From positions 1 through 45,721 of the forward strand of contig JAZDPL010000077.1 of assembly GCA_043797665.1 (NCBI GenBank): a stretch of DNA of 45,721 bases, given 5' to 3'. The position numbers were made by a program, and so were the translations under genes. Shown here piece after piece: positions 1 through 45,721 of this stretch. How positions within the stretch are numbered: the first letter of the stretch is position 1; the number at the start of each line of letters is the position of its first letter. The notes beneath the pieces are model-generated. The model saw nothing but the letters and a program-made list of their open reading frames with translations, was not told where the DNA came from and did not search any database. The DNA comes from Candidatus Omnitrophota bacterium (GTDB lineage Bacteria > Ratteibacteria > UBA8468 > MWAK01).

Positions 1-819
1 TTTGCGGAAGCGAACAAATTTTTGCAAAACACCAAAACTCCATTTTTCTTATGGGTTCATATTCTCCCTCCCCATGCTCCTTATTCGCCACCCGAAAAAT
101 TCAGAGATATTTTCCTCAAGGACCCCGGATTTAACGAAAATTCAACACGATCTTTAGTGTCTCTCCATTACCTGCCAGAACAACAGTCATTGGTAGACAA
201 GTTACGTGCCCGTTACGACGAAAATATCTTATACGCGGATAATGAATTCGGAAATTTCATAGAAAGACTGCAACGTAACAGATATCTAGAAAACTCCATC
301 CTTATTGTTTCTACTGACCATGGGGAATCATTCGAAAAAGGATACCTGAGTCATGGTAGTTTTGGCCACTATCTGTACCAGCCTCTGATACATATTCCTC
401 TCCTTATTCACCTGCCAGGACAGAAACAAGGGAAGGTCATAACCAGTAATGCAGAACAGATTGACATTGCTCCAACAATTCTGGATTTACTTGGAATAGA
501 TATCCCTGCCTGGATGGAAGGCGAATCCCTGAAAAAGGCTATGTTCAATAATTATGTAACCACCAAACCCAAGTTCGCCGCAAATTCGTTAGAACTAAAT
601 TATATCAATAGACCTATTACGAAAGGTGGATTTGCCGTTATAAAAGATAACTATAAATATATCTACGATATTCAAAAGGGCCAGGGAGGGGAATTATATG
701 ACCTTGAAAAAGACCCGGAGGAACAGAACAATCTTGTCAAAAAAGAGAAAGAACGAGCCGCAGATTTGAAGGGTTTAATAATTGAAAAGATTCAAACTGT
801 CAATCGGAATTACCAGTGA
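1..819 (+). CDS. Sulfatase-family protein, C-terminal part (5' end outside window)
   Basis: Frame open from base 1; motifs PFFLWVH..PPHAPY, YDENILYAD, STDHGESF, IPLLI, DIAPTILDLLG, ELYDLEKDPEE. Confidence 0.85.
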   Translation, partial: FAEANKFLQNTKTPFFLWVHILPPHAPYSPPEKFRDIFLKDPGFNENSTRSLVSLHYLPEQQSLVDKLRARYDENILYADNEFGNFIERLQRNRYLENSILIVSTDHGESFEKGYLSHGSFGHYLYQPLIHIPLLIHLPGQKQGKVITSNAEQIDIAPTILDLLGIDIPAWMEGESLKKAMFNNYVTTKPKFAANSLELNYINRPITKGGFAVIKDNYKYIYDIQKGQGGELYDLEKDPEEQNNLVKKEKERAADLKGLIIEKIQTVNRNYQ

Positions 820-914
820 AGGACCGGAATCTTTAAGAATGTGATGGAGCACCCCCGCCTGGGAATCTTCCAGGAAAATGGAAATTAAGCATATGGTTTT
901 CTGGCAGAATAAAA

Positions 915-950
915 GAAGAAGGTTTAATCAAAACGATATCCTGGTATAAA
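915..950 (+). pseudogene. Relic fragment matching the fcl C-terminus
   Basis: Translates [12 protein letters not shown], identical to the fcl peptide at 2719-2754, with synonymous differences. Confidence 0.7.
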
Positions 951-978
951 AGAATAACCTTGTAAAACACTTACGTTT

Positions 979-1239
979 TTATTGGTAAGTGTCTTCGCCT
1001 CGCCTTCTTACAAATATAATCCGAACTAACCTTCCAGAGAAGTCAATTAGATATCCAATCCTAAAATCGCCACACCGTATCCGGAAACGGTTCTTTAATC
1101 CTCCCCTGATTTTATTAACTCCAGGCGGTAGAGGATTTGCCCTTAGGCTGTTTATTTCTGCAGAGACCCTTTCTAAATCTCTATTCGAAAGATTGTCTAA
1201 ATCTTTTTTAACGCTGGGCTTATAAACAAACCTATACAT
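979..1239 (-). CDS. relE: Type II TA toxin, RelE/ParE family
   Basis: 86 aa basic protein, pattern Y.F.YKPSV.KDL...NPLPPG..K..G...FRIR.GDFRI.Y; overlaps upstream antitoxin. Confidence 0.8.
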   Translation of the reverse strand: MYRFVYKPSVKKDLDNLSNRDLERVSAEINSLRANPLPPGVNKIRGGLKNRFRIRCGDFRIGYLIDFSGRLVRIIFVRRRGEDTYQ

Positions 1240-1471
1240 TCAATCCCCGGGACTTGAGATAGTGGTTCATCTCCTCTTCTGAAATATCAGATTCACTCTC
1301 CCGGGTATTGAAAAGTACCAGGTCTTTTTCTTCCTCGGTGATCTCGGATAATTTTTCCCGAAGCGCCTGCGTAACGAAATAACTTAATTTAAGCCCATGT
1401 CTCTGGCAAAAAATTTTAACTTCCTTTATCAGTGATTCTGGAACCCTGGCTCCGGTAAGAACGTTTCCCAT
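1232..1471 (-). CDS. Putative antitoxin (RHH/CopG-like N-terminus, acidic C-terminus)
   Basis: ATG at 1471 with GGAGGG SD; overlaps toxin start; acidic tail. Confidence 0.7.
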   Translation of the reverse strand: MGNVLTGARVPESLIKEVKIFCQRHGLKLSYFVTQALREKLSEITEEEKDLVLFNTRESESDISEEEMNHYLKSRGLNV

Positions 1472-1490
1472 TATCCCTCCTGTTATCAAT

Positions 1491-1528
1491 TGTTACTTTA
1501 TTGTAACACCAAGGGGTGCCACCGTCAA
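1491..1528 (-). promoter_or_regulatory. Sigma70 promoter of the relBE-like pair with overlapping operator palindrome
   Basis: TTGACG-17-TACAAT with TG extension; TGTTAC-N6-GTAACA inverted repeat at 1491-1508. Confidence 0.65.
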
Positions 1529-1587
1529 GGGGACGAGTTGCCTCACTGCAGAATCAAGTCCAGTCGTGATACAATGATGGTTACGTT

Positions 1588-1650
1588 ATAAAAGAGCTGG
1601 TAGACCTGATTGTCAGACTTCCCGGGTTTAGAGGTAGCGTAAGGTGGGAT
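1588..1650 (+). pseudogene. Relic fragment matching internal fcl sequence
   Basis: ataaaagagctggtagacctgattgtcagacttcccgggtttagaggtagcgtaaggtgggat aligns without gaps to fcl 2569-2631. Confidence 0.7.
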
Positions 1651-1752
1651 ACTTTGACAGGGGAGGTGAGATGGGGGTTTTGTATTATTTCTCCATTTTT
1701 CTTAAATTTGTTTCTGATTGCGATATCCTTTTTTAATTCTTTTTCCAATTTA

Positions 1753-1782
1753 TTGCAGAGTCAATGTCAGTCGTGATACAAT
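1753..1782 (+). promoter_or_regulatory. Putative fcl promoter
   Basis: TTGCAG-18-TACAAT with TG extension; gtcgtgatacaatga also occurs at 1563 and 3977. Confidence 0.5.
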
Positions 1783-1791
1783 GAGGGTTAA

Positions 1792-3253
<1,462 letters not shown>

Positions 3254-3255
3254 AA

Positions 3256-3303
3256 GTGCGATAAATCGCACCCTTTCCAATCCTATGGAAAGACCCGTGC
3301 TAC
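3256..3303 (-). repeat. GTAG-type REP interrupted by a family-D micro-element (3271-3297)
   Basis: Minus strand gtagca[cgggtctttccataggattggaaaggg]tgcgatttatcgcac. Confidence 0.65.
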
Positions 3304-3317
3304 CCTGGTACCTTTAT

Positions 3318-3596
3318 TCATTTGGTTGCCTTGAGTTCTTTTTCCATTTCCCTATTAACAAAAATCTTGATAAGTACCTGATATGGAATATCACGCATAT
3401 TTGCTAAATATTTTATCCGGTTCAATAATGAAACCGGGAATCTTATAGATATCGGTTTCGAAGTCGGTCTTAAATTAGGAAATAATGCCTTTTTTCCTTT
3501 AGACCAGTCAACATAATCAGTTGAATCGTGGCTATCCCAAAATTTCAATACTTCATCTTCACTTTTAAGCACCGGCGCTTTTTTTAGTTTGTTCAT
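3318..3596 (-). CDS. BrnA/CopG-like antitoxin
   Basis: SEDE..FWDSHDSTDY.DW, ISIRFP, IPYQVLIK; overlaps BrnT. Confidence 0.8.
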   Translation of the reverse strand: MNKLKKAPVLKSEDEVLKFWDSHDSTDYVDWSKGKKALFPNLRPTSKPISIRFPVSLLNRIKYLANMRDIPYQVLIKIFVNREMEKELKATK

Positions 3597-3897
3597 GGTA
3601 TCTTCTCCTTTCTTTTTTGCTCATATCTCTTGCCGAAATGATTCTTATTTTTTTAGTAGCGTCAAAACTCCTTTCAGTGAAAACCACAAAAAGCGGGCTG
3701 CTTGTTTTTGTTTTCCCTAAAGCAATGTATCGCTCTTCTGCAATTGAATGCGTTGGATCAGGAAGAATTATAAGATTTATATCAAAAAATACTTCTTCTG
3801 CTTCTGGAAATTGTACCTTATGTTTTTCCCGGATTTTATCTGCGTTCCATTTATCCCAGTCAAATTCTACTCCTGAAAATACTTTTTCTATTTCCAT
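3565..3897 (-). CDS. brnT: BrnT family toxin
   Basis: FDWDKWN...KH.V.F.EAEEVF, HS..EERY..LG, VVFTER, IRIISARDM..KER. Confidence 0.88.
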   Translation of the reverse strand: MEIEKVFSGVEFDWDKWNADKIREKHKVQFPEAEEVFFDINLIILPDPTHSIAEERYIALGKTKTSSPLFVVFTERSFDATKKIRIISARDMSKKERRRYHEQTKKSAGA

Positions 3898-3905
3898 TTT
3901 TGTAT

Positions 3906-3935
3906 ATTATACAACATACGCTGACACTTTGTCAA
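3906..3935 (-). promoter_or_regulatory. Consensus sigma70 promoter of brnTA
   Basis: TTGACA-18-TATAAT; ATG 8 nt downstream. Confidence 0.75.
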
Positions 3936-3996
3936 ATCACCGGGAAAATGTTACAGAGTTTGAACCCTCATTACCGGTCGTGATACAATGAGGGAA

Positions 3997-5103
3997 ATGG
4001 AAAGTAGGGAACTGCAGGAAAGGTTTAAAACAATAAAGAAATTGAGAGAACGACTTGTCACCCAGCCGGACGTTTCCGGGAAAAAGGAACAGATGGCAGG
4101 ATTGGAAGCAAGGATGCAAAAAAACGGGTTCTGGAAAACCCCGGAGAGCGGCCCGATAATTGAGGAGTTAAAGGTTCTGCGGGAAGAGATTGATACCTTT
4201 GCCTCACTTGAGAAAAAAGAAGCTGAGGTCTCGGCTTTTCTGGAACTCCTTGGCGAAGGACCGGACGAAAAGTTACAGAAGGAAGCGGAGGAACTGCTCA
4301 AAAACTTAGAAGACGGAACCCGGGACCTTAAAATCCGGATGCTTTTTACCACACCTGAGGACCGGCAACCGGCCATTTTAACCTTTCACGCCGGTGCGGG
4401 CGGAACCGAAGCCTGCGACTGGGTGGCGATGCTGGTCAGAATGTATAGCCGCCTGGCGGCGCGTAAAAGATGGTCCCTGGAAACAGTAGACCTCTTGCCG
4501 GGTGAAGAAGCCGGACTGAAACAAGCCACCCTGATAATCACCGGTCCCTTTGCCTGCGGGTATTTGAAAGGTGAGGCGGGTGTGCATCGTTTAGTGCGTA
4601 TCTCCCCTTTTGACGCCAACCGCCGGCGCCATACCTCATTCGCTTCCCTCTCGGTCATTCCGAAACTTCCGCCGGAAGCAAAGATTGAGATTAAAGAGGA
4701 AGAGATTGAAATTCAGACCTTTCGGGCCGGCGGAGCCGGCGGTCAGAACGTCAATAAAGTTGAAACCGCAATCCGTATCACTCACCTGCCGACCAATATC
4801 GTGGTTACCTGTCAGAACGAACGCAGCCAGTACCAGAACAAAGAAAATGCCCTCTTGATTTTAAAGAGTAGATTATACCAACTCCAGAAAGAGGAAAAAC
4901 GTAAAAAAGTGGACCTGCAGCGTCAAAGCGCCGGTGACATCGCCTGGGGTAACCAGATTCGTTCCTACGTTCTACAGCCTTACCAGATGATAAAGGACCA
5001 CCGGACCAATTACGAAACCGGTAACGTGGATGCGGTTCTGGACGGAGAATTAGACGGCTTCCTGGAAGCAGAATTAGAGGTGGGAACTGACAGCGCAGGA
5101 TAA
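3997..5103 (+). CDS. prfB: Peptide chain release factor 2
   Basis: [22 protein letters not shown] (SPF motif), [20 protein letters not shown]; alternative ATG at 3988. Confidence 0.95.
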
Positions 5104-6495
5104 ACACCTGGATTCCCGCTTACTGCACGCGGGAATGACAGAGGGGAGGCACGCGGGAATGACAGTTGAAATGGCACCGGCGAGGTAGAAGGAACCACAG
5201 ATACAGAGCAGTCCGTTTTCACCTAAGTTCTTCTCCGCCCCTTCTATTGCTTTTGCCGGCTCCGGAATAACCCGACATCTCTTACCCGGATAAATCCTAC
5301 TAAAAACCTTTTTTAACTCCGCCGGTTCGCGTGCCCGGTCGGAATCAGGCCGGGTAAAGATAAATTCCCGGCCGTACTCCCCTAAATATTTCAACATCAG
5401 CCGGTAATCTTTATCCTGAAGGACTCCCATGACAAAGCGGACATCCCTCCCCGGATAAAGTAAAGCGAGGTTGGTAATCAGGGTCTTGATTGCCGGAGGG
5501 TTATGGCTGACATCAAAGATAATTAAAGGTTCCCGGGAAACAACCTGGAGCCGGCCGGGCCAGACAATCTTCGCTAATCCGTTCCGTAAATCCTCTTCGG
5601 TTATAGTGCTGCCGGCAGACTGCAAAGCAAGCCAGGCGGTGGCAACGTTCTCAATCTGAAAACTGCCCGGTAGTGAAACGGTTAATCCGGAAATAGTTTC
5701 GTCCTGATAAGACAAAGAAAAGGATGGATTCCCGCTTACTGCACGCGGGAATAACAGAGGGGAGGCATGCGGGAATACGGGTCCCCTTTCCCCCGGATGG
5801 GAAAGAGCAGAAAGGATATCTTTGCCGGTCAGATAAAAGGACGCGGACAGTTCCTTTGCTTTCTTACGTAAAACTTTTAACGCTGCTGGTGCCTGTGGAC
5901 TGCAGACAACCGGTCTGCCCTCTTTAATGATACCCGCTTTCTCCCCGGTGATGGCAGCCAGACTGTTTCCGAGAAACCTGCGGTGTTCCATGCCAATCGG
6001 GGTAATTACGGAAACCAGAGGATTGATAACGTTGGTGGCGTCTAAACGACCGCCCATACCCACTTCCACTACTGCGTAATCTACCGGGTGGCGGGCAAAA
6101 TAAAGAAAAGCCGCAGAGGTTATCGTTTCAAAGTAGGTGGGACTATGGGGCAGGAATTTTGAGAGGGCAATAACCTGTGGTGCAATCTCAGAAATTAAAT
6201 CCGCAAAATTTTTGGGGCTGATTAGTTGATTATTAACCTGAATCCGTTCCCGGGTATCAATCAGGTGGGGTGAGGTATAGAGACCGGTACAATATCCCGC
6301 CTCGGTCAAAATACCGGCGATAATGCGGGCAACAGACCCTTTACCGTTGGTGCCGGCAATGTGGAAGGTTTTTAAATTCAGGCTCTTTTCCGGGTTACCC
6401 AGACGGGCCAGGAGCCTGTGGACGTTAGATAAACCTAACCGGATACCAAAACGTTCCCGGCTCTCCAGGAATGCAACCGCCTGCCGATAAGTCAT
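5074..6495 (-). CDS. folC: Folylpolyglutamate/dihydrofolate synthase
   Basis: [42 protein letters not shown]; true start is ATG 6495, the longer ORF runs through a MITE. Confidence 0.93.
5108..5164 (+). repeat. Family C palindrome (GGATTCCCGC-N9-GCGGGAATGACA) plus half copy; forms the folC C-terminal extension
   Basis: Near-identical to 5724-5777; related copies at 7695, 13966, 20626. Confidence 0.8.
5724..5808 (+). repeat. Family C repeat plus family D micro-element (5778-5807), in-frame inside folC
   Basis: Same sequence as 5108-5164 followed by cgggtcccctttcccccggatgggaaagag; folC frame stays open. Confidence 0.75.
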
Positions 6496-6496
6496 A

Positions 6497-6771
6497 GGGG
6501 TTGTTAAACAATAAAGTTGCCTATTTGCCAGAGGCGATTTTGGAACGAGACAAGGAGCGAAGAAGCTGGCGTACCCCCTGTGGTACGGAAGCGATGAGCG
6601 ACGCAGTCGTAGCCCAAAAGCGACCTGGCCCTTTATGGGGAGTCCCATCTTTGGGTCATTGCGGCGTTGCTCCTCGGTTATGTGCCACAGTGGGCACAAA
6701 ACCTTCGTCGCGCCTTGTACTAACCTCAAATCTGGGACTCCAAATAGTCAACTTTATTGTTTAACAACCCC
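6497..6771 (+). mobile_element. MITE-like element family A, copy 1 (275 bp), ddl/folC junction
   Basis: Perfect 23-bp TIR ggggttgttaaacaataaagttg (31 bp with 1 mismatch); body aligns with copies at 15953, 16684, 21049; no transposase. Confidence 0.9.
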
Positions 6772-7648
6772 TTAGCCGGGACAATTCTATCAATTTCAGG
6801 GTTAGTTCGTTAAAGGAGATGCCGGCGGCCCGGGCTGATTCCGGAAAGAGGCTGGTTTCGGTAAAGCCGGGAATGGTGTTGACGTCCAGAATGTATGGGT
6901 TCCCTTCTTTGTCAATAATCACCTCGCTCCGGGAAAGTCCCCGGCAGCCTAACAATTTATGTGCCTTCAAAACAACCTCCTCGGTTTTACTCACCCATTC
7001 TTCAGGTAGACGGGGTGGGATGATATGCTTGCTTCCACCCGGTGCATACTTTGCCTGATAATCGTAAAAACCGCTTGCCGGAACTATTTCAATGCTGGGT
7101 AAAACCCGGGGATTCTCATTACCCAGAATACTGACCGTAACCTCGGTACCGGAGATATATTGTTCCATAAGGACCTGGTTATCATACCGCCGCGCCTCTT
7201 TTAACGCTGCTTCCAAATCCTCTTCTTTTTTCACGATAGAAATCCCAATCGTAGAACCGCTCCGGGCGGGTTTAGACACCAGGGGAAAGAATACCGGCGG
7301 ACAGAAAGGAGGCGTTGGCAAACCTGCCGAGATAAAAAGACGTTTGGCTAAAATCTTGTCTAACGCCAGACTGCTGGCTAAAACTCCGCTGCCGGTGTAA
7401 GGAAAACCAAGGGTCTCCAGAAAACCCTGGATGGTACCATCCTCGCCGCCGGGACCATGTAAAGCGATAAAAACCGAATAGACATCCGCTATCTCTAAAA
7501 TCCGAGGGGCAAACCTTTTGTCAGCCGGGTCCAAAGTCACCACTTCAAAACCATTTTCTTTCAGTGATTTGGCTACCGCGGCGCCGCTGCGCAGGGAAAT
7601 TTCGCGCTCGGAAGATTTACCACCGGACAGTACCACTACCTTCTCCAT
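6761..7648 (-). CDS. ddl: D-alanine--D-alanine ligase
   Basis: GGKSSEREISLRSG, LHGPGGEDGTIQG, GSGVLAS, FYDYQAKY, DVNTIPGFT. Confidence 0.93.
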   Translation of the reverse strand: MEKVVVLSGGKSSEREISLRSGAAVAKSLKENGFEVVTLDPADKRFAPRILEIADVYSVFIALHGPGGEDGTIQGFLETLGFPYTGSGVLASSLALDKILAKRLFISAGLPTPPFCPPVFFPLVSKPARSGSTIGISIVKKEEDLEAALKEARRYDNQVLMEQYISGTEVTVSILGNENPRVLPSIEIVPASGFYDYQAKYAPGGSKHIIPPRLPEEWVSKTEEVVLKAHKLLGCRGLSRSEVIIDKEGNPYILDVNTIPGFTETSLFPESARAAGISFNELTLKLIELSRLRGC

Positions 7649-7660
7649 AGTTGGTCCTTG

Positions 7661-7812
7661 GTGCCCTTTCCAATCCTATGGAAAGGGAACCCGTATTCCC
7701 GCACATAGTAAGCGGGAATCCATCCCTGCCTACTGCACATGCAGAGCCTGCCCCTGTATGTAATAGACAAGGGAACAGGCTGGGTTCCTGTTAAATATAC
7801 ACAGGAATGACA
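7661..7812. repeat. Cluster of palindromes: family D (7664-7693) inside family C (to 7722), second C copy at 7780-7812
   Basis: ccctttccaatcctatggaaagggaacccg; attcccgc..gcgggaatcca; ttcctg..caggaatgaca. Confidence 0.75.
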
Positions 7813-7834
7813 GAGAGAAATTCATTATACCATA

Positions 7835-8692
7835 TCACACTATTTTGACTTCCGGTTCTAACCTGACGCCAAACTTAGCGTAGACCGCCTCCTGGACTTT
7901 TCCGGCTAATTGTAAAATGTCATTAGCGGTGGCGTTACCGGTATTAAGGATGAAATTGGCATGCTTTCCAGAGACCACCGCACCGCCAGACCGCCAGCCT
8001 TTACAGCCTGCCAGTTCAATCAGCCTTCCGGCCGGCTCTCCGCTTGGATTCTTAAAGAAAGACCCTGCAGAAGGATACACCCGGGGTGGCTGGATTTTGA
8101 TACGCTGACGCATCAATTCGGTGATTTTACGTTTTATCTCTTCTTTCCTTGTTGGAACTCCACCGAACACAGCGGAAATGATAAATGGATATTCCAGGAG
8201 GGAAGACGACCGATAAGAAAATGAAATTTCGGACTTAGCCAGGGTCTGTTCTTTCAAATTCCGGTCCAAAACGTTAACCTCTTTAACCACCAAAAAAATA
8301 GCCTGGTTTTTGGTTCCGGCATTCATCGCCAGAACACCGCCAACGTTACCTGGAATTCCACTCAAGAACTCAAATCCACCCAAACTATACTTTACCGCAA
8401 AATTAAGAAGGCGCGCAATCAAAACGCCGCTTTCGGCAAAAATAGTGTCTCCGGAAACCGAAAGATGGTTCAGTCTTCCGGTGGCAATCACGACTCCCGG
8501 GAACCCTTCGTCAGATACCAGAAGGTTACTGCCGGCGCCCAGAACCAGAAAGGGTTTGTTCTGTTCTTTTGCCTGCCGGAGCAGAACCTTTACGTCTGCA
8601 ATCGTTTCAGGCTCTGCATATACTTCCGCCGGCCCGCCCACGCGAAAGGTGGTGTGATATTTCAACGGTTCATGGTATTTTATTAACATCAT
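7835..8692 (-). CDS. murB: UDP-N-acetylenolpyruvoylglucosamine reductase
   Basis: HTTFRVGGPA, GAGSNLL, GIPGNVGG..MNAG, SAGSFFKNP, KHANFI, LEPEV. Confidence 0.93.
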   Translation of the reverse strand: MMLIKYHEPLKYHTTFRVGGPAEVYAEPETIADVKVLLRQAKEQNKPFLVLGAGSNLLVSDEGFPGVVIATGRLNHLSVSGDTIFAESGVLIARLLNFAVKYSLGGFEFLSGIPGNVGGVLAMNAGTKNQAIFLVVKEVNVLDRNLKEQTLAKSEISFSYRSSSLLEYPFIISAVFGGVPTRKEEIKRKITELMRQRIKIQPPRVYPSAGSFFKNPSGEPAGRLIELAGCKGWRSGGAVVSGKHANFILNTGNATANDILQLAGKVQEAVYAKFGVRLEPEVKIV

Positions 8693-8696
8693 TTTT

Positions 8697-8764
8697 GTAG
8701 GGGTTTGATTTATCAAACCCGCGGGTCGGATAAATCCGACCCCTACGTCAAAATATTTAATTCG
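8697..8764 (+). repeat. GTAG-type REP doublet (family B) with conserved tail
   Basis: gtagggtttgatttatcaaacccgcgggtcggataaatccgacccctac+gtcaaaatatttaattcg; copies at 19962 and 30765, halves at 40321-40429. Confidence 0.85.
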
Positions 8765-8770
8765 GTTGTA

Positions 8771-9544
8771 TTAGTATTTAATGGAAAGGAGGGTGAGACC
8801 GCGGGCGGGCGCGGTTGGACCGGCCAGGCGCCGGTCACCCGATTTCAGTATCTCTTTAACCCGCATCGACTCCATTTTTCCTCTGCCCACCTCAATTAAA
8901 GTCCCGGCGATATTACGAACCATCTTATACAAAAACCCATTCGCGATGATGGTGACGGCAATTAAACCTTTTGTGCTGAAAATTGAATCCGGTAATCTCT
9001 CAACTTTAATGTGAAAAACGGTGCGGACCGAATTGTTCGGCAACCCCTTGGCTTTACGTCCGCTGTCCTGAAAAGCCGCGAAATTATGCCGCCCTTCCAA
9101 GTATGAAGCCGCCCTTCGCATCTTCTTAACGTCTAACCGTTCCGGGAAAAACCAGGTGTAGGGTGCCAGAAGAGGATTGGAAACCGGTCCATTCTGAATG
9201 AGATACCGATAGGCTTTTTCCTTTACATCGTGCTGGGGATGGAACCGGCCGGGAACCTTTTTTACTTCAAGGACACGGACATTCTCCGGAAGAAGACCGT
9301 TCAAACCTCTTCGGATGTTTTCCGGAGAACGGCTAACCCGGGTCTGAAAAACAAATACCTGTCTCAACGCATGGACACCGGAATCCGTACGACCGGAACC
9401 GACAATATTCGCCTTTTCCGTCAGAATTTCTGAAAGGGCTTTCTCTATCTCTTCCTGAATGGAAGGCTTTTCTTTTGATTTCTGTCGCTGCCAGCCGCAG
9501 AATTCGGTTCCCTGGTAGGCGACGACCACTTTAAATTTTGCCAC
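8771..9544 (-). CDS. truA: tRNA pseudouridine(38-40) synthase
   Basis: AYQGTEFCGWQ, GSGRTDSGVHA, ANGFLYKMVRNIAG, GPTAPARGLTL. Confidence 0.93.
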   Translation of the reverse strand: MAKFKVVVAYQGTEFCGWQRQKSKEKPSIQEEIEKALSEILTEKANIVGSGRTDSGVHALRQVFVFQTRVSRSPENIRRGLNGLLPENVRVLEVKKVPGRFHPQHDVKEKAYRYLIQNGPVSNPLLAPYTWFFPERLDVKKMRRAASYLEGRHNFAAFQDSGRKAKGLPNNSVRTVFHIKVERLPDSIFSTKGLIAVTIIANGFLYKMVRNIAGTLIEVGRGKMESMRVKEILKSGDRRLAGPTAPARGLTLLSIKY

Positions 9545-10553
9545 GACCGAACAACCCCTTACTTAAAAGAACTTCTGCAATCTGCACCGCATTTAAGGCT
9601 GCACCCTTGCGAAGGTTGTCGGCGACGACCCACATTGAGAGGCTATTTTGGGTTGAAATATCCTCCCGGATTCTGCCCACAAAGACATCGTCCTTCCCGG
9701 CGGTCAGAACGGGTAAAGGATACAATGATTTCTCCGGTTCGTCAACGATGGTGATACCCGGGGTTGCCCGCAAAATTTCAGCAGCCTCCCGGGGAGAAAT
9801 CTTCCGTTCAAATTCCACGGTAATCGCTTCACTATGGCTGACCTTCACCGGAACCCTTACGCAGGTTGCATTTACCCGGATGGAACTGTCAGCCATAATC
9901 TTCTTTGTTTCGTTAACCATCTTCATCTCTTCCTTGGTATAACCGTTAGGGAGAAAAACGTCTATCTGAGGAATGAGATTATGCGCAATCTGGTGCGGAA
10001 ACACAGTCGGTTTTATTTCTTTACCTTCATCCAGGGCTTTAATTTGGTCTTCTAATTCCCAGATCGCCTTCTGACCGGCACCGGAAACAGACTGGTAGGT
10101 AGACACAACAATCCGTTTAATCTTTGCCCGGCGGTGCAATGGGTAAAGGGCACAGACCATCTGGATGGTGGAACAGTTGGGATTGGCGATAATTTTTGTT
10201 TTAGAAGTCAAAACCTCCGGATTCACTTCCGGCACCACCAGGGGAACATCCGGGTCCATCCGCCAGGCAGAGGAGTTGTCCACGACAAAGATGCCTAACT
10301 TGGCAGCCCGGGGCGCATAATCCCGGCTGATGGCTGCGCCGGCAGAAAAAAGAAGGAGAGCGATGTCCGGCGTAAAAGATTCCGGAACCAGACACTCCAC
10401 TAAAACTCTCTGACCGCGGAAAGGAATCTCCTTGCCTTCCGAGCGCTCTGAAGCAAAAAGCCGGAGAAAGCCTACCGGAAATCTGCGCTCTTCCAGAATG
10501 GAGACCATCCGTCGGCCTACCGCACCGGTCGCGCCAACTACACCAACCTGCAA
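9531..10553 (-). CDS. asd: Aspartate-semialdehyde dehydrogenase
   Basis: VGATGAVG, DNSSAWRM, ANPNCSTIQM, YQSVSGAG, DNLRKGAALNAVQ. Confidence 0.95.
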   Translation of the reverse strand: MQVGVVGATGAVGRRMVSILEERRFPVGFLRLFASERSEGKEIPFRGQRVLVECLVPESFTPDIALLLFSAGAAISRDYAPRAAKLGIFVVDNSSAWRMDPDVPLVVPEVNPEVLTSKTKIIANPNCSTIQMVCALYPLHRRAKIKRIVVSTYQSVSGAGQKAIWELEDQIKALDEGKEIKPTVFPHQIAHNLIPQIDVFLPNGYTKEEMKMVNETKKIMADSSIRVNATCVRVPVKVSHSEAITVEFERKISPREAAEILRATPGITIVDEPEKSLYPLPVLTAGKDDVFVGRIREDISTQNSLSMWVVADNLRKGAALNAVQIAEVLLSKGLFGRGKI

Positions 10554-10595
10554 GTCGTCACCCCCACCTACCCTCCCACCTTTCGGGGGAAGGAA

Positions 10596-10829
10596 TTAAG
10601 CACTTTCCTGTTTCCGTAAGACCACCTGATAGTTCCGGGGACCGCGGCTGGGCACGTTGAGTTCGGTTAAAATCACGTGTCCCTCCCGGGCTAACCACCC
10701 CAGACTCATCAGAAGGTAGTCCCGCGGTTCCTCGATATCCCGGCAGATATCTTTAAAAATAGCCCCTTCCGGCTTCTTGTCCAGATACTGCAAGATATCA
10801 CCCGCCCTAAACCCAATCTTGGTAATCAT
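10596..10829 (-). CDS. Small winged-helix protein (DUF2582-like)
   Basis: IG..AGDI.QYL...LLMSLGWLAREG pattern; GGAGG SD. Confidence 0.7.
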   Translation of the reverse strand: MITKIGFRAGDILQYLDKKPEGAIFKDICRDIEEPRDYLLMSLGWLAREGHVILTELNVPSRGPRNYQVVLRKQESA

Positions 10830-10841
10830 ACCGCCTCCATA

Positions 10842-10928
10842 CGCAGGCTAAAGCCTGCACGGGTCTCCCCTATGAATAGGGAAGGGCTACCCCTAATCTT
10901 CAACCCGCAGGCTAAAGCCTGCGGCTAC
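10842..10928 (-). repeat. Two GTAG REPs (cgcaggctaaagcctgcggctac); the first carries a family-D insert (10860-10886), the second lies in the C-terminus of the upstream CDS
   Basis: Direct comparison of the two copies and a third at 18824-18848. Confidence 0.75.
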
Positions 10929-11150
10929 CCTTTTGTTGAGGTTACCGCAACGGGGACAACGGGAAAAAGATTCCGAGACGCTGTCAACGTACTGATACAA
11001 ACAAAGGTTACAATTCCAGAGCCGACCCTCTTTCGGGCTGAAATCCGCAGCCCGGCGCCGGCTTTCACTTACCACCCAGAAAATGGTGATAACTCCTGTC
11101 CCGACCAGAAGATAAATCCCCAAAGCAAGGCTTAAGTCAATCGGTATCAT
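10893..11150 (-). CDS. Small membrane-anchored zinc-ribbon protein
   Basis: N-terminal TM helix, CNLC...CPRC. Confidence 0.65.
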   Translation of the reverse strand: MIPIDLSLALGIYLLVGTGVITIFWVVSESRRRAADFSPKEGRLWNCNLCLYQYVDSVSESFSRCPRCGNLNKRVAAGFSLRVED

Positions 11151-11156
11151 AAGAAT

Positions 11157-11256
11157 TGTCATTGCGAGCCCGAAGGGCGTGGCAATCTAGAGATTGCTCC
11201 CTTGCCAATCCTATGGCAAGGGGACCCGTGTCGCAAACCGCGCTCCTCGCAATGAC
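11157..11256. repeat. Family E inverted repeat (tgtcattgcgag...ctcgcaatgac) with family-D insert at 11199-11228
   Basis: Terminal IR gtcattgcgag/ctcgcaatgac, inner gcaatct/agattgc. Confidence 0.8.
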
Positions 11257-11333
11257 TCCTTCTCTTTATTATTTTACCTCAAAATAACCCTTTTGTCTAT
11301 TAGGGGTTGCTAAACATGCTATAATAATAAACA

Positions 11334-11714
11334 ATGGCTGAATACACAATTCAAGAAGCGAAGAAGGGGTTGAAAGAACGGTTGGCCGGGATTGAAACCT
11401 GGCCCAACCAGTTCCCTGGCTACACCATTACGATTGTCTTTTCGGAATTCACCTCAGTCTGCCCCAAAACAGGCTTACCGGATTTCGGCACCGTCACCAT
11501 CACCTACCAGCCCGATAAAAGATGTCTGGAACTGAAATCCCTTAAGTTATACTTTCTGGCTTACCGGAACCTGGGTATATTTTACGAAAATGCGGTTAAC
11601 CGCATCCTGAAAGACATTGTCTCCGCCGCCAAGCCAAAATGGGCTAAAGTAACCGGAGAATTCCACACCCGGGGCGGAATGAAAAGCATCGTGGAAGCAA
11701 AATATGGGTCTTAA
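11334..11714 (+). CDS. queF: NADPH-dependent 7-cyano-7-deazaguanine reductase (type I)
   Basis: EFTSVCPKTGLPDFG, ELKSLKLYF, RGGM. Confidence 0.92.
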   Translation: MAEYTIQEAKKGLKERLAGIETWPNQFPGYTITIVFSEFTSVCPKTGLPDFGTVTITYQPDKRCLELKSLKLYFLAYRNLGIFYENAVNRILKDIVSAAKPKWAKVTGEFHTRGGMKSIVEAKYGS

Positions 11715-13545
11715 AGTAACCTTCCTGCCGGAAAAGGTAACGGTAACTGCGCTTCCGGACATTACCGTACTGGAACTTGTCCGCAGAGCCAATATCGGAA
11801 TCACCGCCCTCTGCGGGGGCCGGGGTACCTGCGGGAAATGCCAGGTAAAGCTGGAACCGGCCCCGGTCCCGAACGCAGTAGAAAAAAAGGTGATTTCCGA
11901 ACCGAAATTAGCTGAAGGATTCCGGTTGGCGTGTCAAACAAAGGTCACGGACAGGGACATAACCGTACTGGTTCCCCTGGAAAGCCGGTTTCTTAATCTG
12001 AAAGTTCTGGTTTCCGGGCTGAGCCGGGATATCACGGTTAGAACCAACATCAAGAAGTACTCTCTCCAGCTCTCCCCGCCGACGATTGAAGAACAGCGAC
12101 CGGATTGGGAAAGGATTCAGCAGGCAATATCCGTCGCTTCAGGAATTACCGCCGGGGAGATTGAAACCAATATCTACCTTTTACGCCGGCTCCCGGAAAT
12201 TCTGCGTAAAAGCGCCTTTCGGGTGACCGCGGTCCTGATTGGCAAATCTCTTATCTCTGTGGAACCCGGTGATACCACCGCCAACTGTTTTGGCGTCGCA
12301 TTTGATTTAGGAACCACTACCATCGTCGGCTCACTCCTGGACATCAAAAACGCCCGGGAATTAGCGGTTGCCTCCCGCTCTAATCCCCAGAGTATTTTTG
12401 GCGCGGACGTCATCAGCCGGATTAACTACACGATGACCGAAACGGAAGGAGGAAAGCGTCTGCAGTCCGAAGCGGTAAATGCTTTCAACGAAATTATTAC
12501 CGAACTGTGTGAAAAGACCAACACCAGACCGGAGCACATCTACGAAGCGATGGTGGTCGGGAACACCGCTATGGAACACCTTTTTTTGGGTCTGCCCGCC
12601 TTCTCCCTTGCTACCAGTCCATACGTTGGAGTATGCCAGACCCCTTTGAGCCTTTCCGCAAAAAAGTTGGGCTTTGCCATTAACGAAGATGCGGTGACCC
12701 AGGCAGCCCCGCTCATCAGCGGCTTTGTGGGTGGTGACACGGTCGCGGGAATCTTAGCCACCAACCTGCACCGGGAAAAGGCATTGCGTCTCTTCATTGA
12801 TATCGGGACCAACGGCGAAATAGTAATCGGTAACCGCGAAGGTCTCTGGTGTGCCTCAGCGGCGGCCGGTCCGGCTTTTGAAGGTGCCAACATCCACTTT
12901 GGAATGCGGGCTGAATCCGGAGCCATAGACAAGGTCAGTATTGAAGAGGACGTCCGGTACAGCACGATCGGAGAAGCGCCCGCCCGGGGTATCTGCGGAA
13001 CCGGTCTGGTAGAAGCGGTGAGCGAATTGCTGCGCCGCGGGATTATCGGTGAAGATGGCCGGATGAAGCACCCTTCGGAAATGGCTCACCTTCCCGAAAA
13101 AATCCGCAGTAGAATTCAACAAGGAGAAAAAGACATCTTCTTCCTTCTGGTACCGGAAAACGGAATCAGCCTGTTTCAGAAAGATATCCGGCAATTGCAA
13201 TTAGCCAAGGCAGCCATCGCGGCCGGGATTGAAACCCTCCTGCAGAAGATTCCCCTTTCTCTTTCCGAATTGGACGAGGTACTTCTGGCCGGTGCCTTTG
13301 GCTCGTACATTGACCCCGCCGCCGCCCTCCGTTTAGGCCTTCTACCGGCTGTTCCCATGGAAAAGATTCGTTTTGTAGGCAACACCGCGCTTACCGGTTC
13401 CAAGATGATGCTTCTCTCCGAAGAGATGAAGAAAGAAGCGGAATACATTCCGGAGGTCTGTCAGTACGTGGAACTCTTTCACGAGAAGGAGTTTATGGAC
13501 CTTTTTGTAAACAAGTTACCTTTCCCGCCTCAAAATCCTCTTTGA
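11704..13545 (+). CDS. ASKHA-type [2Fe-2S] ATP-dependent reductive activator (RACo/DUF4445 family)
   Basis: CGGRGTCGKC...RLACQ, DLGTTT, GADVISRI, GFVGGD, DIGTNGE, AGPAFEG, GICGTG, QLAKAAI, LAGAFG. Confidence 0.88.
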   Translation: MGLKVTFLPEKVTVTALPDITVLELVRRANIGITALCGGRGTCGKCQVKLEPAPVPNAVEKKVISEPKLAEGFRLACQTKVTDRDITVLVPLESRFLNLKVLVSGLSRDITVRTNIKKYSLQLSPPTIEEQRPDWERIQQAISVASGITAGEIETNIYLLRRLPEILRKSAFRVTAVLIGKSLISVEPGDTTANCFGVAFDLGTTTIVGSLLDIKNARELAVASRSNPQSIFGADVISRINYTMTETEGGKRLQSEAVNAFNEIITELCEKTNTRPEHIYEAMVVGNTAMEHLFLGLPAFSLATSPYVGVCQTPLSLSAKKLGFAINEDAVTQAAPLISGFVGGDTVAGILATNLHREKALRLFIDIGTNGEIVIGNREGLWCASAAAGPAFEGANIHFGMRAESGAIDKVSIEEDVRYSTIGEAPARGICGTGLVEAVSELLRRGIIGEDGRMKHPSEMAHLPEKIRSRIQQGEKDIFFLLVPENGISLFQKDIRQLQLAKAAIAAGIETLLQKIPLSLSELDEVLLAGAFGSYIDPAAALRLGLLPAVPMEKIRFVGNTALTGSKMMLLSEEMKKEAEYIPEVCQYVELFHEKEFMDLFVNKLPFPPQNPL

Positions 13546-13936
13546 CCTTATTCAGGATTCCGTTGACAAACCGGTAGGATTCTTCGGTACCGTAAGTCTT
13601 TGCCAGTTCCACCGCCTCATCGATGCAGACCACCGGGGGTACCGAACTGTCTTTTTGAAGCATTTCCGAAAGGGCCAGACGCAAAATATTCCGGTCTAAC
13701 AGCGCCACCCGGTCAAAGGACCAGTTAGACGAATACCGGGCAATCAGACGGTCGATCTCCTTCCGGTTTTGTCTTACAATACCAACCAGATTCAGAGCGA
13801 ACCCGGCAATAGAGGGTTCCGCACCACTTATATCCACCATTTCGGTCAGTCTCTCTTCCAGATTTTTGTCCGGCCGTATCTCTAAGGAATAGAGACACCG
13901 CAACGCCAATTCCCTTCCCTTTCTCCTCTTTCCCAT
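13493..13936 (-). CDS. nusB: Transcription antitermination factor NusB
   Basis: RRKGRELAL, WSFDRVALLDRNILRL, IDEAVELAK, FVNGIL. Confidence 0.92.
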   Translation of the reverse strand: MGKRRKGRELALRCLYSLEIRPDKNLEERLTEMVDISGAEPSIAGFALNLVGIVRQNRKEIDRLIARYSSNWSFDRVALLDRNILRLALSEMLQKDSSVPPVVCIDEAVELAKTYGTEESYRFVNGILNKVKEDFEAGKVTCLQKGP

Positions 13937-13965
13937 AAATCCTACTACAAACGACTTGAGTAAAT

Positions 13966-14042
13966 TGTCATTCCTGCGGATAGTAAGCAGGAATCCATAC
14001 CCCTAATCACTGGATTCCCGCTAAAAACATGCGGGAATGACA
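13966..14042. repeat. Inverted pair of family C palindromes
   Basis: tgtcattcctgc..gcaggaatcca / ctggattcccgc..gcgggaatgaca. Confidence 0.8.
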
Positions 14043-14061
14043 TAATAAATATACGTTTGTA

Positions 14062-14754
14062 TTAATTGCGGAAGCGGTATTTTATCAGAGTCCAGACGGC
14101 GTAAATTCCGTCGGAAAACCGGATCTTTTTCCCGGCCTTTATATTACGGGGATAATAATGGATTGGTACTTCGCAGATCCGGTATCCCTTCTTAATTATC
14201 CTGGCGGTAACCTCCGGACAAAACTCAAACCTCCGGCACTTAAGGTCCAGACTTTGCAAGACATCCCTTTTGAAGACCTTGTATCCGGTAGGTTCATCGG
14301 TAATTTTAGTCCGGTAAAGAAGTCTGGTCAGAAAAGAGAGCATCTTTCCGCCCAAAAAGAAACCTAACGAGGATATCTTCTTGGCACTCAGTTCCCGCGA
14401 GCCATAAACTACACTTACTTTACCCTCTATAATCGGCCGGATAAGACTAAAATAGTCCTGCGGGTCATACTCCAAATCCGCATCCTGAACGATGATGATA
14501 TCGCCGGTTGCCTGCGGTAAACCGGTACGGATGGCTGCCCCTTTACCTAAATTGCCATGATGTTGCATAATTATAATCCGGTTATCGGTGTCCTGGTCTC
14601 CGGCAATTTCGTTTAAAAAATAACCGGTCCGGTCCGTGGAGCCGTCGTTGACAATAATAATCTCCTTGGGTAATCTGACCTCCTTTACCCGCCGGACAAT
14701 TTCAATGATGGTACTCTCCTCGTTATAGACCGGCATAATGACCGATATCTTCAT
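14062..14754 (-). CDS. GT2 glycosyltransferase (DPM1-like)
   Basis: [38 protein letters not shown]. Confidence 0.9.
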
Positions 14755-15914
14755 AGACACGGTAATCTCCTAATCCCCTTGCCAGCAATAACAGCCAGCA
14801 GAGGTAATACTGGAATATGATAACGGGGAATAGCCAGAAGAAAGATGTGGGTCAAGGTAAAATAGGTTATCATTAAAATAGGGATAAAAACAAGTCGGTT
14901 TTTCTCTTGAAAAGCGGCCCGGATGCCCAGAACTGCCAGAAAAAGAAGCAAATACTGAAGAATAAAAAGAACTACTTTTTCTATCTGCCTCCCTTCCAGA
15001 ACTCTCCGGCCGCCGGGAATCTGAAGCCAGAATCGTCCCATCTTGCGGAAACAGAGAAAGGCATAAGCCCCGGGATTCTGTTTAATGTTCTTTATCCCCT
15101 CCGCAAAGAACTTTTTGTCCGCTTCAACAGAAGAAAGACCCTTGACTAAATTATTTGCATCGCTAAAGTCTTGCCAATTATAGTCTCCATTCCAGGGAGG
15201 GTAACTACCCACCCAAAGGTTAAAACCACCTCCGGTAGCCACCGGGATAAACTGACGGAAAACCAAAACATTTCTTACTGTCCAGGGTAAAATCGGCACC
15301 AGCATCCCCAAAGAAAATAAAACCACAAAAACCAGGTTTTCCTTTACCTTTCGGGAAATGCAGTATAGCCCTATCAAAAGAAAAGGGGGGAAAAGAAGAG
15401 TGACCGGTCTGGTCAACGTCGCCAAGCCTGAAAGAATCCCCGACCGGACCCAGTCAGATTTCTTTTTTTCCTTCCAGGCACGCACCGAAAAAAATACCGT
15501 TGAGGTCAATAATAAAGTGGTCAGGGTTTCGGTAAGGATATAAGAAGTAGAAGCAATCAGTGAAGGATTGATTACGGCTAAAGATGCGCCCAAAAAGGCG
15601 GTTTTTTTGTTTTGAAAAATCTTTTTACCTAAAAAATATACCAGAACGCAGGCGGCCGCATCCAAGACTGCCTGTACGATTCTGACCGCAAGAAAATTGT
15701 GCCCAAAAAAGAAGTAAATAACGGTCAGGAAAAGGGGATAGAGGGGTGGTCGTTTTATGTTGGCGGAAAAACCGAAGCCCCCTAATAGATTGAGGGCGTA
15801 ATCATCATACTCCGGTGTGTCCCCCGCGTCAAGGGGCACAAGGATAACGAAGAGAAGACGCAAAAGAAAAGCGGAAAGAAAGATAAGCCAGACTGCCCTT
15901 TTCTCAATTTTCAC
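14751..15914 (-). CDS. ArnT/PMT-like (GT-C) membrane glycosyltransferase
   Basis: Multi-[29 protein letters not shown]. Confidence 0.8.
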
Positions 15915-15952
15915 AGAACACCACGTATCTCAAGTTAAATTTTCCGCCATTA

Positions 15953-16255
15953 GGGGTTGCTAAACAATAAAACAGACTATTTGGAGTCCCAGATTTGAGG
16001 TCAGTGCAAGGCACGACAAGGGTCCCCTTGTCATAGGATTGACAAGGGAAGGTTATGTGCCCACTATGGCACATAACCGAGGAGCAACGCCGCAATGACC
16101 CAAAGATGGGACCCCCCGAAGGGCCAGGCCGCTTTTGGGCTGCGATTGCGTCGCTCATCGCTTCCGTACCACAGGGGGTACGCCAGCTTCTTCGCTCCTT
16201 GTCTCGCTCCAAAATCGCCTCTGGCAAATAGTCAGTTTTATTGTTTAGCAACCCC
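15953..16255 (-). mobile_element. Family A copy 2 (303 bp = 273 + 30-bp family-D insert at 16019-16048)
   Basis: TIR ggggttgctaaacaataaa; TTA on both sides. Confidence 0.9.
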
Positions 16256-17420
16256 TTACCCCTATTTTTTCCCTAATCGGTTCCGGCAGGGCTTCCAGCA
16301 GGTCCTCCAGGTCAAGCCCTTTTGTCTCAAAAGAGAAGTCAAAACCTTTTTTGCCCATGGTGCCGGAAAGGGATATCTCTCCACCTGTTTGGGTAAAGAT
16401 ACGCACCTGGTTCAAGCGGCCTGATTCCGCAAAAAAGTCATAATAACCTTTAACCTCTCCGGAAAGCGGTGGAATCTGCTGCTGAGGGAAGAAAAGGTTC
16501 TGAAAGGAGAGGCAATAATCAACAGACTGCGCCTGCCACTGGTCTTTCTTGTGCCGGAAAGTAAAGTATACTTGACCATCCATCAACCCTTCGGTTGGCA
16601 TATCAGGCAGGTTAATTGATTTTTTCAATTCGGAAAGAGAAATCTTAACCAGATTCACGGAAAGTTTTCCATACTGACCTTCAGGGGCTGTCGCAGAATA
16701 AAGTTGACTATTTGGAGTCCCGGATTTGAGGTCAGTGCAAGGCGCGACAAAGGCTCTGTGCCCACTGTGGCACATAGCCGAGAAACAACGCCGCAATGAC
16801 CCAAAGATGGGACTCCCCGAAGGGCCAGACCGCTTTTGGGCTGCGACTGCGTCGCTCATCGCTTGCGTAGCGCTGTGGCTACGCAAGATTCTTTGCTCCT
16901 TGTCTCGCTCCAAAATCGCCTCTGGCAAATAGGCAACTTTATTCTGCGACAGCCCCTTAGTCTCAATCTGCCCGGAAAGATTAATCTCGCCGACCTTATC
17001 AATCTTTACCCGTAAGCCGGATACTTGATAGATACCGCTGATGAAATCACCTTTTACTTTGCCGGTGAGCCGGAGTGGTCTGGGTTCACCGGAACCAAAC
17101 TGCCCTTTTCCCGTCACTGCAAACAGGAAGGGTTCTTTAGAAACAGCTCTCTGCATCGTAATATTCGTTAAGGAAAGGGAAATTGGTGGTTTACCCCAAG
17201 CAGAAAAGTTAACCTCTTTTACGGAAAGACCGGGGCCGGGCAGTAGCATCGGTTCAACCAACCATACCTTTCCCTGACTATCGTGGTTTATCCGCCAGGC
17301 GATATACCTTCCAGCCAGTTCCGGCATGCTAAAACCTATCCCAAGAACGCTAAATGCAAACAGGCTGCCTAAGATAAGCAAAAATACCCTCGTCAGTTTT
17401 AATCGAACGATAGTAGTCAT
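16245..17420 (-). CDS. Hypothetical membrane-anchored beta-rich protein carrying an in-frame family-A insertion
   Basis: N-terminal TM helix; 92-aa element peptide internal; stop supplied by the copy 2 TIR. Confidence 0.6.
   Translation of the reverse strand: MTTIVRLKLTRVFLLILGSLFAFSVLGIGFSMPELAGRYIAWRINHDSQGKVWLVEPMLLPGPGLSVKEVNFSAWGKPPISLSLTNITMQRAVSKEPFLFAVTGKGQFGSGEPRPLRLTGKVKGDFISGIYQVSGLRVKIDKVGEINLSGQIETKGLSQNKVAYLPEAILERDKEQRILRSHSATQAMSDAVAAQKRSGPSGSPIFGSLRRCFSAMCHSGHRAFVAPCTDLKSGTPNSQLYSATAPEGQYGKLSVNLVKISLSELKKSINLPDMPTEGLMDGQVYFTFRHKKDQWQAQSVDYCLSFQNLFFPQQQIPPLSGEVKGYYDFFAESGRLNQVRIFTQTGGEISLSGTMGKKGFDFSFETKGLDLEDLLEALPEPIREKIGVRGC
16684..16956 (-). mobile_element. Family A copy 3 (273 bp), in-frame in a CDS
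   Basis: TIR ggggctgtcgcagaataaagttg; flanks tca/tta. Confidence 0.9.
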
Positions 17421-17427
17421 AAACCCT

Positions 17428-18498
17428 TTAGCAATCCTTTATGTCTTCGTATTCCGGTTTCATCTGGACAACCCCGCCCCGGTAACGACCGACCTTTATC
17501 CGGACAGGTTTGCCCGCTACCCTTGTCTTCCTGAACTCCCGTTCCAGAACAACCCGCCTGGTTTCCTTTATTCTGACTCCAAAGGTAGTGGTCTGGGTAA
17601 AGAGAATCCCTAAAACCTTTCCCAGGTCTTCTTTCCGCAGGATAATCTCCAATTTGTTGCCGGGCCGGCTCTTCTTCATCAAACCCGGCATGAGGATGAA
17701 GTCAAGGATACCCGCGGTCTGTAAATTTTGAAAGACTTTTTCGTACGCATACGGCGGCATATCATCTAAATTTGTTTCCAGAACTAAAACTTCATCTTCA
17801 CAAACAGAAGAGATTGGTTCCGCGACAAAGAAGGAAAGAATATTGGGAGAAGGAACAGAGCGGGTTCCGGTACCAAATCCAACCGCCAGAAGACGGAATA
17901 TCGGCGGCGGTTCAAAAACAGCCAGTTCCGTCAGGATCGCTGCGGCAGTGGGCGTCGTACACTCCGGAAGAGCCGGGTCTATTTTAACCGGGAATTCATT
18001 TAAGAGCAAAACGGTAGCGGGTGCGGGGGACCCTAAATTCAGATAGGAAGAGTAAACCTTTGTTATTCCCAGAAGGTCTAAACCGACTACCACCGACACG
18101 ACATCCACCATGCTGTCGGTCTCACCCACCTGGTGGAAATGGCTGGGAACCTTTCCGTGCACCTCTTTTTCCGCTTTAGCCAGCCGTTCAAAGATAGCCA
18201 GAACTCTTGCCTTCTGCCTCGAATGAAGCCCGCTCCTTGAAATCAGAGAACTGATTTTCCCAGGAGAACGCCCCTCTTCTTTACGTGAAATCCCAACCAC
18301 AAAACGCCTGGCTAAACGGCAGTGACCAATCCTGGGGTCAGACCGTTCTTCCTGCCGGCTGGAAATTTTATAACCGGTAATCGGAACTTTTTTAAGTTCC
18401 TGTTGCAGACGGGACAAAGAAAGACCGGCATCAAGCAGGCTGGCGACAATCATATCTCCGGAAGCGCCCAAACTTCCGTCAAAATACCCTATCTTCAT
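17428..18498 (-). CDS. larC: LarC (DUF111) family nickel-insertion protein, divergent
   Basis: YFDG..GASGDM, LAKAE..VHG, HFHQVG, PAPAT, TPTAAAIL, LETNLDD, MKKSRPG, TTTFGVR, KPEYED. Confidence 0.8.
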   Translation of the reverse strand: MKIGYFDGSLGASGDMIVASLLDAGLSLSRLQQELKKVPITGYKISSRQEERSDPRIGHCRLARRFVVGISRKEEGRSPGKISSLISRSGLHSRQKARVLAIFERLAKAEKEVHGKVPSHFHQVGETDSMVDVVSVVVGLDLLGITKVYSSYLNLGSPAPATVLLLNEFPVKIDPALPECTTPTAAAILTELAVFEPPPIFRLLAVGFGTGTRSVPSPNILSFFVAEPISSVCEDEVLVLETNLDDMPPYAYEKVFQNLQTAGILDFILMPGLMKKSRPGNKLEIILRKEDLGKVLGILFTQTTTFGVRIKETRRVVLEREFRKTRVAGKPVRIKVGRYRGGVVQMKPEYEDIKDC

Positions 18499-18505
18499 CC
18501 CCTGT

Positions 18506-18790
18506 CTAAATTTTGTGGCTTACCGCACTCCGGCTGATGCGCACCTGAATCTTGGGCGCAATCTCCACCACGAAAGTCTCTGCCTTTACCTCTACGATCT
18601 TCCCGTAAAGACCACCCAGGGTAACAATCTCATCACCAACCTTTAAAGCATCCAGCACATCCTGGTGTTTCTTCTGTTTCCGCTGCTGCGGAAGAATCAG
18701 AAGAAAATAGAAGATGCCAAAAATGAAAACGAGTGGCAAAAAACTCAGAAGCGGATTCTGCGGCGTACCCGGTACTGTACCTTGCGGCAT
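18506..18790 (-). CDS. yajC: Preprotein translocase subunit YajC
   Basis: IFYFLLILPQQRKQK, LKVGDEIVTLGGLYG. Confidence 0.92.
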   Translation of the reverse strand: MPQGTVPGTPQNPLLSFLPLVFIFGIFYFLLILPQQRKQKKHQDVLDALKVGDEIVTLGGLYGKIVEVKAETFVVEIAPKIQVRISRSAVSHKI

Positions 18791-18867
18791 AACTACCTCC
18801 CATTCATAATCTTCTAATCTACACGCAGGCTTAAAGCCTGTAACTACCCCTAATCTTTAATCTTCTG

Positions 18868-19932
18868 TTACTTACAACGCAAAAAACATTCTTCCGGGAT
18901 ACCCAGTTCCTTACATAATCCCATCGCCTCCTTAACATACCGTTTGGTCAACGCGTCCCGGTAGCCGCTGACTGTGGGAAAGTCTTTATATTTTCTTAAA
19001 TGGGCCTGAGCCTTTTGCCAGAAAAGTTCCCGGACATATTTCCCGAAGAGAGAAGCCAGTGCAATTAGAAAAGACGAATCTTCGCCATCTTCAAGGTAGG
19101 AAATTTTGCCAACCGTATCCAGCCCAACGTTAGGGGTTGTCATCTCTGGCAAATAGTTAGTTTTATTCTGCGACAACCCCTCAATAAAGTAGGAGGAAAT
19201 TTTCTTATCCTCCCTGACTTTTACCACGGAGTGTTCTGCGCCAAAGGTCAGAGAAAGCATTGGGAAATAATACCGCATCCCGCCGACCTTCCCTAAGGAA
19301 GCCCAAAAAGGTTCGCCATCTAAAGACTGACGCACGAGATTCAAGCCAGCCTCGACGACCAGGTCTGACTTGTTCTTCCCCCCACTTTTTAACGCGCGGT
19401 TGAATAACGAAGGACAAACCACCAGAGACCGGACTCTTTCCAGAGATACCCCGGCTCCGTTAGCCTTCTCCTTTAACTCTGCCGCTAAGTCCATAATCTT
19501 TCTTGAACGGTCCTGGCTCAGGTTCAAAGGGATGTCGGTCTCCCAGCAAAACGCAATCTCTCCTTTAGGCAACCCTTTATCCAAACAAGGAAATTGAACG
19601 TTTAAAACCGGGTTTGCCAGTATCCGGTCTAAAAATTCATCCGCGGTCTCCGGAATATACCCCTCAGAAAGATAGAAAAACCCAAGGACCATATCTTCCG
19701 CAGAGCGGGCCCGTTTCCGACTATTCCCAAACACCAGTTTACTGTCACAGACAAAAGGAGTTTCGCCCGGCTGTTTTTCCAGATTCAGGAGGAGCCACAA
19801 ATCAGGCACTTCTTCAGTCAAAAACCCGGAAGAATTAAGAAATGCTGAAGGAGACGTTACAGAAACCGCAGTAACCACCAGCGGTCCTAAGAGCGGTCCA
19901 TAACCGTTCTCGTCAACTCCAATCAGTCTCAT
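18868..19932 (-). CDS. RNase HII-like protein
   Basis: IGVDENGYGPLLGPLVV, DSK, IALASLFGKYVRE, SGYRD. Confidence 0.65.
   Translation of the reverse strand: MRLIGVDENGYGPLLGPLVVTAVSVTSPSAFLNSSGFLTEEVPDLWLLLNLEKQPGETPFVCDSKLVFGNSRKRARSAEDMVLGFFYLSEGYIPETADEFLDRILANPVLNVQFPCLDKGLPKGEIAFCWETDIPLNLSQDRSRKIMDLAAELKEKANGAGVSLERVRSLVVCPSLFNRALKSGGKNKSDLVVEAGLNLVRQSLDGEPFWASLGKVGGMRYYFPMLSLTFGAEHSVVKVREDKKISSYFIEGLSQNKTNYLPEMTTPNVGLDTVGKISYLEDGEDSSFLIALASLFGKYVRELFWQKAQAHLRKYKDFPTVSGYRDALTKRYVKEAMGLCKELGIPEECFLRCK
19133..19180 (-). mobile_element. Internally deleted family A remnant (48 bp), in-frame
   Basis: tta-ggggttgtc...ctctggcaaatagttagttttattctgcgacaacccc-tca; peptide GLSQNKTNYLPEMTTP. Confidence 0.85.
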
Positions 19933-19961
19933 ACGTACAATATTGTGGATTGGTGCAACTT

Positions 19962-20029
19962 GTAGGGGCTTGATTTATCAAGCCCGCGGGTCGGATAAAT
20001 CCGACCCCTACGTAAAAATATTTAATTCG
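19962..20029 (+). repeat. Family B GTAG REP doublet
   Basis: Near-identical to 8697-8764. Confidence 0.85.
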
Positions 20030-20035
20030 TTTGCA

Positions 20036-20620
20036 TCAGGTAATGAGAAAAATACTGTAGTCGGCAAAAAGGTTCGGAAAGAGACAGACCCGACGGTGAC
20101 CCCAAAGATGAAAATCCGAAAGCACTTTTAGATTTTCCTGCCGGCAGAAAAGAATAAAATCTTTAAGACTTAAGAAATGAAGGTTTGGCGTATCGTACCA
20201 CTGGAAAGGTAAGGAACGGTTAATCGGCACCCTTCCCAGAAGGGAGATTTGGAAACGTGCACCTAAATGGCAAAAATTGGGAAAACCGACCACCACCTTT
20301 TCACCCACCCGCAACGCTTCACTAATAACCGTCCTGGGGTGACGGACTTCGGACAGGCTGCCGTTGAGAATAACGTAATGGAAACTCTTATCCGGATAAT
20401 CGGAAAGCCCTGCATCCAAATCGCCGTGAAGAACATTGACTCCGCGTCTGACACATTCCGCAATCGCTTTCTGGTCTATTTCAATCCCCTGGCCCTTAAT
20501 ACCCTTCCTTTTCGCCAGGAGAGCCAGCAGTTCGCCGTCACCGCAACCTAAGTCCAGGACACTGCTTCCTTCGGTTACAATATCAGAAATAATCCTGTAA
20601 TCCGGTCTGATTTTTTCCAT
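20036..20620 (-). CDS. metW: Methionine biosynthesis protein MetW
   Basis: RPDY, VLDLGCGDG, FPNF.H, LPFQWYDTPNLH; follows metX. Confidence 0.9.
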   Translation of the reverse strand: MEKIRPDYRIISDIVTEGSSVLDLGCGDGELLALLAKRKGIKGQGIEIDQKAIAECVRRGVNVLHGDLDAGLSDYPDKSFHYVILNGSLSEVRHPRTVISEALRVGEKVVVGFPNFCHLGARFQISLLGRVPINRSLPFQWYDTPNLHFLSLKDFILFCRQENLKVLSDFHLWGHRRVCLFPNLFADYSIFLIT

Positions 20621-20625
20621 AGATA

Positions 20626-20658
20626 CTGGATTCCGGCTTACTATCCGCCGGAATGACA
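20626..20658 (+). repeat. Family C palindrome between metX and metW
   Basis: ctggattccggc-ttactatcc-gccggaatgaca. Confidence 0.75.
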
Positions 20659-20660
20659 GA

Positions 20661-22055
20661 TTACTGACGCTGGGCATCTAAAAAGTTCTTAACCAATCGG
20701 CCTTGTTCTTCCATCTCCACCAGAAAAGCATCGTGGCCATAGTCAGACGGTATTTCACAATAGGTAACCCCGGCACCGTGGCGTTTCAATACCCGGACAA
20801 TCTGTTCTGAATCGGATGGCGGATAAAGCCAGTCGGAACTGAAACTTAAGACCAAAAATTTCGTTTTAATCCCGCGGAAAAGGTCCCGTCCATAATCAGC
20901 AATTAAATCAAAGAAGTCCATCGCCTTGGTGATGTAAAGGTATGAATTGGCGTCAAAACGCTGGACAAAACTGTCTCCTTTGTAGCGCAGATAACCTTCC
21001 ACTTCAAAATCGGCGGTAAAGTCGAAACTATACTTTTCTTTGCCATTAGGGGCTGTCGCAGAATAAAGTTGACTATTTGGAGTCCCGGATTTGAGGTTAG
21101 TGCAAGGCGCGACGAAGGCTCTGTGCCCACTGTGGCACATAGTCGAGGAACAACGCCGCAATGACCCAAAGATGGGACTCCCCGAAGGGCCAGGCCGATT
21201 TTGGGCTGCGACTGCGTCGCTCATCGCTTCCGTACCACAGGGGGTACGCAAGCTTCTTCGCTCCTTGTCTCGCTCCAAAATCGCCTCTGGCAAATTGTCA
21301 ACTTTATTCTGCGACAGCCCCTTATGCCGGCGGCCGAACTTTTCCTCCATTGAGGCGTCGCTCATATAGGTAATGTGGCCGATCATCCGTGCCAGGGCTA
21401 AACCTTTTGCCGGTACACTCTTTCCGTAATAGTCACCGCGGCTCCAGTCCGGGTCAGACATAATGGCCTGCCGGCCCACCTCATCAAAGGCGATCTGCTG
21501 GGCGGAGTGGCGCAAAGTAGTAGCCACCGGAATAGCGGACTGCACCATCTCCGGATAGGCGGCCACCCACTGCAAAACCTGCATCCCGCCCATGGAACCT
21601 CCGGCAATCGCATAAATCTTTTTTATACCTAAATGTTCCACCAGAAACCTCTGGCAATTGACCATATCGGCGACGGTGATGATGGGAAAGGTCAAACCAT
21701 AGGGTTTTCCGGTAACCGGATTGACGGAAGAAGGCCCGGTACTACCCCGGCATCCCCCCAGAATATTAGAACAGATTACAAAATAGTGGTTGGTGTCAAA
21801 AGGTTTGCCCGGTCCGACCATTGGCTCCCACCAGCCAGTCTTACTTTCTCCTTTGTGGTAGCCTGCCACATGGCTGTCACCGGATAGCGCATGGAGAATA
21901 AGGATTGCGTTGGACCGGTTATTATTCAACTGACCGTAGGTCTCATAGGCTAAGGTAATTGGACCGAATTGCTGACCGCTTTCCAGCAATAGTCCTTCCG
22001 GTGCTTGAGCAAAAACAAGATATTTTGTCTCAATAAAACCAGCGTTTTTTTCCAT
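20661..22055 (-). CDS. metX: Homoserine O-acetyltransferase with a 92-aa in-frame MITE insertion
   Basis: HALSGD, GGSMGGMQ, ARMIGHITY, RFDANSY, SDWLYP, YGHDAFL. Confidence 0.93.
   Translation of the reverse strand: MEKNAGFIETKYLVFAQAPEGLLLESGQQFGPITLAYETYGQLNNNRSNAILILHALSGDSHVAGYHKGESKTGWWEPMVGPGKPFDTNHYFVICSNILGGCRGSTGPSSVNPVTGKPYGLTFPIITVADMVNCQRFLVEHLGIKKIYAIAGGSMGGMQVLQWVAAYPEMVQSAIPVATTLRHSAQQIAFDEVGRQAIMSDPDWSRGDYYGKSVPAKGLALARMIGHITYMSDASMEEKFGRRHKGLSQNKVDNLPEAILERDKERRSLRTPCGTEAMSDAVAAQNRPGPSGSPIFGSLRRCSSTMCHSGHRAFVAPCTNLKSGTPNSQLYSATAPNGKEKYSFDFTADFEVEGYLRYKGDSFVQRFDANSYLYITKAMDFFDLIADYGRDLFRGIKTKFLVLSFSSDWLYPPSDSEQIVRVLKRHGAGVTYCEIPSDYGHDAFLVEMEEQGRLVKNFLDAQRQ
21049..21321 (-). 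mobile_element. Family A copy 4 (273 bp), in-frame in metX
   Basis: TIR ggggctgtcgcagaataaagttgac; TTA duplicated on both sides. Confidence 0.92.
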
Positions 22056-22065
22056 ATTTAAGGGG

Positions 22066-23067
22066 CTAAAGAGTCAGGTTCAATCGGTCAATCTCAGACT
22101 GTTCGGCAGGCGTTACCAGTATTTTTTTTACCGGTCTGCTGCAACCGTATTTGACCAGAACTGATTTATCCTCATTATCCGAATATCGCGCGGTAATCCG
22201 GGCCGCCATTTCAACCGCCCTTTTCGTCTTTGGTCCCTGAAGGATGGTAAAAGGACTTCCGCAATCCGGAACTTCAAAGATATAGTCCGTTTTAAGTTTC
22301 TTCTCTTGAATCATCTGATTTTCTAACTGGTTCCGGCCCACGATAACCTTATTCTTCCCGAACCGAAAGTGGCGGCCGGTCTTAAGAAGAAAGATATCGT
22401 CCCACCCGATCGCTTTTTTATGCCGGAAAAGGTCCCTGAGTTTCTTGGCGAACTGTTCCATAGTCAAAAGACATCCGCCGGCCGGACAGGCGTAATTTTC
22501 TATCTGCCTTTCTTTTGCCAGCGCCAACTGGACCTTTCGGCTCCGGCCTTCAATCGCCATCAGATTGTCCCGGTCGACCCAGCCTTTCTTCTCCGCCTCG
22601 GTTGGCGGCAAAATCTTTGCCGAGAGCGGTCGTAAAATCTTACCCTCCAGACCTGATTCCCTTTCGATGAGTTTTAAGGCCCGCAGGTACTGGGACATCG
22701 GCCGCTGTCCCAAAACTTCACCGGTGACAAAAAATTTCGCTCCGAATTTCTGCGCGATATTTTTAGCCTTTTTCAACATAAATATCCGGCAGTCAATACA
22801 GGGGTTCATCCCGGAACCATAACCAAACTTTGGTTTCCGGATAACCGCCAAATAATCCTTACCTTTAGAAACTACCCTGAGTGGTATGCCAATCTGCCGG
22901 GATATCTCCGCAGCATAACACTTTCCGTTGCGGTCGCACTGACAAAAAGGTGAGGTAAACTTTATGCCCAGCAGGTCTATTCCCTGGTCCAGAACCATCC
23001 TGGCTGCCAGGGCCGAGTCCAAACCCCCGGACAAAAGTACCACCGCCTTAATTCTTCTTGTTCCCAT
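22066..23067 (-). CDS. ThiI/MnmA-like PP-loop tRNA thiolase with DUF814-like C-terminus
   Basis: SGGLDS, NPCIDCRI, TGEVLGQRPMSQ, PAGGCLLT, GRHFR. Confidence 0.8.
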   Translation of the reverse strand: MGTRRIKAVVLLSGGLDSALAARMVLDQGIDLLGIKFTSPFCQCDRNGKCYAAEISRQIGIPLRVVSKGKDYLAVIRKPKFGYGSGMNPCIDCRIFMLKKAKNIAQKFGAKFFVTGEVLGQRPMSQYLRALKLIERESGLEGKILRPLSAKILPPTEAEKKGWVDRDNLMAIEGRSRKVQLALAKERQIENYACPAGGCLLTMEQFAKKLRDLFRHKKAIGWDDIFLLKTGRHFRFGKNKVIVGRNQLENQMIQEKKLKTDYIFEVPDCGSPFTILQGPKTKRAVEMAARITARYSDNEDKSVLVKYGCSRPVKKILVTPAEQSEIDRLNLTL

Positions 23068-23226
23068 TTACAAGTCGCACCTCGCTTCGCTCGGAGCTCT
23101 CCAAAGGGAGTTTACACTCCCTATGGCGGTCACTAACGTTCCCTGTTACCCTCTCTACTGAGCAAGGGGGTTCTTCGCCACCCCCTTGGCAATCCCCCCC
23201 CTTGAACCTACTAAGGATATAAGTTC

Positions 23227-24159
23227 CTATAGGTTCAAGTCGGCAAAGAGGGCGGTGCTCAAATAGCGTTCACCGGTATCCGGGAAGACCACCACGACCA
23301 ATTTCCCTTTACTCTCCGGCCGGCCGGCTGTCTGCAGCGCAACCCAGGCCGCCGCACCGCTGGAAATTCCGGCTAAAATCCCTTCTTCTTTCATCAAACG
23401 TTTGGCGGTCGTTATGGCGTCATCATTTCCCACGGTGATAACCTCATCAATTACCTTGCGATTCAAAACGTCCGGAATAAAACCCGCGCCGATTCCCTGA
23501 ATCTTATGCGGACCAGGCTGACCTCCGGAAAGAATCGGTGAATCCTCCGGCTCCACTGCGATAATCTTAAGGCCAGGTTTCCTCTTCTTCCAGACCTCAG
23601 CCACGCCGGTAATGGTACCGCCGGTACCTACACCGGAGACAAAGATATCCATCTTGCCGTCGGTATCCCGCCAGAGTTCTTCCGCAGTGGTCTTCCTGTG
23701 AATCCGGGGGTTGGCGGGATTCTTAAACTGCTGAGGAATAAAAGAATTTCTGGTCTTTCGCGCAATCTCCTCTGCTTTATCCACCGCACCCCGCATTCCT
23801 GAAGTACCTGGCGTCAGTTCCAATTGCGCACCGAATGCCTTCAAAAGGGTACGCCTTTCCATACTCATCGTCTCCGGCATCGTTAAGATAAGCCGGTATC
23901 CGCGGGCTGCGCAGACAAACGCCAGGGCAATGCCGGTATTGCCGCTGGTGGGTTCAATAATAACCGTATCCTTATTAATCAGACCCGCTTCTTCCGCCGC
24001 ATCAATCATCGCCACGCCGATCCGGTCCTTAACCGAACTGCAGGGATTAAAAAATTCCAATTTCGCCGCTACCTCTGCCTTCAGACCTTCGGTTACCTTA
24101 TTCAGTCTTACCAAAGGTGTGTTGCCTACCAACCCGGTAATATCTTTCGCAATCTTCAT
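23227..24159 (-). CDS. cysK: Cysteine synthase A
   Basis: [45 protein letters not shown]. Confidence 0.95.
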
Positions 24160-24175
24160 TCTCCGACTCCCATTC

Positions 24176-25492
24176 CTACCGCTGACTGGCAGAAAGCGCC
24201 TGGTCCAAATCAGCGATAATGTCTTTAACGTTCTCCAGCCCTACGGAAAGACGTACGTAATCTTCGGTAACACCGGTACCAACCCGTTCTTCCGGAGTCA
24301 ACTGCTGGTGGGTGGTAGTGGCCGGGTGGATAATCAGGGTCTTGGCATCACCGATATTAGCCAGATGGGAAATCAGATTCACGGAATCAATCAACTTCCG
24401 ACCCGCCTTTTTACCTCCTTTGATACCAAAACCAATTATGGCACCAAACCCCTCCTTTAAAAACTTCTTTGCCCGGCTGTAGTCCGGATGGTTGGGTAGA
24501 CCGGGATAATTAACCCAGTCAACCGCAGGATGTCTTTCCAGCCAGCGGGCAGATTCAAGAGCGTTTTTAGAATGCTGACGCACCCTTAAGGGAAGTGTCT
24601 CCACCCCCTGGAGAATTAAAAATGAATTAAAGGGAGAGATACAGGGTCCGATGTCCCGAAGTAATTGAACTCGTGCTTTCAGAATATAAGCCAGACCGGG
24701 AACCTTCGCTTTCTTATGGTTGCCAAAGGCGGTCCAGTAGGATAGACCACTGTACGAGGGGTCTGGTTCGGTAATCTCCGGGAATTTACCGTTTGCCCAG
24801 TTAAAAGTACCACCCTCAATAATCGCACCGCCCAAACTGGTGCCGTGACCACCTAAAAATTTGGTCAGGGAATAGACCACGATGTCCGCACCTAATTTTA
24901 TTGGCTGTAAGAGCGGCGGCGGAGAAACCGTGTTGTCAATAATAAAAGGAATCCCATACCGGTGGGCTACTTCCGCGATTCCCGGGTAATCGTCAACGTT
25001 GTTTTTGGGGTTGCCGATGGATTCGGTGTAAAGAAGCCGCGTATTCTTATCAACAGCCTTAGCAAAATTTTCCGGTTTCGAAGAATTGACAAAACGGACC
25101 TCAATCCCCATCTTGGACAAAGTGTAGTGAAAAAGGTTATAGGTACCGCCGTAGAGGTAAGTGGTGGAGACGATATTCTGACCTGCCTTAGTAATGTTGA
25201 GTATTGCCAAGAAAATTGCCGCCTGCCCGGAAGAGACCACTAAACCACCTCTGCCACCGTCCAGTTCTGCCAGTCTCTTTTCCAAAACGTCGGTGGTTGG
25301 ATTCATAAGCCGGGTATAAATGTTCCCGAATTCTTTTAAAGCAAAGAGGTTCGCGGCGTGTTCGGTGTTCTTAAAAACGTAACTTGTGGTCTGATAAATC
25401 GGGACCGCCCGGGCACCGGTTACGGAATCAGCTTCCTGTCCGGCGTGTAAAGCCTGGGTTTCTATCTCCTGTTTCGCTTGTGCCTTTTTCAT
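24176..25492 (-). CDS. metY: O-acetylhomoserine sulfhydrylase
   Basis: [46 protein letters not shown]. Confidence 0.9.
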
Positions 25493-25512
25493 CTTTTTCT
25501 TCTCCTTGTCTA

Positions 25513-26394
25513 CTAAATTTTGAACTCTCCGGTATCAATCCACTCATTTTTCAAAAGGCACCACCAATCAATGGCTAAACTTGAAAGGACATACCGGTAA
25601 GGAAGCCAGCCGTAGCCGTCCCCACCCCATTCCTTACCCCAGGAATTCCGTATGATTAAAGCGCCGGTGGTCTCTATTCCCCCGGGATTATTATTCTTAA
25701 TCTTCATTTTATCGTCGTAACCAACCGCCACCACCGCATGACCACCCTGAACCTTCTCCCCTGTCTGAGGAAAAGGTATCTTACCGCCGGAATCTGCCTG
25801 AACGATAGAATTATACACCGTGAACCCAAACATAGCAGGAATACCGGCACTTAAATACGCTTTAATGCTCTTTAAAAGTTCACCCTCAGCGGTTCCCGCC
25901 GGGTCAAGCCTAACGTACTGAATGGTCTGGTAATTCTGGGCAAAGGCATAGCAGAAGGCAGGCGGTTCCCGGTCAAAATCTTCTGGTTTATATTGCCAGT
26001 ATTCCTCAGGCGGGACGCCAAAGAGAACCAGGCCCGCCATCGTGGTGCGCAAAAAAGCGCCGGTATCTCCGGACATGCGGGAAAGGTTACGGGTTACTTT
26101 ATAAAGGAAGAGTCTGGAACCATCAATGTGTTTTCCAAAGGCTCTCCTCTGAAAATATTCCACCACTCCGATACCCGCGTGCGCGGTACAGGAACCCAGA
26201 TTCTGCTGGTTCTCAACCGGAGAACACCACCGGCGTAAATCGACCGCCGGAGGTAAATTCTTCTCTCGGCCAAGATTGGACAGCCCGGCTTTTTTAAGCA
26301 TCGGTTTCACCTTAACGTTTTCCGGAGTATAATCGCGCAGGTCCGGATAGTCCGGCAGCCAGCCCATTCCCGGCAATCTCTGTGTCTCAGCCAT
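25513..26394 (-). CDS. Papain-like C1 family cysteine peptidase
   Basis: [32 protein letters not shown] 26394 with GGAGGT SD. Confidence 0.88.
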
Positions 26395-26410
26395 ATCCAC
26401 CTCCCGTCCT

Positions 26411-26785
26411 TTATCCAACGTTATTCTCAATACATTCAATAAGTTCTTTTTTACGCACCGGTTTGGCAAGGAAAGGGTATCCGCCGATAACCGGGCAACC
26501 GGGCGTTACCTCGTCTTTCGTTGCCATGGCGGTTAAGAAGACAATCGGGATATCTTTGGTGCCTTCGTCTTTCTTTATCTGAGCGGCAACTTCGTCACCA
26601 TTCATACCCGGCATAATTATATCCAGCAATATCAGGTCCGGTTTAAACGATTGTGCGGTCAAAAACCCCTGCGTCGCTTTGTTCTCTATCCTGACCTCGT
26701 ACTGCCCGGTTGCCTCTAAGTTAAGTTTTACCACCCGGGTAAAATCCTCTTCGTCATCAATAATCAGAATCCTTTTCTTTCCCAT
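26411..26785 (-). CDS. Single-domain response regulator
   Basis: ILIIDDE, PDLILLDIIMP, VFLTA, AKP. Confidence 0.9.
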   Translation of the reverse strand: MGKKRILIIDDEEDFTRVVKLNLEATGQYEVRIENKATQGFLTAQSFKPDLILLDIIMPGMNGDEVAAQIKKDEGTKDIPIVFLTAMATKDEVTPGCPVIGGYPFLAKPVRKKELIECIENNVG

Positions 26786-26796
26786 ATACCCTCCAA

Positions 26797-28383
26797 TTAC
26801 TCTTGTATCCTCAAGGTAATCATAACTTTGGTGCCTTTACCTTCGTAACTATCGAAATTTATCAGTCCCCTATGCATGGTAATTATATTCCTGGTAACCG
26901 AAAGACCCAGGCCGGTCCCCATCTTGGGTCCCTTAGTCGTAAAGAACGGGTCAAATATCTTTTTTATATTCTCTTTAGAAATTCCCTCGCCGGTATCTTC
27001 TATTTCCACCATTATTACCCTTTCGCCGAGTTTAAAAGAATCCCCGCTTCTTATTCCTACTCCGTTGCCCGGTGTATCCAATTGAGTGAGGCAACTACGG
27101 ATAAAGATTTTCCCGCCGTTGGGCATAGCCTGAACCGCGTTCATAAATAGATTGATAAAAACCTGTTCCATCTTTTCTTTATCCGCTGAAACTTCAGGCA
27201 ATTCCCCGGCTAACTCCTTTATAATCCCGACGTTTTTGCCTTTAACCTCATGCTGAACCAGAAGAAGAGAATTATCTAAGATAGCATTGATGTCTTCCGC
27301 TTTCAGCGTCAGGCGTGTCGCTTTGGAAAAATCAAGTAACGTGGAAACGATTCTATCGGCTTTTCCGACATTATCTTCAATCATTTGAATAACTTCGGCA
27401 ACGTCTTTTTCTTTTGGGGTAATTCTATTGTTCAGGAAATCGGCTCCCTGAACTATGATTGCCAGGGGATTCCTTATTTCATGGGCGACACCGCTTGCCA
27501 ATTGCCCCACCGCCTTAATCTTCTCAGCCTGAATCAACATATTCTGCATATCTTCCAGCCTTTTGTAAGCCTTCGCCAGTTCCTCTGCCTTAGCCCGTTC
27601 TGTTTCGGCCACCGCTACGGCGGCGGCAACTTTCTTCTCCTCTTCCAGGGAATCTTCCAACCTTCGCTTAATCTCCCAGTTGAAAATATTTAATATGCTC
27701 CAAACACACACGGCTAAAATAACGCTACAGATAGCGCGGAATACCTGAACCGGAATACCTACAAAATTCAAGAAAGATGTGGTATTTATCAAAAAGGCCG
27801 GGAAAAAGTTCGCCTTGGGAACAACAAGCCCACCCAAAACCGCATAAATAATGGTGGTAAAAGCAGCCATAACGAAATATCGCCGGACGTGAAGTGGTCG
27901 TAAGATAGCCTGGTTACCACGGTAGTAAAAGATAAAACCGGTGCCGGTCAACAGGCCTCCCGGAAGTCCTAAAAAGTACCGGGGCCAGATACTCTGGTCA
28001 CACTCCGGGATATTGATTAATACCAAAACAAGAAAACTTAAAATAACTGTGCTCACCTGGTTTGGTAAAAACTTCTTAAAACTTAAACCAACAAACCGAC
28101 GGCCGAATTCAAAGAGGAATAGATACGATATGGTTAAAAGTATCAACCGGACTTGGTCAAACAGTTCCGAGGAGGAACTCCTGATTATCGCGAACATATC
28201 CAGCCACTCATTCATCCCGTGGCTTAAACCGAATTCGGCCAGCAGCCAGATAATCCCTGATAACCGGAACAAACTATCCTGACTGCGCGGGTGAACCAGG
28301 ATAGCGACACCCGTCACCACAAAGGAAAGACCGTAGATGAAGAAAACCACATCCAGATTTTTAATAAAAAATATCGGCAACAT
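26797..28383 (-). CDS. Multi-TM sensor histidine kinase
   Basis: About 7 TM helices; AHEIRNPL, NLFMNA, DTGEGI, FDPFFTTK, GTGLGL. Confidence 0.9.
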   Translation of the reverse strand: MLPIFFIKNLDVVFFIYGLSFVVTGVAILVHPRSQDSLFRLSGIIWLLAEFGLSHGMNEWLDMFAIIRSSSSELFDQVRLILLTISYLFLFEFGRRFVGLSFKKFLPNQVSTVILSFLVLVLINIPECDQSIWPRYFLGLPGGLLTGTGFIFYYRGNQAILRPLHVRRYFVMAAFTTIIYAVLGGLVVPKANFFPAFLINTTSFLNFVGIPVQVFRAICSVILAVCVWSILNIFNWEIKRRLEDSLEEEKKVAAAVAVAETERAKAEELAKAYKRLEDMQNMLIQAEKIKAVGQLASGVAHEIRNPLAIIVQGADFLNNRITPKEKDVAEVIQMIEDNVGKADRIVSTLLDFSKATRLTLKAEDINAILDNSLLLVQHEVKGKNVGIIKELAGELPEVSADKEKMEQVFINLFMNAVQAMPNGGKIFIRSCLTQLDTPGNGVGIRSGDSFKLGERVIMVEIEDTGEGISKENIKKIFDPFFTTKGPKMGTGLGLSVTRNIITMHRGLINFDSYEGKGTKVMITLRIQE

Positions 28384-28449
28384 ATTGTCCTACCTGAAAA
28401 CTGGTATTATATTAAAGGATACCACTGTTTCTCTTAGGTAGTCAAAATA

Positions 28450-29784
28450 TCATAAAGAACCTATCACCTGATATGTACGACTCAGGATGTCCTTCAGTTC
28501 TTCTTCTGTCACGCAGAGCGGAAGAAAAAGGTAGGTAACGCTACCCAAGGGACGGAGAATCAAATTCGCCTTTAACCCTCTTTTATATACTTCCCATCCA
28601 ATCCTTTCTTTAAAACTGAACGGTTCCTTTCGTTTTTTATTCTTTACCAACTCCAGGGCGCCAATCATACCCAAGTACCTTACGTCACCAACGATGGCCA
28701 GGGACCGGAACTCCTCCAGACCTTGATGAAACAGAGGTATCAGTTTCTTCAATCTTTCTAATGTCTTCTCTTCTTTAAAAACCCGGAGACTTGCCCGGGC
28801 GCAGGAGACCGCGATTGGATTTGCGGTATAGGTATGACCGTGGTAAAAGGTCTTCTTCTCCTCGTAATCAGCGTAAAATGCCTGGTATATCCGGTCAGTC
28901 ATCAAGGTAACTCCTAAAGGCAGGGTTCCGGAAGTGAGCCCTTTGGAAAGGCAGATAAAATCAGGCTGAATATCCACATAATTACAGGCAAACATCTTAC
29001 CGGTCCGGCCAAAGCCGGTCGCAACCTCGTCCAGGAGCAGGTGAACATTATACTTTTTGGCAATTTCCGCCACCCTCTCCAGATATTCTTTCGGATAGAC
29101 AATCATACCGCCAGCCGCCATCACCAACGGCTCCAGAATTATGCCGGCAATCTCCCGGTGCTTCTGCGAAACCAACTCTTCTATTGGTTTAACGCAATCC
29201 AAACGGCAATCCCCTTGTTCTTTACCCACCGGACAGCGGTAACAGTACGGCGAAGGAACCTGGAAAGAACTAAAGAATAAAGGTTGAAATACCTGATTAA
29301 AAAGCCCTACTCCGCTCACGCTCATCGTGCCAATGGTGTCACCGTGGTAACCAAGGTCCAAGGAGACAAATTTCACCTTTTTCTTCTTCCCGGTATTCTG
29401 CCAGTACTGAAATGACATCTTTAAAGCAGACTCAACCGCAGTGGAACCGTTGTCGGAGAAAAAAACTTTGGTCAGGTTTTTGGGCGATATCGCCACAAGT
29501 TTTTCCGCTAACGCGATGGCTGGCTTATGGGTAAAACCTGCGAATAAGACGTGGTCCAAACACTCAATCTGTTCTTTTATCGCTTTCTTTATCTCAGGGT
29601 GGTTGTGTCCGTGGACGTTACACCACCAACTGGCTATGGTGTCGTAATAGAATCTGCCCCGGTGGTCATAAATCTTAATCCCCTTCGCCCGTTCTATCAG
29701 GATAGGCGGCAGATGTTGGCAGTCTTTCATCTGGGTATAGGGATGCCAGATATACTTCCGGTCCTTTTCCAGCCACTTATCCAT
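28450..29784 (-). CDS. bioA: Adenosylmethionine-8-amino-7-oxononanoate transaminase
   Basis: IWHPYTQM, SWWCNVHGH, SDNGSTAVE, DEVATGFGRTG, SKGLTSG, HGHTYTANP. Confidence 0.95.
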   Translation of the reverse strand: MDKWLEKDRKYIWHPYTQMKDCQHLPPILIERAKGIKIYDHRGRFYYDTIASWWCNVHGHNHPEIKKAIKEQIECLDHVLFAGFTHKPAIALAEKLVAISPKNLTKVFFSDNGSTAVESALKMSFQYWQNTGKKKKVKFVSLDLGYHGDTIGTMSVSGVGLFNQVFQPLFFSSFQVPSPYCYRCPVGKEQGDCRLDCVKPIEELVSQKHREIAGIILEPLVMAAGGMIVYPKEYLERVAEIAKKYNVHLLLDEVATGFGRTGKMFACNYVDIQPDFICLSKGLTSGTLPLGVTLMTDRIYQAFYADYEEKKTFYHGHTYTANPIAVSCARASLRVFKEEKTLERLKKLIPLFHQGLEEFRSLAIVGDVRYLGMIGALELVKNKKRKEPFSFKERIGWEVYKRGLKANLILRPLGSVTYLFLPLCVTEEELKDILSRTYQVIGSL

Positions 29785-29804
29785 ATCTGGCCATACTCAT
29801 CTAC

Positions 29805-30005
29805 GTAATGTATTAGCGTTGGGAAGTCTTCGCCAACAAGTTTGCAGAGGCAGAAGGACAGTGGTTAGGTTTCCGGAAAGAGGGAAACCAAGTGTTTATC
29901 TTGGTGGGTTCCCCTTGAGAGAAACCTTTACCACTGTTTCTGCCAGAGCTACTGTCCGAAGTTGGTGAAGACTTCCCGACGCTCTTTCTGACGCTAATGT
30001 GTTAC
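29805..30005. repeat. Family G ~200-bp nested hairpin element, copy 1 (upstream of bioA)
   Basis: gcgttgggaagtcttc/gaagacttcccgacgc, ggcagaa..acagtggt/accactgtttctgcc; homolog at 33752. Confidence 0.8.
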
Positions 30006-30034
30006 CTCGTCCGAAAGATTTTCCTACGCATATA

Positions 30035-30751
30035 TTAATCCTTAGTTAATAAAATTTTCTTCCCGATGGGAGCAAAATGTCTGTGTAATTGGGAAAGGTG
30101 TTTTACCCTGGGTAAAACACCTAAAACCTTTTCACCGGATATCTTAGCGACTATTTCAGGGTTATCCTGCAGGATTCTTTTGTCTTCGTTGGGTGAGATG
30201 TTGTTAAAGATTACGCCCAGGGTCTTAATCTTGCGTGCTTTCAGGGCTTCCAGACTTAAAAGGGTATGATTGATTGCGCCCAACCTGTTCCCAGCCACTA
30301 ATAATACTGGCAAGTTTAGTTTCTTTACGAAATCGGCTAAAAGACAGGAACCGGTAAGCGGCACAAGCAAGCCGCCTATTCCTTCTACAATGACAAAATC
30401 AAACCCGTTCGCCAGAACTTTTAAGGTTTCCTCTATTCCAGACAGGTCAATCCGCCTTTTTTCCAAACGGGCAGATAAATACGGTGCGGAAGGAAATTTA
30501 AAGATATAGGGCATCATTAGAGAAAGATATCCCTCAAAGTCCCGGCGCTTTTTCTCCATCAGTCTCAGATGGACTTCCATGTCCTCAGGAAAACCGGAAC
30601 AACCGGTCTGAACCCATTTCTGGGTTACCACCCGGTACCCTTTCCTTGAAAGGTAGCGGCCCAACAGACCGGTAGCCACGGTCTTGCCTGCTCCGGTGTC
30701 TGTGCCCGCCACAAAAATTACCTTTCCAGTAAACATTTGATACAAACGCAT
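30035..30751 (-). CDS. bioD: Dethiobiotin synthase
   Basis: GTDTGAGKT, KWVQTG, VEGIGGLLVP, LGAINHT; start may be 30736. Confidence 0.92.
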   Translation of the reverse strand: MRLYQMFTGKVIFVAGTDTGAGKTVATGLLGRYLSRKGYRVVTQKWVQTGCSGFPEDMEVHLRLMEKKRRDFEGYLSLMMPYIFKFPSAPYLSARLEKRRIDLSGIEETLKVLANGFDFVIVEGIGGLLVPLTGSCLLADFVKKLNLPVLLVAGNRLGAINHTLLSLEALKARKIKTLGVIFNNISPNEDKRILQDNPEIVAKISGEKVLGVLPRVKHLSQLHRHFAPIGKKILLTKD

Positions 30752-30764
30752 TAAATAATTTGAC

Positions 30765-30877
30765 GTAGGGGGCGGATTTATCCGACCCGCGGGCTCAATA
30801 AATTGAGCCCCTACACTTCTTGTCTCGCTCCAAAATCACCTCTGGCAAATAGTCGATTTTATTCTGCGACAGCCCCC
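30765..30877 (-). repeat. Family B REP doublet (30765-30814) abutting a truncated family A end (~30817-30877)
   Basis: ttgtctcgctccaaaatcacctctggcaaatagtcgattttattctgcgacagccccc-tta matches the end of copies 3/4; supplies the bioC stop. Confidence 0.8.
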
Positions 30878-31674
30878 TTAGCCTGGCAAAAGAATACCTG
30901 GTAGGAGACGGAAATCTCTCCAAATCGTGCTAAATAAACCTTTTCGGTCTTTTCCACCAATCCCCGGGTCCAGAGAAAGTTAGGGGCTCCCTTATCGGCT
31001 CCCTGGGTGCCCGTATACTTTATCGCACGCAACAACGCCAACAAAGACGGGTAGGTTTCCTGGAATGTTTGCTCCCGTACCGTAACTTCACGGAAGATTC
31101 TTCGCAGTATCATTTCCAGCCTTTCCCTTTCTAAGAAATGACCGGCAACGAGCGAAATACCCTTATCCAAAGATTCTCTTAAGGACCAGCCTAATTCAGA
31201 GAAGGTTCCCGGACCAAAGGTGGAAAAGGTAAGGAGACCATCCTTAACAAGTATCTCTTTATACGCCCGGAGAGCCCTTTCCAAATTTTCAAACCACTGG
31301 AAAGCGGCGTTGGAAGTAACGAGGTCAAATCGTCCGGTTATCTTAGGGGACAGCCCCTTAATCTCCTCGGCGTCTCCAGCCAAAAACTCTATCCGTGGTT
31401 CCGGTAACTTCTTTTGGGCTACTTCTATCATCTTTCGCGATATATCCACCGCCTGGATACGCGCCTCCCCGAATTTTCGGCTTAAAAGAACGGTATAATT
31501 ACCCGTCCCGCAGCCTATCTCCAGAATATTTTTGATTCCATCCGTTGGCAACCTCGTAATAAGCCTGTCTCCTGTCAGACGCTGGATAGCGGCGTATTTA
31601 TCATAAAGGTGGCTGTGCCGGGAAAAGTTTCTTTCCATTCTTTTTTTATCCAGGCTGCTTTGTCGAGTAGACAT
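30859..31674 (-). CDS. bioC: Malonyl-ACP O-methyltransferase
   Basis: FSRHS..YD.YA..Q, ILEIGCGTG, SNAAFQW, STFGPGTF.EL; within the bio operon. Confidence 0.88.
   Translation of the reverse strand: MSTRQSSLDKKRMERNFSRHSHLYDKYAAIQRLTGDRLITRLPTDGIKNILEIGCGTGNYTVLLSRKFGEARIQAVDISRKMIEVAQKKLPEPRIEFLAGDAEEIKGLSPKITGRFDLVTSNAAFQWFENLERALRAYKEILVKDGLLTFSTFGPGTFSELGWSLRESLDKGISLVAGHFLERERLEMILRRIFREVTVREQTFQETYPSLLALLRAIKYTGTQGADKGAPNFLWTRGLVEKTEKVYLARFGEISVSYQVFFCQAKGAVAE
30983..30991. mobile_element. Putative 9-bp family A scar in bioC
   Basis: tta-ggggctccc-tta; peptide KGAP. Confidence 0.5.
31346..31357. mobile_element. 12-bp family A scar in bioC
   Basis: tta-ggggacagcccc-tta; gacagcccc is the exact TIR end; peptide KGLSP. 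Confidence 0.65.
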
Positions 31675-31684
31675 TGTAACCTTT

Positions 31685-32830
31685 CTAATCCCGGGGGATT
31701 TCATCCATTAAACCGTCTAAAATCTCTTGATTGTGAAAGAAGGTCAAAGAAAATCTCAGACGTGCCTGCCCCCGGGGCACGGTCGGCGGCCTGATAGGCA
31801 AAACCCAGTACCCTCTTTTCTGCAGTGTCCCGGCAGCCCTTACCGTTTCCGGATTCTTGCCGATAATCAGCGGTACAATCTGTGACTCTCCCTTTACCAT
31901 AAACCCCTTCTTTCTCAGGGTTTCCCGAAAATAGCCCGCCCGGCTCAAAAGTTCTTTCCGACGATAAGGCTCTTCCCTGAGCAGGCTGATACTGGTCAGG
32001 TTGCAGGCTGCCACCGCCGGCGGTAGGGCGGTGGAGTAGATAAAACTCCGGCAGGTATTTATCAGATATTCAGACACCTTCCGTGATGCAGCGAGATAAG
32101 CGCCAAAACTACCCAGGGCTTTACTGAATGTCCCCATAATAAGATCTATCCTGTCCGTTAGCTCTTCTTCTTCCACCACACCGGAACCATTTTTCCCAAA
32201 GATTCCGGTGGCATGGGCTTCATCAACCATAATCCGGCATCCGTATTTATCCTTCAGAACCACTAAATCTTTCAGAAAAGGCCTGTCACCATCCATGCTG
32301 AAAATAGTCTCAGTAACGATTAACGCCTTTTTGAACTTTCCCCTTTCTTTCTTCAGAATCTCTTCCAGGTGGTTGGGGTCGTTGTGTTTAAAACGGAATA
32401 AGCGGGCTCCGGAAAGGAGAATCCCGTCAATGATACTGGCGTGGTTCAGACGGTCGGAAAAGATGGCATCACCTTTAGAGTAGAGGGCACTCAAAATACC
32501 GACGTTGGCCTGGTAACCGGAATTGAAGACCAGCGCACTCTCCTTATTTTTGAACCGGGCGACCTCTTCTTCCAAACGATGGTGTATTTCCAAATCACCA
32601 CTCAAAAGGCGGGATGCGGAAGCGCTCGTTCCGAATCGGTCTAACGCTTCTTTTGCTGAAGCGAGGAGTTTAGGATGGTTTGCTAATCCAAGATAATCGT
32701 TTGAAGAAAAATCGATAAATTCTTTAGTTTTAAAATATACCCTTCCGTTATGGCGCCGGGATATCGGTTTAAGGCACCGCAATAATCCTGCTTCCTCCCG
32801 CGACTTCAAAAAATTTTCTAATTCTGCCAC
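31685..32830 (-). CDS. bioF: 8-amino-7-oxononanoate synthase
   Basis: FSSNDYLGL, SGYQAN, DRLNHASIIDG, DEAHATG, GTFSKALG, IRPPTVP. Confidence 0.95.
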   Translation of the reverse strand: MAELENFLKSREEAGLLRCLKPISRRHNGRVYFKTKEFIDFSSNDYLGLANHPKLLASAKEALDRFGTSASASRLLSGDLEIHHRLEEEVARFKNKESALVFNSGYQANVGILSALYSKGDAIFSDRLNHASIIDGILLSGARLFRFKHNDPNHLEEILKKERGKFKKALIVTETIFSMDGDRPFLKDLVVLKDKYGCRIMVDEAHATGIFGKNGSGVVEEEELTDRIDLIMGTFSKALGSFGAYLAASRKVSEYLINTCRSFIYSTALPPAVAACNLTSISLLREEPYRRKELLSRAGYFRETLRKKGFMVKGESQIVPLIIGKNPETVRAAGTLQKRGYWVLPIRPPTVPRGQARLRFSLTFFHNQEILDGLMDEIPRD

Positions 32831-33738
32831 ACCCTCTTTATCTCTGCTATTAACTGCCTATCTTCACAAACTTCTCTCCCTTTTATGGTCAGATAACCAC
32901 CGATGAGCATTCCGTTGGCGCCAGCCATAAAAGCCATACCCTGAAAATCTCTTAACAGCGATTCTCTGCCGGCCGCGAGTTTTATCACCTTATCCGGCAG
33001 CAGAATCCGGAAAATGGCTATGGTCCTTATGGCATCGGCACAGGAGATAACATTTACGTTTTCCAGAAGTGTCCCTTCTATCGGGACCAGAATGTTTATG
33101 GGTATTGAATCGACATCAAGTTCCTTAAGGAGTTGAGCCATCGCTATCCGGTCTTCCCAGCCTTCACCCATACCGATTATACCACCACTGCAGACCTGCA
33201 AGCCAGTCTTCCGGGCTGACTTAATCGTATCAATCCGGTCCTGAAAGGCGTGGGTGGTCACAATCCTCGGAAAATATCCGGGTGACGTTTCAACGTTGTG
33301 ATGGTAACGGGAGAGACCAGCCTCCTTTAATAATCTTAAATCTTTCTCATCTACCTTACCCAGGGAAGCGCATATATCTATTTTTACCCTGTCCCTTATC
33401 TCAGAAACAGTATCCGCAATTTTCTGCAGTTCGTCACGGGACAGGGTATTCCCGCTGGTCACGATGCCAAACCTTTCCGCGCCGATATCCTGCGCGCGAC
33501 GGGCAGCTTCCAGGATTTCTTCCGTTTCTTTAAGCGGGTAAACCGGTATGTTGACAGAATGGTGCAAAGACTGGGCACAAAATTTACAGTCCTCACCGCA
33601 CATGCCTGACTTCGCATTCACAATGCTGCACAGGTCTAACTTAGTCCCCACCCCTTTCTGCCTGACCCGGTCAGCCAGCGAAACTAATTCAGACAGAGGC
33701 ATTTTCAAAAGCGCCTCAGACTTTGGTTCTATTTCCAT
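32818..33738 (-). CDS. bioB: Biotin synthase
   Basis: CGEDCKFCAQS radical SAM motif, YHHNVET, CSGGIIGMGE, GYLT. Confidence 0.95.
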   Translation of the reverse strand: MEIEPKSEALLKMPLSELVSLADRVRQKGVGTKLDLCSIVNAKSGMCGEDCKFCAQSLHHSVNIPVYPLKETEEILEAARRAQDIGAERFGIVTSGNTLSRDELQKIADTVSEIRDRVKIDICASLGKVDEKDLRLLKEAGLSRYHHNVETSPGYFPRIVTTHAFQDRIDTIKSARKTGLQVCSGGIIGMGEGWEDRIAMAQLLKELDVDSIPINILVPIEGTLLENVNVISCADAIRTIAIFRILLPDKVIKLAAGRESLLRDFQGMAFMAGANGMLIGGYLTIKGREVCEDRQLIAEIKRVWQN

Positions 33739-33751
33739 ATTAAGTGAATTT

Positions 33752-33954
33752 GTATCTTATTAGCGTTGGGAAGTCTTTCTTCGCTCAGACATGAGCTTCG
33801 GCAGAAACAGTTGTACAGGTTTGCTCAACAGGGTCCCTCCGAATAAATTCGGATACCCTATTTCGCAAATCTAACAACTGTCTTTCTGCCTCCCGCTAAC
33901 TCGCTCTGGAAAAACTTCCCAACGCCTTGCGACTATTTAACGCTAACATGTTAC
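33752..33954. repeat. Family G element, copy 2 (upstream of bioB)
   Basis: Same termini as 29805-30005; core aligns to the reverse complement of the copy 1 core. Confidence 0.8.
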
Positions 33955-33989
33955 GTAAATTTACATAAGAATTGTGTACGTCAAATTAT

Positions 33990-34967
33990 TTACTTGGTTT
34001 GTGTTAGTTTCTTTAGTTCTGATTTCAGTTTTTTGTCCGGAAGATTGATATAACCGGTCTCCGGAACGTACTTCTGTCCGTCGGTCAGAACCCAATTAAT
34101 AAACCGTACCAACTCCGGTTTCCTGGGTTTGCCTAAACACAGGAAATAGAGGTCCCGGGCCGGTGGCGACGGATACTTTCCGTTGGCAATAGCAGCGGTG
34201 AGGCTGTCCCGGTCCCGATAGAAGTCTTCGTTCGGGTCCACCCGGCCGTTACCGTTAAGGTCAATGGGCAGTATCTTTAACCCGCGAACCGGCTTTTTGC
34301 TCTTGATATCATAAGCGTAGCCGATGTTGTTAAAACCAATCCCCAGATTATCCTTCCGCACCGCTTCGGCAATCCCGGGGTCGCCGTAGACTCCGACGCC
34401 CTGAAGGTCTTCCTGTTTCTTGCCTAAATACTTTGCCCAGGTCTCCGCGGCACCGCAGGCGTCGGAACGGGTATAAAGATGAACCGGATAACTGGTTTTT
34501 TTGTCACCGGTAATTTCGTTCCAATCTTTTACCTTTTCGGCAATCCAGATGTCAATAAGGGTCTCCTTCTTTACGCCTTTCACAAGCAGGGTCCGGATGG
34601 CCGGATGTTTCTCATTGACGGTGGGTACAACCGCATCTTTGGTCACCGCAACCCACCAGCCGCCTTTTTTCGCCTCATCCGGATAGATTTCCCGGGAGAC
34701 CATCCCGATATCAACCATACCCGCCAAAACATCCGCGGCTCCTTTACCCGCGCCGCCGGCCACAATCTCAACCTTGACCCTGGGATAAACCTTCCGAAAC
34801 TCCTCTGCCCACTTTACCGCCATCGGATAGAGCGCCCAGGCACCGGATAAGGTTACGGTTCCCTTTAACCCTATGGTAACTGCCTTCTTCGGTTCCTTCG
34901 CCTCAGTAACTGCAGTGGCGGAAAACAAAAATAGCCCTACCAAACAACTTCCCCATAACCGTTTCAT
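33990..34967 (-). CDS. PstS-family periplasmic binding protein
   Basis: Signal peptide; SGAWALYPM, AGGAGKG, DIGMVSR, RSDACGAAETW, YPSPPARDLY. Confidence 0.8.
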   Translation of the reverse strand: MKRLWGSCLVGLFLFSATAVTEAKEPKKAVTIGLKGTVTLSGAWALYPMAVKWAEEFRKVYPRVKVEIVAGGAGKGAADVLAGMVDIGMVSREIYPDEAKKGGWWVAVTKDAVVPTVNEKHPAIRTLLVKGVKKETLIDIWIAEKVKDWNEITGDKKTSYPVHLYTRSDACGAAETWAKYLGKKQEDLQGVGVYGDPGIAEAVRKDNLGIGFNNIGYAYDIKSKKPVRGLKILPIDLNGNGRVDPNEDFYRDRDSLTAAIANGKYPSPPARDLYFLCLGKPRKPELVRFINWVLTDGQKYVPETGYINLPDKKLKSELKKLTQTK

Positions 34968-34982
34968 TCTGCACCCCCCTGA

Positions 34983-36170
34983 TTAAAATTGAGTTGCCAC
35001 ACCTATGGCAAACTGGTTGTCGTCAATTGAGGCTTTACCGGGCCGGTGATTATCGTTCCAGGAATATTCGGTCTTAACCGTAATCAACTTGCTGAATTTA
35101 TAACCTAAAACGAAACTGGTCCGGTCATATTGGTCAGCGCTGCTTACGCTATTTAAAGTACTGGTAACGCCGTCATCCAGTTTGATGGTACTATACCTCA
35201 AGCCGGCGTAAGTCTTTGGGGTAATACTAAAAACCGCCTGGATGAAATAGTATTCCCCCTGGCGGTCAGTAACGTCTGTCGCATCATCCTCAAACTGACC
35301 GTAGACGCCGGCAAATTCTGCCGGACCCAGGGCGAGTTTGGTATTAAATTCCCAGATATTACGCTGCCAGTCGGTCGAGCCGGTTGGTGCCGTGCTCCCT
35401 CCGGCAATCGTCATCTCTGAGTTGTTGTTATCAAGGTCTCCGCTGGTGTAATAACTGGCTGAAAGGTACCAGGGTTTAACCGGTCTGCCGAAGATTTTGG
35501 CAGCGATTGACTTACTGCTGGTATTGTCACTTCCGGTACCCGTATTACCGTTAGCCAAATCTACGTAATAACCGAAGGTATCGGGTATAAAATTACCGTA
35601 AAGTTCTATTCCGTCGTCGTATCCGGTAACGTTGGCCGCGGAATTGCTGATAAACCGGCCCTCAACCGGGTTATTAGACCAGGTCTCCTCGCCAAAATCT
35701 ATCTTGGTCCTCCCGATGCGAACCCGGCTCTTCTCATCTCCGGGTATAATCTGGTTCCCCTGAAGGTAGCAGTAGTCCACGCTGTTAAACGCCGCATTGT
35801 TCAGGTTAAACCGGTTCACCACCTCTATCCTCTCCCAGGGTTTCCAGGTCAACTGAACCTTCGCGTCCGGCATTTCAAAGGAACCGTTTTCGTAAGTGGA
35901 ACCAAACCTTTCGCTGTCATAATAACCGATAAAAACCCTTCCCTTTATCGTAAGTTCCGAACCCGCAGTAGACAGAGTTACCGGCTGTCCTGCCTTTGCT
36001 TCTTTTGTCCCGGTCAATTCCTTTTCTAATTTCTCAATACGCTGCATCATTCCCTGAACCTGAGCCTTCAAAACCTTTATTTCCGCTTCCGGATCTTCAG
36101 CCCGGACATAGCCCGCAAACATTAAAACTAAACTCAAAACAACACCTAAAAACAAACTTTTCCTCCACAT
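34983..36170 (-). CDS. Outer-membrane porin-like beta-barrel with N-terminal coiled coil
   Basis: Signal peptide, coiled coil, alternating beta strands, C-terminal Phe. Confidence 0.7.
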   Translation of the reverse strand: MWRKSLFLGVVLSLVLMFAGYVRAEDPEAEIKVLKAQVQGMMQRIEKLEKELTGTKEAKAGQPVTLSTAGSELTIKGRVFIGYYDSERFGSTYENGSFEMPDAKVQLTWKPWERIEVVNRFNLNNAAFNSVDYCYLQGNQIIPGDEKSRVRIGRTKIDFGEETWSNNPVEGRFISNSAANVTGYDDGIELYGNFIPDTFGYYVDLANGNTGTGSDNTSSKSIAAKIFGRPVKPWYLSASYYTSGDLDNNNSEMTIAGGSTAPTGSTDWQRNIWEFNTKLALGPAEFAGVYGQFEDDATDVTDRQGEYYFIQAVFSITPKTYAGLRYSTIKLDDGVTSTLNSVSSADQYDRTSFVLGYKFSKLITVKTEYSWNDNHRPGKASIDDNQFAIGVATQF

Positions 36171-36189
36171 CGCTCCTCCTATGGGGTTG

Positions 36190-36651
36190 CTATATCACGT
36201 AATTTACAAGATGTTCTTTCCTCTCCAGAAGTTCCAGCGTCCTCTTCGCCACCTCTTTCAGGGAAATGTTGTCCACAATATCAGCGATGGCGTTTCGTAC
36301 ATCCCGCATAATACCGTACAATCCGCAGGACGATTCGTTGGGGCAATCCACGTGCGCGGTGACGCTGACACAGTTCACCGGCGCTAACGGTCCGCCGATT
36401 ACCCGGATTATCTCTCCCAAACTTATCTTTTCCGGTGCTCGTGCCAGCGAATAGCCTCCGCCAACCCCGCGCTTGCTTAACAGAATACCTTTATTCTTAA
36501 GATGAATAAGTATCTGCTCCAAATATTTCGGCGGAATGTTCTCCCGCCTGGCGATATCGCTGATAAGTGTTATCGGCGTGCCCTTCTCATAATTAATCGC
36601 CAACCTTATCAGCGCCCTTACCCCGTATTCCCCCTTTTTAGAAACATTCAT
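36190..36651 (-). CDS. Rrf2 family transcriptional regulator (three Cys, IscR/CymR-like)
   Basis: YGVRAL, IPPKYLEQIL, SKRGVGGGY.L, C-X8-C-X5-C. Confidence 0.9.
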   Translation of the reverse strand: MNVSKKGEYGVRALIRLAINYEKGTPITLISDIARRENIPPKYLEQILIHLKNKGILLSKRGVGGGYSLARAPEKISLGEIIRVIGGPLAPVNCVSVTAHVDCPNESSCGLYGIMRDVRNAIADIVDNISLKEVAKRTLELLERKEHLVNYVI

Positions 36652-36664
36652 CCTAATTCCCTGT

Positions 36665-36713
36665 ATTCTTGATTATCAATGTAGAGTATAGCACAGAAAA
36701 AAATATAAATCAA
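36665..36713 (-). promoter_or_regulatory. Rrf2 operon promoter with overlapping IscR-type operator
   Basis: TTGATT-17-TATACT with TG extension; ATACTCTACATTGATAATCAAGAAT matches the IscR type-1 consensus at about 19/25 positions by eye. Confidence 0.55.
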
Positions 36714-36714
36714 G

Positions 36715-36948
36715 TCAAGTTTGCTTTTTTCTTTCCTTCCACTTCGTTTCGCCGAAACATTCCCGGGCGGCCGGACACCAGTCAATACAGGATGGTGCCT
36801 TCTCCCGATATACCAGGGTGCGACACTTCGGACACCTCCTCCTTATCTCGTCCGAGAATATCTCCACTCCGTAACCGCACTTCGGACACCTGTAGAGCGC
36901 GGCAGTCAGGTTCTGCCGGCTCTTACCCGGGCAATGGACCTCTATCAT
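36715..36948 (-). CDS. Small Cys-rich zinc-ribbon protein
   Basis: CPG, CPKCG..VEIFSDE, CPKC, PSCIDWC..AREC. Confidence 0.7.
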   Translation of the reverse strand: MIEVHCPGKSRQNLTAALYRCPKCGYGVEIFSDEIRRRCPKCRTLVYREKAPSCIDWCPAARECFGETKWKERKKQT

Positions 36949-36966
36949 ACGAAAATGCCAATAATC

Positions 36967-37041
36967 TGTCATCCTGACCCTCGAGCGAAGCGAAGGGGAA
37001 GGATCTAAAAGATTAGATTCTTCGTTTCACTCAGAATGACA
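36967..37041. repeat. Family E inverted repeat
   Basis: tgtcatcctga...gaaggatct / agattcttc...tcagaatgaca. Confidence 0.75.
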
Positions 37042-37063
37042 CAGCGAATCAAGTTTGGAAAAT

Positions 37064-38734
37064 TTAAGATTTGTTTAGGATTTCGGCTAAATCTTTCTCC
37101 GGAATACTGATGGGTTTGATACCAAAATTTTCTGCCAGCACCTTTAAGACATTGGGCGAAACGAAGGCCGGCAGCGAAGGACCTAACCGGATGTTCTTGA
37201 TGCCCAGCGAAAGCAGGGTTATCAAAATAACCACCGCTTTCTGCTCATACCAGGAAAGGATTAAGGAAAGTGGTAATTCATTGACTTCACATCCAAAAGC
37301 CTTCGCCAAACCTACCGCAATGGTAATCGCCGAATAGGCGTCATTGCACTGGCCGCAATCCAGAAGCCTGGGGATATCCCCAATCATCCCGAAGTCAAGC
37401 CGGTTGAACCGGAACTTTCCGCAAGCCAGGGTCAGAATTACGCAGTCAGAAGGAACTTTCTCCGCAAATTGGGTGTAATAGTTCCGGCCCGGCTTGGCAC
37501 CGTCGCACCCGCCGATCAGGAAAAAATGCCTGACCGCACCGGACTTCACCGCGGAAACAACCTTGTCCGCAAGTCCCAGGACAGTATTATGTCCAAACCC
37601 CACTAATATCCGTTTTTCCTCTTTATCCTCAGGAAATCCGCTTAATGACAACGCCTTTTCAATCACCCGGCTGAAATCTTTCTTCTCATTCCGACTGGCT
37701 ACGTGTTCTATCCCGGGCCAACCTACCAGACCGGTGGTAAACATCCGGTCCTGATAGGATTTTTGCGGTCGCTGAAGGCAATTGGTCGTCATCAGAATCG
37801 CGCCGGGCAGTTCATTGAATTCCTTCTGTTGATTCTGCCAGGCAGTCCCGTAGTGACCAACGAGGTTGACATATTTTTTCAGTCCGGGATAACTGTGAGC
37901 CGGAAGCATTTCTCCGTGGGTATAGACATTAACTCCTTTCCCCTGCGCCTGTTCTAACAGATGTTCCAAATCCAGCAAGTCGTGTCCGGAGACGATTATG
38001 GCCGGACCTTTCTTTACGCCCAATAAAACCTCAGTCGGAACCGGGTGTCCAAACCGGGTGGTGTGCGCCTTGTCCAGCAGATCCATACACTTGAGGTTCA
38101 CCTTACCTAATTCCATATTCAAAGAAATGAGTCCTTCCGCGGAAAGGGTATCATCCGCGAGACCGGCTAATCCTTTATAAAAAAAGGCGTTAACCTCCTC
38201 ATCTTCATACCCCAGGATTGAAGCGTGGTCAGCGTAGGCAGCCATTCCCTTCATTCCGTAAAGGAGTAATTCGCGCAGGCTCCTGACATCTTCGTCAATC
38301 CGGGTACCGGAGAGAATACCGACTGCTTCTGCCTGTTTCAGGAGTTCCTCTCCACTCCCAGCCGGGACCCAATCTGCCGGTTCCGGAAGTTTTCCTGTAA
38401 AATCTTTGCCTTCTTTTTGTCGGTATGCCTCCAGAAACCTTTTCTTTATCTCCTCTTTAATCTGGTACGTCTTCCAGACAACCTTTTCCAGTTTAGCCGG
38501 GTCAAAGTTGACGTTGGTAATGGTAATAAAGAGACATTCCTTGATAAAACGGTCAGCCTCCGAATCAATAACGCCTAACTCCCTGGCTAACCGGCCATAG
38601 ACCGCAATCCCTTTTAGGCCATGGACGATTAAATCCTGAAGTTTGGCTGCTTCCGGGTTCTTTCCGCAGACTCCGGATATCGTACAACCCTTCCCTTCCG
38701 CGGTCTGTTCACACTGCCTGCAATACATATTCAT
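37064..38734 (-). CDS. hcp: Hybrid cluster protein (hydroxylamine reductase)
   Basis: CRQCEQT...GC...GVCGK, SGHDL, YTHGEMLPAH, GGCDG, LACGKFR, GQCNDAY, LSWYEQKA. Confidence 0.96.
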   Translation of the reverse strand: MNMYCRQCEQTAEGKGCTISGVCGKNPEAAKLQDLIVHGLKGIAVYGRLARELGVIDSEADRFIKECLFITITNVNFDPAKLEKVVWKTYQIKEEIKKRFLEAYRQKEGKDFTGKLPEPADWVPAGSGEELLKQAEAVGILSGTRIDEDVRSLRELLLYGMKGMAAYADHASILGYEDEEVNAFFYKGLAGLADDTLSAEGLISLNMELGKVNLKCMDLLDKAHTTRFGHPVPTEVLLGVKKGPAIIVSGHDLLDLEHLLEQAQGKGVNVYTHGEMLPAHSYPGLKKYVNLVGHYGTAWQNQQKEFNELPGAILMTTNCLQRPQKSYQDRMFTTGLVGWPGIEHVASRNEKKDFSRVIEKALSLSGFPEDKEEKRILVGFGHNTVLGLADKVVSAVKSGAVRHFFLIGGCDGAKPGRNYYTQFAEKVPSDCVILTLACGKFRFNRLDFGMIGDIPRLLDCGQCNDAYSAITIAVGLAKAFGCEVNELPLSLILSWYEQKAVVILITLLSLGIKNIRLGPSLPAFVSPNVLKVLAENFGIKPISIPEKDLAEILNKS

Positions 38735-38795
38735 AACCCGCCTCCAGTTTTTAAATCTTTTAACAGCGTCCTGATGGTATAATTTCCTGGCGATG

Positions 38796-40892
38796 TCAAG
38801 TAGCGGTCGGATTCATCTGAGTATTTACCAGAAAGATGTTGATTTCCGTCAGGACTTTTGCCGGTGTAATCTCTTTCCAGCAGGAAAATCCGGTGGGACA
38901 ATCGGTTTTGAGGCAGGGGCTGCAAGGAAAACCGGAGGAAATGATACGGTAAGGGGTCTGGTAAGGACCATACCGGCGCCAGTCGCCCGGTCCAAAGAGC
39001 ACCGCTACCGGACACTTGACCGCACTGGCTAAGTGGACCGTTCCGGTGTCGTTGGAAACAAGGAGTTTTGCACCGGAAAGGAGGGCGACTAATTGCGCCA
39101 GGGTGGTCTGACCGGAAAGGTTGATGAATTTAATGGAGAGGAATTGAACAAGTTGTTCCGCGAAGGGTACTTCATCCTTATCCCCTACTATTACAGAAGG
39201 CAGGCGGTATTTCTGCCAGATTAACTCAGTCAGTCGGGCAAACCCTTCTGGTGACCACCGCTTCTTATCCCAGCGGGCACCCGGATTTAAAACCACATAA
39301 TTATACTTTTCCAGACTAAACCGCAGGAACGTCTCTTCCAGCCAGGCATGGTCAATATTATTTTCCGGGAAATAGAGCGTTTTATCATCAGGCAAAGGCA
39401 AGAAATAACCCAACAACCTCTGCCACCGGTCTGCCTCGTGTTCTCCTTCCTTAGGGGTTGTCCCCTTAGGTCCAAAACAAGTCCGGAGATAGAAGTTTGC
39501 CTTCCTTTTGGCTCCACTCCTTATTCCGAAGATTGACTGCCGGAAATCAAAGATTAAACTGTATCTCTCCTGTTGGATACTTTTCAAAAATGACTCTTTT
39601 TCTCCTTTCCCTGACTTCTTGTCGTAGTAAAATATTTTGCGGAAATAGGGGTGGTTTTCAAAATAACCCGCAGACCTGCGGTCGGTAATGATGTCAATGC
39701 CCGCCATCGGGAAGTTTAGCCGAATTGCCCGGTAGGCGGGTGAAAGAATCAGGCTATCCCCTAAACAACTAACCCCCACCACTAAAATTTTCTCTTCCCG
39801 GAGAAGGGTGCCTGCCTTTTGACTTACCCTTTCTGTTTCCGCCAGGACTTTTTCCGGCATAATCTTAACTAAATCAGACACCATTTCCCTGGTAAGTTCT
39901 TCTAACGTGATAACATTGATATATCCTTCTTCCGATAAATCCTGTAAAGCCCGGTCAAAAACCAAAGGCCTTTTTCGCCTTCGTTCAACACGCAGAACGA
40001 CCGTCCTCCTGCCGGAACCGGCTGACTCGGAAACCATATTGATGCTGTCCTCAGTGGTCAAAATTATGTCCGCCTTTGCCAGAAATTCTGTGACCGGATT
40101 GGCCCTGGTTTCCCGGTACAGCACAAGATGGAACCGCGCCGAGTCACCTAACTTTCCTCTCAAAGCCTGCTCCACCTCTTTTGGAGTCCGGCGGCTGGTG
40201 GTGATATAAACCTCGGCGGGTAAGTTTTCCGCAATTTCAATCAAACGGGTGGCAAGTTCTTGAGCCCAATTTTTAGAAACTACGTAATTTTTGTCATTGC
40301 CGCCGATTAAGACCGCAATTCGGGTCGGATAAATCCGACCCCTACCAACCGAATCTGTAGGCGCGGGGTCCCCAATGTCAAATTGGGGGTTCCCTACCAT
40401 CAAGGTAGGGGCTTGATTTATCAAACCCGAAGGTTTTATCCGGTTGGTAGCACCTTTGATTACCATCATATTCGGAGCAGGAACATCTCTGCGGTGCCGC
40501 CAGAGGTCATGTTCCGGAATTACAATAAGGTCAAAAAGGGACAGCCGGATAAGGTCAGGCCAGAGTACCTGAATGCTATCAGCCAGAAACGCCCGGCTCA
40601 AAAGAAGGTTTATGGAAGACAGCCTTCCGCCGGCGGAAATTACCAGGCAGGGTTTTGGACATTTTGGTACTAATTCATTTTCTGTAAAAACGAGCGATTT
40701 AAGCAAAAAACGTATGGAGGAAAGAGACAAAAGAGGGGTCAGATTGGCAGTTAGGATTAGAATAAGACGCGGTAAAACCCCCAGGGAGGGAATCGTGATT
40801 ACTTCAATCTCTGCGGAAGGAATCCTTTCGGCAATTCCGACCGCCTGATTAAAGTTGCCCCGGTTACCATCGTCCAGAACAACAATCTTCAT
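38796..40892 (-). CDS. Fusion of an ELM1/GtrOC1-like domain and a GT9 heptosyltransferase-like domain
   Basis: N-terminal DG..G..NQ..G, FDLIVIPEHD, AVLIGG, TTSRRTP, TEDSINMVSE; C-terminal LGD, NPGARW..KRW, SNDTG.VHLA, LFGP. Confidence 0.8.
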   Translation of the reverse strand: MKIVVLDDGNRGNFNQAVGIAERIPSAEIEVITIPSLGVLPRLILILTANLTPLLSLSSIRFLLKSLVFTENELVPKCPKPCLVISAGGRLSSINLLLSRAFLADSIQVLWPDLIRLSLFDLIVIPEHDLWRHRRDVPAPNMMVIKGATNRIKPSGLINQAPTLMVGNPQFDIGDPAPTDSVGRGRIYPTRIAVLIGGNDKNYVVSKNWAQELATRLIEIAENLPAEVYITTSRRTPKEVEQALRGKLGDSARFHLVLYRETRANPVTEFLAKADIILTTEDSINMVSESAGSGRRTVVLRVERRRKRPLVFDRALQDLSEEGYINVITLEELTREMVSDLVKIMPEKVLAETERVSQKAGTLLREEKILVVGVSCLGDSLILSPAYRAIRLNFPMAGIDIITDRRSAGYFENHPYFRKIFYYDKKSGKGEKESFLKSIQQERYSLIFDFRQSIFGIRSGAKRKANFYLRTCFGPKGTTPKEGEHEADRWQRLLGYFLPLPDDKTLYFPENNIDHAWLEETFLRFSLEKYNYVVLNPGARWDKKRWSPEGFARLTELIWQKYRLPSVIVGDKDEVPFAEQLVQFLSIKFINLSGQTTLAQLVALLSGAKLLVSNDTGTVHLASAVKCPVAVLFGPGDWRRYGPYQTPYRIISSGFPCSPCLKTDCPTGFSCWKEITPAKVLTEINIFLVNTQMNPTAT
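39454..39465. mobile_element. 12-bp family A scar in the GT9 domain
   Basis: tta-ggggttgtcccc-tta; peptide KGTTP. Confidence 0.65.
40321..40429. repeat. Array of three GTAG REP units translated in-frame
   Basis: cgggtcggataaatccgacccctac and gtaggggcttgatttatcaaacccg are the two halves of family B, with a third GTAG..CTAC unit between. Confidence 0.85.
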
Positions 40893-42006
40893 TAAGGGCG
40901 TCTTTTAAAGCCTGGTTAATCCGGCTGATTTGGGATACGTCCATCCGGACTTTAACCTCAAGAGCCACTGCCCGGCTTAAATACTCTTCGGTCCGGGGAT
41001 AGACACCGGCACCAGTCAGTTCTCGGTTGACCTGATAATGCCAGTAGTTAAGGGTTGCCGGCGTAATACCGGATTTCTGGAGTCTTTCTTTTACTTTTTC
41101 CGCCTTCTCCGGCGTTGGTGCCAAAAAAGTTAAGAAAGTAGCACTATCCTCTCTGTCTGCCGGTAAAGACCGCCCACTAAATCCGGCGGGCAGATTTATG
41201 CCTTCCATCATCCGGGCCCGGTTGGCACGGAGAGAAACCAACATCTCCGGAAGTTTCTCTAATTGTGCCAGACCAAATGCAGCCAGAATTTCGGAAAGTC
41301 TGAAGTTGAAACCGGTTCCTTCTTTAGGTTCTTTGCCCCGCGGTAACGCTAAATTATGGATATGACCGTGGTCGTGGAAACGGTCTGCTCTCCGGTAAAT
41401 CTCGGCCTTGTCGGTAACTACCATCCCGCCTTCACCGCAGGTCAAAAGTTTAACCGAGTCAAAACTGAAAGCAGAGACATCGCCCAGCGTTCCTACAAAT
41501 TTACCTTTATATCTGGCGCCAATTGCCTGACAGGCATCTTCCAAAACAAAAAGTTTATGCTTACGGGCAATACCCAGAATCGCATCCATGTCTGCGGACG
41601 CACCCATCATATGAACCGGTATTATTCCCTGTGTCCGGACAGTAATCCGCTTCTCTAAATCGGTCGGGTCAATATTCAGGGAAGAATCTATCTCGGCCAG
41701 GACCGGCTTCGCACCGGATTCAATCACCGATTCCAGGGTAGCGATAAAGGTATAGGCGGGGACGATTACTTCCGCACCCGGTTGTAACTCAAGAGCCGCC
41801 AGTGCGGTTCTTAATGCGGCGGTGCCGGAAGAAACCGCCAGGGCATAGCCTGTGCCCAGGTAATCTTTAAAAGCCTGTTCAAAACGAAGGACGTATGATT
41901 GGCTTACTTCTTTGTCGCTGAATCCGTAGCGAAAAATGCGTTTTTTGCGGATAACGTCCAGAACCAGTTCTTCTTCCCGGCTATTAACCGTCTCTATTCC
42001 GCCCAT
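40864..42006 (-). CDS. DegT/DnrJ-family aminotransferase (KdnA-like)
   Basis: SSGTAAL, PVHMMG, EDACQA, FSFDSVK..TCGEGG, HDHGH, FNFRLSE. Confidence 0.85.
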   Translation of the reverse strand: MGGIETVNSREEELVLDVIRKKRIFRYGFSDKEVSQSYVLRFEQAFKDYLGTGYALAVSSGTAALRTALAALELQPGAEVIVPAYTFIATLESVIESGAKPVLAEIDSSLNIDPTDLEKRITVRTQGIIPVHMMGASADMDAILGIARKHKLFVLEDACQAIGARYKGKFVGTLGDVSAFSFDSVKLLTCGEGGMVVTDKAEIYRRADRFHDHGHIHNLALPRGKEPKEGTGFNFRLSEILAAFGLAQLEKLPEMLVSLRANRARMMEGINLPAGFSGRSLPADREDSATFLTFLAPTPEKAEKVKERLQKSGITPATLNYWHYQVNRELTGAGVYPRTEEYLSRAVALEVKVRMDVSQISRINQALKDALNEDCCSGRW

Positions 42007-42009
42007 AAT

Positions 42010-42573
42010 CTATAAGATGTACTTTAAGGCGCCCATAAGGTCCGGTGCGATATGGTCCGGTCTTATGGACCAGGACTCTGTCTCTTTAGCCATAATGGTC
42101 TTCCCGGAAAGAACCAGAATCGTAAGCAATCCCGCCTGCTGACCGGCGATGATGTCGGTCTCGCTGTCCCCGACCAGATAAGCGTAACTGTTTTTAATAT
42201 CTAATTTAAACTCGGCAGACGCTCTTTTGATTAAACCGGTTCTGGGTTTTCGGCAGAAACACCCATCTTCTTCCGTATGGGGACAGTAATAAGACGCCCA
42301 TACCTTTCCACCCGCGTCTGCAATCGCATCCACCATTTTATGGTTAATATCTTGAAGGGTTTGGTTGGTATAAAGACCCTTGCCTACGCCGGACTGGTTG
42401 GAAACGATAAAAACGACGGCACCGGCTTGATGAAGTATCCGTAACGCTTCTTTCGCACCGGGTAAAAATTTAAACTCGTCCCACGACTTGGTGTAGTCGT
42501 CGGCGTAAAACTGGCTGATGACACCGTCCCGGTCCAAAAAGACGATTAGGGGTTGCCTTACCGTTTGGTCCAC
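42010..42573 (-). CDS. gmhB: D-glycero-D-manno-heptose 1,7-bisphosphate phosphatase
   Basis: FLDRDGVI, SNQSGV, CPH....C.CRKP, VGDSETD. Confidence 0.88.
   Translation of the reverse strand: MDQTVRQPLIVFLDRDGVISQFYADDYTKSWDEFKFLPGAKEALRILHQAGAVVFIVSNQSGVGKGLYTNQTLQDINHKMVDAIADAGGKVWASYYCPHTEEDGCFCRKPRTGLIKRASAEFKLDIKNSYAYLVGDSETDIIAGQQAGLLTILVLSGKTIMAKETESWSIRPDHIAPDLMGALKYIL
42549..42557. mobile_element. Putative 9-bp family A scar at the rpsI stop / gmhB N-terminus
   Basis: tta-ggggttgcc-tta; the second TTA is the rpsI TAA stop. Confidence 0.5.
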
Positions 42574-42956
42574 TGGACGCCCCGCCGCGCGCCGCGAAAC
42601 CCGTACTTCTTCCGTTCTTTCATACGGGGGTCCCGGGTAAGCAGGTCTGCTTCGCGCAATTTGCTCCGGAGATCATTATCCAATTTTACCAGCGCCCGAC
42701 TGAGAGCCAACCGCACCGCCTCTGCCTGACCTTTCTTCCCTCCGCCGATAACCCTGGCTTTTACATCATATTTATCTGCGGTATCACTTATCAGAAACGG
42801 CCTCTTCAAATCTTCCTGAACTAAACTGTCAGGGAAATAGACTTCCAACGAACGTTCATTGACAGTAATCTTACCGGAACCTTTGAAAAGACACACGACC
42901 GCGCTGCTGGTCTTCCGTCCGCCGCTGGCGGTTACCAAAATTTTCGTAGTTTTCAT
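42558..42956 (-). CDS. rpsI: 30S ribosomal protein S9
   Basis: GGRKTSSA, GGGKKGQAEAVRL, LLTRDPRMKERKKYG...AR...QWTKR. Confidence 0.95.
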   Translation of the reverse strand: MKTTKILVTASGGRKTSSAVVCLFKGSGKITVNERSLEVYFPDSLVQEDLKRPFLISDTADKYDVKARVIGGGKKGQAEAVRLALSRALVKLDNDLRSKLREADLLTRDPRMKERKKYGFRGARRGVQWTKR

Positions 42957-42991
42957 AGAAAGTATAGAATACAATAAAACCTTTCCAAAAG

Positions 42992-45535
42992 TCAATCAAA
43001 TCCTATTTTTTTTACAAACCATCGTTTGACAAATTGCACGGATAGTAAATATGCCGCGACGATTACAAAAAGAACCGCGAAATAACCATTAGCCGGTGCC
43101 ACAAAACCAAAAGACTTTGCCAGCGGAGAAAACGGAATGATAAGTCCTATGGTTATTATAACGAGCGAGGTGAAAACAAGAAACCGGCTTGGCCAACTTT
43201 CCCTGAAAGGAATTTTCCCGGTGCGAATTATATGTATTATCAGGGTCTGGGTACATAGCGATTCCAGAAACCATCCGGTATGGAAAAGGGCTGCATTTGC
43301 ACGGAAAATAAAGAGCAATATGCCAAATGTGATAAAGTCAAAAACCGAACTGACCGGTCCGAAAATAACCATAAATTTCTTAATTGCTTGAATATTCCAG
43401 GGACGCGGTTTTAAAATATACTCATGGTCAACATTATCCGTGGAAATGGCTACCTGCGAAAGATCATAGAGAAAATTGTTCAAAAGAATCTGTATGGGAA
43501 GCATGGGTAAAAAAGGCAAAAACAGGCTGCCCCCGGTCATGCTGAACATGTTGCCGAAATTAGAACTCGAGCCCATCTTTATATATTTAACAATATTACC
43601 GAAAATTTTTCTTCCCTCCATAACGCCGTCTTCAAGTACCATAAGGCTTTTCTTGAGAAGTATTATATCGGCCGACTCTTTGGCAATATCTACGGCATTA
43701 TTGACGGAAATACCCACATCTGACGCCTTAAGCGCCGGCGCATCGTTTATACCGTCACCTAAGTATCCTACGGTGTGGTCATTTTTCTGCAGAGCCCTGA
43801 TTATTTTTTCTTTTTGCAGCGGTGACAATCTGGCAAAGACCGTGGTCTGCTCAACCAATTCCCGGAGTTCTTTATCCGAGAGTTTATCTATCTTATCTCC
43901 GGTGATAAGACCTTTGACATCAAGACCTACTTCACTGCAAATCTTTCTGGTAACCAGTTCGTTATCGCCGGTAAGTACTTTAAAATCTATGCCCAATTTT
44001 TTAAGCGCCAAAATCGCCCTTTGCGCCGTTGGTTTCGGCGGGTCGAGAAAAGATACGTATCCTTTAAGAATCATATCTTTTTCATCCTCTTTGGAATAAG
44101 CATCTTTTTTGTTCTCCATATCCTTATAGGCGACAGCCAGGACCCGGAATCCTTCCGCGCTGAGCCTGTCATATTCTTCTTTTAAATCAATAAGAATCAA
44201 ATCCTCCATATCAAAAATTTCGGACTCAAGTTCATAGCGGTTACATCTCCTGAATATCTCCTCAGGAGCGCCTTTAGAAATGAGAATATGTTTTCCGCTG
44301 GTCTCAACAACTACGGACATTATCTTTCTGGAAAAATCAAAAGGTATCTCATCGAATTTCTTGAATTCCCGGACGAGTAATTTTTTATATTTCAAGATAG
44401 CCCTATCCAATATATTCTTCAGTCCCGTTTGATAATAACTGTTAATATAGGCATCCCTCAGGACATCTTCATCTTCTTTTCTGACCACGTCGCAATGTTT
44501 TTCCAGAACGATTTTGTCTAAAGTAAGAGTGCCTGTTTTGTCGGTACAGAGCACGTCCATCGCGCCAAAGTTCTGAATAGAATTCAGATGCTTCACGATT
44601 ACCTCTTTTTTTGACATCGCTATGGCGCCTTTGGAAAGATTTATGGTTACAATCATCGGAAGCATCTGCGGGGTGAGGCCAACAGCCACACCTAAAGAAA
44701 AAAGCAGGGCCTGGGTAAATTCACGGCCACGCAAGGCATTGATGGCAAAGATAACCAGTACCATAACAAGCATAACCCGAATCATCAACCAGGTAAACCG
44801 GCGCATGCCTTTATCGAAACTCGTTTCTATTCTTATCGTGGCCAGTCTACGTGAGAGTTCCCCGAACTGCGTGGAAATACCCGTGACCACAACTACGCCG
44901 AGTGCTGTCCCGCTCACCACACTGGAACCCATAAAAGCGATATTGGTTAATTCCTGGATGGAACCATTTTTTTGTTGGATCGGATTGGCAAATTTCTCAA
45001 TGGGAAACGATTCGCCGGTTAAAGAAGACTGATTAATAAAAAGGTCCTTGCAGGAAACAATCTTTAAATCCGCGGGAATCATATCGCCGGCATATAAATC
45101 TACGATATCGCCGGGGACCAATTCTCTGACCTTGATTTCTTTTGACCGGCCGCCTCTTATAGTGGTTGAAGTCGTACGTACCATTTCACTTAACTTTTCC
45201 GCTTCCTTTCCGGCGTGATACTCCTGAATAAAAGATAAAAAGACACTCAGAACAGCCATTAAGCTAACCAGGAAGGCGCTAATTTTCTCCCCGAAAAAGA
45301 ACGAGAATCCGGCAATGACCAGGAGTACGATGACTAAAGGGTTAATAAATTTGGAAAGGATGAGAAAAAGGACGGTTTTTTTTCTTTTCTTTGCGGTCTC
45401 ATTGTAGCCGTATTCATCAAGGCGGGATTTTGCTTCTTCTTCCGAAAGTCCTTTAAAAGAAGTATTTAATTTTCTTAGAACATCTTCAACGGAGTCCCGG
45501 GCATAATCTAACAGAATTTTCGGCTCTTTATTCAT
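42992..45535 (-). CDS. mgtA: Mg2+-importing P-type ATPase
   Basis: LTGES, AVGLTPQMLP, CTDKTGTLT, KGAPEE, LTGDN, GDGINDAP, SSNFGNMFS, FHTGWFLES. Confidence 0.93.
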   Translation of the reverse strand: MNKEPKILLDYARDSVEDVLRKLNTSFKGLSEEEAKSRLDEYGYNETAKKRKKTVLFLILSKFINPLVIVLLVIAGFSFFFGEKISAFLVSLMAVLSVFLSFIQEYHAGKEAEKLSEMVRTTSTTIRGGRSKEIKVRELVPGDIVDLYAGDMIPADLKIVSCKDLFINQSSLTGESFPIEKFANPIQQKNGSIQELTNIAFMGSSVVSGTALGVVVVTGISTQFGELSRRLATIRIETSFDKGMRRFTWLMIRVMLVMVLVIFAINALRGREFTQALLFSLGVAVGLTPQMLPMIVTINLSKGAIAMSKKEVIVKHLNSIQNFGAMDVLCTDKTGTLTLDKIVLEKHCDVVRKEDEDVLRDAYINSYYQTGLKNILDRAILKYKKLLVREFKKFDEIPFDFSRKIMSVVVETSGKHILISKGAPEEIFRRCNRYELESEIFDMEDLILIDLKEEYDRLSAEGFRVLAVAYKDMENKKDAYSKEDEKDMILKGYVSFLDPPKPTAQRAILALKKLGIDFKVLTGDNELVTRKICSEVGLDVKGLITGDKIDKLSDKELRELVEQTTVFARLSPLQKEKIIRALQKNDHTVGYLGDGINDAPALKASDVGISVNNAVDIAKESADIILLKKSLMVLEDGVMEGRKIFGNIVKYIKMGSSSNFGNMFSMTGGSLFLPFLPMLPIQILLNNFLYDLSQVAISTDNVDHEYILKPRPWNIQAIKKFMVIFGPVSSVFDFITFGILLFIFRANAALFHTGWFLESLCTQTLIIHIIRTGKIPFRESWPSRFLVFTSLVIITIGLIIPFSPLAKSFGFVAPANGYFAVLFVIVAAYLLSVQFVKRWFVKKIGFD

Positions 45536-45567
45536 AATAAAGTCTCAAAACAACCCCAAAGACATCT

Positions 45568-45681
45568 TTATGATACCTGGAAAAAGCGTGAAAAATGATA
45601 CCTAAAATCAGAAAACCGCGAAAACATTGGGAATTCCAGAGTCTCATTTCTACAATTTTCAGCAAATGGACAAAAAATCAT
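45568..45681 (-). CDS. Possible 37-aa leader peptide upstream of mgtA
   Basis: AAAGGTGA SD, ATG 45681, TAA 45568; ends 32 nt before mgtA. Confidence 0.3.
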   Translation of the reverse strand: MIFCPFAENCRNETLEFPMFSRFSDFRYHFSRFFQVS

Positions 45682-45721
45682 AGAGATTTCACCTTTAAAA
45701 AATATTAATACAAGCGATTAA

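Follow-up and report, generated by a model that had tools for sequence, protein, structure and literature searches.

Mobile DNAs of fewer than 30 nt were reportedly described in cyanobacteria in 2008, when Elhai et al. are said to have presented the SDR repeats as hairpins with compensatory changes that nest in themselves as well as in other repeats. The SDR repeats of Nostoc punctiforme and its relatives are the closest known system to the hairpin element analysed here, in a comparison of traits and not of sequences, and these reported features have their counterparts in the element, which likewise is a hairpin with compensatory changes, nested in other repeats and in itself, and for which filled and empty orthologous sites are found. 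According to the available portions of later papers, SDR5 is 21 nt long (PMC13756078) and inserts precisely into a single octamer, the repeated motif HIP1, leaving the target intact (PMC4390886), SDRs are confined to one lineage (PMC5861425), and the papers that cite them still give neither a function nor a mover. Both systems are thus dispersed repeats of ~20-30 nt in many copies, inserted into another repeated motif and restricted to a single lineage. In contrast to the one octamer and precise insertion of SDR5, the element lies in another lineage, uses a loose motif and many hosts, and has cost the target one base at 73 of 84 testable sites.

The accessible text on REPs and REPINs with their RAYT transposases (PMC3733652, PMC6006769, PMC8266576, PMC3116915) likewise gives hairpins of 20-40 nt in many copies, with a short foot on the 5' side of the hairpin in one strand and some copies in frame in genes. 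Unlike REPs, however, the main form of the element has no GTAG or CGTC foot tag (neither GTAG/GTGG nor CGTC lies 0-2 nt 5' of the hairpin, and GTAG occurs within the element only in the short-form stem), it makes no inverted doublets, it does not flank a RAYT gene, it inserts into REPs rather than forming them, and its target is YC and not the C|T given there for RAYTs. The ends of IS200/IS605 and their non-autonomous derivatives, as far as the part of PMC6006769 at hand describes them, share the hairpin, the lack of inverted repeats and duplication, and a target like the terminal bases, but those systems have distinct left and right end hairpins and insert without gain or loss, whereas the element has one hairpin, loses one target base, gives no clear sign of a strand bias and has no full-length partner that we could find. 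The Ssn system of GIY-YIG proteins with NTS/SRM hairpins, in the portion of PMC11893778 available, looks like the GTCATTC host repeats and their adjacent small GIY-YIG genes, but it corresponds to a host repeat of the element and not to the element, and no Ssn gene is flanked by the element. The terminal inverted repeats and target-site duplication of a MITE of a DDE transposon are likewise absent, the ends of the element being asymmetric and its target not duplicated.

Copies in the window and anatomy of the family

The preliminary description had listed six copies in the window, the whole stretch of 45,721 nt that was analysed, and all six were recovered in position and strand, each interrupting a repeat. 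They are not all, since two more copies occur at 40362-40410, one inside the other.

3271..3297, plus strand: decayed long-form copy of 27 nt, at the 3' foot of the hairpin of a minus-strand GTAG REP (host ~3256-3303)
5778..5807, minus strand: long-form copy, at the G|TCATT tag in a repeat of the GTCATTC type, within the folC-like ORF 5074-6729
7664..7693, plus strand: long-form copy of the commonest variant, at the G|TCATT tag in a repeat of the GTCATTC type, shortly before ddl
10860..10886, minus strand: decayed long-form copy of 27 nt, immediately after the GTAG tag of a REP
11199..11228, plus strand: long-form copy, within a double-hairpin repeat GTCATT...AATGAC, in its inner arm (host ~11157-11256)
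16019..16048, minus strand: long-form copy, in a MITE-like family A repeat (~15951-16259), net gain 30 nt
40362..40410, minus strand: short-form copy of 25 nt, in a GTAG REP within ORF 38796-40892, its 3' tail split by the 40364 copy
40364..40388, minus strand: third-subfamily copy of 25 nt, nested in the tail of the short-form copy

The genome of 2.69 Mb holds about 140 copies of the element (123 strict and 18 of the third subfamily), which are 25-31 nt long and are built from a CCC start, a perfect 7-9-bp stem closed by GGG and a 6-nt tail ending in CCCG, the foot being CGGGT plus one free base. They fall into three subfamilies, one of 30 nt and two of 25 nt, the third reading CCCCAA-loop-TTGGGG before a tail that ends in CCCG. 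The 30-nt copies fold into a 9-bp stem with a 6-nt loop and a 3' tail of 6 nt, with z of roughly -4 to -5 relative to shuffles; of the decayed 27-nt copies, that at 3271 retains its fold (z -5.2) and that at 10860 folds no better than shuffles (z -1.1). The hairpin with its tail is matched 100 times in the real genome but 5 and 7 times in two shuffled ones, and with a stem of at least 9 bp it is matched 67 times as compared with none; the family is not a chance pattern. The covariation of the stems noticed earlier is borne out, with 100% pairing in 18 hand-picked distinct copies, changes on both sides at 5 of 9 pairs, and all four Watson-Crick types at pair 6-19 (82 variants). Rfam models gave no match in the window at gathering scores.

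Carriers of the element, seven genomes in all, are confined to one bacterial family, and exact copies occur in three of its genomes (G000, G054 and G055). Scanned with the long-form pattern only, GTDB gave matches in just two genomes besides this one, and the metagenomes gave at least 67 distinct hits, with 80 of 113 stretches among the matches listed; about a dozen of these 67 have weak stems and look like chance. The viral collection had no match for any of the three element patterns. That the short form derives from a pair of GTAG REPs seemed possible by eye but was set aside, the long form, which lacks GTAG, being the more widespread of the two.

The target, the lost base and the reading frame

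The element is found at a loosely defined motif on one strand, HB|YCVYH, similar to its own end-to-start junction. At most sites the left flank is followed by the element, then by Y and then by the right flank, with the C that came next to Y missing, and the earlier finding that no duplication arises is upheld. An empty allele was matched at 84 of 205 scored sites, mostly in paralogous repeats rather than in the true ancestor, and its middle is 2 nt in 73, 1 nt in 6 and longer in 5, with CT never the best middle. The base after the element tracks the host: where it is T the empty allele has TC in 36 cases and CC in 2, and where it is C the empty allele has CC in 18 and TC in 2 (Fisher p 7e-11). 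A T had been thought to follow every copy; over 208 distinct sites the next base is T in 148, C in 57 and A in 3. Empty hosts matching the copies of the window have CC in 13 and TC in 1 (3271), TC in 71 of 92 (7664), and CC in 8, TC in 3 and GC in 1 (10860), and the nested copy at 40364 obeys the same rule. We therefore have high confidence in a junction rule by which YC becomes element plus Y with the loss of one C. The 30-nt difference between filled and empty family A repeats that had been described earlier is correct for the copy at 16019, but as a net gain it is exceptional, and a +29 version of the insertion exists in the sister species. A literature search found no report of this family or of a one-base-loss junction, and its coverage did not extend to the original 2008 SDR description; the junction is the part not found reported, and the 2008 paper may bear on its novelty. 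For the family A copies, a clean insertion of 30 nt into a TTT variant is another possible reading.

An insertion usually lengthens its target by one nucleotide less than the element itself, a net 29 or 24 nt, so that the 25-, 28- and 31-nt forms are the in-frame ones and can sit within genes, while 30-nt copies survive almost only outside them. The suggestion that lengths are multiples of three fails accordingly, since the 123 strict copies include 24 of 25 nt and 9 of 31 nt. Long open frames, taken from a crude script that over-called coding DNA (90%), hold 11 of 40 copies of nominal 25, 28 or 31 nt against 3 of 107 in the 30-nt class, which includes one 29-nt copy (p 4e-5), and 14 of 28 third-subfamily copies. 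This frame test agrees independently with the loss of one base.

Mobility and the preference for repeats

Among the pairs listed, filled and empty orthologous sites in G000 and a sister species of ~90% identity differ by a net 29 nt at C85:22599, C85:49568, L190/C8 and L069/C85, and by 24 nt at L235 (two), L250, L225/C14, L235/C86 and C68/L072. The element also nests in itself, two deep at L011, L084, L101 and L107 and three deep at L114, and forms head-to-tail dimers with a period of 24. From the filled and empty sites and the self-nesting we conclude, with very little doubt, that the element is mobile.

Within intergenic DNA, 73 of 80 copies lie no more than 10 nt from a repeat, against 174 of 600 random intergenic YC sites, a null that leaves out the repeats' greater tolerance of insertion; the figure is 63 of 69 after identical element and site events are collapsed, and 46 of 67 against a null of 24-27% when sites are matched for motif. 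Insertion in hairpin repeats is thus several-fold above what intergenic location and motif predict, and the genome-wide comparison proposed in the preliminary description removes mere intergenic location as the explanation of nesting and sustains its picture of a very small mobile hairpin with a strong repeat bias. The commonest site, G|TCATT, accounts for 39 sites with 20 stem variants. A preference for repeat DNA beyond survival bias is probably real. The structure-targeted insertion that had been suggested is not borne out, as sites lie in stems, loops and hairpin feet, are paired at 44-67% across positions, like random repeat sites, and have no fixed stem or loop position that we could find, and it is instead a loose sequence preference that is clear. 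Nor are copies restricted to the inside of other repeats: of 122 copies tested by BLAST, 14 lack any repeat within 10 nt, orthologous pairs show insertions in unique coding sequence, and further copies lie in a tRNA-Leu 3' remnant and beside a truncated IS21 istB (L120). Because free-standing copies exist, the label of hyperparasite is too strong. The interrupted tRNA-Leu piece was also considered as a tRNA with an intron and rejected, being a 3' remnant in which ARAGORN finds no tRNA with or without the element. In the assembled contigs of run X10 a relative lacks whole host repeats at these loci, which makes it uninformative on element junctions or expression.

The copies could be an artefact of assembly or library, given a metagenome assembly and hairpin-rich sites, but this is already refuted by the same insertions at orthologous sites in independent assemblies (L111, L118), with confinement to one family, decay, compensatory change and respect for reading frames also against it, and we give it practically no credence. 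Insertion might instead occur at the loose motif anywhere, with selection clearing genes and promoters and with spreading host repeats carrying filled copies along. The near absence of frame-shifting 30-nt copies from genes, the lack of a fixed position in stem or loop, and the copies in the tRNA-Leu remnant and beside istB, apparently neutral DNA, all fit this, as do the family A filled copies, whose single shared variant indicates spread after one insertion. Most non-repeat intergenic DNA would then have to be intolerant, however, the enrichment persists within intergenic DNA after motif matching and event collapsing, and in-frame 25-nt forms still lie mostly in repeats, so that we regard it as improbable.

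A possible mechanism and the search for the mover

Repair and recombination offer two other routes. Nucleases belonging to the host repeats, which would be RAYT for the GTAG REPs, an Ssn-type GIY-YIG enzyme for the GTCATTC repeats and possibly DUF559, could nick single-stranded DNA near hairpins, after which a polymerase or reverse transcriptase would copy the hairpin in from DNA or RNA and drop one base. A lost base is easier to reconcile with repair than with transesterification, this genome has small Ssn-like GIY-YIG genes, on C85 and C89, flanked by GTCATTC repeats, SsnA cuts single-stranded DNA a few bases upstream of its hairpin, close to G|TCATT, in the available part of PMC11893778, and reverse transcriptases occur in all three exact-copy genomes. 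Yet the element's ends are very uniform for repair, the motif and rule hold also in unique coding DNA and the tRNA remnant, the reverse transcriptases differ (those of G054 and G055 are of the group II intron type, that of G000, on C50, has 346 aa and scores below all cut-offs), none was found in six of nine family genomes, all incomplete and four of them carriers, and DUF559 was not found in G054; we consider such patching unlikely. Far less likely still is that the element serves a conservative recombinase, of the IS110 bridge, serine or tyrosine type, as a miniature substrate. In favour of this, G000 has two IS110 transposase genes and G054 has one, and the target resembles the element junction as in site-specific recombination. 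Conservative strand exchange inserts a whole circle and keeps both target bases in order, by which reasoning element plus Y with C lost is not expected, the IS110 flanks among those listed have no element-like ends, and IS110 was not found in 3 of 7 carrier genomes.

On balance we lean towards a mobile element of SDR type that is ultra-small and non-autonomous, moved by what we infer to be a single-strand cut-and-join enzyme acting in trans. We propose that a host enzyme would bind the folded single strand of the element, cut the single-stranded target exposed at hairpin-rich repeats beside the motif, and join the element into the cut, one target base being lost during joining or second-strand repair; no intermediate of such a process was seen. 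That this amounts to an undescribed transposition chemistry, in which a single-stranded hairpin of 25-30 nt is joined 5' of YC and the C removed by a host enzyme to which the target and the junction of the element look the same, is a speculative and rather doubtful step. If true, the footprint could identify the mover of SDR-type elements in general. The footprint itself is sharp and open to testing, with its target motif, its one-base loss, a length rule governing which forms persist in genes, and sister genomes that have filled and empty sites, and this suffices to set up an in vitro assay and to screen a few candidate enzymes drawn from a single genome.

The preliminary description had suggested an HUH/RAYT mover and a search for its gene flanked by the element, and none bounded in this way was found among Y1/RAYT, reverse transcriptase, IS110, GIY-YIG and DUF559 genes, ORFs with copies on both sides (eight, housekeeping or unrelated genes by sequence reading) and 41 orphan tails, at which no long element was seen. 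The RAYT-like gene of the genome, which lies on G000:C47 and encodes 143 aa, scores 63 bits against an NCBIfam cut-off of 80 and is flanked by GTAG REPs rather than the element. RAYTs described in the accessible part of PMC8266576 cleave at C|T, and also at CA, and lose nothing on rejoining; the lost target base, which is not a product of such cleavage and rejoining, argues against them. Y1 genes occur in 7 of 9 family genomes, and at 1 of 11 inspected Y1 loci of relatives the element is present, inside the flanking GTAG REP. An HUH-family enzyme is nonetheless a tentative candidate, in keeping with the hairpin and short 5' foot on the opposite strand, the lack of inverted ends and duplication, the target resembling the element end, and the presence of the RAYT-like gene. 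The available portion of PMC6006769 sets out a guide model; guide-like covariation of element and target was looked for and discarded, several position pairs beating all 300 shuffles but the tables showing subfamily-host association and not base pairing. IS200/IS605 favour the lagging strand, according to the source text at hand. Between co-directional genes the element has no strand bias relative to transcription (34 sense, 39 antisense), and its orientation against local GC skew, a weak proxy in a fragmented assembly, is 46 versus 38 with 39 flat.

The frame of the folC-like ORF stays open through host repeat and element, an insertion also present in the sister-species locus L111, and an open frame at 15904-16251 (minus) crosses the family A host and its element. 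Such insertions offer a route for inserts of 8-10 residues into ordinary proteins.

Anatomy, distribution and mobility

The hairpin element is real, mobile and biased toward other repeats. All six copies that the preliminary description placed in the window were recovered where it had put them, and two copies that it had not seen lie at 40362-40410, one within the tail of the other. In the genome to which the window belongs as contig C45 (G000; 2.69 Mb, 86% complete), a tail-anchored hairpin scan gave 100 matches, whereas shuffled genomes gave 5 and 7; requiring a stem of 9 bp or more left 67 versus 0. A strict definition yielded 123 copies (30 nt, n = 88; 25 nt, n = 24; 31 nt, n = 9; 28 nt, n = 2), and a third subfamily of 25 nt adds 18 more. 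The long form, whose loop is of type ATYCDA, is laid out as CCCT-N5-loop-N5'-AGGG-NACCCG. Stem and loop measure 7 bp and 5 nt in the two short forms, and all three forms share a CCC start, a GGG closing the stem and a CCCG end; Rfam returned no match in the window. The variable stem positions do covary, as had been claimed; one of the alignments that show it is of 18 copies hand-picked for distinctness, a choice that makes its shuffle control too favourable.

Of 65 genomes of the phylum, 7 carry the long form with one mismatch allowed, and these belong to a single family. Matches number 88 in G000 and 35 in the sister species (G054), and five genomes from another genus have one to three apiece; a control scan with the reversed pattern gave 0. 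Both short forms are restricted to the genus of G000 (2 of the 65 genomes). A GTDB scan gave 27 exact matches, in two assemblies besides G000, a metagenome scan gave 113 matching stretches, and a viral collection gave none.

At several loci orthologous between G000 and the sister species the element is the sole difference. It inserts into itself two and three deep, chiefly in the ATTCAA loop but also in its stem, its tail and on the opposite strand. Three head-to-tail dimers of period 24 are present in G054, one of them with a monomer at the apparently matching G000 site.

Junction, target and reading frame

Empty alleles, sought in a pooled 3.7 Mb, were found for 84 of 205 scorable sites. The empty-allele middle measured two bases at 73 of these; 6 had a single base and 5 a longer stretch. 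Where T follows the element the empty site is TC in 36 cases versus CC in 2, and where C follows it is CC in 18 versus TC in 2 (p 7e-11 for the link); therefore YC becomes element+Y, with a net gain of length minus one. The reported lack of a target site duplication thus stands. The rule that a T always follows does not (T 148, C 57, A 3 among 208 distinct sites), nor do lengths in multiples of three, the orthologous pairs giving net gains of 29 and 24. In agreement with the length-minus-one gain, a test made without empty alleles finds 25/28/31-nt copies in long open frames at 11 of 40 versus 3 of 107 for 30-nt copies, some being counted within host repeats themselves inserted in genes.

Family A, the MITE-like host repeat, is the exception. 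The filled and empty sites claimed for it are genuine, the G000 filled copies being longer by 30, but this is reached via differing extra bases, and G054 has one +29 filled copy. The open frame of the host is mostly kept and the +30 copies fit selection for frame, although clean insertion into a TTT variant also explains some. Family A is roughly 279 bp, a relative skips exactly 279 bases there, one reading frame is mostly open end to end, it often bridges adjacent operon genes, and filled copies are longer by a multiple of three. In the window it lies at:
6495-6775, family A copy
15951-16259, family A copy
16680-16960, family A copy
21045-21325, family A copy

Reconstructed sites read not-G at -2, not-A at -1, then Y, C, not-T, Y and not-G; the resulting HB|YCVYH (bar, insertion point) is matched by 126 of 160 long-form sites. 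This target resembles the end-to-start junction of the element, a likeness that would explain the dimers and self-nesting. Insertion sites have no fixed stem or loop position, which lends no support to the proposed structure targeting. Orientation was not seen to favor either direction, whether judged against transcription or against local GC skew, the latter a weak proxy in a fragmented assembly.

Nesting in other repeats

The claim that copies occur only inside other repeats holds as strong nesting, not as a rule: in the BLAST test another repeat lies within 10 nt of 108 of 122 copies and spans 90 of them, leaving 14 without a nearby repeat, several of which look like low-copy hairpins. Restricting the count to intergenic copies gives 73 and 62 of 80 (63 and 53 of 69 with identical events collapsed), whereas 600 YC sites drawn at random from intergenic DNA give 174 and 126. 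A k-mer mask places 46 of 67 copies in repeats versus a null of 19.5% (motif-matched, 24-27%). The repeat bias exceeds the intergenic null, which is blind to better insertion tolerance of repeats. Hosts are GTAG REPs, GTCATTC-type repeats, CCCCT...AGGGG hairpins, family A and the element itself; others of the 14 copies without a nearby repeat, at C36:24862, C27:4030 and C47:7980, lie in unique DNA, as do the coding sites in loci L235 and L250.

Several neighborhoods deserve description. In G056 and G057 (L033, L034) the copies are hosted by another repeat family, whose end is either CAGGCCTGCAGCTTGG or a tRNA-like arm, and adjoin ribosomal-protein and regulatory genes. A repeated unit of ~120 bp ending in a tRNA-Leu 3' half (L078 near 1435; G000:C15:3327-3452; partial copies on C52, C56 and C71) is element-filled in G054 and empty in G000. 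A 744-bp block of the window (3246-3991), which carries a BrnT toxin gene (3565-3897) along with a probable antitoxin, is missing from a related species; element copy 1 is at the edge of the block. At window positions 5720-5810 a repeat-derived in-frame peptide lies within a folC-like gene; because relatives of another genus hold other hairpin-derived peptides in the same loop, an insertion-tolerant hot spot is suggested.

Similar known elements and the proposed mover

The element works like the small dispersed repeats (SDRs) of Nostoc, a known kind; a 2008 study reportedly found SDRs nested and with covariation. Our literature search, whose coverage did not include that paper, found nothing on this element family or a one-base-loss junction. 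SDR5 is described as a module of 21 nt that inserts precisely into HIP1, occurs in Nostocaceae alone and has no known function (PMC4390886, PMC13756078, PMC5861425), and the junction footprint given for it differs from ours; SDRs receive brief mention in two other papers (PMC3116915, PMC2884548). The element failed tests for a REP, an IS200/IS605 derivative and a MITE; REPs are reported within genes and other palindromes (PMC3733652).

The genome encodes a RAYT-like protein (143 aa) whose gene is flanked by GTAG REPs, two IS110 genes and the following:
G000:C85:18946-19167, Ssn-like small GIY-YIG gene, flanking GTCATTC repeats
G000:C89:10780-11001, Ssn-like small GIY-YIG gene, flanking GTCATTC repeats
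G000:C36:28921-29088, Ssn-like small GIY-YIG gene, flanking GTCATTC repeats, apparently broken
G000:C50:9209-9832 (L266), the one reverse transcriptase (346 aa), AAC-rich repeat upstream

The reverse transcriptase falls under all NCBIfam cut-offs and, judged by its upstream repeat, may be DGR-like. None of these RAYT-like, GIY-YIG, IS110 or reverse transcriptase genes is element-bounded, for IS110 among the flanks listed.

The mover is most likely a trans-acting activity that would cut and join single strands at repeat-rich DNA. The HUH/RAYT-type enzyme proposed earlier fits the shape of the element and the likeness of target and element end, as in HUH enzymes (PMC6006769), but not the lost base, because RAYTs as described cut at C|T or CA and then rejoin (PMC8266576). 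Conservative recombination does not fit, as by our reasoning it preserves both target bases in order. The main rival to single-strand cut-and-join is the patching of breaks where the nucleases that serve the host repeats would have nicked the DNA, in favor of which SsnA cleaves upstream of its hairpin, at a distance of a few bases (PMC11893778). The 450-aa product of L001 1375-2727 (G000:C3) combines an N-terminus that is Y1/HUH-like with a repeat-derived middle and a predicted membrane segment.

Follow-up and report, generated by a model that had tools for sequence, protein, structure and literature searches.

Collapsed copies of a 261-327-bp MITE form short in-frame loops in the proteins of an Omnitrophota bacterium

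Results

The DNA analysed here (the window, meaning the whole stretch) comprises 45,721 nucleotides from a Candidatus Omnitrophota bacterium (assembly GCA_043797665.1, contig JAZDPL010000077.1), and several of its genes carry full copies or pieces of a single repeat family. These features, with the strand where one is assigned, are the following:

6497..6771: full copy of 275 bp at the ddl/folC junction, forming the RGC-stop end of Ddl
9032..9047, minus strand: solo 16-bp TIR tip in the K-G frame (KGLPNN), inside ORF 8771-9544
15953..16255: full copy of 303 bp, whose tip forms the RGC-stop end of ORF 16245-17420
16684..16956: full copy of 273 bp, read in frame within ORF 16245-17420 (unannotated)
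18868..19932, minus strand: RNase HII-like host gene (weak PF01351 match over the N-terminal residues 4-28 only)
19133..19180: 48-bp remnant with TTA/TCA flanks in the RNase HII-like gene, whose left tip and right end meet at the microhomology GTC
20661..22055, minus strand: host gene metX
21049..21321: full copy of 273 bp, in frame in metX (+92 aa, KG...ATAP)
30806..30876: one-ended fragment of 71 bp, forming the KGAVAE-stop end of BioC and adjoining a GTAG-type repeat
30859..31704, minus strand: host gene bioC, with three family-derived pieces
30983..30991: 9-bp remnant with TTA/TTA flanks in bioC (KGAP), the weakest of the five remnants
31346..31357: 12-bp remnant with TTA/TTA flanks in bioC (KGLSP), in a loop between two model strands
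38796..40892, minus strand: host gene for an ELM1-like + GT9 fusion
39454..39465: 12-bp remnant with TTA/TTA flanks in the GT9 domain (KGTTP)
42010..42573, minus strand: host gene gmhB, whose GTG start overlaps rpsI
42549..42557: 9-bp remnant with TTA/TTA flanks at the rpsI stop codon, within the gmhB N-terminus (RQPL)

The five stretches listed as remnants are collapsed copies of a MITE of 261-327 bp, and an earlier note on this DNA had given their coordinates, lengths and flanks correctly. The 48-bp remnant is an exact prefix plus suffix of the full copy C12:12981 (with a 3-nt overlap) and is translated as E-GLSQNKTNYLPEMTT-P, adding 17 aa that the orthologue in genome G001 lacks. At the 39454 site, the G001 orthologue (84% DNA identity) is exactly 15 bp shorter and has the empty site TCA. 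In the remnant at 42549-42557, the flanking TAA is the stop codon of rpsI and gmhB reads R-Q-P-L, in another phase; the GmhB proteins of G001, G004 and G002 are all without these 4 aa. The K-G-x-(x)-P scar proposed in the earlier note is found in KGLSP, KGTTP and KGAP and not in gmhB, and it is not universal elsewhere either, since gene ends that run into an out-of-frame remnant acquire other tails, for example RGC-stop.

In bioC, the spacer around KGLSP has 12 residues, vs 7 in 110 of 120 BioC sequences, and the same site exists in several alleles: KGLSP here, KGLSATAP in P0002, KGTTP in P0003 and empty in P0004 and P0005. The spacer around KGAP also has 12 residues, vs 8, 8, 9 and 9 in the four closest relatives, and is just one residue longer than in 105 of the 120 sequences (spacer of 11); no microhomology was found at this junction, and a 42-bp allele of the site is probable from one contig joint. 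In the BioC model, KGLSP falls in loop 100-115 (pLDDT block 78) and KGAP in loop 222-236, so that both scars lie in loops. Among 40 related genomes, BioC has one true orthologue only.

The element family

Alignment of 24 full copies (261-327 bp) revealed no transposase-sized ORF. The inverted ends are 31 bp long, with 27-31 matches within one copy, and the family has GG ends and a 3-bp TTA/TAA target, perfectly duplicated in 14 of the 24 copies; sites with a single TAA in genome G000 are the unfilled counterparts of full copies. The family is therefore short, multicopy and devoid of a transposase gene, with inverted repeats, target duplication and empty sites, as expected of a MITE. The two arms co-vary within full copies, and the arms of one copy differ little (0.25 vs 3.6 mismatches over the outer 19 bp), which suggests template switching on a hairpin. 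Only one frame, R2, is stop-free: it is open in 11 of the 24 copies and the other frames in none, and four of the 24 lie within called genes in this frame. The 92-aa insert in MetX is absent from its closest homologue (P0122, 92% identity, 373 aa), and none of 119 MetX homologues exceeds 420 aa; these homologues have empty sites only, and no remnant allele was found among them. In-frame inserts in unrelated conserved genes, absent from the orthologues, are thus present in this family as they are in elements of the Rickettsia palindromic type.

No transposase with MITE ends was found in the family genomes (70-91% complete). PF13359 (DDE_Tnp_4) and PF05598 (DUF772) were found in none of the nine family genomes, which are incomplete, and the other candidate partners were rejected: the PF01609 loci have different ends, PF13751/PF13586 is represented by one 77-aa fragment without MITE ends, and none of eight PF01797 loci is flanked by a pair of such ends. 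Neither 47 metagenome loci nor the genome matches listed showed a pair of ends with a spacing above about 305 bp. Rfam, plasmid and phage searches gave no match to the family, and of the viral scans one returned no match and another a single unrelated one.

Remnants across the genome

As the earlier note had proposed to check, the motif X-GGGG..CCCC-X (where X is TTA or TAA) is enriched genome-wide, with 21 occurrences vs 0.87 expected, two of the 21 not being remnants, namely a 54-bp stretch without a TIR-like interior and the tRNA match C85:26590. In called genes, remnants above 12 bits number 14, whereas two nulls made by codon shuffling (10 shuffles each) give 0.5 and 0.7; 29 remnants of at least 11 bp consist exactly of the two ends, left and right, of a single full copy, vs 0.125 (8 shuffles). 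Remnants of 9 bp are weak when taken one by one: those flanked by perfect TTA/TAA duplications number 5 vs 0.375, and those with imperfect flanks 17 vs 15.6, which is noise. Several candidates were excluded, namely matches whose flanks disagree at 2-3 positions (23 vs 10.7, near noise), the motif match C85:26590 (an identical G001 copy lies within tRNA-Ala), C56:7702 (a one-ended tip, outside the set of 37 remnants) and the TAA...TTA hairpins that other genomes of the class carry, which are repeats with palindromic flanks. Remnants with direct flanks number 20 in G000, 10 in G001, none in G004 and one match in G002; the long TIR is absent from G004 and G002.

The remnant sets were defined after the data had been inspected, and within them 28 of the 37 remnants are one deletion away from a full copy, the other nine not being exact products. 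The stepwise path from 273 through 48 and 12 to 9 bp that had been suggested has no general support, a second step being probable at one site only. Mean junction microhomology is 2.04 nt, vs 1.12 +/- 0.22 in simulations (reached in 0 of 300); at least 3 nt is shared at 11 of the 28 junctions, vs 3.2 expected, and five of the 28 have none.

Inside genes the reading frame is preserved, in line with the earlier note: all nine interior remnants are in frame, compared with six of the 24 that lie at gene ends or in spacers (Fisher p = 1.3e-4, curated classes), and all nine use the very frame that is open through the full element. This significance depends on the curation, in which chance fusions such as clpP-lon and gatC-accA were assigned to gene ends; the check on length modulo 3 is positive for the curated classes and not significant in two uncurated comparisons, which scored whether a reading frame stays open through the reconstructed empty site (6/8 vs 13/29, p = 0.23, and 8/14 vs 11/23, p = 0.74). 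The seven short interior remnants tested are stop-free in all eight combinations of phase and orientation, and the phase used by the interior remnants represents 27% of usable targets (p = 1.2e-4). Lengths are multiples of 3 in the five remnants of the window, as had been noted, but 18 of the 37 genome-wide (at gene ends and in spacers) are not, against the idea that only frame-preserving products survive. Nor is a systematic addition of loops across the proteome supported: of 2,269 called genes about 0.5% are affected, by nine interior scars and four N-terminal ones, and five of the 13 are in the window.

Gaps in orthologues, also anticipated, were compared at 11 coding sites, a set that leaves out C21:10731 and C55:54582. 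The gap is exactly the remnant plus 3 bp at seven of them and approximate or allelic at three; PfkB, the eleventh, falls in neither class. At C14:7185 and in CobS the gap is one residue off in a distant orthologue, and cobS has two different 12-mers at one site. Full and remnant forms occur between the same flanks in three pairs (273 bp in L214 and 16 bp at C55:8814 of G000; 269 bp in L148 and 61 bp in L035; 270 bp in L196 and 39 bp in L024) and with altered flanks in two more; the direction of change was probably from full to remnant. The same 21-bp product is found in both G000 and G001, and at C15:14865 a remnant adjoins a full copy. In sequencing runs, covered by contigs only, at most 7% of the words are present.

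Discussion

The best explanation of these observations, to which we give a probability of roughly 0.8, is a cycle of insertion, in-frame tolerance, slippage collapse and frame selection. As the earlier note held, insertion at TTA/TAA followed by collapse through internal deletion, keeping the tips and both target copies, agrees with the empty and filled sites and with the exact products. A non-autonomous element of 273 or 303 bp with 31-bp inverted ends would enter TTA/TAA and duplicate its target, as the empty and filled sites indicate. When the TAA occupies codon positions 3-1-2 of the coding strand, the stop-free KG...P frame, which can be read in the element itself, would be entered; inside genes only insertions in this frame would persist (as in metX, +92 aa), because it is the sole stop-free one, the remaining copies persisting at stop codons and in spacers. 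On single-stranded DNA the element may fold end to end, and replication may slip between direct repeats of 1-5 nt in the arms, so that the interior is lost with no transposase involved and both tips and both target copies stay, a mechanism to which the products point. Finally, purifying selection would purge the frame-shifting products in genes, leaving loops of 4-17 aa, and gene ends and spacers would keep any length, judging from the pattern.

The step that most invites a different reading is the collapse itself, since a hairpin or cruciform might instead be cut (either by a hairpin nuclease of the host or in an abortive transposase reaction) and rejoined at microhomology. Microhomology is compatible with both mechanisms, and the many one-ended tips, in which the deletion extends into the flank, and the five junctions without microhomology suit break repair; nevertheless, clean cut-and-paste excision removes element tips, which the remnants here keep, the arms of one copy are matched, and copy-choice has been reported for the nearly precise excision of Tn10 (d'Alencon et al., summarised in PMC12524634), so that we regard cutting and rejoining as rather unlikely. 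Much less credible is a series running from short to long, with the short units themselves mobile (as REP-like mini-palindromes) or serving as targets for a later body: the co-varying arms, the identical 12- and 21-mers at unrelated sites and the remnant adjoining a full copy at C15:14865 would fit it, but orthologous empty sites have a single triplet and no palindrome, the remnants lack symmetry, vary widely in length and sometimes contain body sequence (48 and 61 bp), three different remnants occur at one bioC site, and directly inserted 9-21-mers would be tolerable in all phases, yet the interior ones use one.

This restriction to one phase also bears on whether a translated full-length stage is needed at all, the K-G...P frame otherwise reflecting peptide tolerance or a wider target preference. 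Lys, Gly, Thr and Pro are loop-friendly residues, there are only nine sites, and in gmhB another phase persists at an N-terminus; against this, the interior remnants use precisely the frame in which the full element is open, the 48-bp remnant has that orientation too, four full copies lie in that frame inside called genes, and the R-G and L-G phases would likewise yield loops rich in Gly and Pro, which makes a history lacking the full-length stage improbable. As for pure chance, the short hits with imperfect flanks are at noise, one motif match lies in a tRNA, and KGAP combines a weak gap with a junction that lacks microhomology; the enrichment over three nulls and the exact orthologue gaps at 31346, 39454 and 42549 refute chance for the whole set and leave its likelihood close to nil, the 30983 remnant being the one that has a small probability of being a coincidence.

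Short insertions are common in proteins, but where they came from can usually not be traced. In the related genomes compared here, the donor, the empty site, intermediates and several end products coexist, and the origin of individual loops of 4-17 residues can therefore be read from sequence. It is possible, and we propose it only tentatively, that the preferred cycle amounts to a two-stage natural mutagenesis of the host proteome, in which a 92-residue insert is tolerated thanks to its one open frame, its self-similar arms bring about its deletion at fixed positions and the K-G...P loop that remains records the full stage. If so, and if the element maintains its open frame and the microhomologies of its arms and other MITEs behave alike, a measurable share of the unexplained insertions of 3-8 residues would be scars, recognisable at the DNA level. 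In the one genome considered, the effect is small, with about 13 of 2,269 called genes. Such scars can be searched for as tips of the element, in one frame, enclosed by a duplicated target. For annotation there is also a warning, as the tips can be mistaken for N-terminal extensions of a gene or supply it with a short C-terminal tail.

Comparison with known systems

The nearly precise excision of Tn10, reportedly described by Ross, Swan and Kleckner in 1979 and by Foster et al. in 1981, leaves a short remnant. Its hallmarks are found here, with outer ends and target copies kept and junctions at short direct repeats in the arms, and the excision of Tn10 is, as the MITE collapse would be, a hairpin-assisted deletion between short direct repeats in an inverted-repeat element; unlike that of Tn10, the MITE series is natural, fixed in genomes and translated, and has many junctions instead of one main one. 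The excision footprints of plant transposons (Ac/Ds, Spm, PIF) similarly lengthen a gene by a small number of codons, adding amino acids while the gene still works, but they stem from transposase excision and are mostly target bases, whereas the MITE scars are the element's own two tips. GG termini and a 3-bp TTA/TAA target are characteristic of the ISL2 group of the IS5 family and of PIF-Harbinger, a signature that the MITE shares. Rickettsia palindromic elements (RPEs) are said by Amiri et al. (2002) to decay by deletion.

Like the MITE, RPEs are structured repeats placed in frame in unrelated housekeeping genes; according to the accessible portions of the sources, in-frame inserts of RPE, MITE or REP origin add about 20-80 aa, and PheT is known to have old RPE-7 inserts of 63-84 bp (PMC10969869, PMC3184786, PMC1779305, PMC3733652). 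As described in those portions, RPEs differ from the present family, which shows tip-retaining collapse to 9-21 bp, an allelic series and frame memory. TIRtron and GTAG REP repeats have a GGGGWSAS motif or a GTAG tag and flank a tyrosine transposase (PMC3733652, accessible portion), whereas the MITE ends read GGGG(T/C)TG and the eight PF01797 loci have no such end pair. In pentapeptide scanning with Tn4430, removal of the bulk leaves tips and target duplication as 15 bp, or 5 aa (PMC2734569, accessible portion), which is also the commonest size of the MITE scars; the former are engineered with KpnI in vitro, and the latter arise spontaneously, differ in length and are screened by selection. 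We found no paper on such a scar series in the literature. In-frame MITE insertion and nearly precise excision, known separately, are joined here in one natural cycle, which as a whole resembles a Tn10-like nearly precise excision acting on in-frame inserts of the Rickettsia type.

Results

The full-length element

The window contains four full copies of the element, with inverted ends of 31 bp, and five short stretches described in the earlier note as in-frame remnants:

6497-6771: full copy
15953-16255: full copy
16684-16956: full copy
21049-21321: full copy
19133-19180: 48-bp remnant, RNase HII-like gene
30983-30991: 9-bp remnant, bioC (KGAP)
31346-31357: 12-bp remnant, bioC (KGLSP)
39454-39465: 12-bp remnant, GT9 gene (KGTTP)
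42549-42557: 9-bp remnant, gmhB/rpsI

We counted 24 full copies in the source genome (G000; 86% complete, 2.69 Mb in 93 contigs). They measure 261-327 bp, most of them 273 or 303 bp, and share the end consensus GGGG(T/C)TG-NNN-(C/A)A(G/C)AATAAA. A perfect 3-bp duplication, mainly TTA or TAA, flanks 14 of the 24, and G000 has empty sites, consisting of a single TAA, at positions filled by a copy in relatives. The 273/303-bp element is a MITE; no transposase with its ends was found with profiles PF01609, PF13751, PF13586, PF01797, PF13359 and PF05598. The long end pattern occurs at 29 ends in G001 (same genus) and in all five genomes of a sister genus, was not found in the same-family genomes G002 and G004, and gave one match each in 2 of 56 more distant genomes; the named records in which it occurs bear the labels Ca. 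Ratteibacteria, Omnitrophota or uncultured bacterium.

Length variants (297, 303 and 327 bp) differ by hairpin modules of 24 and 30 bp, both multiples of three, the latter resembling free-standing repeats at 7664-7694 and 11199-11229 of the window. Full 273-bp copies lie in frame in a ComEC-like gene (C17:20099 of G000) and in a gene of the translational-GTPase family (C80:8692). The 275-bp copy at C55:25822-26096 shares one flank with a 304-bp copy of another arm subtype in locus L183, which we read as insertion more than once, or replacement; at C15:14865-15182, a full 303-bp copy has one TTA in common with a 12-bp remnant, which we read as an old target duplication hit by re-insertion. Within folC there are two repeats of a third family (GGATTCC...GGGAATGAC type), at the 3' end (window 5108-5160) and mid-gene (5724-5776).

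Over their outer 19 bp, the two arms of one full copy differ by 0.25 mismatches (perfect in 21 of 24 copies), whereas arms from different copies differ by 3.6 (for example, window copies 6497-6771 and 21049-21321), and identical arm subtypes are found again across genera. At one site, a 61-bp remnant (locus L035) has perfect arms and the full copy (L148) imperfect ones, which suggests that arms may be corrected through template switching.

Remnants exceed chance and derive from the element

All five stretches agreed on inspection with their earlier description. Genome-wide, the motif TTA/TAA-GGGG..CCCC followed by the identical triplet was found 21 times (2 of them not remnants) against 0.87 expected, and in our own gene calls (2,269 genes, 90% coding) 14 remnants scored above 12 bits, where the codon-shuffled nulls of the proposed comparison gave 0.5 and 0.7. 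When a stretch had to join the exact left and right ends of one single full copy, 29 of at least 11 bp were found against 0.125 expected; below 11 bp, there were 5 with perfect flanks against 0.375, and 17 with imperfect flanks against 15.6. Since their interior letters track the end subtypes of full copies, the remnants are pieces of the MITE.

We assembled 37 remnants: 27 scoring above 14 bits in the motif scan, 7 of at least 13 bp with a single flank mismatch, and 3 longer ones. Exact one-deletion products of a full copy account for 28 of them, with a mean junction overlap of 2.04 nt, compared with 1.12 +/- 0.22 for random breakpoints under identical scoring (reached in 0 of 300 simulations); five have zero overlap. 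The arms are internally self-similar, a source of short direct repeats at deletion junctions, and the whole element folds end to end. A full copy in one genome and a remnant in another stand between the same flanks in three cases (273 bp in L214 and 16 bp at C55:8814 of G000; 269 bp in L148 and 61 bp in L035; 270 bp in L196 and 39 bp in L024), and between altered flanks in two more (302 and 6 bp; 274 and 11 bp). The products have the anatomy of those of Tn10 nearly precise excision, for which PMC12524634 reports a hairpin-assisted copy-choice mechanism. We infer that the MITE collapses by slippage, not by break-and-join.

Reading frame and proposed frame memory

The earlier claim that every remnant length is a multiple of three holds in the window but must be limited to it, because 18 of the 37 remnants genome-wide are not (19 are). 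By curated class, multiples of three make up 9/9 in gene interiors, 4/4 at N-termini and 6/24 at gene ends or in spacers (9/9 vs 6/24, p = 1.3e-4; p = 1.5e-3 with the cobU remnant moved to the interior, which the caller places inside a gene but which precedes both the Pfam domain and a Met further on). An uncurated test on the rebuilt empty site did not reach significance (p = 0.23 and p = 0.74), since chance fusions of separate genes (clpP-lon, gatC-accA) arise in the rebuilding and shadow frames are counted. Of the remnants inspected, none out of frame lay mid-gene in a recognisable gene; out-of-frame remnants, like one-ended tips, often form a gene's final codons and stop (RGC-stop, GVAEQ-stop).

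The genome has many one-ended tips (about 24, 16-70 bp long; for example C66:1284, C1:21621, C50:55462 and C38:16338 of G000, and window 30806-30876 and 6761-6771), which often end a gene right before the next one (GVAEQ-stop, GVAKQ-stop, RGC-stop). By eye, the solo tip at C75:19656 places TTGAAT 18 bp before TATAAT, with an ATG downstream, so that such tips may lend a -35 box.

A single frame out of six, reading K-G...P, is stop-free through the full copy (in 11 of 24 copies; the other five frames in none), and is the frame of all four full copies within called genes, including metX, whose 92-aa insert is absent from all 119 listed homologues. The same phase is used by 9/9 interior remnants. 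The seven short interior remnants tested would be stop-free in all eight phase/orientation combinations, and for them the phase, which represents 27% of usable targets, gives p = 1.2e-4. The simplest reading of these sequences is that each scar would have passed through a full-length, translated stage; the shared phase may also come from the tolerance of proteins for these peptides or from a target preference that extends further.

Orthologues and the bioC scars

The gaps that the earlier note expected in orthologues appeared, exactly as remnant plus 3 bp, at 7 of the 11 coding sites tested, among them the RNase HII-like gene (17 aa, G001), gmhB (4 aa, 3/3 orthologues), HGD-D (5 aa, 2/2), Mur ligase (7 aa, 7/7), a metallophosphoesterase-like protein (6 aa, 4/4; 18 bp in G001) and GT9 (15 bp in G001; the loops of the distant G004 and G002 align loosely). 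The 11 also include PfkB, with a remnant at residue 3. At C14:7185 the gap is 9 aa vs 8 predicted, and cobS of G003 is shorter by 6 aa vs 5 predicted; in G001, the flanks of the cobS site are unchanged but enclose another 12-mer (KGTTP vs KGLPP), reflecting either collapse on two occasions or inversion plus one change. The GT9 gene also has an in-frame GTAG-type REP-like repeat in its ELM1-like domain (window 40321-40434); the G001 form is 48 bp shorter, with its own 15-aa insert further on.

At the bioC KGLSP site, the seventh with an exact gap, the spacer has 7 residues in 110 of 120 sequences vs 12 in G000, the four closest relatives (82-85% identity) have KGLSATAP, KGTTP, empty and empty, and P0003, one of these four, has an additional KGATPP a few residues upstream; the site shows distinct collapse products at a single position. 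At the KGAP site, G000 is 4, 4, 3 and 3 residues longer than the closest relatives and just 1 longer than 105 of the 120. In one assembled contig of sequencing run X1, the first 34 bases of the element lead through five end letters to 30989 (one table row, depth 4.9), which we read as a possible 42-bp in-frame allele of the KGAP site. The BioC model (mean pLDDT 91) places both scars in predicted loops.

Discussion

The MITE scar series is well supported as real, with known parts in a new combination, on a modest scale. The openly readable main texts that were searched gave no account of a MITE-to-scar series in nature with both allelic remnants and frame memory. Known comparisons include plant transposon footprints and RPE decay. 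In-frame palindromic-repeat inserts are known for RPEs, BOX, BRE and REPs (PMC10969869, PMC3184786, PMC1779305 and PMC3733652), as is nearly precise excision (original papers cited in bioRxiv 10.1101/2023.06.07.543989). Pentapeptide scanning leaves a 15-bp scar of the same type, there by design (PMC2734569).

What the first reader, a model, noticed from the sequence alone, without database searches (positions are those of the whole stretch)
21046..21324. 273-bp MITE inserted in-frame into metX, adding a 92-aa cassette to an apparently intact enzyme
Seen: the element has long TIRs and a TTA duplication. Removing the element plus one TTA restores ...FGRRH-NGKEKYSF..., a 372-aa MetX. Catalytic motifs (GGSMGG, SDWLY, GHDAF) are intact and no stop is introduced, because 273+3 is a multiple of 3 and the frame is open. 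Known: Rickettsia palindromic elements do this with shorter units. Inference: this is a frame-preserving mobile element that either makes a tolerated loop (the site after KFGR is a variable loop in MetX) or is removed at the RNA level through its terminal stem.
Basis: partly seen in the sequence, partly recalled or inferred. Interest (0 to 1): 0.85.

Follow-up and report, generated by a model that had tools for sequence, protein, structure and literature searches.

The report
Mobile DNA tolerated inside enzyme genes
A 273-base mobile repeat sits in frame inside the methionine-pathway gene metX of an uncultured bacterium; its complete copies found inside otherwise whole genes all use one reading frame, so it is likely translated as a floppy 92-residue loop that the enzymes tolerate and later shrink by deletion, a larger version of a behaviour known from Rickettsia.

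Summary
In detail: a 273-bp element with 31-bp inverted ends and a 3-bp target duplication adds 92 codons to metX without a stop; close relatives lack it. The genome holds 24 complete copies. Only one of six frames can be open, and all 8 complete mid-gene copies found by DNA search (metX, mfd, comEC, cysN-like, a hypothetical gene; ispE, rtcB intein, pcm in relatives) use it. One-armed or collapsed remnants in pheT, prmC, queC and an RNase HII-like gene are in that frame too. This favours translation into a tolerated, predicted disordered loop that erodes by deletion, and argues against RNA-level removal. In MetX the insert lies in a lid loop called non-critical in a structure paper; the modelled core is intact. 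Activity and expression are untested; one copy marks a truncated paralog. No partner transposase was found. Unexplained: both arms carry copy-specific, matched variants, and there are hints of inverted alleles. It works like Rickettsia palindromic elements but is twice as long. The scan noted look-alike elements on other DNA before.

The parts
21049..21321 (-). 273-bp MITE-like element; its single open frame runs with metX
21291..21321 (-). 5' arm in gene sense (31 bp; outer 21 bp co-vary with the other arm across copies)
21049..21079 (+). 3' arm in gene sense (31 bp)
21046..21048 (.). target-site duplication, copy 1 (TTA / TAA)
   Evidence: 3-bp duplication shown by filled/empty site pairs
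21322..21324 (.). target-site duplication, copy 2
21048..21323 (-). 92-codon cassette (MetX residues 245-336), predicted disordered
   Evidence: no Pfam, NCBIfam or Atlas hit
20661..22055 (-). metX, homoserine O-acetyltransferase, 464 aa with insert; catalytic S154 (21594-21596), D408 (20832-20834), H441 (20733-20735)
20036..20677 (-). metW, overlapping the metX stop
16684..16956 (-). second complete copy, in frame in a hypothetical gene (16245-17420), a shortened paralog
15953..16255 (-). 303-bp copy in another phase, exactly where that paralog stops matching its 500-540-aa homologues (probable disruptive copy or deletion breakpoint)
6497..6771 (+). 275-bp copy between ddl and folC
19133..19180 (-). 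48-bp collapsed copy adding 17 codons in frame to an RNase HII-like gene
30816..30876 (-). partial copy (one arm plus about 30 bp), outside long ORFs

Best explanation
The insert is one copy of a transposase-less mobile repeat family with 3-bp TWA target duplications and a single open reading frame, and in metX it is likely translated as a 92-residue, predicted disordered loop that probably leaves the enzyme working. Shown: ends, duplication, family, frame bias, empty orthologues, in-frame remnants. Inferred: an unidentified transposase acting in trans inserts it at TWA sites in any phase and orientation; copies that put a stop into a needed gene are purged; copies in the one open phase, at loops, termini or gene junctions survive; the cassette is neutral filler and is later trimmed by deletions that keep the frame, leaving scars of 4-17 residues. 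Untested: expression, the peptide, enzyme activity.
For: Frame: in 18 of 24 genome copies one frame is stop-free; the other five frames have stops in all 24. Complete copies well inside genes: 5 of 24 in this genome, 2 of 34 in nine relatives (ispE, rtcB intein), 1 among 12 new sites from a metagenome DNA-pattern scan (pcm): all 8 in the open frame and orientation, against 24-35% expected for phase alone (p 1e-5 to 2e-4) and half that with orientation. Unbiased arm scan: 30 arms outside complete copies, 0 in a reversed-genome control; 4 lie inside long ORFs, all 4 in that frame. Orthologue alignments confirm the remnants in pheT, prmC, queC and the RNase HII-like gene and the full insert in mfd. 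The only ispE found in G006 carries the insert and shows dN/dS 0.20-0.25 against 0.17 for the pair without the full insert; comEC 0.30 against 0.26-0.32 for four comparison genes; pcm 0.18. MetX: 13 departures at 185 highly conserved columns against 12 for the empty relative; AlphaFold core mostly pLDDT above 90, residues 244-336 below 50, top fold match 2PL5; the site falls, by my mapping, in the aL4-aL5 lid loop that 10.1101/808071 calls 'likely not critical' (passages). No second metX, no metA and no metQ found in the 86%-complete genome, while a methionine-synthase domain and homoserine dehydrogenase are present. The cassette shows no amino-acid-level selection (29 synonymous of 101 variants, 25-29% expected).
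Against: No RNA, protein or activity data. The 15953-16255 copy, in another phase, marks a truncated paralog, and that same paralog holds one of the 8 in-frame copies, so it does not show tolerance. A second TPI sequence (P0019) has the same insert but frameshifts inside it. dN/dS averages over time before the insertion; for metX dS to relatives is saturated and the window lineage has slightly more changes than P0020 (about 9 against 4 by my count, including P73T and both residues beside the insert). Helices aL4 and aL5 help the dimer and the dimer was not modelled. Mid-gene status was judged by ORF length and family scans, with orthologue checks for only some copies. No mover found.
Confidence: 0.7

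Rival explanations
1. The insertion is in frame but has crippled MetX; the gene is a young pseudogene or hypomorph and frame bias elsewhere does not apply to it.
For: 92 residues in a lid next to dimer helices; both flanking residues changed from conserved Leu and Lys, plus P73T; relatives of several families lack a metX match, so the pathway can be missing; insertion may be too recent for decay.
Against: No stop or frameshift; conservation equal to the empty relative; rest of the pathway present and no substitute found; the family record shows in-frame copies are kept while others are not.
Confidence: 0.16
2. The element's core can flip between its arms (template switching or recombination), giving an open allele and one with a stop at the 16th codon: an on/off switch or at least a recurrent null allele.
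For: Outer 21 bp of the two arms mismatch at 1.6% although copies differ strongly there, and arm type is unrelated to core similarity (permutation p 0.54), as arm homogenisation with spacer inversion predicts (PMC8604942, PMC5941160, abstracts). One site shared with a close strain has the opposite orientation. Low-depth contigs of runs X1 and X3 join the metX upstream flank to the other end's interior; the X3 contig is also deleted and would be in frame.
Against: Short-word contigs can mis-join across a 31-bp inverted repeat; the X3 piece has 11 differences; the shared site differs in arm type and left flank and may be two insertions; the other shared site keeps its orientation; all 8 mid-gene copies are in the open orientation. 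Nothing shows regulation.
Confidence: 0.07
3. The stem is cut out of the mRNA or skipped by the ribosome, so normal-length MetX is made.
For: Very stable closed fold; compensatory pairs in arms and inner hairpins; removal of 276 nt keeps the frame.
Against: Such removal would work in any phase, yet 8 of 8 use the open phase; one-armed remnants without a stem stay in frame in pheT, prmC and queC; no Rfam match; pairs are almost all Watson-Crick with no G-U bias to the sense strand; no intein features or Pfam hit.
Confidence: 0.04
4. The insertion or its orientation is an assembly artefact.
For: No contig bridged both junctions; two show the other orientation.
Against: Exact duplication and open frame; an X1 contig joins the metX flank to the arm with 0 differences over 111 nt; mis-assembly would not put all mid-gene copies in one orientation and frame.
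Confidence: 0.03

Closest known systems
Rickettsia palindromic elements (RPE; Ogata et al. 2000, 2002, as summarised in PMC10969869, PMC2229807, PMC3184786; passages read, originals not read)
   Same: Palindromic repeat inserted in frame into unrelated conserved genes, encoding a shared peptide; an RPE-bearing guanylate kinase was reported active, with changed affinity (PMC2229807).
   Different: RPEs are about 105-150 bp; this is 273 bp (92 codons) with a regular 3-bp TWA duplication, shown by filled and empty sites, and a series of in-frame scars. No sequence comparison with RPEs was made.
Bacterial MITEs with open frames: 107-bp Correia, ERIC, YPAL/RU-2, BRE (PMC2229807 passages; PMC3184786 passages and section 15)
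   Same: Inverted ends, target duplication, no transposase, stable fold, mostly at gene boundaries, in-frame fusions.
   Different: Longer cassette; copy-specific arm variants that match between both ends; no partner IS identified.
Intragenic GTAG/CGTC REPs (PMC3733652, passages)
   Same: In-frame inserts in known proteins, explained by purging of inactivating copies and location in loops.
   Different: REP units are 20-40 bp and dimers encode 20-30 aa; this element has true terminal repeats and a duplication.
IS5-family elements with 3-bp TWA/TNA targets (IS1031, ISL2 groups) and Tourist MITEs (recalled; not checked in a call)
   Same: 3-bp TWA-type target and G-rich ends.
   Different: No transposase gene with these ends was found; the link is a lead only.

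Membership tests
Prokaryotic MITE | Terminal inverted repeats around a core under 500 bp | tested here: met
Prokaryotic MITE | Target-site duplication | tested here: met
   exact in 29 of 58 copies, 25 of them TAA or TTA; 3-bp overlap at empty sites C44 and C38
Prokaryotic MITE | Dispersed copies and filled/empty polymorphism | tested here: met
   24 complete copies; 11 of 31 and 13 of 65 genomes
Prokaryotic MITE | No transposase encoded | tested here: met
   no family hit for the only open frame
Prokaryotic MITE | Autonomous IS with the same ends | tested here: inconclusive
   none among transposase loci of this genome or 11 DUF772 loci of the phylum; genomes incomplete
RPE-like coding palindrome | In-frame insertion in unrelated conserved genes with a shared peptide | tested here: met
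RPE-like coding palindrome | Length about 105-150 bp | tested here: not met
   261-327 bp
RPE-like coding palindrome | Sequence homology to Rickettsia RPE families | not tested
   no RPE sequence was fetched
RPE-like coding palindrome | Host protein translated with the insert and active | not testable with these tools
   needs proteomics and an assay
Self-splicing intron or other RNA-excised element | Ribozyme fold; independence from reading frame | tested here: not met
   no Rfam match at E up to 1; 8 of 8 in one phase
Intein | Hint domain with Cys/Ser start and His-Asn end (recalled) | tested here: not met
   no Pfam or NCBIfam hit; cassette starts Lys-Gly and ends Ala-Pro
MetX homoserine O-acetyltransferase | Family score, Ser-Asp-His triad, alpha/beta-hydrolase plus lid fold | tested here: met
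   PRK00175 500.5 bits, cut-off 331 (TIGR01392 459.7, below its 500)

The most novel reading that the evidence does not exclude
A frame-aware, invertible mobile cassette: its core flips between self-homogenising arms, so one insertion toggles a housekeeping gene between a translated-loop allele and a stop allele, and deletions then fix small in-frame scars, making it both a switch and a peptide-seeding mutagen in core enzymes.
Probability: 0.1. Interest if true: 0.82.

Novelty: new variant of a known kind. Interest (0 to 1): 0.52.

Why it matters
It would be an unusually large case of selfish DNA living as protein inside core bacterial enzymes (MetX, IspE, TPI, Mfd), with the whole life cycle visible: empty sites, full 92-residue inserts and 4-17-residue scars. 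That makes the old question from Rickettsia, whether such inserts are neutral and how they add sequence to proteins, testable with natural filled/empty gene pairs, and it maps loops that accept large inserts. The matched, copy-specific arms point to an end-copying or inversion process not explained here. For annotation, such genes should not be called pseudogenes by length alone.

Tried and rejected
Expression: no RNA holder listed; only DNA contigs of five runs were laid, none spanning the element. A metagenome scan for the metX site found 0 matches. Cluster look-up for P0020 could not be made, so its DNA was not seen and no dN/dS for the post-insertion metX branch exists. Partner transposase: PF01609, PF13751, PF01797, PF13359, PF13586 in this genome and PF05598 in 65 genomes gave none with matching ends; an arm beside the C13 transposase is an unpaired remnant. 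No match in plasmids or phages, Rfam or the ESM Atlas (no usable hit, which shows nothing). Selection on the peptide rejected; 0 stops in 101 variants against about 3-4 expected is only a weak hint of stop avoidance. Sub-family masters as the cause of arm types not supported. L039/L155, the C89 copy and L186 first looked mid-gene but lie at gene junctions. C22:13554 rejected as a poor arm match. The cysN-like and C89 genes had no orthologue among 8 relatives. MetX dimer not modelled: a textbook pair would pass by likeness. Ogata 2002 not held. Literature searches for this family found nothing relevant: 'MITE'+'Omnitrophota' 1 unrelated paper, 'Ratteibacteria' 9 listed, none on repeats by title, none; the library lacks most subscription papers; no supplements were read.

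Full report
1. Observation. The element spans 21049-21321 (273 bp) between two TTA triplets. Its arms pair over 31 bp with one mismatch and the transcript folds at -148.5 kcal/mol, z -9.65. The minus-strand ORF 20661-22055 has 464 codons and no stop; removing 276 bp in a script gives 372. It is a MetX followed by metW. Eleven relatives matched MetX; the 10 whose junction was printed lack the insert, as does the closest database protein P0020, 95% identical. P0020 has Leu-Lys where the window has His and Asn beside the insert. A same-family genome's MetX matches a protein labelled Candidatus Ratteibacteria, which is my only guide to the taxon.

2. The family. The genome (2.69 Mb, 86% complete) holds 24 complete copies of 261-327 bp, 18 of them a multiple of three once the duplication is added, 14 with an exact 3-bp duplication. 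The element matched in 11 of 31 genomes by DNA and 13 of 65 of the phylum by peptide, own genome included. I fetched 40 regions around the longer matches in relatives; of 39 rows with both ends called I dropped five (no right end, a duplicate, two mis-ended rows, one partial), leaving 34; five more were cut by contig ends. Over 58 copies the target is TWA: 29 exact duplications, 25 of them TAA or TTA. Sites filled in close strains and empty in this genome show the 3-bp overlap directly (C44, C38). No transposase with these ends was found.

3. Frame. One frame is stop-free in 18 of 24 copies; the other five contain stops in all 24. Five copies here lie well inside genes: metX, mfd, comEC, a cysN-like GTPase and a hypothetical gene. 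Relatives add ispE and an rtcB intein. A DNA-pattern scan of metagenomes gave 32 loci, 23 with a right end called, 12 of them new sites, one mid-gene (pcm). All 8 use the open frame and orientation; 24-35% is expected for phase alone from the genome's own target sites, p 1e-5 to 2e-4. Most other copies sit at gene junctions, where the ends can supply stop codons or, in one asd gene, apparently a start (my reading of the flanks). Against: the copy at 15953-16255 is in another phase exactly where the hypothetical gene stops matching its 500-540-aa homologues; a full-length paralog lies on C47, so this gene may be dispensable and its in-frame copy shows little. A peptide search, which is biased to open frames, returned 19 proteins, with internal cassettes also in TPI, a polyprenyl synthetase and a radical-SAM-associated protein; one TPI sequence frameshifts inside the cassette.

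4. Fate. A weight-matrix scan found 30 arms outside complete copies and none in a reversed-genome control; 4 are inside long ORFs, all in the open frame. Alignments with orthologues confirm scars in pheT (about 18 residues replacing about 8), queC, the RNase HII-like gene at 19133-19180 (+17) and, below the scan's threshold, prmC (+4). One-armed scars cannot form the terminal stem, so these genes must be read through element sequence. The cassette shows neutral synonymous/non-synonymous counts. Hosts look constrained: the only ispE found in G006 has dN/dS 0.20-0.25 against 0.17, comEC 0.30 against 0.26-0.32 for four comparison genes that themselves carry scars, pcm 0.18; these averages include time before insertion.

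5. MetX itself. AlphaFold with 120 sequences gives a confident core and pLDDT below 50 for 244-336; the best fold match is Leptospira MetX 2PL5. The insert follows the short helix after the conserved Arg223/Tyr230 helix, which I map to the aL4-aL5 loop that 10.1101/808071 describes as variable and likely not critical, while noting that these helices strengthen the dimer (passages). Among close homologues the loop is 14-15 residues. The window's protein departs at 13 of 185 highly conserved columns, P0020 at 12. No other metX, metA or metQ was found; a methionine-synthase domain and homoserine dehydrogenase were. Activity is inferred, not shown.

6. Unexplained arms and orientation. Positions 5, 8-11, 13 and 20 of the arms differ widely between copies (14 types in 24), yet the two arms of a copy mismatch at 1.6% over positions 1-21, against 12.8% at 22-27; arm type is unrelated to core similarity over 39 copies. 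Inner hairpins co-vary too. Template switching is reported to homogenise arms and invert spacers (PMC8604942, PMC5941160; abstracts). One of two sites shared with close strains has the opposite orientation, with another arm type and left flank. Low-depth contigs of X1 and X3 join the metX flank to the other end's interior, which would put a stop at codon 16; the X3 contig is also deleted and would be in frame. Contigs built from short words can mis-join here, so this stays a hint.

7. Mechanism. Most likely (0.70): trans-mobilised MITE, random phase at insertion, survival of open-frame or junction copies, translation as a disordered loop, erosion by deletion. Rivals: crippled MetX (0.16), invertible switch (0.07), RNA removal or bypass (0.04), artefact (0.03).

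8. Known kinds. It meets the MITE features except an identified partner. It works like Rickettsia RPEs and the in-frame fusions of Correia, ERIC, BRE and REPs (PMC10969869, PMC3184786, PMC2229807, PMC3733652; passages) but is about twice the RPE length and was not compared with RPE sequence. It fails intron and intein tests. I found no paper on this family (listings only). Earlier notes of this scan describe look-alike elements in Omnitrophota, including an in-frame copy and co-varying arms; they are unchecked notes and not counted as support. Verdict: real, a new variant of a known kind, interest 0.52.

Noticed in passing
window 16245-17420 and G000 C47:5748-6941: The window's hypothetical gene is a shortened paralog; the full-length orthologue of the family protein lies on C47.
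   Followed up: partly
window 16014-16049 and 11198-11233: A 30-nt hairpin is nested in the 303-bp copies and also stands alone; a 24-nt insert occurs in other copies. Earlier notes describe this tiny family.
   Followed up: no
window 8697-8746, 19962-20011, 30765-30814; 5108-5160, 5724-5776, 14010-14045, 20626-20661: Two further hairpin repeat families (GTAG-type and GGATTCC-type); similar repeats flank the two Y1 transposase loci L101 and L102.
   Followed up: no
L079 1541-1811 (G006): An ATG within the element's arm appears to be in frame with the asd gene and may serve as its start.
   Followed up: partly
L085 1569-1835 (G013), P0014: The element sits in frame inside the intein of an rtcB gene: a mobile element within a mobile element.
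   Followed up: partly
L217 (G003) ispE, codons 20-25: A few extra residues at the site where G006 has the full insert; possibly a collapsed scar.
   Followed up: partly
L008 / P0025: A relative's MetX has a natural 16-residue duplication-like insert just after the same loop.
   Followed up: no
L181: A copy whose flanks map to two different contigs of this genome and whose arms differ: recombination between copies or a chimeric contig.
   Followed up: no
L119 (G000 C56:7710): An in-frame arm remnant inside a protein of about 2,800-2,900 residues with glycosyltransferase and glucoamylase-like domains.
   Followed up: no
L028 (G000 C61), mfd: Mfd has 8 extra residues before the cassette besides the 92, perhaps a second repeat remnant.
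   Followed up: no
window 23227-25492: ORFs resembling cysteine synthase and O-acetylhomoserine sulfhydrylase lie upstream on the same strand as metX (my reading; not scanned).
   Followed up: no
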